Of a stretch of DNA of 64,000 bases, positions 1 through 64,000 are shown piece after piece. How positions within the stretch are numbered: position 1 is the first letter of the stretch; every line of letters begins with the position of its first letter. A model generated the notes under the pieces. The model did no database searches. It worked only from the letters and a program-made list of their open reading frames with translations, and was not told where the DNA came from. The position numbers were made by a program, and so were the translations under genes. The stretch is from Mytilus californianus (lineage: Eukaryota), in NCBI RefSeq assembly GCF_021869535.1, contig NW_026262745.1, positions 77,252,001 to 77,316,000 of the forward strand. Direction: 5' to 3'.

Positions 1-470
1 TGACTTTAGTCCTTATCATTCTGAACCCAAACAATTGCAATTTGTATTTAGCAGTTTTTTTTGTATATTAGCTATTCCATGTATTATTTACCTACAAATC
101 CACAGTTGATATGTCGTAAATAAGGAGTAAGTAGCATTATTGACTTGCTATATACTTAACAAAGGAATAACATTTTCTTTCCGATTCTTTTGAACATGTT
201 GAATGAATGTATCATTGTGTTAAATTGTGTTTAACGCGACATAATATGAAAAACGACTTAATATGAATTTGCTTTTATAATAATAATGTTTGGTAGTTCT
301 ACATTGAATTTGTCATAAGGGATATTTATTAAAGTTAAAAGTTCTATTTTGTCAGTATATTGTTAGGTTTTGGGAAACACCCAAATGATAAAATTAAATA
401 CATCTTAAGTTTTTTTTCATAAAATAGTTTCATTGCTTAGTATAATAAAAAAATGAAAAAAAAAGGTTAC

Positions 471-595
471 CTGAGTTCCCGTCTGTTTCCATGTTATAAT
501 TCCTCCCCTTAAAAATGACTGGAATGAACTTTTTGTACCAGAAAACATATTGCAAGAAAGATATGTGTTGCATTTTTAGTTAGTATTTTATTCAT
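471..595 (-). pseudogene. Exon 1 of a tandem paralog ([41 protein letters not shown]) with a +2-nt frameshift; the gene continues off the left edge
   Basis: Clear homology to 49379-49501; donor CAG|GTAACC; 125 nt versus 123 nt; the extra TA creates an in-frame TAA. Could be an assembly error beside homopolymers. Confidence 0.75.
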
Positions 596-1669
596 ATTTC
601 TATCAGACAAATATCACTTGATCGTACGAGTTGCTATGCAATGCGAATGGTAGTATGTATGCTTAGGACAATCAACTTCTGATGTCATCCAATGTTCACG
701 TGGAACTTTAAATATTTTTCAGTTTTTAGTAGTGACCTGTAAAGATATGGTCCTGGTTTTGAATAGTAATATTTTATTGTTTTCATGTTCAAATGTTTGT
801 TTAATTTTAATTTCATTATCAATAAATGTAAGTTGAAATTACGTTTTGTAAATGTGTATGGTCTTTCATAGAATATGTAATTGATAATGTGTTCACTTTC
901 CACATGTCTTATTTGATCTCTGCGATCTGATTTGAAATGTACTTGTCCTGTGATTTCATATAAAGACTGTCAATTGATGAACATTTGCAGATTATTTGCA
1001 TATGTACAAACGGGGATGTTTTATATTAAACGTATTCCTAAACAACATTTTACAACAATCATACATGTAATTTAAAAAAAAAAACATACTGTATAACACA
1101 ACACTTATATGAATGTCTTCTCAAATCTCAAAAAGAAATATCATTTGTATTCAAAACAACTAATAACATGAATAATGTAAAAATAAATATTAGTAAGAAG
1201 TATAGTACACAGTTACACATTAAAGGAAAAATTATTATAAGGCCATCAAGAAATCAAAAAGTTGTTTATATCTTAGTAAACATCATTCTTTAGATTTGCA
1301 AAGATACTCAATAAATGAAATTCTTTATTGTCATATAATTAAACAAGATACTTGAGACAAGTAAAAATAATCACAAAAATAAACTGATATGAATACAATA
1401 ATGCTATAAATCATCCATTTTTTATTTATCAAATTTGTCTTACATATTTCATTTAAAAACTGCAAGAACAGAGGAGGGACGACATTCTTGTACAACGCAA
1501 GTTTGGTTTGATATTAAATTAGTTGAATTAGATTTTAAACATTTGACTAGACGTTAAAAAAACAACAACAGCAATAAAAAGATATTGTGCTACAAGATAT
1601 ATTTTAAAAAGATTATAATGTGTGTAAATATCTTTTCGAATAAGGACATGGCTGATATATATATTTTTT

Positions 1670-2635
1670 CCAAAGTGGACTTGGGTATAGTAATCTTATC
1701 AGTATTGTCTTCTCACGACCGGCTGTAAAACCGTTGCAAAAGCTAGGCGCCTGTTCTACTGCGCTGGATGTATAAATTTGTAATCACGTCCGATAATAAT
1801 TGGGATGTTAAATCTGACGCCTCGTGTTGAGAGAAGGCGTCATGCCTCTACACGCGAAAAACATTACATTAAGTTGTTGAGAGTCCTTGAGTGATAGTGG
1901 CTAGTGGACAGACTGTATTTGTTAATAATATACAGTCACACCTATACGAAGCAGTCACTCATTGGAAGAATTAAAAGTGATCCTCAAGAGAGGTGACTAT
2001 TGTAAAAGATTCTAAAATTTTCGATTCCGAAATCGCCCGTGGGCGGAATCGCGTCAAAATGTGTTCAATCGGTAGAAATATCGTTTTTGGAGCAGTGAAA
2101 TAGAAAATGGAGGATTCCGGCGTTATTATTTGAAAGAAAACTTTCGAAATATGTTAATATTCGACGTGAAATAAGTCGGTAATACCATTTTAAATGGAAA
2201 CTGAAAGTAGTTAAATTCAAGGAATTCACGAATTTACCTCCTAAGGCACGATATTTGTTGCGAACGGGTTCAAATTCTCATTTTGACTTCAATACTGAAC
2301 ACATGTATTTTTTATTCTGATTATATTGGTAGTTAAAACGACGATTTCTCGCAAAATAGGTGACCGCTGACAGCATTACATAGGCGACCACTGAAATGAG
2401 TTGAATTATATCGAGAAAACGTTTGGGAGGGGCTGAAAGTCACCGTTAGACACAGGTGACAACTGAAACGAGGTGACCGTTGAGGCAGTTGTGACAATAA
2501 ATTTTAGTAGCAGTCCAATTTATCCACTCTTTAACTTATGCGACCTGCCTTGAACAACCTACTTATTGTATGTATTTTTCATTTTTTCTCATCCTGAACA
2601 TGAAAGACATTTTTGCCACTGGACTTAAAACAAAC
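1670..2635 (+). mobile_element. Degenerate SINE interrupted by a MITE
   Basis: Core at 1700-1880; tail TTTGCCACTGGAC at 2610-2635. Confidence 0.6.
1931..2499. mobile_element. MITE with TACAGTCACAC.. terminus and subterminal AGGTGACC repeats
   Basis: Imperfect inverted termini; nested in the SINE. Confidence 0.55.
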
Positions 2636-2959
2636 TGTAGGATCTGGAACATAATGTTATGGAAGGACAAGGAATGGATTTATAATACTCTTCTATAAAA
2701 ACATTTAATTTTTGTGTAATCTGGAAATATTTCAAGTTGAAAATGAACATCATTTAATTCGATATTTGGTAGAAAACTCTATTTCTTCAGGTAACTTACA
2801 GCAAAAGACAAGTTTTGTTTGTTTTTTTCATTTTTGTCATGTTTTTTTTTTTATTAATTTGCCCTGAAAAAGAAAAAAAATATGCTTAAACAAATAAAAT
2901 AAACTGTAACTTCAATTGAAAGAGTTGGTCCTGCTTTGTTTCATAAAAAAAATGGCTTA

Positions 2960-4205
2960 CGTAGATACAAGTATCTTGTCTTAGGGAGGGATACATCCTA
3001 CTTTGTAAAAAATCACTCTGATTCAAACGGAAAATATTTTCTGAAACTGACATTATAAGATGCGTGATTTCTTGATTGACAACAGATTTGTTACGTTTGG
3101 AGGACGTGTTTTTCGACAAACAATCGGCATTCCCATGGGAACAAACTGTGTCCCTTTTGTTGAGTTGTTCCTATATTCATATGAGACTGATTTATACAGG
3201 AACTTTTTTGGAAGAAAGAAAAGAAGTTAGTAGTATCCTTTAACTTTATTTTCTGCTATATACTGTGGATTCATTATTATTCGTTGGATACCAATTTTCG
3301 TGGATTTCGTTAGTACAGGTGAACCACGAAATTAAATGTTCAACGAATGACAAATTTTCTATAGACTTGTATGCAGGCTTCGGCAAATCCATGAAATTAA
3401 ATATCCACGAATATGCAAGTTTTCCTTAATCCACGAAAATTGATACCCACAAAAATAAATGAATCCACAGTAGATGATGTTCTCTCACTAACTAATTCAA
3501 AACTTGGTGACTATGTTGAAAACATCTATCCCATCGAACTTGAGATAAAAGATACAACAGATACAGTAAAGTCTGCCTCATATCTTGACTTGCATCTAGA
3601 AATTGACAATGAGGGTCGGTTGAAAACAAAACTTTATGAGAAAAGAGATGATTTCAGCTTCTCAATTGTGAACTTTTCATTTCTATGTAGCAACATTCCA
3701 GCAGCTCCAGCATACGAATTATATATATATCTCATTTGATACAATATTCCAGGGCTTGTATTTTCTATCATGATTTCCTTGATAGAGGGTTGCTGCTCAC
3801 AAGGAAGCTATTACACCAAGAGTTCCAAGTGGTGAAGTTAAAATCGTCCCTTCGTAAGTTTAACGGACGCCATCACGAGTTGGTTGACCGTTATGGAATA
3901 TCCGTTTCACAGATGATAGCGGATATGTTCCTAATGTCGTAAATACAATCCCGTCCCCTTTTATCGAATGTGACCTACCGAATTAGACTTATCACCGGGT
4001 TTGATCTAACATGAGCAACACGACGGACACCACATGTGGAGCAGGATCTGCTTACCCTTCCGGAGCATTTGAGATCACTCCTAGTTTTTGGTTGGGTACG
4101 TGTTGCTCTGTCTTTAGTTTTCAATGTTGTGTTTTGTGTACTATTGTTTGTCTATTTTTTTTTTTAAGCCATGGGGTTGTCAGTTATTTTCGACTTATGA
4201 GTTTG
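2960..4205 (+). mobile_element. Penelope-like retroelement RT copy (degenerate, 5'-truncated) with conserved 3' end
   Basis: QTIGIPMGTNC, YIDD, YPIELEIKDTTDT, SASYLDLHLEID and LKTKLYEKRDDF motifs; frameshifts. Confidence 0.88.
3263..3470. mobile_element. MITE (TIR CTGTGGATTCATT, TA TSD) inserted in the RT YIDD codons
   Basis: Inverted termini; TA duplicated at 3261-3262 and 3471-3472. Confidence 0.85.
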
Positions 4206-4324
4206 AATGTCCCTCATGTATCTTTCGCCTCTCTTTTATTGGTAATGTGTGTTTTTTTTCTTTATGATAGCCATGGAACCATTTCATACATAAGCTAAAA
4301 CAATTTACATTTCATCATTAAATT

Positions 4325-4690
4325 TTACGATAACATTAACGCTACCAATTGAAGTGCGCTAGTCGCGCATTTCCATAATCAATGTCTTTTGAGTAATGTT
4401 CGAGGCAAAATATTTATATTTCCAAAACTTGATACAAACACTTAAGAGCCGATACCACCGAATAGAACCAAAAGTATAGCTAGCAGTGGACAAGGAATCA
4501 TGAAAATCTTTAAATAGTACATTTTAATTACGCATATGTTAATGCAAGTACCGAAATACTTAGCCCCTAAGCTGGTTTCAACAGAGAGGACTAACAGACG
4601 GCCAGCAGATACATCTTCCTAGTGATAAAAATGATATTAACGGTACCAATTTAAACTGAACCTGATGCGCATTTAGAGAATTAATTATCA
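4325..4690 (-). mobile_element. Decayed retrozyme-like unit of the 48.2-kb hammerhead family, with hammerhead remnants at both ends
   Basis: Repeated AACG(C/G)TACCAATT..GCGCATTT motifs ~310 bp apart. Confidence 0.4.
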
Positions 4691-6996
4691 TTAGTAATAC
4701 AAACTTCTCAGTTTTCTAGTATACACAGAAACATATCCCATCTTATATTTGCACATAGTTTACTGCTCCCTACATGTATAACATTAATCACAAGATTTCA
4801 AAACATTCCACTTTTAAACATATTGTAAACCAACCAACCAAGTTGTCTTTGTTTTGTTTTTTGTTTTTGTTGTCTAACATGTTTACTACTTTGTCATACC
4901 GTGGTCTGTTATATTATGTGTGTGTGCTCATGGTATGACCATACGGTGACCTGTAACTGTTTATATCTTTGCTATTGGTCTTTATGGATAGTTGTGTATT
5001 GAAAATCAAACCACATGATCCATTTTGTATTTGCATCCAAAATATGTCATCATCGCAGTGTAAGCAAATACTGTAGATCAAAATTATCTGCATGTTCCGA
5101 GTTGAAGAAAGAAATTGTATGAGTATTATTACATTATCTTCACTTCTGCCTACAATAAAATTGTTTCATTCTGAAAAAAAGCAATGCCACTAAACAAACT
5201 ATTTTTTTCTGAAATCTTAATATACTCAATTTGTGTCTATGAAATATATTAATCAAAAGAGCTTACGTGGTTCTGACAAAGAATTGCAGGAAAAATAGCA
5301 TAATGATATATTAGTAATGAAATGTTCAAATACTTTGATACAAAAAAACGATAAATATTAAAAACAACAACAACAAAATTGTTCAGCTTTATTCTGTATA
5401 ATTATTTATGAATATGAAATTCACTATCTTAAAACCTTTATTTGTAATCATCCAAGGCCTGTTTGTACTTCTTGTCATCCTGCATTTTTGTTAGGTATTT
5501 GTCCTCGATTTTACGTTCTGTGCCATGTTGTTATTGACAGCGAATTTGATGCAATTTGTAGAGTTATTTGTCTCACTTAATTTTGCTGTCATGCCTTATT
5601 CTGACATAATTCAGTTGTATTACAACTCTCATACAGTGTATACTACATTGTTCATGAATTATCCTCAATAATCATAAGTCTCTATGTTTGTTTGGAATTC
5701 CATGCAAAAATTTTGAATTGGAATTTCTCCACTTAATCATATGGCAAAATCCTAGGTACTTTATTCATAGGATTTTTCCGTCTTGGATCTAACACTAAAG
5801 TGTCTTGGAAAACTTCCTTTGGCGGATATTTACAAACTTGTTGTGTAATTCAATGAAAAATGCTTAAAATTTGACTATTTACGAAATGAGAAGGTTGTAA
5901 TCATCATGTTTTTAAAAGAATTTTACCAAAATTCAAGAAAACACGTGAAATTAATTACTCTGAAAAATCATCATGCAAGGTTGTTCCCTATATGCGGACA
6001 AATCATAAAAATATCTTTTTGTATCTTCATATCTATTTTTAATCTTGCTTTTTTACGAACATTCGTTATTTCATTTAGCAATTATGCTACGATAAATCAT
6101 TACGCTTCCGATTTTCAAACTGAAAAGGCAGAAAGTTTTCACAGCAAACAATGTTCATTTGTACCAAACAGAAGGCAAAAAACATGTACAATTCACTTAT
6201 ATGCGGACAAATGGTTGAAGTGACTAAGGAATGGTCATATTTGCATATTTATTTTTGGAGCATGTACAATTCTATCGTAATGGCTGTTGTCATGATAGGC
6301 AATAAGGCGGCAATGCAAAGTGGCAAAGTACTCCAATTTTTGCCATACGATTGGATACCTAAAGTACATAAGTGTCCTTACAAACAAAGCTATATTACTG
6401 GGCTTTCCAAGAGTTCCACAATACCTATTTCTTAAATTATTAACATGGATTTTATCAGCAATCGAGGCTTCAAAGTTATGATAAAACTACCTATTATAGG
6501 GGCGCTGTGAATCGGATGTAGATACTTGAAAATTCTAAAAAATCTTTAGAGTGCATTCAATCTAGGGCTCTTTCCTCTTGCAATAGTATTAAAACATTTG
6601 ACCTATTTACCCCTTACACAAATACTCCCGATTTCAAATTAAACGACAAGTTGGAAATTGGTCCTACATTGTTTCATAACTAAATAAAGGCAACAGTAGT
6701 ATACCGTTGTTCAAAAGTCATAAATCGATTAAGAGAAAATAAATCCTGGTTACAGACTAAAACCGAGGGAAACAGATCAACAATACGAGGAAAACAAAGG
6801 AACAACAGGAACACTGAAAGGGCAACAAAAACAAATGCCAACATACATAGAAACGAACTGCCATATTCTTGACCTGGTACAGGACATTTTAAGAAAAAAT
6901 AGTGGGTTGAACCTTGTTTTATGGCTAGCCAAACCTCCCGCTTATATGACAATGTTTAAAAATATCGCTAAAACGACACCACTACATGACAGAAAT

Positions 6997-7000
<4 letters not shown>

Positions 7001-7029
<29 letters not shown>
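7001..7029. repeat. (CA)n microsatellite
   Basis: Direct read. Confidence 0.95.
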
Positions 7030-7032
<3 letters not shown>

Positions 7033-7034
7033 AG

Positions 7035-8480
7035 AACACTCATCACAGAGAAACGCACAAATAAATGATATAATAGTCGACACAACATGCAAACCGCAGA
7101 ACAACAACGAACCTCTTCCATCAACGGCAGACACCACAAGACATCACAAACAGTGACGCACTTACGTAACGAACATGCAATCACGAACTTTATACAATTA
7201 TTTTCACAATAACAGTCCAAACAATTTGCATGACAATGATGGTATTGAAAGGCTGTTTTATAATTATTTGGACTACAAACGATAAGACATAACACATTAT
7301 CCAACTGAAACCATAACAGAAACATCAAAAATAAAAAAAAATACATGAATGTTGGATGTACAATATACTGAGACACGTCGTATAGCAATGCAAATTCACA
7401 CTCGGTATAACAGTCATATTCGGGACTTAGCAGACAGACGACATAGATGTTACACCACAATCTGAGACGTTGTAAAATGTCATTAGTTAGTTTAGACACA
7501 GAAACATCGTATAGATCAACCAATTTGTGATGGTGTCCATAAAATTTACGGAGTGTCATTTTTAATCTTTCCTCCTCATAACTCTATTGGAGCAGTTTCT
7601 GCGTAAGGAACACACTCCTGTATATAAAGTCAGTATAGTGTGAACATACACGAGCATAATGTATCAATTGAAATATGTAAACACCATACGACGGAGCAGA
7701 GGGTATGTTACTGCTGAGAAATGGGAAATTGGTAATTGGAAAGTTGAAATCATCCCATTTGTCATAGATTTTAGTGTGAAGTCGTCCATCGGTGGGTGTC
7801 AATATTGAGGAAAAGATCAAGGTATGAAGCAGTTTTCTTGTATCAGTAGTATCCTTAATTTCAAGTTCACTTGGATATATGAGATGCAAGTACTGACTGA
7901 AATATGGGTTAATCAGTGATAGGACATCATCAATATATCTGAAAGTAAATTTAAGAATTTTGCAAGGTGCTTTTTCTTTTTGTCTTTTAGAAGGTTCTGA
8001 ATAAATTCTGCATCATACGAGTACAAAAACAAGTCGGCCAGAAGGGGTGCACAATTAGTGCCCATTGGAATACCGACTGTCTGTTGAAATATCAATCCTC
8101 CAAACTCAACAAATATTTTGTCGATTAAAAAGTCCAGCATTTTGATAATATCATCTTCACTGTATTTTCTGATAGAATCAGTGTGGTTCTTCACAAAATA
8201 AGAATTATTATAACCCAAAACAAGACATTTATATCTACGATTCCCATTTTATAGAAAAAGCTCTGTTTAATGAGCTGGTGAAGTCGATCCTTCAATTGAG
8301 CATGGGGAATAGTAGTGTAAAGCGTAGAAAAAAGCAAAGGTCTTAATATTGCTGCAAAATTGCAGTGATTGTGATCTAAGATTAACAGTAGATCTTTCGA
8401 ATTTTTGAGAATCCACATCGGATTGATACCACTGGTTGAATATATCTCATCGCAATATTTTTGAAAGCCATCTTATACTG
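7035..8480 (-). mobile_element. Penelope-like retroelement RT copy (related subfamily)
   Basis: LFSTLYTTIPH, QTVGIPMGTNCAPLLADLFLYSY, YPSELEIKDTTD and LRKFYGHH motifs split over frames. Confidence 0.88.
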
Positions 8481-8519
8481 TAGAAAGAATAGTAGTCAAC
8501 ACTAGAAAAAATGGCAAAC

Positions 8520-9640
8520 GTAGTTACAAGTACCTTGTCCTAAGAAAGGATACATCGTACTTTATAAAAAGAATACTCTTATTCAAAAAAAAAATCTCTG
8601 AAACTGACATTATCAAGTTGCTTGATATATTCGTTGACAGAATATTTTTAGTTGTGATCAATTTTAGTTAGTTATGCTTTAGGTTTGGCATGTTTAGATG
8701 TGTAGTTTATTAGTGGTTTGCATGTATTGCAATATACCTGTGTTGTATCTTTGCATTGAAATAATTGCTGCATATATATCTTATCTGCATGTTCTGTGTT
8801 TAAATGTTATGTATATGTTATTTATATTCGGTAAAAATCTCTCAAGAGCTTATGTTTGTACTGTTATATGTGAACCAAATCAAAATCAAAATTCGTATTC
8901 TTATTCGTAACGCTTAGAGGACTTGTTTTTCAACAAACAATCGGCATCAGCATGGAAACCAACTGTGCTTCTCTTCTTGTCGACGTGTTCCTTTATTCTT
9001 ATGAGGCTGACTTCACACAGGAGTTTCTAAGGAAGAATGAAAAGAAGATAACATTATCATTTAACTTGATGTTCCGCTTTAAAGATGATGTTCTATCACT
9101 AAAAATTTCAAAATTTGATGACTATGTTGAACTCGTCTATCCCATCGATCTTGAAAATTGAGATACAACAGATACAGTAAAGTATGCTTCATATCTTGAC
9201 TTACATCTAAAATTGATTGCTTACAAAGAAGTTATTAAACTAAGAGTTCCAAGTGGTGAAGTTCAAATCTTCCCTTCGACAATAAACGGACGCCGTTGGT
9301 TGACCGTTATGGAATATATGTTTCACAGATGACGACAGATATGTTCCAATTGTCGTAATCACAATCTCTTCCTCTTTTTTCGAAATTGACCTACTGAATT
9401 AGACTTATCACTGGGTTAATATAATCATCAGCAATTTGACGGGTGGCACATGTGGAGCAGGATCTGCTTACCCTACCGTAGGATTTGATGGGGCTCGTAT
9501 TGATCAGACTTTTAGTTTTTATGTTTTATTTGTGCGCTGTTGTTTGGCTTCTCGTCGTTTTTCCTTTTTTGCCATGGCATTGTAAGTTGGTTTCGAATTA
9601 CGAGTTTGAACATCCCTTTGTTATATTTAGCCTCTTTTTA
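8520..9640 (+). mobile_element. Penelope-like RT copy with internal deletions/insertion
   Basis: TNCASLLVDVFLYSYEADF and FKDDVLSL motifs; same 3' end as 2960-4205. Confidence 0.8.
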
Positions 9641-11739
9641 ATTAACATAGTTGCATAAAAGTAACACAACTGTTTAAGAAAAAAATACTATGGCAATTTA
9701 ACAATTGTCCAGAACATCGAGATCCTTCATAATGTAGGAAGTGATCATGTGAAAAAAGTATCACATACAGACAATAACGGCTACATGAATATATTATATC
9801 ATTAAACAACAAGACTGTTTTATGGTAAGAAAATGAGAAAAGATTTTTTTTATTATTTCATGATCACATACTAATTAATAAAATCTGGGACCTTTTTCAA
9901 ATTATGTTGTTTCCTTTGCTTGAACGTGAACTTATGGTGCTTCGTTTATGAAATGAATAATTCACATTTGGTTTTTATTCTTCATTTGTATGTGTTTTCT
10001 CTCAATAACAAAGTTAATATATTTTGCTTTACATTATATCTAATATTGTTGTTTAGACCAGATTTTTATTTGATAAATCTACGTGTATTTGTGATTTTAA
10101 ATAAACAGTAGCTATATTTTTAAATACATTGGATCCAAAATGCGAGATGAAAAAAAAAATATGAAATAGAGGATAATTTATGAAAACATGGAAAAGAAAC
10201 CAATGTAAATCTGTTAAAATTTTGATATGTGATTAAATACAAATTGTACATCAAGATATGCTAACAGCAGTAAGTTGATATTATTAGGCTGAGAACGCGG
10301 ATAATCCAATCAATTTTTGTGGACAATGATGAAACATATTAAATATTAATCAACTTAATAATACTTAAAATCTCAATTTATTAACCAAGTTTGCTTCATT
10401 AAGCTTTGCTAAAATGATATACTTAGAAAAGACAAACGCTTGCTTAATAGATTACCATAAATTATCATCTTTCATATCTTAAAATTTTAATTAAAAAAAA
10501 GGCTGACTCGTCACACAATAAACAATATAACAGTCTTGAGTTTCAATTCTATTAAAAGTAAGCAAATTTTGAATATTTAGCGTACATATTACAATTACTA
10601 GGAATACCATCCTACACAATGCTTGAATACAGTTCAGATGTGGATGTGTTTTGATTTCTAATGATATGTAAAATGAAAGAAGTCAAACGGAGCGAATCAT
10701 AACTATCATTGTAAACGTCATTTTGACAATATATTAGTTACCATCGCCACAGTTCATTATATAACGTAATGCTTAAAAACTAATTCCCAGAGGTTTACAT
10801 GAGAGTGACGATTTCTAAAACAGTTGAACCATATAAAAGTCTTGCCTGTGATGATGTAACAGACATGTTTGCTTAATTTTCATTGCTGATATTATATAGA
10901 TAAATTCCAGACGGTGTGTTTTTTTTTTATGTAAAATAGTATATGATTCGTATCATATTCTACATCATTGATATCAACAAGACGTATAGTCTCACTCTGG
11001 ACTATGGTATGACCTGGCACTTTCGAAAACTAACAAATTCACACTTTCATGAAGGATAATGCTTGCTGATGCTGGCAGAATATCCTCATAAAAAATTTAA
11101 AGGTAGGCAAATTTGATGATCACTTATTCCAATGTGTAGATGTAGTAATATACATCGAAAAATAATCACGATAACGATTGAAACAAACAAGTACCAAATC
11201 GCCATGAACTTATCCAAGAAGGATCGCTTTTATAAATGTTGAGTATAATAAACAAATAAAAGGCCCGAGAACACAGTTATTTCGTAGTGCATTTCTTTTA
11301 GACAATAAAGTCAAATTAAAAAAATCGCACCTGCTCTATCTCAAAAAGATTTTTACAGTGTAGTGTACTTCTATTGGGACAAATAATATCAAAACTATAG
11401 AAAAGTCTACCAGCTCTTACTCAAAATATTGACAATTCTATGTTAAGGGGGTCTACAATTCAGTTTGACAGCTGCAGACATACTAGTTTTTGACCTTTTT
11501 TAACTGGACCAAATCACTACTTAACATAAAGATTCAGCACCCAATTTTTTTTAACATGTAATTTCATCTCCTTACTTAATATTTCATGCATAAAATATAA
11601 AGAAATAAATTTGGAAAATGTATGACAAAAATTTCGAGTTATACACTGTCCACACTAGGGACTATATTTGTAGACAACGACAATCTAAGGACGATAACTG
11701 TGTCCTCGGAACTTATAGTATAGAAAGACTTGACCAATT

Positions 11740-12250
11740 CTAATAAAACTTTGCATGGCCTAAGTCATTGCAACCATATAGTGTCGCAGTTCCCAATTGT
11801 CGAATCCAGTAGTCCTCTTTTTGTCTACGAAGAGGCGTTGCAAGTTGAGGATTGTTAGTCTTGTGGTATATTTTTTCGATAATACGAACTGTCATAGAAA
11901 CGATGGAATGATCAGGCTGATTAAAATGCTGGTACAGAATGTCGTTTGCATTGAGGTTGATATCTGATCTATGGCCGCACATACGTTTGTTTAGCCTTCC
12001 TTTCGTTTCACCGACGTAAACCAATCCGCAAAGGTTACACTCTAATCCGTAGACGACATTTATAGATTTACAATTCAGATCATCGTAACTTCTAGTAAAA
12101 CAAGACTTTTTAGTTAAATTGCTAGTGAATTGAGCATCTGTTAATAAAATTTCACAAGTTTTGCAGCCATTTGTTCCACATTTTGAAATGAGACAGTGTT
12201 GTTCAGAGTCATCAAAATCCAAAATGTCTTTAAGGAGAACTGAACATGGC
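11740..12250 (-). mobile_element. GIY-YIG endonuclease fragment of a Penelope-like element
   Basis: CKTC..NCKSINVVYGLECNLCGLVYVGETKGRLNKRMCGHR..HF..H..RRQKEDYWIRQLGT. Confidence 0.88.
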
Positions 12251-15200
12251 TGTGTATGTGTACTATTGCTAAGTATGATGATCTGTATGAGTCTGTAGTT
12301 GATGTTCTTGCCTGGTGAGTATAGGCCAAATCTCATACAATATAATTCAATTCCTACTCCCATGAGTTATGTTACATCTAGTACAAAATATAAAAAACTT
12401 GTGAGAACAAAACTTGAATAACAATATGTAAAATGCATGAAACAAAAGAAAAAGGATGCACATGTACATAGATTGAACGAATAGTTTGGATGGAATGGAG
12501 GAATGCGTATTCACATGTATAACTTTTGATGAATGATACAACTTTCATCTACATATTAATTAAAAACAAATGTTAAAGACAACCGTGTCAAATCATCTCT
12601 ATTTTTAGTTATGATTGATTGATTGTTTGATCGCTGAAATTGTCAAGATCTGTCAATAAATTTATAAATATAGTAAGCACACACGTTAATCAGCAGGTCA
12701 ATTTGCTATACGTGTTATTTAAAGTTCGCTTGTCTACAATAAGATTAACAAATTGAATGAGATATCTCCTTAAACATGTTAAAGGACTAGTGTGCCTGGA
12801 GGTTGATTTTTTTCTATTTTATAGGAGCATGAAATGCACCATGAAACTTTCCTAAGCGAGGTAAAACAACCGTTTTTACTTTTATCATTTTCACGCATGA
12901 GTAATTATTTTTACTTTAGAACATATTCACTCATTCTCGTCCAATGGAAAATCAGCATTTTCCTTTCTATTTTTCATAGTACATGGCTTTCCAAGCCCTA
13001 GAAAATGCTATACATGAATGACTTCTCATTGTAGACTAATTATGAAAGTGGACTCTTGAAAACTTAACTAACGAAGTGTACAATCCCCCAAGGCAATTTC
13101 ATAAGAAACGAAATCAGGAGAATAGAACTATAAATTTAACAGCATTTTTAGTTGAGATTTTACCATTGTAAATGTTATTTAATGGTACATATATAGAACC
13201 ACCCCTCCCCCTATAAAAGAATTGAAAAGCGGACAAAGGTGTGGGTAAAATACATGTAGTATTTAATCTAATATTTATACGAGACCTTAAAATCAATGTT
13301 TTAAGAAACAATGACTGTTGACACTGTTGATAAAAAATCAAAGAAAGTTTAAAAAAATATACATACATCAATAAAAAAAGCAAGCATCTGATGTTAAAAC
13401 GATTGTAAATCAAAATTCATCGATGATGATTTATATAAAGTTGTGTGCTTTTTAAAATGAAGGATTTCTAGATATATAGATTAAATTGTACCTGTAGCAG
13501 AAGAAATATCCATTTTTGAATAATTTGTCCTTTTTTGTTTTCACAAAACTATCTCATTGCTCTTTCATTTCATCTGTTGAAATGACCATAAAATTAATTT
13601 ACATCCCTTTTACTAACCATGTTAAAATTCAAAGTGAGCTAATATCAAAATTTGATTATTACAATGTGAGGCTAATTTTGTTTTGTCACTCGAAGGTGTG
13701 CATATGTTCTAAATTGGTCAGACAATACTTGGTCATGTTTAAAGAACATTTAAAACCCTCGGCTACGCCTTGGGCTTTAAATATTAATAAAACATGACCA
13801 AGTATTATCTTACCTATAAATTAGAGCTTGTATTGTAAATTCAAAACGTGTACATCTGTCACATGCAAGATTAGCGATCAAGGTAAGTATTCACGTGTAA
13901 CTAACAGGACTGAGGATAATTTGCAAATTCTTGACAAGGTGTGTACATGTTTATGTAGATTAATCTAACCATGTATTGCTATTGCAATAAATGGAAAGGA
14001 CGCCATAGTCTTCATGCTCTGTAAGTTGTTGTAGTGGTTGTCTAATTGAAACAAATTTATCCATGTAACAAACAGAAAATATGGGAATCACATGAACTCC
14101 AAAAGGAGCGAGATCGCAACTGCCACGAAATAATCAAGGATCAGTACCCGATTCTAACTCGCGTGATTCTGTCATGACCGACATTTTGAGCTTTAAACAC
14201 GTGGATACATCAGACATTAGACAAAGATCCATTAAGAAGGAATGGATTAATATGCAGTGGATCTGACTCATAAAATAAAGAAAATAAAGCATGTACCCTA
14301 ATTGTTTGAACAAGCAAATCAATTTTTATATCAATGTATTCAGTCTTGATCTAGTAGACAGTCGTTGTATCATAGAAGCAAACCATCATAGTTCAGATGA
14401 CTTTTGCTTATGACATAGAAATAATGTCCTCATTATATACATTTCCGGTGGTCTAGTTGACAATAGTTATAGTGGTCATAGGTAAACTTGTTAAGAGTAA
14501 ATAATGAACGAGAAACAAAATTTGACACAAATCAAACGCCTATAAAATCGAACAGTTTAGTTCAAACTCAGATTAAAAAAAAAGTAAAAAAATCGACATC
14601 TACGTATGGTAGTATTTTTTTTAAATACGACTTCACATAGAATATTAATTGTTTTAAACGCCTTCTGTTCGAATAGCAAAATGAGTTTAAAGAGAAAATC
14701 GGTTTCATACAGGTTGAAATATTTTACACTAGAATATATAGCCCTGCCGATTAGTGAATAAATCGTTCACTTTGTTATATAAGCACCAAAAGGGAGACTC
14801 CTTTGAGTCTACTTAATCGGAAAATTCCTTTAGCCACTTGAAATTTTAAATGGCGGCCATTTTTTTCAAAATGGCCGCCATTCTAGGTAATAATAACTAG
14901 TTTTACTATTAATATTGACATGCATGACCACACTAAACGGTTTTTGTTTAGATATTAAACATGATCATTGTATGTATATCAACATAAATGTACCAAATTG
15001 TATTAAATGGCAAAAAATATCTTTTTGGGTCATTTTATGTGTTTTATTCACGGTTTTTTATTTTACAATGTATTTCCTATTAAACTTGAGAAAAAAGTAG
15101 AATAATAAAAAAAAACGAACTCCTGGAAAAATTCTAAAAAGAAAAGTCAATAAACAACTGGCAAAACCAAAATACTCGAACACATCAAATCACACGTCTC

Positions 15201-15599
15201 TATGGAAGTCAAACTTCATTTAATTAAGTGTGAGCAAAACAAAGACAAAATATGTTAAAGTGGCAATAGTTGGGATAGAGTCGTCAATATAGTCTAATAA
15301 TTACAAAAACTATATGAAAATATAAATAACTAAGACGACAAAGTAAAAAATGTATATAAGCACACTCCTCTGTTAAAGTACAACAGGAAAAGATACCAAA
15401 TACAAGGAAACATATTCATAACACCACCATAACACTAAATGGAGGGATGTGTAAATACCGAGCCACGCTAAAACGTAATCATCAAAATTGAAAAACCAGT
15501 AATATAGTTGTAACATAAAAATTAAACGAAAGAGGGGGCAAAAGAAATTAAACACTGAGGAAAAGGTCCTGTCAATAAATTCAAGCCTTCACAATTGCA

Positions 15600-15930
15600 T
15601 TTACAAGCTGTACAAGGGAGACTCAACAATTGCACCTGCCGCGACATTCAGTTTTGAAGCCACACTTCGTAAGCTGTTGGCAACTCTGCGCAATTGCCGG
15701 AAGTGCTATCAAAAAGATTTCCCACATGTCATCCTGCTTTTCCAACCCAAGTAAGGGCTTTCGGTTTTCATTTGACTTATAGTTGATTGGCACCATATGC
15801 AACCTGCTTAACATGTTGAATAAGAGCTGCTTCTGTTGTGGGAATGAAGTCATATGATCTCTGTTTTCGAGCAAACAATTCCAGTCTTGTTTCATCAATT
15901 CCATCAGTGGTACTAGACCTGTCATACATA
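15600..15930 (-). mobile_element. Academ-like transposase C-terminal fragment with Cys-rich zinc finger
   Basis: YDRSSTTDGIDETRLELFARKQRSY.. and SCQQLTKCGFKTECRGRCNC. Confidence 0.65.
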
Positions 15931-16248
15931 GTGACTAGGTACCTCTCAAGAATTTAATGATATTCTGCGTCAATTGTTGGTGGTTACTGACTGAGTTTTA
16001 TGAATACAGTAGACGCCTCAGGACAAACATTCCATGTTTGCCATGCACTCCTTTTTCTTTTACCAATGGAATGCAGATATGATATCATAGCCAGTGAAAG
16101 GCAGCCAAAAATCAATCAATCTTTTGTCCTAAACATGCATGAATTAATTGCCCCAAATGTTAAGCGAGCAACAATCAGTTATTCCAAATTGTTAATCATT
16201 TTACAGATTGAACACTTACATTCAAATGCATAAATGTAATGCACATTG

Positions 16249-16674
16249 ATCCCAAAGGGTGACTGGAGAATAGAAATATGGTCACTACAGGTTTTCCTAC
16301 GACCAGCAGTAAAATCCTTGCATAAGTGGAACGTCCGTTTGGCTGTGCGGGATGTATCAAGTACGCAGCCACGTCCGGTCAAAATGGGGACGTTAAATCC
16401 GATGCCTCGTGTAGAGAGAGTGCCACGCTCTCTGTACGTTAAGAACCCTCGAAACAACTCTTTGAGGGGCCCGTAGGTGGCCTTTTGCAAGGCAAAATTT
16501 CTGTCCCTATCCAATATACCCTTATTTTCCCGTAGCAATCTAAATTTCTACGACCTTATCCCGGACGGCCTAAATTACAAAACCTACCTATTGTATGCAT
16601 TGCTAATTTGTTCTCGTCCTGAACATGCATGAAATATTTGCCACTGGACGTAAAGCAAGCAACAATCAATCAAT
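16249..16674 (+). mobile_element. SINE (Deu/Nin-domain-like core, (CAAT)n tail), 12-bp TSD
   Basis: TSD TAATGCACATTG at 16237-16248 and 16675-16686; homologous to other copies in the window. Confidence 0.85.
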
Positions 16675-17575
16675 TAATGCACATTGGATACAAATTTTTC
16701 TTTGTACAAATTAAATTTCAATGAACTGAATTGTTTATAAACAAGAACTGTGTGGCCAATCAATAGACATCTCCTCCAAAGACCAACAAACAACACAGCA
16801 CTTAAATTTTAAAGATGAAAATATGATTCTAGCTATGAGTACAATCTAGTTGGCATTTCTGTAATAATATGAAAGTTCCTATTTGTCAAATACAAGTAAT
16901 AATTTTTTGCATTTGTAGATGCTGAAAACTATTTTATACCGGTTTGTCATCTGGAGCTCTACTGTTAAGCCTTAAATCGTTTGCGTCACTAGCAATACGG
17001 GTCAAGCTACGCCGCTGGCTGTCATATGGGTTTCAATTGCACGAGTAGCTTCATGTGTCGATAGGAAAAGGAAAAGCTGGTCTGAAATCCCCATTTATCA
17101 TATTATGTAACGTACTATTGAATACAATTTACTCTCCTGGGATTACTCCGCAGGCAGTGATTTGAAGCAAAATAATAGAATAGATTATTACACGCGTTAG
17201 TAACAAACACAATATAAAAAGTAAAATAAAAAAAAATACTGAACTCCGAGGAAAATTCAAAAAGGAAAGTACCCAATCAAATGGCAAAATAAAAAAAAAA
17301 ACAAACACATCAAACGAATGGATAACAACTGTCATATTCCTGACTTGGTACAGGCATTTTCTTATGTAGAAAATGGTGGATTGAACCTGGTTTTGAAGCT
17401 AGCTAAACCTCTCACTTGTATGACAGTCGCATAAAAGGTTAACTAGTCTGAACATGCTATGCAGAGTGAATTTGCATGCAATTTGTGTTAATTTTTTTTG
17501 ACATTTCCGTTTGACTGTGGGTTGTAAGCTTGAAATGGAAAAATAAATCCAGATGCAACCTAGACAATTTTACAT

Positions 17576-17581
17576 TTTATT
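17576..17581 (-). terminator. Candidate polyadenylation signal AATAAA
   Basis: Minus-strand AATAAA ~170 nt after the stop codon; the region is AT-rich, so support is weak. Confidence 0.35.
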
Positions 17582-17747
17582 CAAAATGAGCAAACAATGT
17601 ATTACAAACTGCTAAAACAAATACCGTGTAAATGAATGAAATTCTTATTATTACAAGTCGTTAATTTTGAATAGAATACAATAAATAAAACATTAGATAT
17701 AAGGTACAGTCACAATGTATTATTATATTTCAGATAAATCCGTGTGA

Positions 17748-17902
17748 TCACATATAAAGAGGATTGTATGTATCAATAGAGCTACCTGGGCCTTTGATAA
17801 ATGAAACTGAACTTTTTATCAGTACTCCTGTCAATATTCCAGATAAAACCAAGCCGACTGATACGAAAACAACACTCAGTACATAGCCTGTGTTGTCAGC
17901 TT
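17748..17902 (-). CDS. Terminal exon: TM helix + cytoplasmic tail ([51 protein letters not shown])
   Basis: ttttag| phase-1 acceptor; ~23-aa hydrophobic stretch with GILTG (GxxxG); NPLY motif; TGA at 17750-17748. Confidence 0.82.
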
Positions 17903-20900
17903 CTAAAATGCAAAAAAAAAAATAACACAAAAAGATATACATAAATAAAGTAATGGTTAACATATTTAACATTGTCAAATCATGTGTGTGTCTGTCCCTA
18001 ATTAGGAGCCTGTATTCAAGTGGCTGTCGTTGGATGCTGTTTGCAATATTTGTTGTTAGTTTACTCTCGTTAGCGTAAATCAGGCCATTGGTTTCCGTTG
18101 TTGAACCGTTTAACATTTTTTTTTATAGTCCTGTAACCGAATACTTATATAGTAATATACATTAGGGACATATTGTTTTCTCTCAGGAACTACGAACTAG
18201 AGTTTCTTCCAATTTTGCAGCAAGCTTCTTGTATTATTGTAACATATAAGTTCATTTTAAACAACCGTTTGATATTTGCATTTAACTGTCTAAATTCAAA
18301 AAGCATTGAACTATTTCTTTTTGGTTACTTGCTAGCAATAATTAAAATTTCAACATTATAATTTGTTGAGAGTAATATTTATGATATTGTAAGCACTTCA
18401 GCTCCTTATTTTTTTTTTATATTAACATTATTTAGACACATAACGGTGAAAACCAATACAGTGTGTTTCTGTTAACAAATATAATGTTTTCGTGTCGTCC
18501 ACAATTTCATACTGCATAAACAGTTTTGTGTTTTGCAGGTGATGCATGCATCAGGTCTTGATCATTATAGAGTTCATGTAATTCCCTCAGTTTGTGTTTG
18601 CTTATCTTGATTTCCATCTTAAATCAATTAAAGGGACATACTTTTGCCTTATTTTATTTTTACCTGTCTCACAATGATCACCAGTATGTGTTAAAGGACA
18701 TGTACATGTGTAATCAAAGAGACCATCTACACAAGTACCTCCATTACGACATGGTAGATCCTCAAATTTGCAGAAATCAATATCTGGAATGTAACACAAA
18801 CTTGTTTGAATATATACTATCACCTGATACAACATATATACTGCAAAGTACAAGTAACGTTATCGTAATTATAAATATGTTTAGGATTTCACAATTACTT
18901 TTCTAAGATGTGCTAAATGGGAATTTTCGAGGGAACCAACTGCTCTTTTCGTTGAGTAGAACCGCTTTACTATAACATTTCATGACATGTATTTGCTTCA
19001 TGAGTTCTTTGACACAGCTTAGCTGCTTTTAAGATACCCTTTAAAACAAATATTTGTAATGAGAAAAAGGCATTATACACTGTTAAGTAATATATTGCCT
19101 ACGTCAACACATATCGGTACCTATCACCAGCTCCTGTTGTTGAGCAACTCCACGGGTTCAGTTGAAAAAAGGAACCTTTCGGATAATCTAATAACCTTCA
19201 ATTGTTAGTGGTTACATTTCGCACACTCCGGTTATTATCCTTTTTAATCCCCATGGTGACTGAGCGATATACATTTGTCACTTGGTCTTCTACCGACCAG
19301 CAGTTATACTCTTTATCAAACTGGGGTATCCGTTTTATTGTGTTTGGTGTATAAATACGCAACCATGTACTGTCAGATTTGAGACGTTAAATCAGATGCT
19401 TTGTGTAGAGAGAGTGCCATTCTCTCTGCACTTTAGAACCCTAGCAACAAATCCTTGATGGGTTCTTATGGGCCTATTGCAAGGCTTGATTTCTATCCCT
19501 ATCCTAATTTTCAAGTGGCAGTCCAAATTTCCATCCTTTATCCCGGTCGCCTCTTATAACAGGACCTATCTATTGTATAGATTGATCATTTGTTCTCGTC
19601 CTGAACATGCAAGACATATTTAACACTGGGCATAAATCAATAAACAATCAATCAATATTGCTGTTTTATTTAATGTTTTCATCAGTCTTTTTTAGCTTTT
19701 CTTGGATTTCATGTCATCTCTTTTCGGATGTCACAATTATATTTCAATTTCAATCTGAATTTAGAATGATAAGTTTTCTCTGTAAACAGAAAATAGTCTT
19801 TTTAATGGTTAAAACATTGCTTTATGAAAATTGTCCAAAAAAATATACAAAACAATACGTAATGATAATCCATTGCTCTATAGACAGACAATAATCGGTC
19901 AAACCAAATATATACACGAAAATACAGCAATCTGAATATTTGCATCATGGAATTTTCAAAGTCGTCATACATTGAATGATTCTCTAAGAAATGTTATCTC
20001 GGTAAGTTCTTTTTTCGTGAATTTCTGTATTTTATATATATGGTTCCTTTTAAAGCTGATTAAATTTAAAAAAAAAAACCAATTGTTTGAAGAGATGTTT
20101 CTTTAATGTTGGTCATACAGTGTGAGCAATTTTCCAATACTTAATCTGAATCAAGAATGATATGTTCGTCGTAACTAAAAGGAGAGCCCTACTTTCTGAG
20201 ACATGTGCCTTATATCCTTACAATACAAATGATACCTTCTTGGAGACACATAAATCGGATGATTGTACTACCAAAAATGTTTTTAGTCGATGCAGAGGAA
20301 AACAAATATAATGAAAAAATATATCTAAGTATTTTTCCTGTAAACGAGCTCATTGACGCCCCCCCACCTTTTTCAACATAAAACCCAATGACAATTTAAA
20401 ATCTCTATAAGCAAGTCGATTAAGATAAAAAAAATAAAGTTTTAACTGATTTGTTGTTTCATGATAAATTAATGAAACAAATAGGATGATGATTGCAATT
20501 GAGTACTAACAGATTAAATAAATGCTAGTGAAGAAACACATGCGATATTCACACAATAAATCAATATATAAAGATATAACAAAACTCGTTCATATTATTA
20601 ATTGTTGAATTGAAAGACTCATAGATTAGACGAAAGTAATACTTCGTTCTTACTATATAATTTTTCTTTAACAATTTAAAACCAAATGTTTACAAAATGG
20701 AAAGGTTCACCTCAGTTATTTGTTATGATATAATTTTTTTTAATCTTCTCAATGTTGTTTTGCCTGTTCATAAGACTGTTTAAATCTGATAAAACAAGTA
20801 TATGCTTTGAACATGTTGAAAAATAAAGATAAGGGATCAAAGTTTACGAGTTAAATTCTTACAAACTGCTAGAGTGTTGGTCTTCAACTTGACCAGTTGA

Positions 20901-23900
20901 AAGTTGAATAAAAAGTCACATGATTTACCAAAATGTTAAGACCCGTCAGACACGTCGTTTAAACGGGGCATTTATGAGGTTTTTTTTTTGAAAACCTTTA
21001 CATGTACTTATGAGATTGAATAAACTAACTTATCAATGATGACACAAACAATGTTCCTAGAGATGATAACAGTCATTGCAAAACAAACAAACTGATTTAA
21101 TCAACACATAACCTGTATAGGAAACTATAATATTGATTGATGATTGTTGGATGCTAAACGTCCAGTGGCAAATATTTCATGCATGTTCAGGACGAGAACA
21201 AATTAACAATAAACACAATAGGTAGATATGGTAATAGAGGTCAACATGGTTGTAGGTCGGGGAAATTTGGACTGCCACGGGAAAATGAGGGTATTTTAGA
21301 TAGGGATAGAATTGTAGCAAGGGTTTTTAACGTGCAGAGAGCGTGACACTCTCTACACGAGGCATCGGATTTAACGTCCCCATTCTGACAGGACGTGGCT
21401 GCGTATTTGATATATCCCACACAGCCAAACGGACGCTCCACTTTTGCAAGGGTTTTACTGCCGGTCGGAAGAAGACCTGTAATGACCATATTTCTATTTC
21501 CCAGTCACCCTTGGGGAGGAAGCTGAAATGGATATATAAATTGAAACAAATGGAATGCATTATTTATTTTGAAATATAATATATAAATAAGAAGATGTGG
21601 TATGAGTGCCAATGAAACAACTCTCCATCAAAGTCACAATGTGTAAAAAGTAAACAATTATAGGTTAAAGTAACCCTGCTTTAAATAGGCATTGGTGAGG
21701 GTATGCACAATCTTCAAAAAAAAAAAAAAATCATTAACGGGTTTTTTTAATAAGCATTAAAAAAAATGAAATACTCATTGCAGATACCAATAATCTCAAT
21801 GATATGTTGCTTCTTTATAATTTGTAGTGTAATATCATAATTTGAAATGTTTTGCAGAAATGAAATATTGCGGATTCGTTTTTGGCCTTTGCTCTTTTGA
21901 CAAAAAATGGTGGCACATATTTATTTTATGTGTTCACAACACCTGTATATTGAATGAACTTCATTAGATATGCTATTACAAAATGGGTGGAAATTAATTC
22001 GAATAATGTAATACAAACCAAAAAGGTAGTGTAAGATCTACCTTGCTTGATAGAGATGCAACCTTTTTAGTATTAGCAAACGTACACTTCTAAACCTTTC
22101 AACTAAAACGTAATGATTCACACTTTAAAGCAAATCTTTACACTATCCAAGTTAGTTTACCTGATTCGCAGTGAAAGCCAGTGTGGGAAACTGGACAGGT
22201 GCAAGTGTAGTTTAACACACCATCAACACATGATCCGTTGTTTTCACATATAACACCATCACAGAAATCGATATCTATAAGGAAATTTACCATAGTAATA
22301 ATAAATAATGAGAAAGGCACACATGCGTTATATGCATATGGTTATGCATAAAAAATAAAAGTTCAAGATAAGGAACAGTCAGTGATATAAGAGTGTCTGG
22401 CTTGACTTTATAGAATAGATATTAATAGGCGAAAAAAACTAAAGAATAGAGAAAAATGGACCAAAAAAATAAGATAAATTAAGAGAACAAAAGTGTGGTT
22501 TAATACTGTAAATTCAGAAATTATTGCAAGATTTTTATTGATGCAAATAGTGCCACTGGGTAAGTATCAAAATAAAAACTCGCATTCTGATATCTGATAC
22601 ATATATTTGTACTCAGCTTTTCATGAAATGTTCATTCTTCCAAAATCGCAATAATACATGCCCGCAATAAGTTCAGAATTTACAAACTAGAGAATATTGA
22701 ACAAAACAATAAAGATCAGAGATAAATTGCATAACAAATTTAGGAAGACAGAAATGAAAGCCCAACATCGAGACCATCATGCAAAGGAATACTTTAGATA
22801 TAATTCATGTTGAAGTCACAATATAATTGAATAAAACTTAGCAGAATTTAAAATACAAAATACTGTATAATATAACTATGTGCTAAGAAGAATGGTTCTA
22901 TGTTAGCTATGATGACATCTATTGCATTCTTATCATGTTCGCCCGGCAATAGAGAGAACGAGGCAATGTTCTGCAGCCACCAACTAATTGGGCCTACTAT
23001 TGCAAATCAACATTTATCAGTTGAATTTCCCGAAAAATATATAAAAGGAATTTCCCTTTAATCACATTTTAACTTCTTTCAAGGAAGTATTTTTTAAGGA
23101 AAGTTTTTCAATATTCTATACTAGTCATTTATCAACACGACGGGTGCCATATGTAGAGCAGGATATGCTTACCCTTCTGGAGCACCTGAGATAAACCCCA
23201 GTTTTTGGTTGGTTTCGTGTTGCTCAGTCTTTGGTTTTCTATATTGTTCTGTGTACTGTTGTTCGTCTGTTTGTCTTTTTCTTTTTTTAAGCTAAGGTGT
23301 TGTCAGTTTGTTTTCAACTTGTAAGTTTGAATGTCCCTTTGGTATCATTGGCCTCTCTTTTATCGCACCTCGGATAAATTACTGACGTTATAATTGGTTT
23401 AACGCCGTCACGTGGTGACCCACTATGGATCCGTATGGGTCAGTCAGTGGTTTTCGTATTGAGTTCCTTACGTCACGTCTATCATAAATGGTGACGATAT
23501 CTTTAAATGTTCGTGTATTTCATTGGTTATTTTAAACAAAACTTGGCAGGAAAAATCCCATGTGTGGTTAAATCATTATACGGTTCACCATCGACTTGCA
23601 TCTAGAAATTGACAATGATGGTCGGTTGAAAACAAAACATTACGACAAAAGAGTTGATTTCAGCTTTTCAATTGTGAACTTTTGATTTCTATGCATCACA
23701 ATTCCAGCAGCCCTTGCATACGGGGTATATATCTCCCAGTTGATACGATATTCCTCATCATTATTTCACTGATATAGAGTTGCTACTCACAAGGAAGCTA
23801 TTACACCAAGAGTTCCAAGTGGTGAAGTTGAAATCGTCCCTTTGTAAATTTTACGGACGCCATCACGAGTTGGTTGACCGTTATGGAGTATCCGTTTCTT

Positions 23901-26900
23901 AGATGAAAACGGATATGTTCCAATTGTCGTAGCTACAATCCCATCACCTTGTTCCCGAATGTGACCTACCGAATTAGACTTATCATCGGGTATGTACATA
24001 CTTGGAGAAATTCACCCAGTAAAATTTAAATCTTTATTTATACTCGGCACAGGCTAAATTATTTTTACGATTAACCTTAGTTTACTTTCAATTGTAACAC
24101 ACAATGTCTGGTTTGACTTCTAGACGTTTGACAGTACAGTCATATATCAACACTGGTACAGGCATTATATCACAACAAATGGTATTTTAAATTACAGATA
24201 GTTAATATATTATGGTCCTTTGTCTCAATTTTTCTTTTCGTTTATTGATGTCATGGTTTATAGGTATCAGACTGCAGTGTCTTTTTTAACATTTGCATAA
24301 CCATTACCATCAACAATAAGTAGGCGACTGTTCTAGTGGAAATTCGAATTTTTTTTTAAAACTTTACATGCTAAACTTTTATTGTGAAATGCAAATACCT
24401 ATGAAGACAATTGCAAATCGACCTTTAACAAACAACACTTACCCATTTACATAATGATGATTCTGTTCATGTATTCAGAAAACAATATTGTTGATAGTAT
24501 CAAATAAAAGAACATAATATTCAGTTAATAAATAAACATAAATTACCTGTTTCACAGTGGTCCCCTGTATGCGAAAAAGGACACTTGCAAGTGTACACAA
24601 ACAATCCATCGACACATACTCCTTTATTGTGACATATCACACCTTCACAAAAATCTATATCTAAACAAAAAATAACACAATTTGCATATGTATGCACCAG
24701 ATGCATAAAGTGTAGTTATATTTTTATATATACTTATAAAATACAGTTTAATCAGGGCCCTGGAGGCGTCTCGAATGTATAACCAATTTCATATAAATAG
24801 GCTTATCCTAGATGCTAGGATTATAATTTTCTACGCGAGACGCGCGTTTGATCTACAGTAAAGCTCGAGTCCAAAAATTTAAAACAGCCAAATAAAGTAC
24901 GAAGTTGGAGAGCATCGTGAGCATTGAGAACGCAAAATTCCGAAAGGTTTTACAAAATCTAACTAAGGTAATCTATTCCTTGGGTAGAAAATCCTTAGTA
25001 TTTCGAAAAAATCAATGTTTTGTTTACAGTTAATTTATAATTGTGACCATCGTAATGATAATTCATGTCAAAATATAAGTGCTGGCTACTGGGCTGGTGA
25101 TACCCTCGGGGTACATTTTTATAGGTAACTTTGTATTTCATATTCTTAATTTGGCAAATAACCAGTTGTGTGAAACACGACATAACGATGGGTATTTTTT
25201 TAAGAAACAGAAATGTCCTACCCTTCTGGACTACGAATCAAAATTCATACATCGTAGATAACATGGATAAACCGACCAAACCATGTTACATATAATTTTA
25301 CCCATTCCAAATATTCATTTGCAATGAGAATATACTTTCAGCTTTAACAAGATGAAAATATAGGAAAAAGTTTGAGAGAATGATAGCCGTGCCTTTGGTA
25401 TTGTAAATTGGTAATACTTTTTTTTCTTTGGCGACCAAGGGAACGCCTATAACATGTATAATTTGAATTGGGATATTTGTAATCAGGAAATCCATTCAAG
25501 TTGATTAATTGGTGATTAAGTGTTGACCATCAAACAGTTGAATGACATTGATTTAGCGACATAATATTCTTAATAAAGGGACAACAATAACACAAACACG
25601 ACAGGCCTATACAACTTTCAAATGCAATCATATCGTTGAAGTTTCCATTTTTAGCATAAAGATCGTTTAGTAGTATTTGTTTTGAACAAGAAATGGATAG
25701 AGGTAACCAAGGCATGAACTAGATTTTATTAAGTCATACACAAATTACGAACTATGTTTGGTCAAATATTTACCTATTTCGCAATGGTCTCCAGTATGCG
25801 AGCTCGGACAGGTACATATGTAATCAAGCACACCGTCTACGCATGTGCCTTCGTTTTGACATGTAACTCCTAGACAAAAATCTACCTCTACAACAATGGA
25901 AATCAATCATTATATATTGAGTAAAATATCAAACAGTAAGGTATCGGTAACATACTTTGCCATTTCCCATTAATTTTATTATTGGCCGGAATTGGTGCGC
26001 AAGTATTGTAATTTCTGAACAAAATTTTATTTTAGGATTTAAATAGTTTAAATTGGTTCATACATGGTAATATTAGTAACGCTTGCAAGTATATACGTAT
26101 TTGGTATTCACAATAATATAAATAATTACATGCTACAGTGTTACTGTGAAATGCAAAAGAAAATGATTTTCTGTAAACGGATAGAAAACCTAATTCAAAT
26201 ATGCATTTATAAATCAATGATAATTAACATACATACAGACCACAAATATGTTGGTATGATCGCGTAGAATGCTATAATTTTTATTACATCAACATATCAC
26301 TCGTTTACTTGTTTCGCAATGAACCCAGGTATGCGAAAATTGACAATTACAAGTGTACCGAAATAGTCCATCAATACATGCTCACTCGTTTTGACATTTG
26401 ATATCTTTACAAAAATCAATATCTAAAATGAAAAAAAATGCACTTAATTACATTTTTAATGATTTATCACCGTACTGACAAAATTCGAATACATATCTAC
26501 AAAATGCATCATCCCTTACAAAGGCAATAAGACTCGTGTCTTGCTTTGTGATGTTATCATTTATTTGAAATAGAGAAAGGCAAAGGGTTTAACGTCAATT
26601 TCAGCACTTTTGGCTATATCAGTCAATTTTCAGGCTTATTATATTCGATAACTTCAGAACTGTACAGTATTTATTTAGACAATTCAGCATAATGTTGATT
26701 ACAGGAACATAACAACACCTGTTTGAACATAGACTGAACAGATCTTAATTGACTGCAAGCAAATTGTTCAAATAAATCATTTTTTTGTGATATTAGATCA
26801 AAATGACTGTTTAAGATTAAATGCATTTCCTAGTGGGAGTACATGTATAAACTAATGATGAAGACTACACGTAGCAACTGTAATAGTTATAATAAATTAG

Positions 26901-29900
26901 GTATTTGTGTTATTAAGTGTTAACCTGCTTCACAGTGAACACCAGTATGTGAACCTGGACAGGTACAGGTGTAATTAAGCACACCGTCAACACAGGTGCC
27001 TCCATTTCCACAGGTTACTCCTTCGCAAAAGTTTATATCTATAACCAAAAAGAAATTATATAAAAACTAAGTACAATACTTCCATTAATTTGTTTGTACA
27101 AATTACGTAAGTAGTACAACATGTAAGTATCATATTGAAATCGCATTTCATTTGATATATCTATTTGGACGGACATTTATATTTTGTAATATGATTGCAT
27201 TCACGTATATGAAGTTACGACTTACGGTTAATAAATTCGCTTCAACGTCCTAATGGAGCACCAATATATTGACATTATCAACTAACCTTATACTAAAACG
27301 TTTGAGAAATATTTATTTATATATACAGAACCCCTCTTCTAAAAATCGTAAACCTATGGTCATTCACATTCTCCTGTTTGCACTGCAATTCATTTTGCAA
27401 TCACGAGATGTGTGATACATGCAACACTCACAATTGGTAAATTGTTTGTTATTACATAATTACTTGTTTCACAATCATTTCCGGTATGTGAAACTGGGCA
27501 TGTGCATCTGTAATCAAACACACCATCGACACATGTGCCCTCATTTCCAAATACAACTTTTTCACAGAAGTTGTGACTGTAATACATGGTAATAGAACAT
27601 TAATTATAATAATGCTGTCTTGTATGCGCCCCCCTCCAAAGATGACTGGGGAAAAGATATATAGTCACTACAGGTCTTCTTCCGACCGGCAGTAAAACCC
27701 TTTCCGAAGTGGGGCGTCCGCTTGGCTGCGCGGGATGTATCAAGTACGCAGCCACTTCCGGTCAGAATGGGGACGTTAAATCCGATGCCTCGTGTAGAGA
27801 GAGTGCCACGCTCTCCGCTCGTTAAGAACTCTTGCAACAACTCTTTGAGGGGTCCGTAGGTAGCCTGTTGCAAGGCAAAATGTCTGTCCCTATCCAACAT
27901 ACCCTCTTTTCCAGTGGCAGTCGAATTTCCCCGACCTTATCCAACACAGCTTCAATTACAAGACCTACCTATTGTATTTATTGTTAATTTGTTCTCGTCC
28001 TAAAATATTTGCCACTAGACGATCAGCAACCAACAATCAATCATTCAATCAATTTTGTATGCAGTCAATCAACATTAATTTATTTTCACACATTCGTAAT
28101 CTTATAAATTACAAACGTATATAGGAGTGCTGTCTAATGCACGTATTTTTCAGATTGCCTTGCCTTTGAAATGAAACATATTTGTACCTAAGTTGATTAA
28201 AATGTATCGCATATCCAGTTGGTTTCGCGCAAAATATATTGCTATTATAAATTGACATAAAGATTGATTAAAAAATGTATAAATATCTAAAAAAAAAAAA
28301 AACTTCTGATTCCGATTCAAATTAGAAAATGATGCATCAAAATGTACATATAAGGTAAAACAGTTTCTAATGACGAAAACTGTCAATTGTTATAACTATG
28401 AGAAATTAGTTGTTTATGTTATTAAGTATTAACCTGCTTCACAATGACCACCAGTATGTGAACCTGGACAGGTACAAGTGTAATTAAGCACACCGTCAAC
28501 ACACGTGCCTCCATTTCCACACGTTACTCCTTCACAAAAATTTATATCTACAATCAAAAGATATATACAAAACTAACTGATTACCTACAATTGATTTGTT
28601 TGTTAAAACTACGTAAATAGTAAGTAACATATTAGAATCGTATTGTTGTCCGATATATATTTTGGACGGACCAACATTTTATTATAGATAGATAGAATTT
28701 ACGCAGATTTACACTGATTTGAGCAACTTACAACTATTAAATCGGCTTTAATGTCTAAGGAAATTTAGATTGTTTTGAGCACAAATATATGGACATTATA
28801 AATTTACAGATTACAAATTGTTTAGAAATAATATTTTATATAGAGAACTTTTCTTCAAAGAATCATTAAATTTTGATCATGCACATTCTTTTTTTGACAC
28901 TACAATTCATTTGTGATCGAGCACGATGACTGATGCATGCAGTACTCCCAATTAATAAGTTGATTGTTATCACATAATTACCTGTTTCACAATCACTTCC
29001 GGTATGTGAAACCGGGCATGTGCAGCTGTAATCAAACACACCATCGACACAAGTGCCTCCATTTCCACACATAACTCCTTCACAGAAGTTTATATCTGCC
29101 AAAGAAAACCAGTTAACATACACACTGTCATGTATGCGCAGAAGCCGCCATTAATTTATTTACACGTATTCATAGACTAGTAAATTGCAAATGTATATAG
29201 GATTGCTGTCGTATGTAGATTATTTCAAAATAATCATATATTTCATAATGTGAATGCCTTTAAGAAAATTATCACTAAGACGATTGCTTTGCATTTTACA
29301 TGACAAATACAAACTTAATTGATTTTGAATGGTTTACATATCTTTTTGGTTATAGCGAGACATATCTAGCTACATGTATTATACAGTTATCGACAAATTG
29401 TTTTAAACAATGTGTTTATATCCAAAAGAAAAGACTTCTGCCTCCTATTCAAGTTAGAAAATAATCATATGTACATACAGGGTAAAATAATCTGTACACA
29501 GGAGCCTATTGTTCAGTGGTTGTCCTTTTTTTGTGTTGTTGATACGTGTTTCTCGTGTCTCGTTTTTTATGTAGCTTAGACCGTTTATTTTCCTGTTTGA
29601 AATGTTTTACACTTGTCATTTAGGGTCCTTTATAGCTTGCTGTTCGGTGTGAGCCAAGGCTCCGTGTTAAAGGCCGTACTTTGACCTATAATTTTTTATT
29701 TTTTACACACTGTGACTTGGATTGAGAGTTGTCTCATTGGAACTCATACCACATCTTCTTATTTATAATCAAGATGTACATCATGTACATATAGGGTAAA
29801 AACAATCTCAATGACGAAAACTTGTATCAACTGTTGTAATTATAATAAATAAGTTGATTATGTTATTAAGTATCAACCTGCTTCACAATGACCACCAGTA

Positions 29901-32900
29901 TGTGAACCTGGACAGGTACAGGTGTAATTAAGCACACCGTCAACACACGTGCCTCCATTTCCACACGTTACTCCTTCACAAAAATTGATATCTACAATCA
30001 AAAGATATATACAAAACTAACTGATTACCTACAATTGATTTGTTTGTTAAAACTACGTAAATAGTAAGTAACATATTAGAATCGTATTGTTGTCCGATAT
30101 ATATTTTGGACGGACCAACATTTTATTATAGATAGATAGAATTTACGAAGATTTACTCTGATTTGGGCAAATTAAGACTATTAAATCGGCTTTAATGTCT
30201 AAGGAAATTTAGATTGTTGGGAGCACAAGTATATGAACATAATTAATTTACGGATTACAAATTGTTTAGAAATAATATTTTATAGAAAGAACTTTTCTTC
30301 AAAGAATCGTTAAATTTTGATCATGCACATTCTTCCTTTTACACTACAATTTATTTGTGATCGAGCACGATGACTGATGCATGCAATACTCCCAGTTAAT
30401 GAGTTGATTGTTATCAAATAATTACCTGTTTCACAATCACTTCCGGTATGTGAAATCGGGCATGTGCAGCTGTAATCAAACACACCATCGACACAAGTGC
30501 CTCCATTTCCACACATAACTCCTTCACAGAAGTTTATATCTACCAAAGAAAACGAATTAACATACACACTGTCATGTATGCGCCAAAATCGCCATGAATT
30601 TATTTACACGCATTCGTAGACTAGTAAATTGTCTATATAGGATTGATGTCTAATGTAGATTTCCAAATAATCATATTTTTCATGATGTGAATGCCTTTAA
30701 GTAGATTGTCACCATGACGATTGCCTTGCATTTTGACATGAAAAATACAAACTTAATTGATTTTGAATGGTTAACATATCCAGTTGGTTCTAGCGAAACA
30801 TATCTGGCTATTGTAAAGTTATCGACAAATTGTTTTTAAAAAATGTATTTATATCTAAAAAAAAACAAAAAAGACTTCTGATCACGATTCAAGTTAGAAA
30901 ATGATGCATCAAAATGTACATATAAGGTAAAAACCGTTTCTAATGACGAAAACTGTCAATTGTTAAAATTATGAGAAATTAGTTGTTTATGTTATTAAGT
31001 ATTAACCTGCTTCACAATGACCACCAGTATGGGAAACTGGACAGGTACAGGTGTAATTAAGCACACCGTCAACACACGTGCCTCCATTTCCACACGTTAC
31101 TCCTTCACAAAAATTTATATCTACAATCAAAAGATATATACAAAAATAACTGATTACCTACAATTGATTTGTTTGTTAAAACTACGTAAATAGTAAGTAA
31201 CATATTAGAATCGTATTGTTGTCCGATATATATTTTGGACGGACCAACATTTTATTATAGATAGATAGAATTTACGAAGATTTACTCTGATTTGGGCAAA
31301 TTAAGACTATTAAATCGGCTTTAATGTCTAAGGAAATTTAGATTGTTGGGAGCACAAGTATATGAACATAATTAATTTACGGATTACAAATTGTTTAGAA
31401 ATAATATTTTATAGAAAGAACTTTTCTTCAAAGAATCGTTAAATTTTGATCATGCACATTCTTCCTTTTACACTACAATTTATTTGTGATCGAGCACGAT
31501 GACTGATGCATGCAATACTCCCAGTTAATGAGTTGATTGTTATCAAATAATTACCTGTTTCACAATCACTTCCGGTATGTGAAATCGGGCATGTGCAGCT
31601 GTAATCAAACACACCATCGACACAAGTGCCTCCATTTCCACACATAACTCCTTCACAGAAGTTTATATCTGCCAAAGAAAACGAATTAACATACACACTG
31701 TCATGTATGCGCCAAAATCGCCATGAATTTATTTACACGCATTCGTAGACTAGTAAATTGTCTATATAGGATTGATGTCTAATGTAGATTTCCAAATAAT
31801 CATATTTTTCATGATGTGAATGCCTTTAAGTAGATTGTCACCATGACGATTGCCTTGCATTTTGACATGAAAAATACAAACTTAATTGATTTTGAATGGT
31901 TAACATATCCAGTTGGTTCTAGCGAAACATATCTGGCTATTGTAAAGTTATCGACAAATTGTTTTTAAAAAATGTATTTATATCTAAAAAAAACAAAAAA
32001 GACTTCTGATCACGATTCAAGTTAGAAAATGATGCATCAAAATGTACATATAAGGTAAAAACCGTTTCTAATGACGAAAACTGTCAAATGTTATAATTAT
32101 GAGAAATTAGTTGTTTATGTTATTAAGTATTAACCTGCTTCACAATGACCACCAGTATGGGAAACTGGACAGGTACAGGTGTAATTAAGCACACCGTCAA
32201 CACACGTGCCTCCATTTCCACATGTTACTCCTTCACAAAAATTTATATCTACAATCAAAAGATATATACAAAACTAACTGATTACCTACAATTGATTTGT
32301 TTGTTGAAGCTACGTAAATAGTAAGTAACATATTAAATTTGTATTGTTGTCCGATATATATTTTGGACGGACCAACATTTTATTATGGATAGATAGAATT
32401 TACGCAGATTTACACTGATATGAGCAACTTACAACTATTAAATCGGCTTTAATGTCTAATGGAGTTTAGATTGTTCTGAGCACAAATATATGGACATTAT
32501 AAATTTACAGATTACAAATTGTTTAGAAATATTATTTTATATAGAGAACTCTTCTTCAAAGAATCGTAAAAAAATTGATCATGCGCATTCATCCTTTTAC
32601 ACTACAATATTTTTGATCGAGCACGATGACTAATGCATGCAATACTCCCAATTAATGAGTTGGTAGTTATTACATAATTACCTGTTTCACAATCACTTCC
32701 GGTATGTGAAACCGGGCATGTGCAGCTGTAATCAAACACACCATCGACACAAGTGCCTCCATTTCCACACATAACTCCTTCACAGAAGTTTATATCTGCC
32801 AAAGAAAACGAATTAACATACACACTGTCATGTATGCGCCAAAATCGCCATTAATTTATTAACACGCATTCGTAGACTAGTAAATTGTCTATATAGGATT

Positions 32901-35900
32901 GATGTCTAATGTAGATTTCCAAATAATCTTATTTTTCATAATGTGAATGCCTTTAAGTAGATTGTCACCATGACGATTGCCTTGCATTTTACATGAAAAA
33001 TATAAACTTAATTGATTTTGAATGGTTAACATATCCAGTTGGTTCTAGCGAGACACATCTGGCTCTTGTAATGTTATCGACAAATTTGATTTTAAAAATG
33101 TATTAATATCTAAAAAAAAAAACCAAAAAGACTTCTGACTCCGATTCAAGTTATAAAATGATGCATCAAAATGTACATATAAGGTAAAAACCGTTTCTAA
33201 TGACGAAAACTGTCAATTGTTATAATTATGAGAAATTAGTTGTTTATGTTATTAAGTATTAACCTGCTTCACAATGACCACCAGTATGGGAAACTGGACA
33301 GGTACAGGTGTAATTAAGCACACCGTCAACACACGTGCCTCCATTTCCACACGTTACTCCTTCACAAAAATTTATATCTACAATCAAAAGATATATACAA
33401 AACTAACTGATTACCTACAATTGATTTGTTTGTTAAAACTACGTAAATAGTAAGTAGCATATTAAATTTGTATTGTTGTCCGATATATATTTTGGACGGA
33501 CCAACATTTTATTATAGATAGATAGAATTTACGCAAACTTTCTATGATTTGAACAACTTACAACTATTAAATCGGCTTTAATGTCTAAGGGAGTTTAGAT
33601 TGTTCTGAGGTCAAATATATGGACATTATAAATTTACGGATTACAAATCGTTTAGAAATGATGTTTTATATAGAGAACTCTTCTTCAAAGAATCGTAAAA
33701 AATTTGATCATGCGCATTCTTCCTTTTACAGTACAATTCATTTGTGATCGAGCACGATGACTGATGCATGCAATACTCCCAATTAATGAGTTGGTTTGTT
33801 ATCACATAAATACCTGTTTCACAATCACTTCCGGTATGTGAAACCGGGCATGTGCAGCTGTAATCAAACACATCATCGACACAAGTGCCTCCATTTCCAC
33901 ACATAACTCCTTCGCAGAAGTTTATATCTGCCAAAGAAAACCAGTCAACATACACACTGTCATGTATGCGCAGAAACCGCCATTGATTTATTTACACGTA
34001 TTCATAGACTAGTAAATTGCCAATGTATATAGGATTGCTGTCTTATGTAGATTATTTCAAAATAATCATATATTTCATAATGTGAATGCCTTTAAGAAGA
34101 TTGTCACTAAGACGATTGCCTTGCATTTTACATGAACAATACAAACTTAATTGATTTTGAATGGTTTACATATCCAGTTGGTTCTAGCAATAAATATCTA
34201 GCTATTGTAAAGTTATCGACAATTTGTTTTGAAAAATATATTTATATCTAAAAAACAAAAAGACTTCTGATTCCGATTCAAGTTAGAAAATGATACATCA
34301 AGATGTACATATAGGGTGAAAACAATCTCAATGACGAAATCTTGTATCAACTGTTGTTATTATAATAAATTAGTTGTTTATGTTATTAAGTATTAACCTG
34401 CTTCACAATGAACACCAGTATGTGAACCTGGACAGGTACAGGTGTAATTAAGTACACCGTCAACACACGTGCCTCCATTTCCACATGTTACTCCTTCACA
34501 AAAATTGATATCTACAATCAAAAGATATATACAAAACTAACTGATTACCTACAATTGATTTGTTTGTTAAAACTACGTAAATAGTAAGTAGCATATTAAA
34601 ATCGTATTGTTGTCCGATATATATTTTGGACGGACCAACATTTGATTATAGATAGATAGAGTTTACGTAGATCTACTCTGATTTGAGCAAATTACAACTA
34701 TTAAATCGGCTATAATGTCTAAAAAAAATTTAGATTGTTCGGAGAACTAATATATGGATATTATAAATTTACGGATTACAAATTGTTTAGAAATGATATT
34801 TTATGTAGAGACCTCTTCTTCAAAATTTGATCATGCACATTCTTCTTTTTACACTACAATTCATTTGTGATCGAGCCCGATGACTGATGCATGCAATACT
34901 CCCAATTAATAAGTTGGTTGTTATCACATAATTACCTGATTCACAATCACTTCCGGTATGTGAAACCGGGCATGTGCAGCTGTAATCAAACACACCATCG
35001 ACACAAGTGCCTCCATTTCCACACATAACTCCTTCACAGAAATTTATATCTACAAAAGAAAACCTATTAACATACACACTGTCATGTATGCGCCAAAACT
35101 GCCATTAATTTAGTTACACGCATTCGTAGACTAGTAAATTGCAAATGTATACAGAATTCCTGTCGACTGTAGATTTTAAAATAATAATATTTTTCATAGT
35201 GTTAATGCCTTTAAATAGATTGTCACTAAGACAATTGTCTTGCATTTTACATGAAAAAATACGAACCTAATTTTTTTAAAAGGTTTACATATCCAGCCGG
35301 TTCTAGCGAGACATATCTGTTTAATATAAAGTTATCGACAAATTGTTTTAAAAAAATATTTTTATATCTAAAAAACAAAAAGACTTCTGACTCCGATTCA
35401 AGTTAGAAAATGATACATAAAGATGTACATATAGGTTAAAAACAATCTCAATGACGAAAACATGTATCAACTGTTGTTATTATAACAAATTAGTTGTCTA
35501 TGTCATTAAGTATTAACCTGCTTCACAATGACCACCAGTATGTGAACCTGGACAGGTACAGGTGTAATTAAGTACACCGTCAACACACGTGCCTCCATTT
35601 CCACACGTTACTCCTTCACACAAATTTATATCTATAATCAAAAGAAATAATATACAAAACTAACTGATTTACCATTGATTTGTTTGTTAAAACTACGTAA
35701 ATAGTAAGTAACATATTAAAATCGTATTGTTTTACGATATATATTTTGAACTGTGTACATTTATGATACATCCTGTCCACTACACAGAGATAAATGAAAA
35801 ACAGATGGCACTTTACATTTCTATCACCAGCTCATATTTCTAATTGAGACGAGAAATATGGCATGCAAATAGTGTGTGTTTACATAATTAAAAAAAGATA

Positions 35901-38900
35901 CTTGAAATTAAACAAATTGTAACTTGCAACAGATGAGGCTAAATTCATTTGATGGAAAATATAAAAATAAAAATATTGTTCACAGAACAAAGTCACAAAA
36001 CAAGATAGGACCAAAAAAGAATTATATGTCACAATTAATTAGTTTACACTGGTTGAAGTAAGAACCAAAGTATTCTTGAAATTCTTTTTTATTTCTTCAT
36101 ACAAGATATCATAAATATAACAATAAGGAGATGTGGTATGATTGCCAAAGAGACAATTATCCGCCAAAGTTTAAATAAAGTGGATGTACGCAATTATATG
36201 CAACCGTACGGCCTTCAACAATGAGGAAAAACCCATACCGTAGATTCAGCTATAAAAGGCCCCGGCATGAAAAATATGAAACAATTGAAATGAGAAAAAT
36301 AACGGCCTAATTTATAACAAAACAATTTACGAAAAACAAATATGACAGACGTGAACCAAAGACAACCACTGACATTTTAAAAGAAAAATTTCTTGCGACA
36401 TTGTTGCATATAGTTGTTCCTAAAAAATATAAGAAAAGGTTCTTGCAACTTTCTAGCAAACAAACTCTTTCTTTCAAACATTGTAGCAAAATTGCTGCAT
36501 TTTTCTCGCAAACAAATATTGTTGCGGTAACATTGCATAAAATTTGCAGGTTGCTGCAACAACCTGCAATTTTCTTGCGATCACTTCTTGCAAACAAATT
36601 TGTTATATTGCTGCAATATTGCAGCAAACTTTTCATTTCTGTAAGGGAAATAATAAAGATCCTTGTTAAAAAAATTACGGATATTTGAATTGAACCATTT
36701 TTTTTTTACCAATATAGGAAATAACTTTACAAGACTTCTGATTTCAAGGCAAGTTAGAAAAACATGACGTTGTGATTAGGTGAAAGTCACTCTCTTATGA
36801 CCAAGACTACATGTACATGTAGCACCTGTAATAATTGTAGTACATGAATTTTTCGAGTAATAATGTATAAACCTGATTTACATTGACCAGTTGTATTTCA
36901 ACCTAGACTGCTGTTATTAACATCATCGTCAAAACACGGGCCTCAATTTATCACATTGTGTAAGGCCATACAATAACCTATAAATGTTAACATCCACGTC
37001 ATTCGTTCTGTGATGGATATTTGATTCATTAGCAGCCATACCAGATTTGTATATTATATATTTTTGCAGCGTTTTTGATGTAATGAATCATGTCATTAAA
37101 GAATCACTGACTACAGAACTTCTTAATCTGTTAAGGCAGATATCATGACTTAGTTAAGTGGAAACTATATGTTTGATTGGCTATTGGGAACAAGATAGCA
37201 CCCCATCCAAAGGACAACTTAGTTTCTGGAACCACCGTAGCTGACCATTTCAGAAGATTTTATATGCTCCGAATTTTATTATTATTTAATTCCAGTTTTC
37301 CGAATCTAGTTTTGTGTTTTTGCTACTCTGAATGGAATGTTAGATAAGCTATCTAGAATGAATGTATCAACTGTTTTTAAAATGATTAAGTACTAGTATC
37401 ATTGCCATCAGTTTTCACAAAACAATTGATATGTTTGAGGTTTGAACATGTAGCGAAAATTTCTTTCGCCTGTTTATTTATCGTTTTTCACATTTTGTTG
37501 AATATGTTATAATAAGTCCATCACATATAAGTTCAACATGTATGTAACAACGTATTTGATTTTAACGAAAGAAATCTCTGTATTACTGAAAAATTATTAC
37601 ACCAGGGTTTTCAATATCACAAACTAGTCAAAACATTTACTAAATTTTATCATCGGTACAAGGACATCATTCGTAAATATAAATCAACATGTAGACATCT
37701 TATACGTTCAGGTATTTCACATCCAATCTTTTATGGTAATATTCTTTACAAAGCACAAAAATGTCGGCATTCACCTCAAAAGCTGACCAAACCTTTAAAC
37801 AGACTTATTCAGAAGGGATATAGTTACGATATTGTTGTCAAGTCATTAAGAATTGCATGTTTTGGTACTAATATTGATTCACTGATAGGGTCTTTGCATC
37901 GGAAATAAACACATTTATTCTAAAATCAGTTGTTGGCATGATACGGGTTATGTTTTTCTCATATATTTTATGATGGTATGATACTAAACCCCTAACGGGA
38001 GGGATTGTGCTTGATTTTAATATGATGAAGACATAATCTTTCAATCAGTTTAATTGAGGTCTGGAGCTGGCATGTCAGTAACTACTACTAGTCCTTTGTT
38101 TATTTATGTATCATTGTCATTTTCCTTAGTTTCTTTTGTTACCTATTCTGACATCGGACTCGGACTTCTTTTAAACTGAGTTTTACTGTGCGTATTGCTG
38201 TGTGTTTCTTTATTCTACATTGGCTAGAGGAATAGGGGGAGGGTTGAGATCTCACAAAACATGTTTAACCCCACCACGTTTCTCCAAAGTCAGGAGCCTC
38301 TGGCCTTTGTTAGTCTTGTATGTTTTTTAATTTTAATTCATTTATATGTTTTGGAGTTTAGTATGACGTACATTTTCACTGAACTAGTACACATTTTTAT
38401 TTAGAGGCCAGCTGAGGCCCACTTCCGGGTGTGGGATTTTCTCGCTTTATTGTAGACCCATTGGTGGCCTTCGGCTGTTATCTGCTCTTTGGTCGGGTTG
38501 TTGTCTCTTTGACATATTCCCCATTTCCATTCTGAATTTTATCAAACATACACTTGATCAAAATTGTATTTGTATATATTATTTTTTCTTTCGAAGTCTG
38601 AAAAAACGAAACATTGATGCAAATGTTATTTTGACGATTTTAGCTACTACTGGTTTACCTGTTTCGCAATTTTTCCCAGTATGTGAAACCGGACATGTAC
38701 AAGTATATCTTGATATGTCATCTGTACATACACCTTCATTTTGGCAAGGACTACTGGTACATTCATTTACACCTAAAACATGTTCGGTTTGAAAAGTTAC
38801 AAATGCTGTCACATATAATGTAACATATTGAATCTTTAGGATACCTGTATTATCTCTCACATTAATAGAAATCCAATACTGGTTGTGTGATACATTGTTT

Positions 38901-41900
38901 GTCCCTAATATGTTACCGTATTTGTTTTAGAAATAAAAAGTGAAATGAAAGTAAGATGCAGAAAAAAAGTGTGATTCCAAAATACTTTTTTTTAAATGGC
39001 AAACATTCATTTTATTAAAAAGATTTGTTTGAATGATGACTGGACTCGGACGCTTCAAGAGAAAATGTTGCATACGTATTTGGAAGGATATCAAATAAAT
39101 AAAGTACGAATACATCCAGTTTGTCACTTGACTGATACGCTGAACCCAATTTTCAAAAATTAAACTAGCTCAAAGTTAAGACTTGCATCAACATATATCA
39201 TTCAAGCCTAAACTAAACAGTCTGTGAAAACGCGACATTGGCGTACTCAATTCTAATCCTAGTATCTGTTTTGCTCTTATTCCAATATACAGCGTTCAGG
39301 TGGTTCTTGTGAAATAAAGTAATCTTTTTAATAAATTTAGGTATACGAGTTTCGTTATAACTTTTTTTTGTACATATCTAGACTAGACGCCATAACTTAC
39401 TGTGATATGATGAATTTACATTTGATTGGAATTGTCTATTAGAAACAAAAGATTAAAAAAGAAATAAAGACATCGAACTTACCATCTACTTTTATGGTAA
39501 CGCATGCTTGGTCCGATGATTGTCTGGAAAAGAAAACAATGTCATCTTTATTAAAATGTAAAGTCACTCAAGGAAAATTATTGATTGCCTTTTGTAGATT
39601 ATATTAATCCTTTACCTATCAATGAAGATTAATAAACAACATTTGATCGTCATAAACAAATATTAAAAAAAAACAATTATAAATATAAAGGAATATAAGT
39701 CTTAAATGGTCATTTTGATCTTAACATCATCTGAAAAGTCTGAACAACAAATTATTCAGTGATGTTCCTTCTTTTAGTCATTTTTTTTAGTCTTATCCAC
39801 TGCAGTAAATTTAGTAACGTCTAGACAATTCGCTTAATTGCAGTCAATTAAGTAATTCTCAATAGCTGTTCAGACAAATCAGTAGGATGTTGATGTGTAA
39901 CGGTACAAAACAACAATGAACTTTCTGCTTATAGACTGTACAGATTTGAATTGTCTGCAATTGAATTGTACGAACAGTTATGAATTTACAACAGGGTATA
40001 AATAAAGGCAACAGTAGTATACCGCTGTTCGAAACTCATAAATCGATAGAGATAAAAACAAATCCGGGTTACAAACTAAAACTGAGGGAAACGCAAAAGC
40101 CTGCAAATTAACTAAAAGACTGGAAATTACATAACGATTTATTGTTTAGTGGTTTTTGAAGTGTTCAAATCAGAATGACCGTTTTAGAACTAATTGTTTG
40201 CGTAGTGATAGGCACAAACATCAGCGGCAATTGTAGTACACCAATGCTATCGCATAGTTATTACGATGTATTTCATGCAATGGTGATCAAATATCAGTCC
40301 CTTAAATGACACTACAATAGTTTTTGAGTTATATGAACTTATCCCCGCAATGCTCTTCAAATTCGTACTTTATTTGGCCTTTATAACTGTTTTGTTTCGA
40401 GCGTCACTGATGAGTCTTTTGTAGACGAAACGCTGGTCTGGCGTACCAAATCTTGGTATCTATGATGAGTTTATTGTAAATGTATGAACTCACCCCATGC
40501 TATTCACAGCAGTATAACAAAATATATGACTTCCTGCTTGAGATAGAGACGGTGTCCATGTTACATTCACATACCATTGTGTTCCTGATAACCCGTAGGG
40601 TAAAAGTCCAGTTTTAATCATTCCAACAGGAGACACCGTTACAATTTCTGTAATGCTAAAAGAAAAAGAAATCGCTTCTACGTTGATCTTTATGTAATGT
40701 AAGGATTTGAATCATTCAGGCAAAGTTGACCTTAAATGGATTTGGTGATTTTTAAAGTCCTTTATGGTCATATAGCTCTTCAACTGTTTTGGTTCTCATA
40801 CATCCTTGACATTCACATTTGGTTGTGGGTGTTCTTGATGAAGATAAATCCAGAAAAGTGCATCTAATAAGTGCTGATTTTTTTTCATTCGATTAATCGC
40901 TTCGTCGACATCGTAACCTGTATAGTTCACATAGAGGTTAACATATCCAATACCTTCGTTTGTAAATTTCTATACCATTTTCAGTCAATTTTAACTTCAA
41001 GAAATCGTTAAAAAACCATGATTTTAATGAACTACACATTCGTTTAAAAAGAATAATTCTATAATATATAGAATTTCTGTATACGTTCAATGCATTATTC
41101 AACATTTTGTGCCAACTCTGTCAATGATTTTTTTTCAAATAAGAACACGATTGCTACGCCGTAGCGAAATTACACTCGCCGTTGTATAAAAAGAAAATTA
41201 AATCGCGTTTCTTACTGTGTTGTTGTGGAACGATTGTTAAAGTATAAAAAAAAGTCGCATAAAAATCATGGTAAAAGAAAAAAGACGAATTAATATGGTC
41301 AACATCACAGTATAACAAACTAATCTATTAATTAAGAGTCCTTTCTGTCAAATGGTGTCAGAGGATTTGTGTTCACAATGTGTAAGTTAGATACAATAGT
41401 ACTAAAATGGTCAATATTCCATAACGTCCATCAAAATTGGAAGGGTTTTTGTTGCTCAGTCTTTAGTTTTTCTATATGTGTAGTGTTTTTGGGCCGGTTT
41501 TTTTCGCCTTGGCATTGTCAGTTTGTTATAACGTGTATAAGTTTTGAATGTTCATTTGGTATCATCCGCATCTTTTTTTGCTGTTATTTCAAAGTGTCGC
41601 AAATTTGTTGTATGAAACTTGTTCCTCTCTTGGGAATTGATGCGCCAAGAGGACCATAATCAGAGTTTTTTGTCTGCTAAGAATTATAATATACCATGTG
41701 TAAAGTATAATTTTTAAATAAATCATATGTACTTTACACTGAACTTTTGAACCAATGGAATTGATGTATAAATAGCTACCATTGTTAAACGAAAGCAACC
41801 GAGTAATGATTGAAATAGTGTATATTCAGGTCGACTGAATTATCAACTCCATCTTCCGAATGTAGGTTAAAAGTGTGAATCCTAAATATTTATTTCAATT

Positions 41901-44900
41901 GTATGAGATCGTTATGACTGTGATGACTTATCTGAATAAATATTGTTTAAACTAAATGTGTGAATGGTGTATTTCATTCTATATAGATATATTAGCAAAA
42001 GATTTCCAACAACAAATTGAAAACTGAATAGAGTATCTCTTACAAAGAGAATGAATACAGTGTTAAAAAGATCGATATTTTAATAAAGATATACTAATTT
42101 ATATATTTTCTACACACAGCAGTTCATTTGATGTTTCATCAATTTTGTCATGTTTCTTGCGAATTATAAAACGTCTCACTGATTATATTGGAATTGCGTG
42201 ACAGTAGATTTATGCATAATATTTTTTTGGTCAGTTACAAGGTAAAATGAACTACTTGTACTTGGAATGATATTAGTAATCAGTCTTCATATTTACCTCA
42301 CATTGGTCGATCCACTATTAGCCACAATAGTCTGAAAAAATGTTGTGTTTAGTGCTATGGTAGCTACCGAACCATTTACATTTGTAAGATTCAGTACTAG
42401 GGGTTTATCGTCGCAAGAATCAGTTGTTGAAGATATATCGACCAAAAACTGTAGCGGCACACTACTTAAAGGTGTAGCAGTGTCGGAAACAGAATAATCT
42501 TCTATCTGTAGCGCAACAGCGTGCCAACCAGTACTCCTCGATGCAGTGTAGGATAATATACATGAAGCCTGAAAATGAATATTACATTTGCATTTAGTAA
42601 AATCCCGAATGGTCAAAAAATGTGCTGAGTTGTAATATTGTTATGAAATCGTAACATAAGGTAAAATATGTCTCTAATTCATTAATTATTATCGCAATGA
42701 CAAATAATCGCGATTAGGAGCTAGGAAGTAAGGATATATAAAGTTAATGGCATATTTGCTTCACTCGCGGAACACGTCTACCAGGTCTATGTATTACTAA
42801 TAGTGATTAATACCATTTAACAAGGGATTTTTTCTGCTGTTTGTTTTCTTCCTTAATATCATAGATTTATTATGAGCAGTAATTTAGAAAGACGATAAAA
42901 CAAGACTTTACGGAATGGGTCTTGCTCATTGTTGAAGACCTGGCGGTCACCAATATTGACGTGCATCCATATCATTCCAACTGTTATGGATATTATTGGC
43001 ATTGCCAATTACACCACATCTCCTCTTTTTTTATATATCAAAACAAGCTTACATGTATTGATAATCTTCATATAGGTATGGAATATTGTGCACAAGTTTA
43101 TAAATAGATTTCGTCAGTATATTCCTAAAATATGCACAACAAATTACATTTATAACTTGCCTCGTTTAAAACTGCTCCTGGAAATGCTTCACAGACATTA
43201 GAACATTCATCACTTTGTGAATTTTTAGCCCAACGACATTTAACAGTGTCTCCGTCGTCGTCCTCCACTAAAAGAAAACAATTATTGAAAATTTAAATAA
43301 TGTGAGATAGATGTTTTAACAAACATATCGTTTTGCCATCGAATTCAGAATTCTCAGACGACGGAAAATGCCCGGTATGCATTTTTTTTATGATGGTAAT
43401 GATGATAAAAAGCAATATATTCGTTAAACAATTCAATTATTGAAGTTACTGAATATCCGTGCTTTTCGTGATAAACAGATCCAAGTAGAACACTAAAAGA
43501 ATTGGTATATAAAGCTTTAAATTGTGCATTTAAATACATATATTACATAATGAGAAATTTATGTACAAAATATTCGCTGAATTTGACTACTTAACATCAA
43601 AGCAGGGTTTTTTGTATGTTGAGTACTTACAATGTTTATCAAACTGGTGAATAAGAAACACATTCAAGATTTTCAAGAAAGTATTTCACCAAATATGTAT
43701 GGTTGTTTTTCTGTGGACTTCATTTTAGAAGCTATTTAGTTATTATATTTGTCAAAAAAAAAAAAAAACTGCAAAAATAGATCGGCAAATACAAATCAAT
43801 GTTTTATTAATACATGCAATTTACACCGAAATATGCCCAAAATATATTAAAAAGTAAAATAACAAAAATACCGAACTCAAAGGAAAATACAAATCGGAAA
43901 GTCCCTTATCAAATGTCAAAATCAAAAGCTCAAACACATCAAACGAATGGTAAACAACTGTCATATTCCTGACTTGGTACAGTCATTTCCCTATGTAGAA
44001 AATGGTGGATTAAACCTGGTTTTATAGCTAGCTAAACCTCTCACTTGGTAACAGTCGCATAAGATTCCATTATATTGACAACAATGTGTGAACAAAACAA
44101 ACAGACATAATAGGTAAAAATGTCAAAAATAGTTTATAGATTAAGTTTTGCAAATACAACTTGGCGTCAATATGTCCTGCAAATTGAAGAATAAGGACAT
44201 ATTTTGGTCGTTCCATATATATATTAGGTGACGACTTTTATCTTAGATATACAAAAGGATATTTAAATTACCTGGTATTCTTAGCGAATAAGAACATCCA
44301 TACTTAAAACGAACAATAGGTTGCATGGCAGAAATAGGTGATGTATTTATTTTGCCAGTATCTTGCCTGACAGAGAGATTTGCTGTGGCAAGCAATATCC
44401 AACTACTGCTACTTCCAACCACAAGAGTACTTATCCAACAGCAGCTACCATACCTGGAAACATTTATCATGTTTATAAACATGGTTAGATAAATGTGTGA
44501 ACAAATACAATTTTATTTTGCACTGTAAATGGGTGAAGCCGAAAAATTAACAATAAAAAATAACCACATAATGTCTTATGCTTATATTTGAATGCCTGTT
44601 AATTATTTTGCAAGTATTCTGTGTTAAATCGTCATTTTAGATAAACATGTCAATAACAATGTGAACTGGTGTCCATTTCTTAGCACCCGAGTGTATACCC
44701 TTTTTTAGTTTCTAATGTTATTTAGTGTTTTGTGGAAAGTCATTTGTCTTTTCGTCTGTTGGCAATTTTGATGTTTGGTTTTCTTCGACTTATGTCTTTT
44801 TATTGCCTCCTTGGTATATTTGCACCGTTTGTACAACATTTTAACATCATGTTTATAATTACGACTGACACTTCTACTGTATAGAGCTCTGATCATATCT

Positions 44901-47900
44901 AAAATAAAAATTAGTATAATTTTCAAAGGATTATTCTTTTTGAAATCTTTTATTATTCATCGGACCAGGTAATGGTCAATTCCACATCTGCCCTGTACAA
45001 TTACAATGTATCTGTTTAATGAGGTCAAAAATGAACAGTTCCGTTCAATTTGACTTCGTCCTATACTTTTAAACTGGTCGAAATATTTAATGCAGATTTA
45101 ATATTCAGATACACTTCTTAACACTGCTACGTGATAATGCGCCTAACCTTAGTCAAATATATCGGCAGTTTTTTTTTTTTACTTGTTATTTTTATCCTTC
45201 CATTGTTTTCATTTTGAAAGATTGTCGGATATATCAAAACTTTGCGCTTGAGAAATTGTATTGAATGTTATCCATGAGTGAAGATCTCTTTTTATGTTGA
45301 TTTTAGCTTATGTACCGGACTTATCCTTACACATGTTGCACATTGATATCAAAAGACCATCCCATACAAATTGTTTCATTAAAGAATTATGTTAGAACCT
45401 CTTCCATTATTGTCTGTAATGCATTTAAAAACTTTTAATTAAATGAATAGATAAAACAAAGTGCATGTACTCGCAATTGTAAAGTAACGAACGAGCTATT
45501 TGTAATTAAAGTAATGATATTTTACAAAAGACCTGGATTTTATCAACGTGTCTTTTGTTTCTTTATTCAAATTACATTGTTGAAAATAATGAAACTAATG
45601 CATATGATTTTTAACAATTAAAAGTTTTAGGTTAAACAATGAAGTCATACTTCACCAAAAGTGAACTAGATACATAAAGACCTTGACCTGATATAAGTAC
45701 GATTACACTGGTGTATTATAACGAAATACAGATATGAACAATGAAATAAGTTTTGGTAATAAAAATAGATATGAAACAAGAGTTGTTTTTCACAATGTAT
45801 AAGTGATATTTTGTAAAATTTTTTTAATGTATCCTTCAATACTAAAATGTATAATGTTCAGACTTTAATGAAAAGAGTAAGTACCTAATTTGTGGTTTAA
45901 ATAAGTCTTTTACGTGGTCGAAGTGATATATTTCTAAATTAACCATTGTGTACACTATCCACGTTATCACGACAAATTCCTAATGTCTGTCTCTTTACCT
46001 TTATGTGTCATTTCATTGTATTCGATTTTGTTGGTAATAAAGAATTTAGTAATAAGAAAGTAAATAAATTAAAAAAAGAAGAATTGACAATGTACTTTTA
46101 TTCATTCAACAAATTTACCCGAACTGAAAAATATTGTCAGACGTTGGAATAAAAGTATATGCTATGCTCCGTTGACCAGCTGACCAGTTCTCATCTAAAC
46201 TATAATCAGTGCAGTAGTATGCCATAGGGTTAACAATAGATCCGCTACAACCATGATAGCATGCCAAAACACCTTCTCCATTCATTATATTCCCATTAAT
46301 AATGTTGCTGTCATAACACATGTGATTGCTGGAATAATCTCTACGAAATGCTAATCGGTATGATATTTCTATTTCCTGGATTGAAAAAAAATATATCAGT
46401 TTATTTATAATTTTTATAATAATTTATTGCATTCCATATAATTTACAGTTTTTATATATCTTTAATGTTTTTTTTTTACTTTTTTTTGCTTATCTTTACG
46501 ATATCATTTTTAAACCGGTAAAGGCAGATTTTGGTCATAAATGTGTATTTTTGCACAGAACGATTTAACTAAAATATAGAGGTTTTTTCCGTAAACTAAT
46601 TCGGCAATATTTGTCTCATCTGTCATCAGACTTTTTTTAAAATGCAAGATTTACCCTTAACTTCACTTATATAAAGTGAAATAAGGTTTCGTATCTGACA
46701 ATTTTTTCGACAGTCTATGGCATGGTATTGGTTGCAAAAATTTGATATTTTTCATTTAAATACAATATTTGTTTAGTTAAATGGTATATTTTTTCATATA
46801 AATGGAATATTTGTTATTCAAATGGTATAATTTGTCATTCAAATGCAATGTTTGTATTCAATTGGTATAACTTGTCATTTTAATGCAATATTTTTATATT
46901 CAATTGGTATATTTGTTTTTAATTTATATGCAATAAATGCATTATGGGAAATTGTTGACGTAACAAGGTCAAATTTGCAACAACGTTTGTGATTGGTCGG
47001 TAATTGTTTGCATTTTTTCCCTTTCTTTCTAAACATGAGTGACCAAGAATTGAAAAACGCGTCAGAATATCGCCCCTCTAACTAAATCTGGCGTTCGTGC
47101 GAGTCCTGCCCTGGCTGTTAATGCTGTTAATACATAGCAACCCCCCCCCTTAGTCCAGATACATGTAATCATGACGTTCTCTGAGGCTATATCATATTTT
47201 ACTTATCTTATTCTTCAGAGACTTTGCAGGAATGCAAACATAATACAGAATAAAAAGCCTTCCAAGACGTTATATTTATTTGGACTAAGCCCCCTCTTTT
47301 TTGCTAGAAAAAAATCACTAATTACGACAGCAGAACCAGAGACCCACAAGAGGTGCAAAGAGTGCCGGTGTAACCCTCTTTGTGTTCAAAATATACATGA
47401 AATATTTGCCACTGCATCTTGTCTATGAATTATAACCCTGAGTTTTCTATCTGTTACATGCCAAGAAATCTTCGCTCAAAACTCCTGTGGACCTCCGACG
47501 GCACCCATTAGTAGTTAAAGATTTGATTTCGTTCAACAAATTAATTCATGACCTGCATGTACGTATCGCTTTGCGCACGGCCATATACCAAATGGTCAAT
47601 ATTATCATCCGTGTAATTTATTCTACGGGATGTTTGCATAGTTTCAACGGAGGCAATTTCTTGGCATGCTTTTAAATGATTTACTTGTCAATACTGCAGT
47701 TAGGGGGGGGGGGGGACAGTTCTGATGATTTATTTTTAATTGTGTAATGTTTTATTTTTTGTTTATTTTGTGACACAGTATATAAAAAAACAAAATGTAT
47801 ATAATAAGATACAAACAAGTTTAAATTGAAAACAACGTTCAAACCTATGATTGCGTTGGATAAAAACCGCAATTTTTATACGTGCCCATGCAAAACAAAT

Positions 47901-49501
47901 TTCTTGTTAGAGGGGTCTAAATACAGCACAAACAACATTTTCCAAAAGACCAAAAAAGTGAAAAAGTACATTTTAACAAAACGCATTCGTCTAACAGGTC
48001 GAACATCAAATGTTCTTAAACCCTGCCATTTGCGATTGCCAAATAAACGGATCACAAGGTGTAACTAATGGGTCTTATTTATGAATTTAATACCAAACAG
48101 AAAAATAATAAACTTGCGGCAAAGATGGTATACCGCAAACAAAGGTGCAAAGATTTTTGTACACCATATCCGGATTTCGACAATTAATGTCTCTTCAGTG
48201 ACGTATGGAATCGAAACGGTATATAATATAATAAGATAAACAACTCTAATGATTTGCATCCAACAAATTATAGGATTGTACGTTTAGCTATTATCTAGAC
48301 CAGTACAAAATGTATATTATAAGATACATATATACATCCATTGGGTTTTTTGATATGCAAGCCGTGGTCTCCATACCCGGTTATGCAGACCGGCTATATT
48401 TACAGGCCGACCGGCATCAAAATTTCAAAGCCAGTCGGCAAAATTGTTAATTTTATGGTGCGTTATCGGGACAATCAACTAAATTTAGAAGAGAAGGACG
48501 AAAGATACCAGAGGGACAGTCAAACTCATTGATCGAAAACAAACTGACAACGCCATGGCCAAAAATAAAAAGACAAACAGACAAATAATAGTACAGATGA
48601 CACAACATAGAAAACTAAAGACTAAGCAACACGAACCCCACCAAAAACTGGGGGTGATCTCAGGTGCTCCGGAATGACCCTAAAATTGAAAGTCGCGATT
48701 GGTGAAAGAAAAAAAAAAAAGCAAACGAATCATTGTGCTTTTCATTAATTTATGCATTACATTATATGGTTTTTATTGTTCTTAAATTCTTCCATAATTA
48801 CCTACAATATAAATTAAGAGTTTACTTTAGACAACAGAGAGAAAAATAAAAACAAAATATAACCGACTTCTTCATTTGTTGTTGTTCTAGGTGCTCTAGT
48901 TCATAACAATATTTAATCCTTTGGGAAGGGACATTGAACATGTGCATCATGAAGTAAACAACAATACTTGATATTGCAGTTAATATATTTTCTATCACTT
49001 CGATGTATATCAGCATTATATCAAATCAAATCAATTTTATTGTCATTAAACATTTACAGCATGCTTTGTGACAATACTAGTTCAAACATACAATAAACAA
49101 AACAACAACAAAAAACAAAAAAAACAAAAAAAAATTATTAAAAATACGTAAGTGATAGATTTACAATGTTACAATATTCAATAGCCATGTTATAATGAAA
49201 TCTATGCCCTCGGATTTAATGGCTTTTTTTTTAAAAAGAAGCCAACAATTCTTACATGTCTAAAGGAAGTGGGTTTTAATATATAAAATAACTGTGTTCA
49301 TCAGGGAAATGAATGAAATGTTTAGCATCTATTTGTATATCATTAAACAGATTTTAAATGTATATGAAATTAATTTACCTGAGGTCCCGACTGTTTCCAT
49401 GTTATAATTCCTCCTCTGAAATGACTAGAATGAATTTGTTGAACCAGAAAACATAATGAAAGCAAAAAATTAAAAAAACTGTTAGTTAACAATTTCTTCA
49501 T
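17748..49501 (-). CDS. Whole gene: type I membrane protein with integrin-beta-like/Sib-like N-terminal domain, 19 EGF repeats, TM helix and NPxY tail (27 coding exons, ~1156 aa)
   Basis: Manual spliced assembly. All acceptors are AG, all donors GT except one GC, and phases match at every junction. Summed exon length is 3471 nt = 1157 codons including TGA. Confidence 0.88.
18664..18783 (-). CDS. Last EGF exon ([40 protein letters not shown])
   Basis: 120 nt, phase 1-1, AG/GT. Confidence 0.87.
19120..19655 (+). mobile_element. SINE, same family, older and more 5'-complete copy
   Basis: GACGTTAAATCAGATGC..GTAGAGAGAGTGCC core; CAAT tail. Confidence 0.7.
21131..21520 (-). mobile_element. SINE, same family
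   Basis: Reverse-complement match to 16249-16674. Confidence 0.8.
22161..22274 (-). CDS. EGF exon ([38 protein letters not shown])
   Basis: 114 nt, phase 1-1, AG/GT. Confidence 0.87.
22504..22686. mobile_element. MITE (TIR TACTGTAAATTCAGAAATTATTGC)
   Basis: Imperfect inverted termini. Confidence 0.6.
23130..24000 (+). mobile_element. Penelope-like RT 3' fragments
   Basis: [15 protein letters not shown] and [12 protein letters not shown] similarity (23590-24000); family 3' end at 23130-23360. Confidence 0.75.
24547..24660 (-). CDS. EGF exon ([38 protein letters not shown])
   Basis: 114 nt, phase 1-1, AG/GT. Confidence 0.87.
24802..25111 (-). mobile_element. Retrozyme-like monomer with inactivated hammerhead
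   Basis: Shares AAACGCGCGTC..GCGTA and the TTCGTACTTTATTTGGC flank with 40340-40480; CUGAUGA lost and GAAA changed to CAAA. Confidence 0.65.
25774..25887 (-). CDS. EGF exon ([38 protein letters not shown])
   Basis: 114 nt, phase 1-1, ttgtag| and G|GTAAAT; not in the ORF track. Confidence 0.85.
26309..26422 (-). pseudogene. EGF pseudo-exon with premature TGA ([37 protein letters not shown])
   Basis: 114 nt with intact AG/GT; in-frame TGA at a Gly position. Confidence 0.8.
26925..27038 (-). CDS. EGF exon, type A (..[12 protein letters not shown])
   Basis: 114 nt, phase 1-1, open frame. Confidence 0.85.
27464..27576 (-). pseudogene. Degenerate type-B EGF exon
   Basis: 113 nt from the nearest AG (frameshifting); Cys2 changed to Phe; acceptor tract diverged next to a SINE insertion. 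Confidence 0.75.
27628..28054 (+). mobile_element. SINE, same family, 8-bp TSD, inside one tandem unit
   Basis: TSD TTGTATGC at 27620-27627 and 28055-28062; (CAAT)n tail. Confidence 0.85.
28434..28547 (-). CDS. EGF exon, type A
   Basis: 114 nt, phase 1-1, open frame. Confidence 0.85.
28982..29095 (-). CDS. EGF exon, type B
   Basis: 114 nt, phase 1-1, open frame. Confidence 0.85.
29490..29765 (-). repeat. Second interspersed repeat family inserted in one tandem unit (also 36120-36375, 21585-21670, 63040-63390)
   Basis: Shared AAGA(A/G)GATGTGGTATGA.TGCCAA block; absent from sibling units. Confidence 0.7.
29878..29991 (-). CDS. EGF exon, type A
   Basis: 114 nt, phase 1-1, donor G|GTTGAT. Confidence 0.83.
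30426..30539 (-). CDS. EGF exon, type B
   Basis: 114 nt, phase 1-1, open frame. Confidence 0.85.
31007..31120 (-). CDS. EGF exon, type A
   Basis: 114 nt, phase 1-1, open frame. Confidence 0.85.
31555..31668 (-). CDS. EGF exon, type B
   Basis: 114 nt, phase 1-1, open frame. Confidence 0.85.
32135..32248 (-). CDS. EGF exon, type A
   Basis: 114 nt, phase 1-1, open frame. Confidence 0.85.
32682..32795 (-). CDS. EGF exon, type B
   Basis: 114 nt, phase 1-1, open frame. Confidence 0.85.
33264..33377 (-). CDS. EGF exon, type A
   Basis: 114 nt, phase 1-1, open frame. Confidence 0.85.
33814..33927 (-). CDS. EGF exon, type B (..[10 protein letters not shown]..)
   Basis: 114 nt, phase 1-1, donor G|GTATTT. 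Confidence 0.83.
34398..34511 (-). CDS. EGF exon, type A
   Basis: 114 nt, phase 1-1, open frame, six Cys. Confidence 0.85.
34936..35049 (-). CDS. EGF exon, type B ([38 protein letters not shown])
   Basis: 114 nt, phase 1-1, AG/GT. Confidence 0.85.
35518..35631 (-). CDS. EGF exon, type A ([38 protein letters not shown])
   Basis: 114 nt, phase 1-1, ttatag| and G|GTTAAT. Confidence 0.85.
36381..36646. repeat. TTGC/GCAA-rich self-complementary repeat ending in TGTAAGGG; probable MITE fragment
   Basis: Many TTGCTGCAA-like palindromes; CCC/GGG-type terminus on one side only. Confidence 0.4.
36873..36957 (-). pseudogene. Heavily decayed EGF exon relic
   Basis: Residual ..[15 protein letters not shown]|GT similarity; flank at 36731-36770 matches the tandem-unit intron sequence. 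Confidence 0.5.
37540..38540 (+). mobile_element. Penelope-like element C-terminal ORF fragment plus 3' region
   Basis: [33 protein letters not shown]...SLHRK* (stop at 37906-37908). Confidence 0.7.
38659..38772 (-). CDS. EGF exon 1 ([38 protein letters not shown])
   Basis: 114 nt, phase 1-1, six Cys, AG/GT. Confidence 0.9.
39483..39523 (-). CDS. Exon 7 ([13 protein letters not shown]), 41-nt linker
   Basis: tcttttccag| acceptor, G|GTAAGT donor, phase 2-1 bridging exon 6 to the first EGF exon. Confidence 0.82.
40402..40443 (+). ncRNA. Type I hammerhead ribozyme of a retrozyme-like repeat (intron 6, antisense)
   Basis: CGUCA-CUGAUGA-GUC(UUUUGUA)GAC-GAAA-C(GCUG)G-UC^UGGCG; the helix III palindrome (ACGCGCGU in sibling copies) is mutated. 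Confidence 0.75.
40494..40655 (-). CDS. Exon 6 ([54 protein letters not shown]), beta-sandwich-like
   Basis: ttcttttag| acceptor, GG|GTGAGT donor, 162 nt, phase 2-2. Confidence 0.87.
42297..42568 (-). CDS. Exon 5 ([44 protein letters not shown]...NSGSTNV)
   Basis: ttttcag| acceptor, AG|GTAAAT donor, 272 nt, phase 0-2. Confidence 0.88.
43161..43267 (-). CDS. Exon 4 ([36 protein letters not shown]), GC donor
   Basis: ttcttttag| acceptor, GAG|GCAAGT donor, 107 nt, phase 1-0; D-x-D-G-D-x-x-x-C-R-W-A motif typical of the family. Confidence 0.85.
43855..44130 (+). repeat. Interspersed non-autonomous repeat family (also 17190-17435, 6860-6960, and 56270-56590 reverse)
   Basis: Shared GTCATATTCCTGACTTGGTACAG..GTAGAAAATGGTGGATT.AACCTGGTTTT block. 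Confidence 0.75.
44272..44453 (-). CDS. Exon 3 ([60 protein letters not shown])
   Basis: tttccag| acceptor, G|GTAATT donor, 182 nt, phase 2-1. Confidence 0.88.
46119..46375 (-). CDS. Exon 2 ([22 protein letters not shown]...[34 protein letters not shown])
   Basis: ttcaatccag| acceptor, GG|GTAAAT donor, 257 nt, phase 0-2, open frame. Confidence 0.88.
46745..46920. repeat. Minisatellite, ~21-22-bp unit (TATTTGTCATTCAAATGG..)
   Basis: About 8 degenerate copies. Confidence 0.7.
48160..48205 (-). ncRNA. Type I hammerhead ribozyme, intact core, palindromic helix III (intron 1, sense strand)
   Basis: UACGUCA-CUGAAGA-GACA(UUAAU)UGUC-GAAA-U(CCGG)A-UA^UGGUGUA; all conserved core nucleotides present and stems I, II and III pair. 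Confidence 0.82.
49379..49501 (-). CDS. Exon 1: signal peptide + SHFRGG motif ([41 protein letters not shown])
   Basis: ATG at 49501, hydrophobic core, donor CAG|GTAAAT (phase 0); homologous to the exon at 471-595. Confidence 0.88.
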
Positions 49502-49936
49502 GTTTTTGTAAGACAAGTTGCATTAAAACATTTGCACTCTTTTCTATGTAAAGGTTTTCATGAAGTGCTTAAACAAATCAACTTAACGCGATTTTGATTT
49601 CCCGTTGAACTTGAAATACTGTCTTTTGTTTTCAAATGAACTGGAAGTTCTGGAGTCATGACTTTAAACAAACAACGGTTAATTGTGTCCTTTTTTTAAA
49701 GAAAATTGTTAATATTAATTTTTTAACCTTCTATTGTAACTGGCATTTCGTATATATATGACAGTGTATTGTCCAACATACTTCATGTCGTCTGAGTCTT
49801 AATTGTATTCTCCAAATTAATTGTCGAAAAGCTAATTAATGATATGAAACGGTACATAATAGTTTCAGCATTTAAATGTTCTCACTCTTTGGTAGTATTG
49901 GTTAGATTTATTCACAATTTTGTTTCGATTTTATGA

Positions 49937-50050
49937 TAAACTCATCTCAGATACAAGATTTAGAATTGTGTACGCAAGACGCGCGTTTCCTCTTCAAGAA
50001 TCATCTAATCAAAGAATTAAAAGGCCAAAATAAAGAAGATGAATAGCATT
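49937..50050 (-). mobile_element. Retrozyme fragment, decayed hammerhead
   Basis: GGAAACGCGCGTCTTGCGTA retained; core and stem II disrupted. Confidence 0.5.
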
Positions 50051-50329
50051 GTCAATTGTATTGTCTGTGTTTGATTTTCATAATCAGAGATCATGGATAA
50101 AGTCGACAATACTTGATAATGTCACAATAAAGAACTTACGTATGAGGTAACTTCATATCGTCTGAAACTTATTTCAACATAATGTATTGCTATTCAACAA
50201 AACTTTCAGTTGGAAGTGTTCTCGAGTGTTACATAATTCCACTTATGATAGTGCTCGAAAATAACAACTTTGTTTTCAACGACCAGTACATTTTACAGTT
50301 TGACGGTACTAGTGTCTGAACAAATTCTT

Positions 50330-51290
50330 TTGTCGACGTTTTTATGTGGGATGTCGAAGAACGCACCCTTTTTGGTGTGCCAAACAAACCCTTGTCTTGG
50401 CTTCGTTTTATTTATGATATCGACATGAAATAGAACGATACTGTATAGCAAACACAAGATTTTTTGTGTCATTGGAAAAAGATCCATCATTCTTTAAAAT
50501 ATGCATCTGAATTTCAATCGAGAAAATTGCGTTTCTCGACACCACCAAGTAAAAAACGAGGTCATGATAGCTGATCTCAACACAAAAAAACTGACAAACC
50601 CCGAAACACTGTTCCAGGAGCATACCTCATAGCCATGGAAATTTGCTTGTTGGAATCCAAACTCAACAATAATGTAGGACAACCTATCAACAAATTAAGT
50701 CAAGAGGATACATAAACCAAAAACAAACGAAAAAGCTTTCGGGAATGGTCATGAAAAAGGTAGACAGATCGTCCTTGAAAACAAAGATAAGACGACCCGC
50801 ACAAATAGAATTCCATTTGTTGTCACCTTTTATCCCGATCTGTTAAATATTTTATCCACTGTCTGTCTTCTTTAAAAAATATTTTCCATCACCTCCTGTT
50901 AAAGCTGACCGCAGACTCAAAAATCTCAAAGATACACTTGTTACAATAATTCCAACACTAAATGACGCAATTGTAAGTGCTGTAAAGTGGCATACACCGA
51001 GAACACTTTCGTCAGAGTAACAAAGCAAATTTAACATTAGACAAAATAATCACCAGTCATTTTATACTATAGACAGAAACTGTCCAATCACGAGACACCT
51101 CTTAAGAATATGACATTCTTTTGAAAATATCAAATAATAGAGGCTAACCAAAATTATGACACCAAAGGGAGAACACAGAAAGAGAGCTAAAAGATGCACC
51201 AGATTATTACTCTTGAACCGATGGACTCCATAAGAGAGATGAAACCCCACGTTATCTTAAACCAAACGAATAAATCTTGAAATTCCTTCA
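50330..51290 (+). mobile_element. Degenerate Penelope-like element (RT through GIY-YIG)
   Basis: KPLSWLRFIYDIDM, IAFLDT, RIPFVVTFYP and IIEANQNYDT..HQIITLEP remnants; many frameshifts. Confidence 0.75.
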
Positions 51291-51417
51291 ATTTAAACAA
51301 CATAATTATATCTGTTTAATCAAAATGTACAACAAACTTCAAAACATTCTTTTAAAATGAAATGTGCAATAAGCTACACAAATTCCATATCAGCATACAA
51401 TTACACCTGGATGGCTG

Positions 51418-51460
51418 CACGCGTCTGATGAAGCTAGTCTGTCTAGCAAAATAGTGCGTG
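51418..51460 (+). ncRNA. Inactive hammerhead relic in the 3' repeat of the Penelope-like element
   Basis: CACGCGU-CUGAUGA-A-GCUAG(UCUGU)CUAGC-AAAA-UA-GUGCGUG; G12 changed to A. Confidence 0.55.
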
Positions 51461-53508
51461 AATCTATGATATACAACTGTTCAAATATGTTATAACACTC
51501 ACTAGCGTGGCAATGTGACTTTATTAAGCATTTATAATTTGAGGAAGTAACTACATTGGTTTATTGTTAAATTGATCCACGCTTAGTTAGATTGAAAGCT
51601 GGTTATTCCTATTTTTAAATCTTTATAGTTTTTGAAACATAAAATTATGCACCGGACTTTTATGCATAAAATCAGGTAGACTAATCACTTATCTAAATCT
51701 ATTTTAAGTATAATATTCGAAAAAACTGAAATACGCAATTATTCATATAGCCTTGGTTCAATTCGCTGCACTGCCTGTTCACAGTTTATAAGTAAGAATG
51801 AAAACCAGTGTTGAAATTAAACAAGTTCGATTCGTAAAAGAATTCTTACGAGTGGAAATAACATTTTCTACAACTGTTGGTTAAACAACATGTACGACGC
51901 AGCTAAGGCAAAAAAAAAAAAAAAAAAAAAAAAAACCAAGTCTGGTTTTCTGTTACCGGCCAGATAAAAAATAGGATAGGTACGTTGTCTCTTCATTTTT
52001 TCAGGTATGACCTTCTGTGGCATAATAATATAACATGTGACAGGTCAATAAAGTTATTTCAAGCTGATTTTCAGTCCTGTTCAGATCTTAATACACAGTG
52101 CCTAGGATAGCGTATTGTCTTCCAAAGGTGTTTTTGGACACCTTGGTTTAAAGAAAACATTCAAGGAACAAAATAATGACAGTTATAACAACATACTCCA
52201 ATGTTGCTCAAGTTTATATCCTTAAGCATATGGTTTCAGTATAAAAATAAGGAGATGTGGTACGATTGCCAATGATAAAAGTATTCTCCTTAGGATTTTT
52301 CTATAGCCTGTGGTAAGCGCTTGATATTGAAATGATTAACCTTTCGCATTTGGGATGTGATGTTTTATTTATACTGCCATGTTCGTTATATTATATTAAA
52401 GAGCCCTGCATTTTATATATATGCATTAACAGAAATGGAATATGTTTCATTTTTATTGTTAAGCATTAAAAATTAAAATGTCTATATACTAGCAATTCAA
52501 ATAATTTGATTGCCACCTATTTTCAAAGTAGGTAAACAGCACAGTAGGTATATCTTTTTTCACTTTTAGTTGTTTGACTAATAGACTAGTTATGCATTTC
52601 ATTTACAACTCTATGAATAACTGACACATATACAAAGAAAGACTTCAACTACCTAATTAAATGGATAGCATACATCTTTCAAATTAAAATGTGCATGTAA
52701 AATGGGAAATTTTATTTAATTTCAAAGAAAAAAATATAATCACCCTTTTCATAATACGTATTCAAAAGTTTTTTAAGACATGTATAAATAAATGCTTACA
52801 TATTCCAAAATTCATCTGATAGAAATTTAATTTTGTTTACGGTAATCTTATTTTTATTATTAAAGGCGGGTTATCAATTAAGAATTATATTTGGCAATTG
52901 AAACGTTACTACAACCTAAAAGATTGTGTGTCACCAGAATTTTTTGACAAGATTGTACAATACTGGTTTTAGTACATTTTCCTTTCGAAATTGTCTCCGT
53001 TATCAACTGCCTGTTTCAGTTCACATGTAAATTAAATTGCTGTTTCCATTAATTATAAAATATTACTTCAAATCCAAGCAATCCTATGTCAATATTGATT
53101 TTAAAAAATATTCTATCATTATCTATTAAAAAATGAATAGCAAATTCGATTTTTTTGTAATCATTTAAACGAGTTTATTTTTTTATCCTCTATTAGATTT
53201 TGTAAATAGAGATGCTAGGCCAAGACTTTACTTGTCGCCAAATGCGGAATTGTAATGAATCCCTAGACATCTGTAATGATTCCCTTTAATTAATGCAGGT
53301 TCAAACAGGTTAGTTATAAACATTAAGCAGTGATAAAATAGTCGTAGATAATTTAAAAAGGGAAAGAGAACAGGTGGTCATAGAAAGAGTAAAGCAATCC
53401 TTAAATACTTTGAAAATTATTTCTATGGCAATTTCCATCCCTTTCAAGAAATTTCTGCATGCTTTCTTTAATCGATATCTGATTTAAGAAAGAAGACAAC
53501 AGAACATC

Positions 53509-54085
53509 AAATGAGTAGGTCCGGTAAGGGCCGATTTTGGCCTCAAAATTCAGGTTCATCTGATTTTGAACACTTTTTAAACACTTAAGTGTCTACTTTA
53601 GTCGATTCAATTAGTTTATGTGAAAGATTTGAACTGATTTAGTCATTAAAGACGCTCAAATTCAAGCTTAAATATGAAAAATCTATCAAATATGCCATAT
53701 TATGTCACTTTTCAGATGGTTTTTGTCAAAAATGAAAGTGGCCGCATCCGTGTTCATTCTCAACCTTTATATATGTTATGTATTATCATTAAATACAACT
53801 TGCATTTAAATATTAAGAATGAACACAAATGCGGCCACTTCCATTTTAGACGGAAACCGTCTAAAAATTAACCAAAATGCTAAAATTTCGAAGATTTCAG
53901 TAATTTAGCATGACTTAATGATGCTAGTACCCGATACATGTGCATTGTATTGTCAAAAACAGCCTATATTTATATAACAGAAGTATTTTCCTTTCCAATA
54001 AATAGCTAAAAATGTACAATTTAACAATTTTGTAAAACTGCTATATTTTGGGGCCAAAAAGGGCTCTTACTGGGCCTACTCCTTT
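53509..54085. mobile_element. Non-autonomous DNA transposon with ~30-bp TIRs and internal inverted repeats
   Basis: GAGTAGGTCCGGTAAGGGCC..TTTTGGCC pairs with GGCCAAAAAGGGCTCTTACTGGGCCTACTC; internal IR at 53729-53760 and 53816-53847. Confidence 0.7.
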
Positions 54086-55770
54086 GTCTTTCAAGTGGCT
54101 TTTATTTGAAACATGTCTTTATTCTTGATAAGTAAGTTTCAACACATTAGAGCTTCTGGCACTGGAAGTAGCCATGTTGTTAGAGAAAAACCGAATTCGG
54201 AGTTCGGTGACGGCACCGAATTCCTGAAATTTTGAAAATCGATTTTTTTTTCTGATTTCGTCGGGCATGAAAAAACAGGGTCGGTCGGGTAAAAGGAAAC
54301 AAGACTATTTATTTTTACTTAAGTATACATTAATTAATTGCAAAACATGAATTCATAACTAATTAGATCGTCATATTCAATCCAAATGCCGTCCACTTAC
54401 AAATAATTGAACGTAAAAATAAAAACGTTTTGTGTCATTTATAAATAAAACAAAGACATGCAACCTTTCAAATATATACCTTCATACAGTTCGTTAGTGA
54501 AATAACTTGACCTGCATATTGATACTTTTAAACAATTTGTGATATTTCAAATACACCTTAAAACAAATGTTATTAACCGATCATGTGAATAGACCTTTTT
54601 GTTAAAAAAAAGGACAAAACAATGATTAAACGTCAATATGGCTTTATCGCTAATCTTTAAAAAGAATAATTGCTATTGAATTACAAGGTGTCAGATAGCA
54701 TGTTCGTTATTGACCTATGTCGAGATTTGGGCTATTTTAATTGAATTTTTTGCGTTTTATAGAGAAGGCGTCACTATTAAATCAGACTTCAATTTAAAAA
54801 GGTACTTTCATCCCTCATAGTACCCATGATTACATAAATCGTCTACATGTGTTATGAATAGATACAATTAAAATAGTAGACCAAATTGATATACACTCGG
54901 TCATTCCAGTGAATATATATATACACGCATTTGGCTTCGTCACCCGTTTGTTTCCTATCGTATCATTTTAAGATCATTATACAACAATATTCAGACAAAC
55001 CGTACACTAAGCATTTAACTTCAATTGACTTTTCATTACTATTCATTTCGTAATGTTACTTAGTATTAAACAGTCATGCCTGATGTTATACTTGCTATAT
55101 AATATGCTTATCTGTTTGATATGTATGTTACAAAGAAATATGTATATGTTTAACAGCACATGAAATGTATATCAAACTGTTCTTCCCATATTTTTGTCTT
55201 ACGTTTCTCAACTCTGATATTGCTAAACTCGAATGAAATTGACGAGGTGAGACAATTGCTATAAGCAGTTTAATTTGTATAAAAAATTATAACATTTTAT
55301 TCGATATTGCCAGGTGTGTGTATTTTAATTTTATTTTTTCGTTCGATTTTTTTATTGCTTTTTTTTTGTCTTTAGATAAATTGTTTTTAATTACTTTTGG
55401 ATATCGATTTTACTATTCATAATTTATGAATTAGTATTGATATTTTTTAAAGTCATTTTTGTTTTTTCTCCTTCTTTCTTTATGCTTACAAGTTTATGAA
55501 CTTGTTTATTTAATCACGTGGTTAACTATACCACATATGAATGAGTATGTAAGATCCTTTAACATATTTAATGCAGGTGAACTCGGTTGTAAAAAAAACT
55601 TATCGAGAAAACGATATGGTCACTCTGTAATGTATACATTTTACCAGTAATAAACCCTCAAGAAAGTATGATGGCTAAAGAGCATATATTACTAGTATCT
55701 TTATCACAACGACGGGAATTTTATAAATTTTACCAGACGATTTTATTTTTGAAATTGTCAATTTCCCCCA

Positions 55771-56020
55771 CCTTAGTAGCAATATACTAACTTCACCGGC
55801 ATATGGGGTATACATTTCCCAACTCATTCGGCATTCAAGAGCTTGCAGCTGCTACCCAGACTTTATAAAACGTCACCAGTGTCTAAGCAGATAGTTGATG
55901 AACCAGGGTTATGTCAAAGAACGTCTCGTCCTTTTTCTAAAAAAGTTCATCGGAAAATACCAAGACCTTGTTGATAAATATTCCGTATCAACTTCACAAA
56001 TAATACATGATGGTCTTGAA
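55771..56020 (+). mobile_element. Penelope-like RT C-terminal fragment
   Basis: [52 protein letters not shown]. Confidence 0.75.
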
Positions 56021-57179
56021 GAATAAATTCTAGTTCTTGACGTTGTTTTTTCATTTTACTTACGTGTGATAGTGTTCTTTTATTTGTTTTTGTAAATTAT
56101 TAACCTTTACTGTTTAGTCTATTTTTGGTAATAAACCCTTTTGGCGTAGCTAGGTAATTGTGCATCCCGCCAATATGTTGTTGTGCTGTGATAATTTTTT
56201 GTATATTTGTCTTTCATTTTTGCTTATGCGCTTTGTCTATATGCCATTTTGTTTTTCTTTGTTGACATATTTTTTTGTTCTTATAGTAATTAAGATTATA
56301 ACACAATGTTGACTGCTGTACCACGATTTTTGACATTTTTATTTATTATCTCTGTTTGTTTTGTTCACACATTGTTGTCAACATAATGATATTTTATACG
56401 ACTGTTATACGAGTGAGAGGTTTAGCTAGCTATAAAACCAGGTTTAATCTACCATTTTCTACATAAGAAAATGCCTGTACCAAGTCAGGAATATGGCAGT
56501 TGTTTTCCATTCGTTTGATGTGTTTGAGCTTTTGATTTTGTCATTTGATAAGGATCTTTCCGATTTGAATTTTCCTTGGAGTTCGGTACTTTTGTTATTC
56601 TACTTTTTAAAAGTATATGTTTGCAATGCTTAAGTATATACTGTACAGTTTATTTCATTTGAATTTAGTTTCAAAGAAAATATAAACAAGGAAAGCTGAC
56701 AAAACTAAATCATATCCCCTAAGATGTAATTATTTTACTGTTTAATCTGCTTTCCTTAAATTGTCTCTGATCACGATTTATGTAATTTTTTCTGACAGTT
56801 CTAGAAATAAGTTAGAACTAATCTCAACTGTAGAGCAGTTTAGACATCTTCAAGACCGAGCAAAACGATCCGTCGACTATTGTGTATATGTATTCCCTGT
56901 CAATAGTTTGTATAATGTTATCAATGTTACCAGAAGCTTGGTGTTTTTGTGAATAATTTTATTATAAAGTAATTCAACTTCAACTTCATTACTCGTCAAA
57001 ATCCATATTGGACATTTAATAACGTTGATTTGTGTGCATATGAGTTGTGTGATGTGCGCAAACAATCCAAAAAAAAAAAATGCAGCTCCGGTGATTAAAA
57101 AATAACAAGTATGTACATTATACATAAGTTCAAGCTCATTAGTTGATGTTGGTTCTCCTTGGCTGGTTCTCCTGGAGTG

Positions 57180-57400
57180 ATGATGTGATTGCCTCCAGTG
57201 ATGGTGCGAGCCAATCGATTCTTACTGAGTGTTCCATACGGTAACTGTTCTACGGAAAATTAATTTTGATATATCTTGATTCTGCATTGGTATGGCAAAA
57301 ATTTCAAACTGTGGCTGTTTCTCGTTCTTATTACAGTAGCTGGTATTGAAATGTAGAGTACTGGTATGGCTATTAGTTGGTGGACTAATTTGTACATGAG
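57180..57400 (-). mobile_element. 3' end of a CR1/L2-like LINE ORF2
   Basis: LMYKLVHQLIAIP..RTRNSHSLKFLPYQCRI..F.RTVTVWNTL pattern with frameshift. Confidence 0.6.
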
Positions 57401-57639
57401 GGTGACATCACAAGAGAGGGGGTGGTAACTTCCTATTGGTAGATTAAGAAGATATTATTTAAAAATGACACTCCTTTTTAATGACATCCTATATTAAAAT
57501 GCATTTAAATTTGATAACTGTATATTGATTTTGGGTATGATCTACATAGTATCTAGAACAAGCAAATCGTTGCTGTCTTCAAGAAAATAGTATCTAGAAC
57601 AAGCAAATCGTTGCTGTCTTCAAGAAATGGATTTCCTAA

Positions 57640-60400
57640 CTAGTCTTTCACTTCTACATTTCGAAGCAATGACGACACATCGTGGATAAACGACCTTTGA
57701 ACACTTTGTTTCTTCTCATGATGATTTATATCCTCTTCATCAAGAAATCGATCTATGCAGCTCTCAAACTCTTTAGCAAGTCTCGCCATTTCTGGTCCAG
57801 CAATCATCCATCTTCGGAGGGCTGATGGGTTTTCTGTTAACCCTACAGCGCCTCCATCTGACTTCACCAGAGCATTGTTAACTCTTGACATGATGATGAT
57901 GCCTCTGACATATTGCTCCAAAACGATTGCCATTGATCGCTTTTGTCTTTTATTCAACCAAATGCATTTGGGTAGGCAATTGTGGTTCCAAGTTGAGACA
58001 TTCACTCCACACACATCTACCTTGATAAGTAGAACGTTTGGTGTGTTGGAAAACGAGCTGATTTTGTTGGCGGAATATTTTCAACATGTTCAATTGACCT
58101 GCCTAATGTTTTCGTGCCTCATTGAACTTCTCTGATATATTTGTTCGATCATACATCAGAAAAACGAATCGTTCGATTAATGGCATAATGGCTTCGACAT
58201 TCACAGTACCTTGCCTGGTTTCGCATATTGGTGAATGATCTGGTGACATCATTAAATGCCATCCATGCAACCCATGCTGTTTTTTTTTCTTCCCTTTACC
58301 CGCGAACGATGACACAGTGTCGCATCCGGTGAATGCAAGGAAGATAGGCAATGCATATGATTTTTCTGGTCCTAAAATGTTAGCAAGCTCATGAAAGGAA
58401 ATGTGTTAAAAGTGTTTTCCAGTTTCAAAGGCAACCCATATTTCAGCTGCATTTGTCCCATGAAAGCAGGACACAACAATCACTACTACATCGGTATCAA
58501 CTATCCAAATTATCACTCTTATAGGTCTTTCTTTTACCGCATCTGCAATATGCACTATACTTCTGGTATTAGCTTTTTCTTGATTGCAACGTGCAAGGCC
58601 TAACGTGTCATCATGATGAGGTGTACACACAACATCTGTAGCAAAAATTCTCTTCCCGAAAATATTTTCATCCCTCAGTTAATGCGACAAAAAATGAAAG
58701 AGCACTATTTTGTTTTTATCTACCCTTAAGAAGCTCTGTCAGTTTCTTTGAACGCATTTTTGGCCTTGAACACGTCTCCTTATTCCTGTTCCTCGCTTGC
58801 TTTTCGTAGCATTCGTTAAACTGTTATCTATGTAGGTATCCCACACTACATCAAGTATCTGTACACTATCAAGCTGTTTTCTAATGTATGGACAAAATAT
58901 TGTCCCGGAATATTCATCAAAAGTTCGAAAGGCTCCGGGTTTTCACATATTAACAGCATTTGCACTGTCAATCACTATCCTCCTGAACTGCTTCTTGTAA
59001 ATCTTGAGTACAGCCAGTGTAAGGTCCTTCCTTCAGCGGTATCTCAGGAACTTTGGTCTCCAAGACAGCAGGTCTTACACGTGCAAACGATTCTGGGAAA
59101 GTTTCAGTCACTTTTGTACACTGTGTTTGTTGTAGGAGAAATTTTATCCTTTTTTCACCTTGTTTTTCACTTGTCACATGCTGGAATAATGATATCCCAG
59201 TACCATGAAATGAATCTTTTGCTGTAGTTGCACTTGGATTGTGGTCAATATTATCTACAGCAGCGGTTGTAAATAAGCCTTTCGTCAGTGACGATGGACA
59301 CACAAACCAATCTTCTTGATATTGCTTGCAAAGTCAATTGGTAAGATTAGCGGATACTGAGAGCACTGTATCATACGATACCGATAATCCTAAATGGAAA
59401 AGTGTGTCCACTATTTCTCGTTTTCTTGTCTGACAGTGAACCATTATCCCTAGGTACATATCTAATGGTGTTTCTCTAGATGCATGATGGCGGGTCTTTG
59501 GAGAGTTACGGATTCGTGTGTAGCTGTTGAATATTAACATCTGAGCAATCGTTATTGTTTCCTGAGAATATGAGTCGGGTTTTATATTTGGTCCATACAA
59601 CAACATACTAACAAGAGTTAAGAGAGATTTTGGAACCGAATTCACCTGACAGTTCACTGGAAAACTAACGTCAAACCGAGATGTTACACTAAACATGTCG
59701 CTGCGAATGATTTTCACTGCTTTAAAAATCTGCATGTAGTTTGAGTCAAAGTCATCATCACATGCTCTCTGAAGAGCGGGTCTAAAATCATCTTTGAAAG
59801 CAACTAAACTCTCTCTCTCCCTTATTTGTGTTCCTGAATATCAGGGAATTAAGCAAGAAGTATATTCTTTAATCTTGTACTGTGAACTCTGCCTTCAATG
59901 TCAACACCTAGAATCCTTATTCGCTCAGAATAAACTTTTGTAAGATCTCTCATCTTGAATACTGGTGCTAAATCTTCCTCGGCTTTAGAATCTTCAATGT
60001 AGCTGATCAATTCGGCTAATACATTCCCATGGCTTATTCCTGTGCCTCTTCCCTTTTCAGAATAATCTTTATTAGAAACTCTGAACGCCTTTCAGTATAG
60101 ATTAGCAAGACATCGAACATGGTATTTCGCTTCTTGTGCAACAAGGTCCCAAGCAATGAGTTTCACTAATAAAGCTGTGTCCTGAAGCTTTAGTGCACAT
60201 TTAAGAGCACGAATATCAACATTACTTGAAATTACTTCATGGAGGTTTTCATCTGTTTTTTTTTAACCACAAAAGAAACATACATATTCTTTCATTGCTA
60301 TTTTAAATGGTAAGCTGAGTCTTTGATCATCTGATGTCTCAATAAGTTTAAATTTTTTATGTCATCTTTGCCGTTGTTACTTAGACTGTTGATTTTTAAA
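57640..60400 (-). mobile_element. Academ (AcademX-like) DNA transposon, degenerate and internally rearranged
   Basis: TTAAVDNIDHN..SFHGTGISLFQH; XPG/FEN-like motifs (CNQEKANTR, VDTDVVV, FTGCDTVSSFAGKGKK); GLTENPSALRRWMIAGPE. Superfamily assignment is from the recalled domain combination. Confidence 0.7.
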
Positions 60401-62199
60401 GTGTACGTCTATCTTTATTCTAAAATGATAACAAACCAATATTATTCACCATATATGTGTTTGAATGTCACCAAAGAACTAAATAGATGATTCTATTACT
60501 TCATTCATCTCACTTTTTGCAACTTAGTGTCGACATTTTTCTTGTATTTTAATACAAAATGGCAACCGGAAGTGGCCCGAACTTCACCAAATGCTGTTTC
60601 AACATCATAGAATACCACTGAAAACCCTCTGATGTGATTCTGATCAAATTAATACATCATTTAAATACGTGCATTATGTACGCTGTGTTATTCAACTCCT
60701 TAGAAAATGTGTATGTGCTGCAGTTGCATATATGTAGTATACACCATTAATCTATTTCAAATTTAGATTTTCCTGTCATTTCTATAAGTAAACTCTTCAT
60801 ATTAGTTGAATATAACGTTTATTTCAAGTTTTTTGACAACGGAGTGTAGTCTTCCATTTTCGAACATCAATGATTTCAATAAAAACAATATTCTATTTAT
60901 TCTAATAAAAATCTAAAATTAGAACGGCAAAATAAAAAAAAAAATATATAAATCGCTATTTTGTCGGCTCAGACAAAATAGCCACTCCATTTTTTTACTT
61001 AGTATTAAATAACAGAAATTTAAAAAAACTGCTTGTCCGTTATTTTGAAAAAAATATGTTTATTTTTCCGTTTTTTCTGATCTGCTGATAAATAGACTTA
61101 GTTTTTTTTACAGTTAACAAGTAGATACAGTCTTGGGTTAAATTTTGTTACACACCAATTACTTTGTCAAACCTTCGTAGAGTTTTATGAAACTTTGGCA
61201 GAAGCTTTTTAATGATTAATAGATAATGTCCGAAGAAAATCTTTGAAAATATATTTTTTTTTTCATTTTAGTACTTTCCTGATAGATGAACTTCATTTTT
61301 TTACAGTTATCATTTATCAAAGAAAATGTTTGATTTTTTTTTAAATTCTGTATTCTACTGATAAATGGACTCACTTTATAATTCAGCATTACACTTTAAC
61401 ACTGACAACAGCAATTGTAGGCTAGACACAGGGAACCCCTTATGAATTTTTAATGTAAACAAACAAACGCTATCTTCTGAAAAGGATTTTTTTCTAATGT
61501 ATTATCTTATTTAATTTAAAATATAATAATATATACCTTAAAACGACGAAAACGCAAAGTGTATCCGATTCTTTATCAGAGACAGATACAAAAATCTGCC
61601 TGATTGATAAGATGAGTTTCCTATAAAATCATATGTTGAATAAGAACTAGACTCATTTTGAAATTATACAGAATTTATTTTCATTTTTTGATTGCCAATA
61701 TTCTTTTGATAATCAGATACAACAAATTTGTGGGAAATCATATGATGATCCTTCCTTTTATTTTATTCAAAGTCCTGAGACAAACAATACCAGAAGAGAG
61801 AAAAGAAGATACCCGAAAGAAGTTCTGTGCAAATGGGGAAGGCTGAAAAAAGTAAACGATTTTAGATTCATTAGTGTATTGAATTTTATACATGTATTGA
61901 TTTTTGTTTTTCTTTATTTTTCTACTGTTCTTGAGGACTTTGTCAGATCAGTTGAGTTTGGTGTATGGTGTACATGTCTGTCTGACATGTTTCATCTGAC
62001 CTTGACCTTTTTTCATGGTTCATTGGACAGGATTGAGTGTTTTTGTGGTTTGGTCTATTTCTCAGATACTGTACGCAATAGGACCACTTTATTTGTTGCA
62101 AGATCTACATGTCCGTCAGACAGGGTTCATCTGACATTGACTTCATTTTAAGGTTACGTTTTCGTGATCAAGTCTGTATCTCATATACTATAAGCAATA

Positions 62200-62810
62200 A
62201 CCTGATGTCCAGTTTCTCGTATAGCCACTTGTTTGTTTATATCAATAACCATGAGGAATTGTTCGGCTTTTATTCCTGTTGATGTCTGTTTGTCAGTGCA
62301 TATGACCTTATGTCCAGTTTCTCATATAGCCATCAGTTTGTTTATACAAATAACCATGCGGAATTGTTCATTAATGGTTAATGTTGAAGTCTGTGAGTCA
62401 GTGTATATGACATTATGTCCAGTTTCTCATATATCCACTGTTTGTTCATACCAATAATCACAGGAATTGTTCAGCACTTATTATTGTTGATATATGTGAG
62501 TCAGTGTATGACCTTATGTCCAGTTTCTCACATAGTCACCTGTTTGTTTTTACCAATATCCATGAGGAATTGTTCAGCATTTGTTACTGTTAATGTCTGT
62601 TTGTCAGTGCATGACCTAATGGCTAGTTTCTCATATATCCACTTTGTTGGTCATAATACCAGTTAACACTTTGGATTGTTCAGCATTTATTACTGTTGAG
62701 GTCTGTGTGTCAGTGCATGACCTTTTATCCAGTTATTCATATAGCCACTTGTTAGTTCATACCGATTTACACTTGGAATTGTTCAGCATTTATTACGATC
62801 GGTGTCTGTT
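62200..62810. repeat. Minisatellite, ~105-bp unit, ~6 copies
   Basis: TGTCCAGTTTCTC-like anchors at 62206, 62311, 62416, 62517, 62620 and 62726. Confidence 0.85.
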
Positions 62811-63479
62811 ATAAGTCAATTTCATACATGTATAAATGCCATTAAATGGCTAGTTTTTTTTATATCTATACTACATGTAGTATATATCAGTTCAGGCAAA
62901 CTAATGGTTAATTTATTCATGAATGATAAAAATAAGTTGCTTCATCAGATAATGAATTGTATTACTTTGGTCACCTCCTAATTTATATTGGCCATATTAA
63001 CAATATGTATTAAAGTGTAATAAAAACCCGCTGCATTTGTTTGCAGTCCTAAGTCAGGAACCTGTTTTAGTGGTTGTCGTTTGTTGATGTGGTTCTTAAG
63101 TGTTTCTCGTTTTTTATATAGATTAGACCGACCGTTGGTTTTCACGTTTGAATTGTTTTGCACTAGTCATTTTGGGGCCCTTTATAGCTTGTTGTTTGGT
63201 GTGAGCCAAAGCTCCGTGTTGAAGGTCGTACTTTGACCTATAACTGTTTACTGTTTACACATTGTGACTTATATGGAATGTTGGCCATGGCGTTGTCAGT
63301 TTGTTTTCGATCTATGAGTTTGACTGTCCCTCTGGTATCTTTCGTCCCTCTTTTTTCTCATTGACACTCATACCACATCTTCTTTTTTCTAAGTTTGACT
63401 TTTCATGAATGAATTGTCAGTTATGTTAATCAATTGTTCACATATATAAACAATCATTGAATATTATTGTAAGTGCTCT

Positions 63480-64000
63480 TGAGGTCAAGAACCCCAAGGA
63501 TGTCTGGGGAATAGAAACTTGGTAATTCCAGGTCCTCATCCAAACAACAGTTAAACCCTTGCCAAACTTAAGTGTCCATTTGGTTGTGTAGGATGTTTCA
63601 ATTCACAGCCATGTCTGGTCTGAATGTGGACGTTCAATCGGATGCCTCGATCTTTGCACGTAAAGAACCCTTGCAACAACTTTTAGAAAGGTCCTTAGGT
63701 TTTTCTATCTAATTGACCCTAATTTCCAGTTGCAGTCCAAGAAGACAGACGGAAGTTACAAAAGGGACATTCAAACTCATAAGTCGAAAATAAACTGACA
63801 ACGCCATGGCTAAAAAAAAAAAAAAAGATCAACAGACAAACAATTGTACACAAAACACAACATAGAAAACTAAAGACTGAGCAACACGAACCCCACCAAA
63901 AACTGGAATCTCAGATGCTGCGGAAGGGTAAGCAGATCCTGTTCCACAAATTTCCCGCCCTACATCCCTGTTAACCCGTTTTACCGGACCTACCTATTGT
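63480..64000 (+). mobile_element. Degenerate SINE with an antisense Penelope-like 3' end nested in it (63740-63950)
   Basis: SINE core resumes after the insert; the insert matches the reverse complement of 4030-4200. Confidence 0.6.

What the first reader, a model, noticed from the sequence alone, without database searches (positions are those of the whole stretch)
17748..49501. Integrin-beta-like (Sib-like) receptor on a 19-EGF stalk
Seen: a complete 27-exon model joins an SHFRGG..W / D-x-DGD..CRWA / AVALQIED / [10 protein letters not shown]-terminal domain to a long EGF stalk, a TM helix and an NPxY tail. Established: similar N-termini occur in Dictyostelium Sib adhesion/phagocytosis proteins, which also have a GxxxG TM and NPxY tails, and in invertebrate proteins annotated 'integrin beta-like'. 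Inference: an uncharacterised molluscan adhesion or phagocytic receptor that holds a Sib-type head far from the membrane and signals through talin/PTB partners. No vWA/MIDAS domain is recognisable here.
Basis: partly seen in the sequence, partly recalled or inferred. Interest (0 to 1): 0.8.

Follow-up and report, generated by a model that had tools for sequence, protein, structure and literature searches.

The report
Mussel receptor with Sib-type head
This is a real, expressed mussel gene for a single-pass surface protein that carries a three-domain head, distantly related to the tip of the amoeba adhesion protein Sib, on a long and fast-evolving stalk of 19 EGF repeats; its family is already in the databases, but nobody has studied what it does.

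Summary
A 27-exon minus-strand gene (49501..17748) gives an uninterrupted 1156-residue protein: signal peptide, ~358-residue head, 19 one-exon EGF repeats, a Gly-rich membrane helix and a 22-residue tail ending DTYNPLYM. All introns are GT-AG except intron 4, which is GC-AG. One transcript contig joins exons 6, 7 and 8 at the predicted boundaries.

The head is a conserved module of three beta-sandwich domains (AlphaFold pLDDT 91.5 on an 81%-identical relative). Its relatives hit the three Sib-specific Pfam families in colinear order. One Mytilus paralogue passes the SIBA-E_N cut-off, so the Sib-like head claim is supported as remote homology.

There is no VWA domain and nothing integrin-like apart from the tail motif. 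The name 'integrin beta-like' given to its relatives is misleading.

The same head sits on adhesion GPCRs, ZP, SRCR, lectin and chitin-binding modules in bivalves, echinoderms, cnidarians, rotifers, amphioxus and a fish. This genome holds at least 24 copies.

The NPxY motif is absent from the sister M. edulis-complex genes, so talin/PTB signalling is unproven.

The scan also noted a paralogue elsewhere in this genome (s1-318138).

Verdict: a new member of a family that is catalogued in databases but uncharacterised. Interest is moderate.

The parts
49379..49501 (-). Exon 1: start codon, signal peptide (MKKLL...QQIHS) and the mature N-terminus [16 protein letters not shown]
   Evidence: homologues start the same way
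46119..46375 (-). Exon 2: core of head domain 1 (the SIBA-E_N-type beta sandwich)
   Evidence: Pfam SIBA-E_N hits on relatives cover this part
44272..44453 (-). Exon 3: end of domain 1 and the linker (CCWI..., [18 protein letters not shown])
43161..43267 (-). Exon 4: start of domain 2 with [14 protein letters not shown]; ends at a GC donor (GAG|gcaagt)
   Evidence: homologues keep FPGAxLNExxC; the junction was not seen directly in reads
42297..42568 (-). Exon 5: rest of domain 2 ([18 protein letters not shown]) and start of domain 3
   Evidence: an X1 contig of 181 nt lies inside it
40494..40655 (-). Exon 6: domain 3 (Ig-like)
   Evidence: a transcript contig piece ends exactly at both boundaries
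39483..39523 (-). Exon 7: 41-nt micro-exon ([13 protein letters not shown]), last strand of domain 3
   Evidence: present in P0001, P0181 and P0183; fits the 43-nt gap in the X1 contig
38659..38772 (-). Exon 8: EGF 1 (unique; has the O-glucose consensus CTSSPC)
   Evidence: (Pfam EGF, E 1.6e-7)
28982..35631 (-). Exons 9-20: twelve EGF exons in six tandem two-exon units of 1.12-1.13 kb (the sixth is 1444 bp), alternating 'T' and 'M' types. High ends at 35631, 35049, 34511, 33927, 33377, 32795, 32248, 31668, 31120, 30539, 29991 and 29095; each exon is 114 nt
   Evidence: units 90-99.6% identical, introns included
28434..28547 (-). Exon 21: EGF 14 (T type)
27464..27576 (-). Dead M-type EGF exon: 113 nt, a Cys replaced by Phe, out of phase; skipped in the model
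26925..27038 (-). Exon 22: EGF 15 (T type)
26309..26422 (-). Dead EGF exon with an in-frame TGA; skipped in the model
25774..25887 (-). Exon 23: EGF 16
24547..24660 (-). Exon 24: EGF 17
22161..22274 (-). Exon 25: EGF 18
18664..18783 (-). Exon 26: EGF 19 (120 nt, membrane-proximal)
17748..17902 (-). Exon 27: membrane helix (GxxxG), the 22-residue tail [22 protein letters not shown] and the stop codon

Best explanation
The gene encodes a type I cell-surface protein of a Mytilus mussel.

Shown or predicted from sequence:
- After signal-peptide cleavage the mature chain begins with SHFRGG. It folds into a rigid head of three beta-sandwich domains. D1 is of the SIBA-E_N type. D2 is Ig/He_PIG-like and carries an invariant DxDxD...CRW and QIED cluster. 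D3 is I-set/cadherin-like.
- The head is held away from the membrane by 19 tandem six-cysteine EGF repeats. The spacing between repeats is Notch-like. The O-fucose consensus is present in 17 of 19 repeats and the Asx-hydroxylation consensus in all 19. The classic calcium-binding start is absent.
- A Gly-rich membrane helix and a 22-residue tail ending DTYNPLYM follow.

Inferred:
- The head is the ligand-binding end of an adhesion or recognition receptor. The same head is recombined in animals with adhesion-GPCR, ZP, SRCR, C-type lectin and chitin-binding modules. It is remotely homologous to the distal end of the Dictyostelium adhesion receptor Sib, and to at least one protein labelled bacterial that has an adhesin-like domain make-up.
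- The stalk sets the reach. It changes quickly through duplication and decay of a two-exon unit.
- The short tail couples to a cytoplasmic adaptor. This would be through NPLY (a PTB or talin-F3 type site) and/or through the more conserved C-terminal [LF]-Y-M.
For: - Gene model and motifs.
- Expression and splicing: one spliced contig bridges exons 6, 7 and 8, and low strand-specific depth falls on exon bins.
- The head aligns as one unit: 37-53% identity over ~355 residues to many proteins.
- Head structure: AlphaFold2 on the 81%-identical P0181 head gives pLDDT 91.5 and pTM 0.91, all beta, three domains.
- Whole-head matches in the ESM Atlas: TM 0.90-0.91 in echinoderm ZP proteins and rotifer proteins, and TM 0.60-0.64 in Bacteroidota type IX secretion cargo.
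- D3 resembles the SraP cadherin-like modules and I-set Ig domains, Z 9.6.
- Sib link: SIBA-E_N is hit by 8 of 26 heads. P0179 scores 30.2 bits (above the cut-off) and P0181 27.6 bits. The second and third Sib Ig families also hit, colinearly.
- Bridging sequence: the Pseudomonadales MAG protein P0225 (SIBA-E_N + He_PIG x3 + Cadherin_3) aligns to the head profile at 98% probability, E 4.5e-14, over 256 columns. With the window's own head as master sequence the values are 97.9% and E 3e-13.
- Domain shuffling.
- Family size: at least 24 copies of exon 5 in this genome, in tandem clusters.
- Stalk dynamics: repeat units are 90-99.6% identical including introns. EGF counts are 19 here, 14 in the M. 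coruscus model, and 5 and 3 in the sister M. galloprovincialis and M. edulis genes.
Against: - No ligand, tissue, cell type or partner is known.
- RNA evidence is thin: one contig and depths of 0.4-3.6. It does not show that all 19 EGF exons are used together, and the GC-AG junction was not seen.
- The Sib link rests on Pfam models at or just below their cut-off and on a bridging sequence from a 3.8-kb MAG contig. No true Sib sequence was compared.
- Structures were predicted for an 81%-identical relative, because the spliced protein has no reference to hand to the tools.
- NPxY is missing from the closest sister genes (HDHLYM) and from the neighbouring paralogue (HNHFYM).
Confidence: 0.7

Rival explanations
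1. It is a talin-coupled, integrin-independent adhesion or phagocytic receptor that works like SibA. The head binds the substrate or particle, and the NPLY tail recruits talin or a PTB adaptor to link to actin or trigger uptake.
For: - The head is homologous to the Sib N-terminus.
- It is a type I protein with a Gly-rich membrane helix and an NPLY motif preceded by DT, as in integrin beta tails.
- In SibA the membrane-proximal NPxY is needed for talin A binding (PMC9197732), and SibA-talin carries force (PMC12686525).
- NPxY recurs in the tails of some distant head-bearing proteins: the 4072-aa Nematostella cluster member P0176 (INPTY) and P0006 (NPLY).
- The overall layout resembles CED-1/Draper/MEGF10 engulfment receptors (my knowledge).
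Against: - There is only one NPxY, two residues from the C-terminus, in a 22-residue tail.
- The sister genes in the M. edulis complex and the neighbouring paralogue lack it, while keeping DT...[LF]YM.
- There is no VWA domain.
- No binding test was run.
Confidence: 0.2
2. It is one member of a lineage-expanded pattern-recognition or self/non-self recognition family. The variable head and the variable-length stalk are diversified for binding microbes or gametes rather than for substrate adhesion.
For: - There are at least 24 copies in tandem clusters in this genome.
- Heads are fused to SRCR, C-type lectin, chitin-binding and ZP modules in relatives.
- Stalk length turns over quickly between orthologues.
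- Large expanded receptor families in bivalves are often immune-related (my knowledge).
Against: - There are no expression data by tissue or challenge.
- The head is well conserved (37-53% identity across phyla), not hypervariable.
Confidence: 0.25
3. The 19-EGF form is partly an artefact. Either the near-identical units were over-collapsed or over-expanded in assembly, or most EGF exons are alternatively skipped, so the real protein has a much shorter stalk.
For: - Units 4 and 5 are 99.6% identical.
- All EGF exons are phase 1-1, so any subset can be skipped in frame.
- Sister genes have only 3-5 EGFs.
- No read evidence covers the array.
Against: - The other units differ by 5-10%, so they are distinct copies.
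- The M. coruscus model from an independent assembly also has 14 EGFs with the same T/M alternation.
- Splice sites are intact on all 19 exons, while the two dead exons have lost theirs or carry a stop.
Confidence: 0.15

Closest known systems
Dictyostelium Sib proteins (SibA-E, 'similar to integrin beta')
   Same: Both are type I membrane proteins with a Gly-rich membrane helix and NPxY in the tail. Both have the N-terminal three-domain region covered by Pfam SIBA-E_N, Ig_SIBA-E_2nd and Ig_SIBA-E_3rd, which relatives of this head hit in colinear order.
   Different: The mussel protein has no VWA domain and one NPxY rather than two. It has a stalk of 19 canonical six-Cys EGF repeats and is 1156 aa long, against ~1900 aa for Sib (my recollection). 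Sequence similarity is only at profile level, and talin binding was not tested.
Invertebrate proteins named 'integrin beta-like protein A/C/D' or 'uncharacterized' in RefSeq (e.g. P0031 from M. californianus, P0209 from M. edulis, P0017 from Antedon, P0181 from M. galloprovincialis)
   Same: They carry the same ~355-residue head at 44-81% identity. P0181 and P0182 also share the EGF, membrane-helix and tail layout and are the sister genes.
   Different: The C-terminal parts differ (chitin-binding domain, mucin-like stalk, 3-8 EGFs). This gene has the longest EGF stalk seen here. It keeps NPLY, which P0181 and P0182 lack.
Adhesion GPCRs of bivalves with the same head (P0003, P0064, P0156, P0177)
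   Same: The same head sits at the N-terminus at 44-51% identity, presumably as the extracellular binding end.
   Different: Their head is followed by HRM, GAIN/GPS and seven membrane helices rather than an EGF stalk and a single helix.
CED-1 / Draper / MEGF10-type engulfment receptors
   Same: Analogy of layout only: an N-terminal binding domain, many EGF repeats, a single membrane helix and an NPxY tail (my knowledge).
   Different: They have a different head (EMI/NIM), a different EGF type and much longer tails with an extra YxxL. No homology beyond the EGF repeats was found (no such Pfam hits).
Integrin beta subunits
   Same: Only the DT-x-NPLY tail motif resembles the talin site of beta tails.
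   Different: There is no PSI, hybrid, beta-I (VWA-like, MIDAS), I-EGF or beta-tail domain. No integrin Pfam family is hit by any relative.
Protein labelled bacterial, with He_PIG/cadherin-like repeats (Pseudomonadales MAG protein P0225); Bacteroidota type IX secretion cargo proteins
   Same: P0225 starts with SHFRGGSLSW and aligns to D1-D2 at 98% hhalign probability. The Bacteroidota cargo proteins match the whole head at TM 0.60-0.64.
   Different: P0225 lacks the conserved cysteines and continues with He_PIG and Cadherin_3 repeats. It lies on a 3.8-kb MAG contig, so its origin is not secure. The Bacteroidota match is by shape only.

Membership tests
Sib family (Dictyostelium SibA-E) | N-terminal SIBA-E_N domain followed by the second and third Sib Ig-like domains | tested here: met
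   Tested on relatives, because the spliced protein cannot be handed to the tool. P0179 (51% identical) scores 30.2 bits, above the 28.1 cut-off. P0181 (81% identical) scores 27.6 bits, E 3e-6. SIBA-E_N is hit by 8 of 26 heads. The second and third Ig families hit colinearly at E 4e-4 to 5e-3. This is a borderline, profile-level match.
Sib family (Dictyostelium SibA-E) | Extracellular von Willebrand A domain | tested here: not met
   All 1156 residues are assigned to signal peptide, head, 19 EGFs, membrane helix and tail. No VWA hit appears in the orthologue or paralogues.
Sib family (Dictyostelium SibA-E) | Type I topology with a glycine-rich membrane helix | tested here: met
   There is a signal peptide and a single hydrophobic stretch at residues 1110-1141 containing [10 protein letters not shown].
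Sib family (Dictyostelium SibA-E) | Two NPxY motifs in the tail, the membrane-proximal one binding talin (PMC9197732) | tested here: inconclusive
   There is one NPLY, at the extreme C-terminus. It is absent from the sister genes. Talin binding cannot be tested with these tools.
Integrin beta subunit | PSI, hybrid and beta-I (MIDAS) domains, four I-EGF repeats and a beta-tail domain | tested here: not met
   No integrin family appears in the Pfam scans of the exons or of the close relatives. The EGFs are canonical six-Cys hEGF/EGF.
Metazoan 'SHFRGG' three-domain head family (unnamed; RefSeq 'integrin beta-like protein C' and others) | ~355-residue head directly after the signal peptide, with SHFRGG..W, CTDYS..EDW, DxDGDxV[RK]CRWA, AVAxQIED[FY], [11 protein letters not shown] and VNVTWTP motifs and 13 invariant positions, 7 of them cysteines | tested here: met
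   Local BLAST of the spliced head gives 97% identity to M. coruscus P0183, 81% to P0181 and 37-53% to more than 60 proteins over the full length. All the motifs are present.
Calcium-binding EGF arrays (Notch/fibrillin type) | [DN]-x-[DN]-[EQ]-C start plus the Asx-hydroxylation consensus | tested here: not met
   The Asx-hydroxylation consensus is in 19 of 19 repeats and the inter-repeat spacing is Notch-like. The E/Q position is Phe (DINFC), so 0 of 19 repeats have the full calcium-binding start.
CED-1/Draper/MEGF10 engulfment receptors | EMI domain at the N-terminus; NPxY plus YxxL in a long tail | tested here: not met
   There is no EMI hit and the tail is 22 residues with no YxxL. This is an analogy of layout only.

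The most novel reading that the evidence does not exclude
The Sib-type three-domain head is an ancient adhesion module, older than animals and shared with amoebae and some bacteria. Animals kept it patchily (bivalves, echinoderms, cnidarians, rotifers, amphioxus, some fishes) and shuffled it onto EGF stalks, adhesion GPCRs and ZP modules. In this mussel gene it still works as in SibA: an integrin-independent, talin-coupled adhesion or engulfment receptor whose reach is tuned by gain and loss of EGF exon pairs.
Probability: 0.12. Interest if true: 0.75.

Novelty: new member of a known kind. Interest (0 to 1): 0.45.

Why it matters
Sib proteins are the stand-in for integrins in amoebae, and talin coupling to them is now seen as the ancestral form of cell-substrate adhesion (PMC12686525). 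This work shows that the distal head of Sib has clear relatives in many animal phyla, where it is recombined with adhesion GPCRs, ZP, SRCR, lectin and EGF modules. That gives a concrete animal entry point to ask what this head binds. It also corrects a misleading database name: the proteins are not integrin-like. For mussel biology it defines a tandemly expanded receptor family of at least 24 loci, and a gene whose extracellular reach differs several-fold between close species. The finding itself is ordinary in one respect: the family is already catalogued, and nothing about function is shown.

Tried and rejected
- Exon-by-exon Pfam scans of the head gave nothing. The signal appears only with full-length relatives.
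- Searching this genome with the PF24907 model exon by exon gave only weak hits, best E 0.36.
- Three word searches never returned a Dictyostelium Sib sequence, so no direct alignment or profile-profile comparison with Sib was possible.
- Foldseek against the PDB matched only generic multi-Ig and cadherin chains at TM ~0.2. A profile search of PDB sequences found nothing. D1 alone has no specific solved relative; the best is Z 6.4, an MG/fn3-like sandwich.
- A motif scan of one genome per bacterial and archaeal species found no relative. A second scan with P0225 found the full D1-D2 only on its own 3.8-kb MAG contig, and D2-only matches in a few MAGs. The flank of that contig did not settle its origin.
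- The ENA metagenome relative P0194 lies in sparse, eukaryote-like context and is not bacterial.
- Tandem Repeats Finder missed the 1.13-kb units because its longest period is 500. They were measured by script instead.
- Literature searches for 'integrin beta-like protein' returned only human ITGBL1 papers. The original Sib paper is not held.
- I did not run complex prediction. The tail is under 30 residues, and talin would have to be spliced by hand.
- The spliced protein was never typed into a tool. Relatives with ids were used as proxies.

Full report
**Observation**

The window is AT-rich animal DNA, at G000:C165:77252001-77316000 of a 1.65-Gb genome. On the minus strand I located stop-free coding pieces, read their splice sites and assembled them.
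- The result is 27 exons and a 3471-nt reading frame without stops, giving 1156 residues.
- All introns are GT-AG except intron 4, whose donor is GAG|gcaagt, the consensus GC donor.
- Homologues keep the four residues that only this donor retains (FPGAxLNExxC). The M. coruscus annotation, which used an upstream GT, lacks them.
- A 41-nt micro-exon (39483-39523) is needed to keep the frame between exons 6 and 8. Its peptide [13 protein letters not shown] is present in P0001, P0181 and P0183.
- Nineteen EGF exons are intact: 18 of 114 nt and one of 120 nt, all phase 1-1.
- Two further EGF-like exons are dead. One (27464-27576) is 113 nt with a Cys-to-Phe change. The other (26309-26422) has an in-frame TGA.

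**RNA evidence**

I had one read-laying run, on 38650-44460, with one contig run and three RNA-seq runs of the likely same species.
- In X1 a 417-nt contig on the minus strand aligns to 40494-40655 and to 38659-38770. These are my exon 6 and exon 8 boundaries. The 43 unaligned letters between them fit the 41-nt exon 7 plus 2 nt.
- A second contig lies within exon 5.
- In the stranded run X24, depth of 0.4-3.6 falls in the exon bins, with the first mate on the + strand only. That is what a minus-strand mRNA would give.
- The high-depth bins (39.6-41.0 kb and 43.7-44.3 kb) are two-stranded intronic repeats.
- The gene is therefore transcribed and spliced as modelled across exons 6-8. The GC-AG junction and the EGF array were not observed.

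**What the protein is**

The layout is as follows:
- Residues 1-23: signal peptide.
- Residues 24-381: head.
- Residues 382-1106: 19 EGF repeats.
- Residues ~1110-1141: the only strongly hydrophobic stretch ([23 protein letters not shown], containing GILTG).
- Last 22 residues: the tail [22 protein letters not shown].

The EGF repeats have these features:
- Notch-like spacing between repeats (C-E-x-D-I-N-F-C).
- The Asx-hydroxylation consensus in 19 of 19.
- The O-fucose consensus C-x4-[ST]-C in 17 of 19.
- An O-glucose consensus in EGF 1.
- None has the full calcium-binding start, because Phe replaces Glu/Gln.

**The head**

No single head exon hits Pfam.
- Searched with HMMER against 1.84 billion proteins, exon 5 found 317 relatives.
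- The spliced head aligns end to end with dozens of them at 37-53% identity. It is therefore one conserved module of about 355 residues.
- It has 13 invariant positions, 7 of them cysteines, and the motifs SHFRGG..W, CTDYS..EDW, DxDGDxV[RK]CRWA, AVAxQIED[FY], [11 protein letters not shown] and VNVTWTP.
- AlphaFold2 on the head of P0181 (81% identical to ours, 59-sequence alignment) gave pLDDT 91.5 and pTM 0.91. The fold is all beta, in three domains: D1 at 1-135, D2 at ~140-255 and D3 at 256-369.
- No solved structure matches the whole head, and PDB sequences hold no relative.
- D3 is an I-set/cadherin-like sandwich. The best match is Z 9.6 to the SraP cadherin-like modules.
- D1 on its own is a generic MG/fn3-like sandwich with an inserted helical, disulphide-rich loop. 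The best match is Z 6.4.
- In the ESM Atlas the whole head recurs at TM 0.90-0.91 in echinoderm ZP proteins and in rotifer proteins. It recurs at TM 0.60-0.64 in Bacteroidota type IX secretion cargo proteins.

**Relation to Sib**

Pfam now holds families built on the Sib N-terminal region.
- Relatives of our head hit SIBA-E_N over nearly the full model. The scores are: P0179 30.2 bits (cut-off 28.1), P0181 27.6 bits (E 3e-6), P0131 26.2, P0180 25.1, and 8 of 26 heads overall.
- Ig_SIBA-E_2nd and Ig_SIBA-E_3rd are also hit, more weakly (best E 4.7e-3 and 3.8e-4).
- The three families fall at head residues ~8-128, ~148-240 and ~258-340. That is in order and on the three predicted domains.
- A profile word search added P0225 from a Pseudomonadales MAG. 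It begins SHFRGGSLSW, hits SIBA-E_N (25.5 bits) and continues with He_PIG and Cadherin_3 repeats.
- hhalign of the head profile against P0225 gives 98.2% probability and E 4.5e-14 over 256 columns covering D1 and D2. With the window's own head as master sequence the values are 97.9% and E 3e-13.
- I could not fetch a true Dictyostelium Sib sequence. The link is therefore remote homology shown through curated Sib models, not a direct comparison.
- Sib proteins are defined in the literature by a VWA domain, a Gly-rich membrane helix and two NPxY motifs, of which the membrane-proximal one binds talin A (PMC9197732, PMC12686525).
- Our protein has no VWA domain, and there is no room for one.
- What it shares with Sib is the distal, non-integrin-like part, plus the topology and one NPxY.
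- The RefSeq name 'integrin beta-like protein A/C/D' carried by its relatives is an annotation transfer from Sib. It says nothing about integrins.

**Family and distribution**

- This genome holds at least 24 exon-5 copies in tandem clusters on C165, C1, C132, C110 and C88.
- Exon 1 of the next paralogue, the counterpart of M. coruscus P0001, lies at window 471-595 on the same strand. P0001 and P0183, the M. coruscus counterparts of the two genes, lie on contigs of identical recorded length (630,169 bp), so probably on one contig.
- The head is joined to many different C-terminal parts:
  - adhesion GPCR cores (HRM, GAIN/GPS, 7tm_2);
  - SRCR plus ZP;
  - EGF plus SRCR;
  - bacterial-type Ig repeats;
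  - a chitin-binding domain;
  - a C-type lectin (amphioxus);
  - ZP (a teleost, Cebidichthys).
- Named sources are bivalves (Mytilus, Crassostrea/Magallana, Saccostrea, Mercenaria, Dreissena, Sinanodonta, Potamilus), crinoids and a sea star, Nematostella, bdelloid rotifers, amphioxus and a fish.
- A scan of one genome per prokaryotic species found no motif-level relative. D1 was found only on the 3.8-kb MAG contig.

**Stalk and tail evolution**

- Exons 9-20 lie in six tandem two-exon units of 1.12-1.13 kb; the sixth is 1444 bp, ~320 bp longer. The units are 90-99.6% identical, introns included. A seventh unit carries the dead M-type exon.
- A tree of heads puts the window gene with M. coruscus P0183 (97% identical). 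This pair is sister to P0181 (M. galloprovincialis) and P0182 (M. edulis). Next out is P0001, then P0180.
- EGF counts are 19, 14, 5, 3, 2 and 8 respectively. Stalk length therefore changes several-fold among close relatives.
- The tails read DTYNPLYM (window, P0183, P0180), DTHDHLYM (P0181, P0182) and DTHNHFYM (P0001).
- The constant parts are VS[FY].KG.G.S.DT and the C-terminal [LF]-Y-M. NPxY is not constant.
- Some distant head-bearing proteins also have NPxY tails (the Nematostella cluster member P0176, and P0006), but most do not.

**Interpretation**

The architecture is that of a cell-surface binding protein: a conserved, rigid, disulphide-bonded head at the end of a long glycosylated EGF rod, with a minimal tail.
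- The reuse of the head on adhesion GPCRs, ZP, lectin and SRCR proteins argues that it is an extracellular binding module. So does its homology to the tip of an adhesion receptor in amoebae and to a protein labelled bacterial that has an adhesin-like domain make-up.
- The ligand is unknown. Whether the receptor serves substrate adhesion, engulfment, immune recognition or gamete recognition is also unknown.
- Coupling through talin or a PTB adaptor is possible for this gene but is not a conserved property of its clade. The conserved C-terminal [LF]YM is an alternative docking site; it fits a class II PDZ-type ligand (my inference).

**Novelty and score**

- The family is already present in RefSeq, UniProt and Pfam, under misleading or empty names. 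I found no paper on it.
- I class it as a new member of a known, uncharacterised kind, with interest 0.45.
- The scan's first stage also flagged a paralogue with the same reading elsewhere in this genome (s1-318138). It also flagged the EGF exon-pair array and the tail of this same gene (s1-274912 and s1-274980).

Noticed in passing
window 471-595 (minus strand): Exon 1 (signal peptide plus SHFRGG) of the next paralogue downstream, 82-87% identical to M. coruscus P0001. The two genes form a head-to-tail tandem pair. Their M. coruscus counterparts lie on contigs of identical recorded length (630,169 bp), so probably on one contig.
   Followed up: partly
window 48160-48205 (intron 1): Another first-stage note calls this an intact hammerhead ribozyme. 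Rfam found nothing in the whole window at gathering score. It found no hammerhead family at E up to 1 in 47800-48600, only a chance-level speF hit.
   Followed up: partly
window 11743-12363 (minus strand): A 207-aa ORF in the intergenic space has a weak GIY-YIG nuclease hit (E 1.1e-3). It may be a remnant of a Penelope-like or other mobile element.
   Followed up: no
window 39620-40980 and 43690-44280: These intronic stretches are covered at very high depth on both strands in all RNA runs, by reads that fit only partly. They look like abundant transcribed repeats or transposons, not exons.
   Followed up: no
window 43161 (intron 4 donor): The donor is a GC-AG intron donor. The M. coruscus annotation of the orthologue used an upstream GT and so drops four conserved residues (VLNE). 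The P0001 model lacks ~17 residues at the same place. Both are likely annotation errors caused by the GC donor.
   Followed up: partly
P0224 (Cebidichthys violaceus) and P0215 (Branchiostoma belcheri): The head also occurs in chordates: fused to ZP-N/ZP-C in a teleost and to a C-type lectin in amphioxus. The family is therefore not confined to invertebrates.
   Followed up: partly
L016 (Chloroflexota MAG), L015 (Thermoplasmatales MAG), L017 (Nitrosarchaeum MAG): Prokaryotic MAG loci match only the D2 part (He_PIG-like) of the bacterial bridging protein P0225, at 26-55% identity over short stretches. D2 therefore belongs to a widespread Ig/cadherin-like class.
   Followed up: no

What the first reader, a model, noticed from the sequence alone, without database searches (positions are those of the whole stretch)
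26880..35710. Recent exon-pair VNTR: a tunable-length EGF stalk
Seen: a ~1.13-kb unit with two 114-nt phase 1-1 EGF exons plus introns is repeated 7-8 times, with near-identical introns. Type-A donors (GTTAAT/GTTGAT) are weak matches to consensus. Inference: unequal crossover is expanding the stalk, and symmetric phases allow in-frame copy-number variation or exon skipping. Receptor length could therefore vary between alleles or cells.
Basis: partly seen in the sequence, partly recalled or inferred. Interest (0 to 1): 0.72.

Follow-up and report, generated by a model that had tools for sequence, protein, structure and literature searches.

The report
Tandem EGF exon pairs in mussel receptor
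A mussel cell-surface receptor gene has lengthened its stalk by repeatedly duplicating a two-exon EGF cassette; the array is real and differs in copy number between sister species, but this is an ordinary kind of gene evolution, and variation between individuals or cells could not be tested.

Summary
The array exists. On the minus strand of a Mytilus californianus window, a two-exon EGF cassette (A and B exons, each 114 nt, phase 1-1) forms six full units of 1.12-1.44 kb. There is also a truncated unit at the 5' end and an older, diverged unit.

"Near-identical introns" is overstated. Only one unit pair is about 99.5% identical; the others are 79-96%. Exons are 95-100% identical and under purifying selection (pN/pS about 0.2).

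The gene is intact. It encodes a Sib-type head, 19 usable EGF exons, two decayed exons that must be skipped, a TM segment and an NPLY tail.

In M. coruscus the ortholog has 4.5 rather than 6.5 young units and a separate triplication. Units do not cluster by species, and several are one-to-one orthologs marked by shared insertions. So most of the array predates the species split, and copy number has changed in both lineages since.

The closest relatives in the M. edulis complex have 3-5 EGF exons. Annotated isoforms of relatives differ by exactly one EGF exon or one A+B pair.

This is a new member of a known kind. The scan had already noted the Sib-type receptor family on another piece of this genome.

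The parts
49385..49501 (-). Coding exon 1: start codon, signal peptide and the start of the Sib-type head (HFRGG motif). Bounds are approximate.
   Evidence: tblastn of P0159 residues 1-39
46118..46378 (-). Head exon 2
   Evidence: 97% identical to M. coruscus P0298 and 86% to P0159. Sub-threshold SIBA-E_N hit when scanned alone, 13.7 bits
44273..44452 (-). Head exon 3
43155..43268 (-). Head exon 4 (DDDGD..CRW motif). Bounds are approximate.
42299..42571 (-). Head exon 5
   Evidence: 99% identical to P0298
40493..40669 (-). Head exon 6
39480..39522 (-). Small exon 7 ([13 protein letters not shown]). Bounds are approximate.
38659..38772 (-). EGF exon N1. It is distinct from the array and carries a CTSSPC motif.
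28383..35766 (-). Young A/B array: exons A8 B7 A7 B6 A6 B5 A5 B4 A4 B3 A3 B2 A2. Homology ends about 120-135 nt upstream of A8.
35518..35631 (-). Exon A8, donor GTTAAT
34936..35049 (-). Exon B7, donor GTAATT
34398..34511 (-). Exon A7
33814..33927 (-). Exon B6, donor GTATTT
33264..33377 (-). Exon A6
32682..32795 (-). Exon B5
32135..32248 (-). Exon A5. This is the start of unit U5, the newest duplicate together with U4.
31555..31668 (-). Exon B4
31007..31120 (-). Exon A4 (start of unit U4)
30426..30539 (-). Exon B3
29878..29991 (-). Exon A3, donor GTTGAT
29488..29782 (-). Insertion of about 300 nt in intron A3>B2, shared with M. coruscus intron cA4>cB3. Bounds are approximate.
28982..29095 (-). 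Exon B2
28434..28547 (-). Exon A2
27604..27900 (-). TE-like ORF inserted in intron A2>B1. It belongs to the same family as 16182-16547. The long intron is shared with M. coruscus.
27464..27577 (-). Decayed exon B1: 1-nt deletion at its 5' end, second Cys changed to Phe, donor CAA|GT. It must be skipped.
   Evidence: pN/pS 0.44
26925..27038 (-). Exon A1: old but intact, donor GTTAAC
   Evidence: One nt differs from the M. coruscus ortholog.
26309..26422 (-). Dead exon P0: in-frame TGA, with AG and GT still present. It must be skipped.
25774..25887 (-). EGF exon E4
24547..24660 (-). EGF exon E3
22161..22274 (-). EGF exon E2
18664..18783 (-). EGF exon E1 (120 nt)
17748..17902 (-). Last coding exon: TM segment, short tail ending in NPLY-M, and the stop codon

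Best explanation
The window holds an intact M. californianus gene for a single-pass surface protein. From the N-terminus it has a signal peptide, a head of about 380 aa of the Sib ('integrin beta-like protein A-E') type, a stalk of EGF domains, a TM helix and a short tail ending in NPLY.

Each EGF domain sits on its own phase 1-1 exon. The stalk grew by repeated unequal crossing-over that duplicated an A+B exon pair together with its introns. The oldest copies lie nearest the membrane and the youngest in the middle of the array.

Shown: most units already existed in the common ancestor of M. californianus and M. coruscus. Both lineages have since gained or lost whole units. One M. californianus unit (U5/U4) is a very young duplicate. 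The exons are kept by purifying selection. Two decayed exons sit inside the array.

Inferred: because every exon is phase 1-1, each gain, loss or skip changes stalk length by 38 aa without disturbing the head or the anchor. The head would then be held at different distances from the membrane. The U5/U4 copies differ by 0.5%, far below this species' 2.73% heterozygosity, so copy number is probably still polymorphic.

Not shown: any effect on function, and any skipping in this gene beyond the two dead exons.
For: - Repeat structure and exon anatomy. EGF domains.
- The unit occurs only at this locus in the genome.
- Head exons are intact and 91-99% identical to the M. coruscus ortholog, except exon 4, where the BLAST match is 85%.
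- The head of the closest full-length relative passes Pfam SIBA-E_N, 29.1 bits against a cut-off of 28.1.
- Identity by partition: exons 95-100%, introns 79-99.8%.
- pN/pS is 0.17 for young A exons, 0.22 for young B exons, 0.08 for A1 against young A, and 0.44 for decayed B1.
- M. coruscus layout: 5 A and 4 B young exons, the same B1 and A1, and a [P0,E4] unit present three times.
- Intron trees: units of the two species intermix, and 0% of bootstrap trees give a single origin per species. Orthologous unit pairs have 100/100 support and shared insertions. Divergence between the species is about 4-5%.
- U5 and U4 differ by 5 substitutions and 1 indel. U6 against U5 is a mosaic of near-identical and 7-10% diverged segments.
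- EGF exon counts in relatives: 3, 4 and 5 in M. edulis, M. trossulus and M. galloprovincialis, and 3 in the neighbouring paralog.
- Isoforms of relatives differ by exactly 38 aa, 76 aa or a 96-nt cassette.
- The assembly comes from 45x HiFi reads with N50 14 kb, longer than the array. Heterozygosity is 2.73% (PMC9710001).
Against: - No reads or RNA could be examined. Expression, the use of every exon and allelic copy number in M. californianus are therefore unverified.
- No protein of this window's gene appeared in two protein searches covering 278-1612 aa. No spliced transcript-derived protein of the array was found. The gene may be unannotated, called a pseudogene or withheld.
- The M. coruscus isoforms come from BRAKER with short-read hints. 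In near-identical repeats, multi-mapping reads can produce such models.
- The M. coruscus assembly used here is a Nanopore/Illumina hybrid, so its copy number is less secure.
Confidence: 0.8

Rival explanations
1. Assembly artefact: part of the array, above all the near-identical U5/U4 pair, is a false tandem duplication. Alternatively, the true array is longer and was collapsed.
For: U5 and U4 differ by only 0.5%, below the 2.73% heterozygosity. Two alleles of one unit placed in tandem could look like this. No reads could be laid on the array.
Against: All other units differ by 4-20% and carry private indels or insertions, so they cannot be confused with one another. The window has no N. HiFi reads (N50 14 kb, 45x) span the roughly 7.4-kb young array. 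An independent assembly of the sister species has the same kind of array, with orthologous units.
Confidence: 0.06
2. Concerted evolution of an old array with a fixed number of units: similarity between units reflects ongoing gene conversion, not recent duplication, and copy number is stable.
For: Identity between units is mosaic, with near-identical tracts around the exons. The last 60 nt before the A exons are 98.9% identical.
Against: Units do not cluster by species, and several pair one-to-one across species, so homogenisation is weak. Copy number differs between the two species on both sides of an orthologous marker unit. The U5/U4 identity covers exactly one whole unit.
Confidence: 0.1
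3. Decaying gene: the locus is a pseudogene or is becoming one, and the array is neutral debris.
For: Two of 21 EGF exons are dead. No protein of this gene was seen in the protein collection.
Against: All seven head exons, 19 EGF exons and the TM/tail exon are open with AG/GT boundaries. pN/pS is 0.08-0.22. The ortholog is modelled as coding in M. coruscus. Both dead exons are phase 1-1, so skipping them keeps the frame.
Confidence: 0.07

Closest known systems
Human LPA kringle IV-2 VNTR (from my own knowledge)
   Same: The tandem unit consists of two exons plus their introns. Each copy adds one protein module in frame. Copy number sets protein length.
   Different: The LPA unit is about 5.5 kb with nearly identical copies and proven large allelic variation. 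Here the units are 1.1 kb and mostly 5-15% diverged. Only differences between species are shown. The protein is a membrane receptor stalk, not a secreted apolipoprotein.
Domain-exon copy-number variation in DMBT1 (SRCR exons) and CR1 (LHR duplication), and differing numbers of SCR exons in selectins between species (from my own knowledge)
   Same: Phase 1-1 module exons are gained or lost by unequal recombination. This changes the length of an extracellular stalk or the valency of the protein.
   Different: The module type and the organism differ. In those genes allelic variation or effects on function have been measured. Here they have not.
Dictyostelium Sib proteins (SibA-E) and the metazoan genes annotated as 'integrin beta-like protein A-E'
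   Same: The closest full-length relative passes the Pfam SIBA-E_N model. The protein is single-pass, with a short tail carrying an NPxY-type motif (NPLY).
   Different: As I recall them, the Dictyostelium proteins carry a VWA domain and bacterial-type repeats, not an EGF stalk. Talin binding is untested here. The head occurs in many other architectures in molluscs, such as adhesion GPCRs, SRCR/ZP and Sushi proteins.
Multi-EGF proteins such as Notch, fibropellins and Crumbs
   Same: Tandem EGF domains. The A and B exons carry C-x4-T-C between the second and third Cys, which fits the O-fucose consensus as I recall it.
   Different: No Notch, DSL or LNR parts are present. The head is different. 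Database names such as 'fibropellin' or 'delta-like' for the M. coruscus ortholog only reflect EGF similarity.

Membership tests
EGF-like domain (Pfam PF00008) | Six-cysteine pattern and a profile score above Pfam's cut-off | tested here: met
   Six-Cys pattern in 19 exons. Exon A scores 25.9 bits, exon B 22.1 and N1 28.8, against a cut-off of 21.5.
Calcium-binding EGF (Pfam PF07645) | N-terminal D/N-x-D/N-E/Q-C motif and a profile score above the cut-off | tested here: not met
   A and B exons begin DINFC and give no EGF_CA hit. N1 (VNEC) scores 13.4 bits against a cut-off of 27.
Sib-type head (Pfam PF24907, SIBA-E_N) | Profile match above the gathering score at the N-terminus | tested here: inconclusive
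Window exon 2 alone scores 13.7 bits, E 0.062. The closest full-length relative, P0159, is 86-89% identical over most head exons (66-80% in exons 1, 4 and 6) and scores 29.1 bits against 28.1.
Sib / integrin-beta-like adhesion receptor | Cytoplasmic NPxY motif that binds talin | not testable with these tools
   The NPLY motif is present at the C-terminus. Binding is not testable here. The closest relatives in the M. edulis complex read HDHLY instead.
VNTR (variable number tandem repeat) | Head-to-tail array of similar units | tested here: met
VNTR (variable number tandem repeat) | Copy number polymorphic between alleles of one species | not testable with these tools
Only a difference between species is shown.
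Cassette (alternatively skipped) exons | Transcripts both with and without the exon | not tested
   No RNA data for this gene. Indirect evidence only: isoforms of relatives differ by exactly one EGF exon or one A+B pair.

The most novel reading that the evidence does not exclude
Stalk length of this Sib-type receptor is a standing length polymorphism in M. californianus. Alleles differ by whole A+B units, and this changes how far the adhesive or recognition head reaches from the cell surface. Selection could act on that, for example in recognition of microbes or substrates. The in-frame repeated exons with a sub-consensus donor may add skipping that differs between cells.
Probability: 0.3. Interest if true: 0.55.

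Novelty: new member of a known kind. Interest (0 to 1): 0.35.

Why it matters
This is a clean, datable series for one receptor stalk. Congeneric mussels carry 3, 4, 5, about 16 and 19 EGF domains. Shared insertions identify orthologous units, and two exons are caught at different stages of decay. That makes it a good natural case for asking how stalk length affects a poorly studied family of animal surface receptors with a Sib-type head. It also warns annotators that such arrays tend to be mis-modelled. It does not reveal a new mechanism.

Tried and rejected
- TRF found nothing because its longest period is 500. The repeat finder was used instead.
- The look-up of sequencing runs: the first request was one base too long. 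No read depth, long-read spanning, allelic or RNA test was possible, and read laying was not used.
- I looked for the M. californianus protein of this gene with two word searches covering 278-1612 aa. None was listed.
- I looked for spliced transcript-derived proteins of the array using part of the M. coruscus ortholog. There were no near-identical hits. This shows absence from that collection only.
- Logan members of the ortholog's cluster (P0300, P0301) turned out to be genomic exon-2 ORFs from the M. edulis complex, not transcripts.
- 'Poison exon' reading of P0, rejected: its AG and GT are intact in M. californianus, but the acceptor and donor are destroyed in M. coruscus. So there is no conserved function.
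- The idea that the whole stalk is ten alternating A-like/B-like pairs: the motif alternation (GVL.Y against G.F.Y) holds along the stalk, but overall identity of E3 and P0 to A or B is ambiguous. I keep it as tentative.
- The measurement of exon-proximal intron conservation gave mixed results, partly from alignment noise around the insertions. It is not used beyond the 98.9% identity upstream of the A exons.
- No divergence date for M. californianus and M. coruscus was found in the papers searched. Ages are given only relative to the divergence between the species.
Exons were searched one by one by reference. Full-length comparisons used stored proteins of relatives.
Full report
**Observation.** The repeat finder shows eight in-register copies between 26874 and 35766. 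Their spacing is 1509, 1444, 1129, 1128, 1129, 1134 and 1120 nt. TRF was blind to this because its longest period is 500. The window contains no N.

The coding strand is the minus strand. A six-cysteine EGF pattern appears in 19 short open stretches between 18671 and 38761. Two further copies fail the pattern. Each exon is 114 nt (E1 is 120 nt) and is bounded by AG and GT. Each starts with two bases that complete a codon and ends with one base of the next, so both flanking introns are phase 1. To read the split codons I added one base before and two after each single exon. Both exon types pass Pfam EGF.

**Order of exons along the transcript.**
- N1
- A8 B7 A7 B6 A6 B5 A5 B4 A4 B3 A3 B2 A2 (the young array)
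- B1 (decayed), A1, P0 (dead)
- E4 E3 E2 E1
- the TM/tail exon

A donors read GTTAAT, with GTTGAT in A3 and GTTAAC in A1. B donors read GTAATT, with GTATTT in B6.

**How alike are the units?** Among the young units, exons are 95-100% identical. A>B introns are 79-99.4% identical and B>A introns 91-99.8%. Only U5 and U4 are near-identical, with 5 substitutions and 1 indel in 1128 nt. U6 against U5 is a mosaic: 2 differences in the first 223 nt, 21 in the next 300, none in the next 139, and 44 in the last 440. That pattern fits crossovers or conversion between units. The oldest unit (B1>A1) is about 68% identical to the rest. Two units are longer because of an insertion of about 300 nt (intron A3>B2) and a TE-like ORF (intron A2>B1). 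So 'near-identical introns' and 'recent' hold for one unit pair, not for the array as a whole.

**The decayed exons.** B1 has lost one base at its 5' end, which makes it 113 nt after the AG. It also has Phe in place of the second Cys. P0 has an in-frame TGA. Both must be skipped to make the protein. Because every exon is phase 1-1, the frame survives.

Upstream of N1 lie seven intact head exons. They are 91-99% identical to the M. coruscus ortholog, apart from exon 4 at 85% in the BLAST match. The first encodes a signal peptide. The last exon encodes a TM helix and a tail ending in NPLY-M.

An exhaustive profile search with exon 2 found about 200 relatives. The head is fused to many different architectures: EGF plus TM, adhesion GPCR, SRCR/ZP and Sushi. 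The closest full-length relative passes Pfam SIBA-E_N, at 29.1 bits against a cut-off of 28.1. Exon 2 alone is sub-threshold. NCBI names relatives 'integrin beta-like protein B/C'. At least 20 paralogs exist in this genome. The nearest lies directly downstream, and its first exon is at window 420-575.

By summing exons, the product would be about 1,150 aa with 19 EGF domains.

**Selection.** By Nei-Gojobori counts, pS is 0.074 and pN 0.013 among young A exons of both species (ratio 0.17). For young B exons the ratio is 0.22. For A1 against the young A exons pS is 0.21 and the ratio 0.08. For decayed B1 the ratio is 0.44. The exons are therefore maintained as coding sequence. Their synonymous divergence matches the intron divergence, so exon similarity is mainly constraint rather than youth.

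**Comparison with the sister species.** The M. coruscus ortholog (locus L016) has this layout:
- N1
- 5 A and 4 B young exons
- the same B1 (98% identical) and A1 (99%)
- a [P0,E4] unit present three times at 0-0.5% divergence, plus an inverted P0 remnant
- E3, E2, E1

P0 is dead there through different lesions: the acceptor reads CG, there is no GT donor, and there is a 1-nt deletion. The TGA is absent. All A donors are again GTTAAT, and A1's donor is GTTAAC.

On maximum-likelihood trees of the two intron classes, the units of the two species intermix. No bootstrap tree gives a single origin per species, and well-supported branches force at least 3-4 changes of the species label. Several units pair one-to-one across the species:
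- cal A3>B2 with cor cA4>cB3: 100/100 support, a shared insertion, 93% identity.
- cal A2>B1 with cor cA2>cB1: 100/100 support, a shared TE.
- The B1>A1 and A1>P0 introns.
- Less firmly, the first unit of each array.

Divergence between the species at these orthologous introns is about 4-5%. Relative to the shared marker unit, M. californianus has four extra units on the distal side and M. coruscus two extra on the proximal side. So the array was already multi-copy in the common ancestor. Homogenisation has been weak, and whole units have been gained or lost in both lineages since. The newest M. californianus duplicate has about one tenth of the divergence between the species.

**Wider relatives.** The closest relatives in the M. 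edulis complex carry 5 EGF exons in M. galloprovincialis, 4 in M. trossulus and 3 in M. edulis. There a different (E2-like) single exon is the one repeated. The downstream paralog in this genome has 3. Stalk length is thus labile across the family.

**Isoforms.** This evidence is indirect.
- M. galloprovincialis LOC143042452: isoform X2 equals X1 minus exactly one 38-aa EGF.
- M. coruscus: two models equal the longest model minus exactly one A+B pair (76 aa), at two different places.
- The neighbouring M. californianus paralog: isoforms X1 and X2 differ by a 96-nt decayed EGF cassette.

The M. coruscus models come from BRAKER with short-read hints. In repeats this can create false skips, so I give these models little weight.

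**Is it an artefact?** The unit occurs nowhere else in the assembly, and there are no gaps. All units but one pair are clearly distinguishable. The assembly used 45x HiFi reads with N50 14 kb, longer than the array. The sister species has a homologous array. A false U5/U4 duplication remains possible but unlikely.

**Mechanism.**
- Shown: tandem duplication and loss of a two-exon cassette, with mosaicism between units. This fits the expected product of unequal crossing-over between misaligned units.
- Inferred: each step changes the stalk by 76 aa and leaves the head and anchor untouched. From general knowledge of EGF arrays, each domain should add a few nanometres of reach.
- Inferred: the U5/U4 copies differ by 0.5%, against 2.73% heterozygosity. 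That suggests the newest duplication is younger than typical allelic coalescence and may still be segregating.
- The A donor departs from consensus at +3 and +5, and the B donor at +5 only. The A donor has nevertheless persisted through all copies and both species next to constrained exons. It is functional, and there is no evidence that it drives skipping.

**Sequence motifs, read directly and compared with consensus patterns from my own knowledge.**
- A and B exons carry C-G-N-G-G-T-C between the second and third Cys, which fits the O-fucose pattern.
- A exons carry an NYT sequon, while B exons read DYS.
- N1 carries C-T-S-S-P-C, which fits the O-glucose pattern.

**Verdict.** This is a real exon-pair array that changes over evolutionary time, in an intact receptor gene. 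It is only partly recent. It is an ordinary mechanism: duplication of phase 1-1 module exons, comparable to LPA KIV-2, DMBT1 or CR1. Allelic and cellular length variation is plausible but untested.

Noticed in passing
window 420-575 (minus strand) and G000:C165:77232001-77252000: First coding exon of the neighbouring paralog, annotated 'integrin beta-like protein B' or 'psiF-like' (P0157, P0273). It has only three EGF exons plus a 96-nt decayed EGF cassette that separates RefSeq isoforms X1 and X2.
   Followed up: partly
window 27604-27900 and 16182-16547 (minus strand): Two copies of one TE-like ORF family with no Pfam hit. One sits in intron A2>B1. M. coruscus shares that long intron, so the insertion predates the species split.
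   Followed up: partly
window 11743-12363 (minus strand): A 207-aa ORF with a sub-threshold GIY-YIG match (19.6 bits against 22.6). It may be the endonuclease of a Penelope-like element. Reverse-transcriptase-like ORF fragments lie at 7587-8248.
   Followed up: no
window 57643-60262 (minus strand): A cluster of long open stretches of 100-170 aa with no clear Pfam family. It is probably a large mobile element or an unannotated gene.
   Followed up: no
L016:31177-36287 (M. coruscus): The [dead P0 + E4] unit is present three times at 0-0.5% divergence. It is followed by an inverted P0 remnant (35496-35607) and a partial E4. This is a separate, species-specific amplification that copies a dead exon along with a live one.
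   Followed up: partly
L019 (M. trossulus), protein P0271: The 921-aa RefSeq model fuses the receptor (4 EGFs, TM, tail) to part of a downstream Sib-head/GAIN gene. It is probably an annotation chimera.
   Followed up: no
G000:C13:4414024-4414425: Four EGF-like matches spaced 106 nt apart on another chromosome, 76-77% identical to the A exon. This is a different, tightly packed EGF repeat.
   Followed up: no
window 17748-17902, compared with P0159, P0160 and P0157: The tail motif NPLY is kept in this gene, in M. coruscus and in M. galloprovincialis LOC143042452. It reads HDHLY or HNHFY in the closest M. edulis-complex relatives and in the neighbouring paralog.
   Followed up: no
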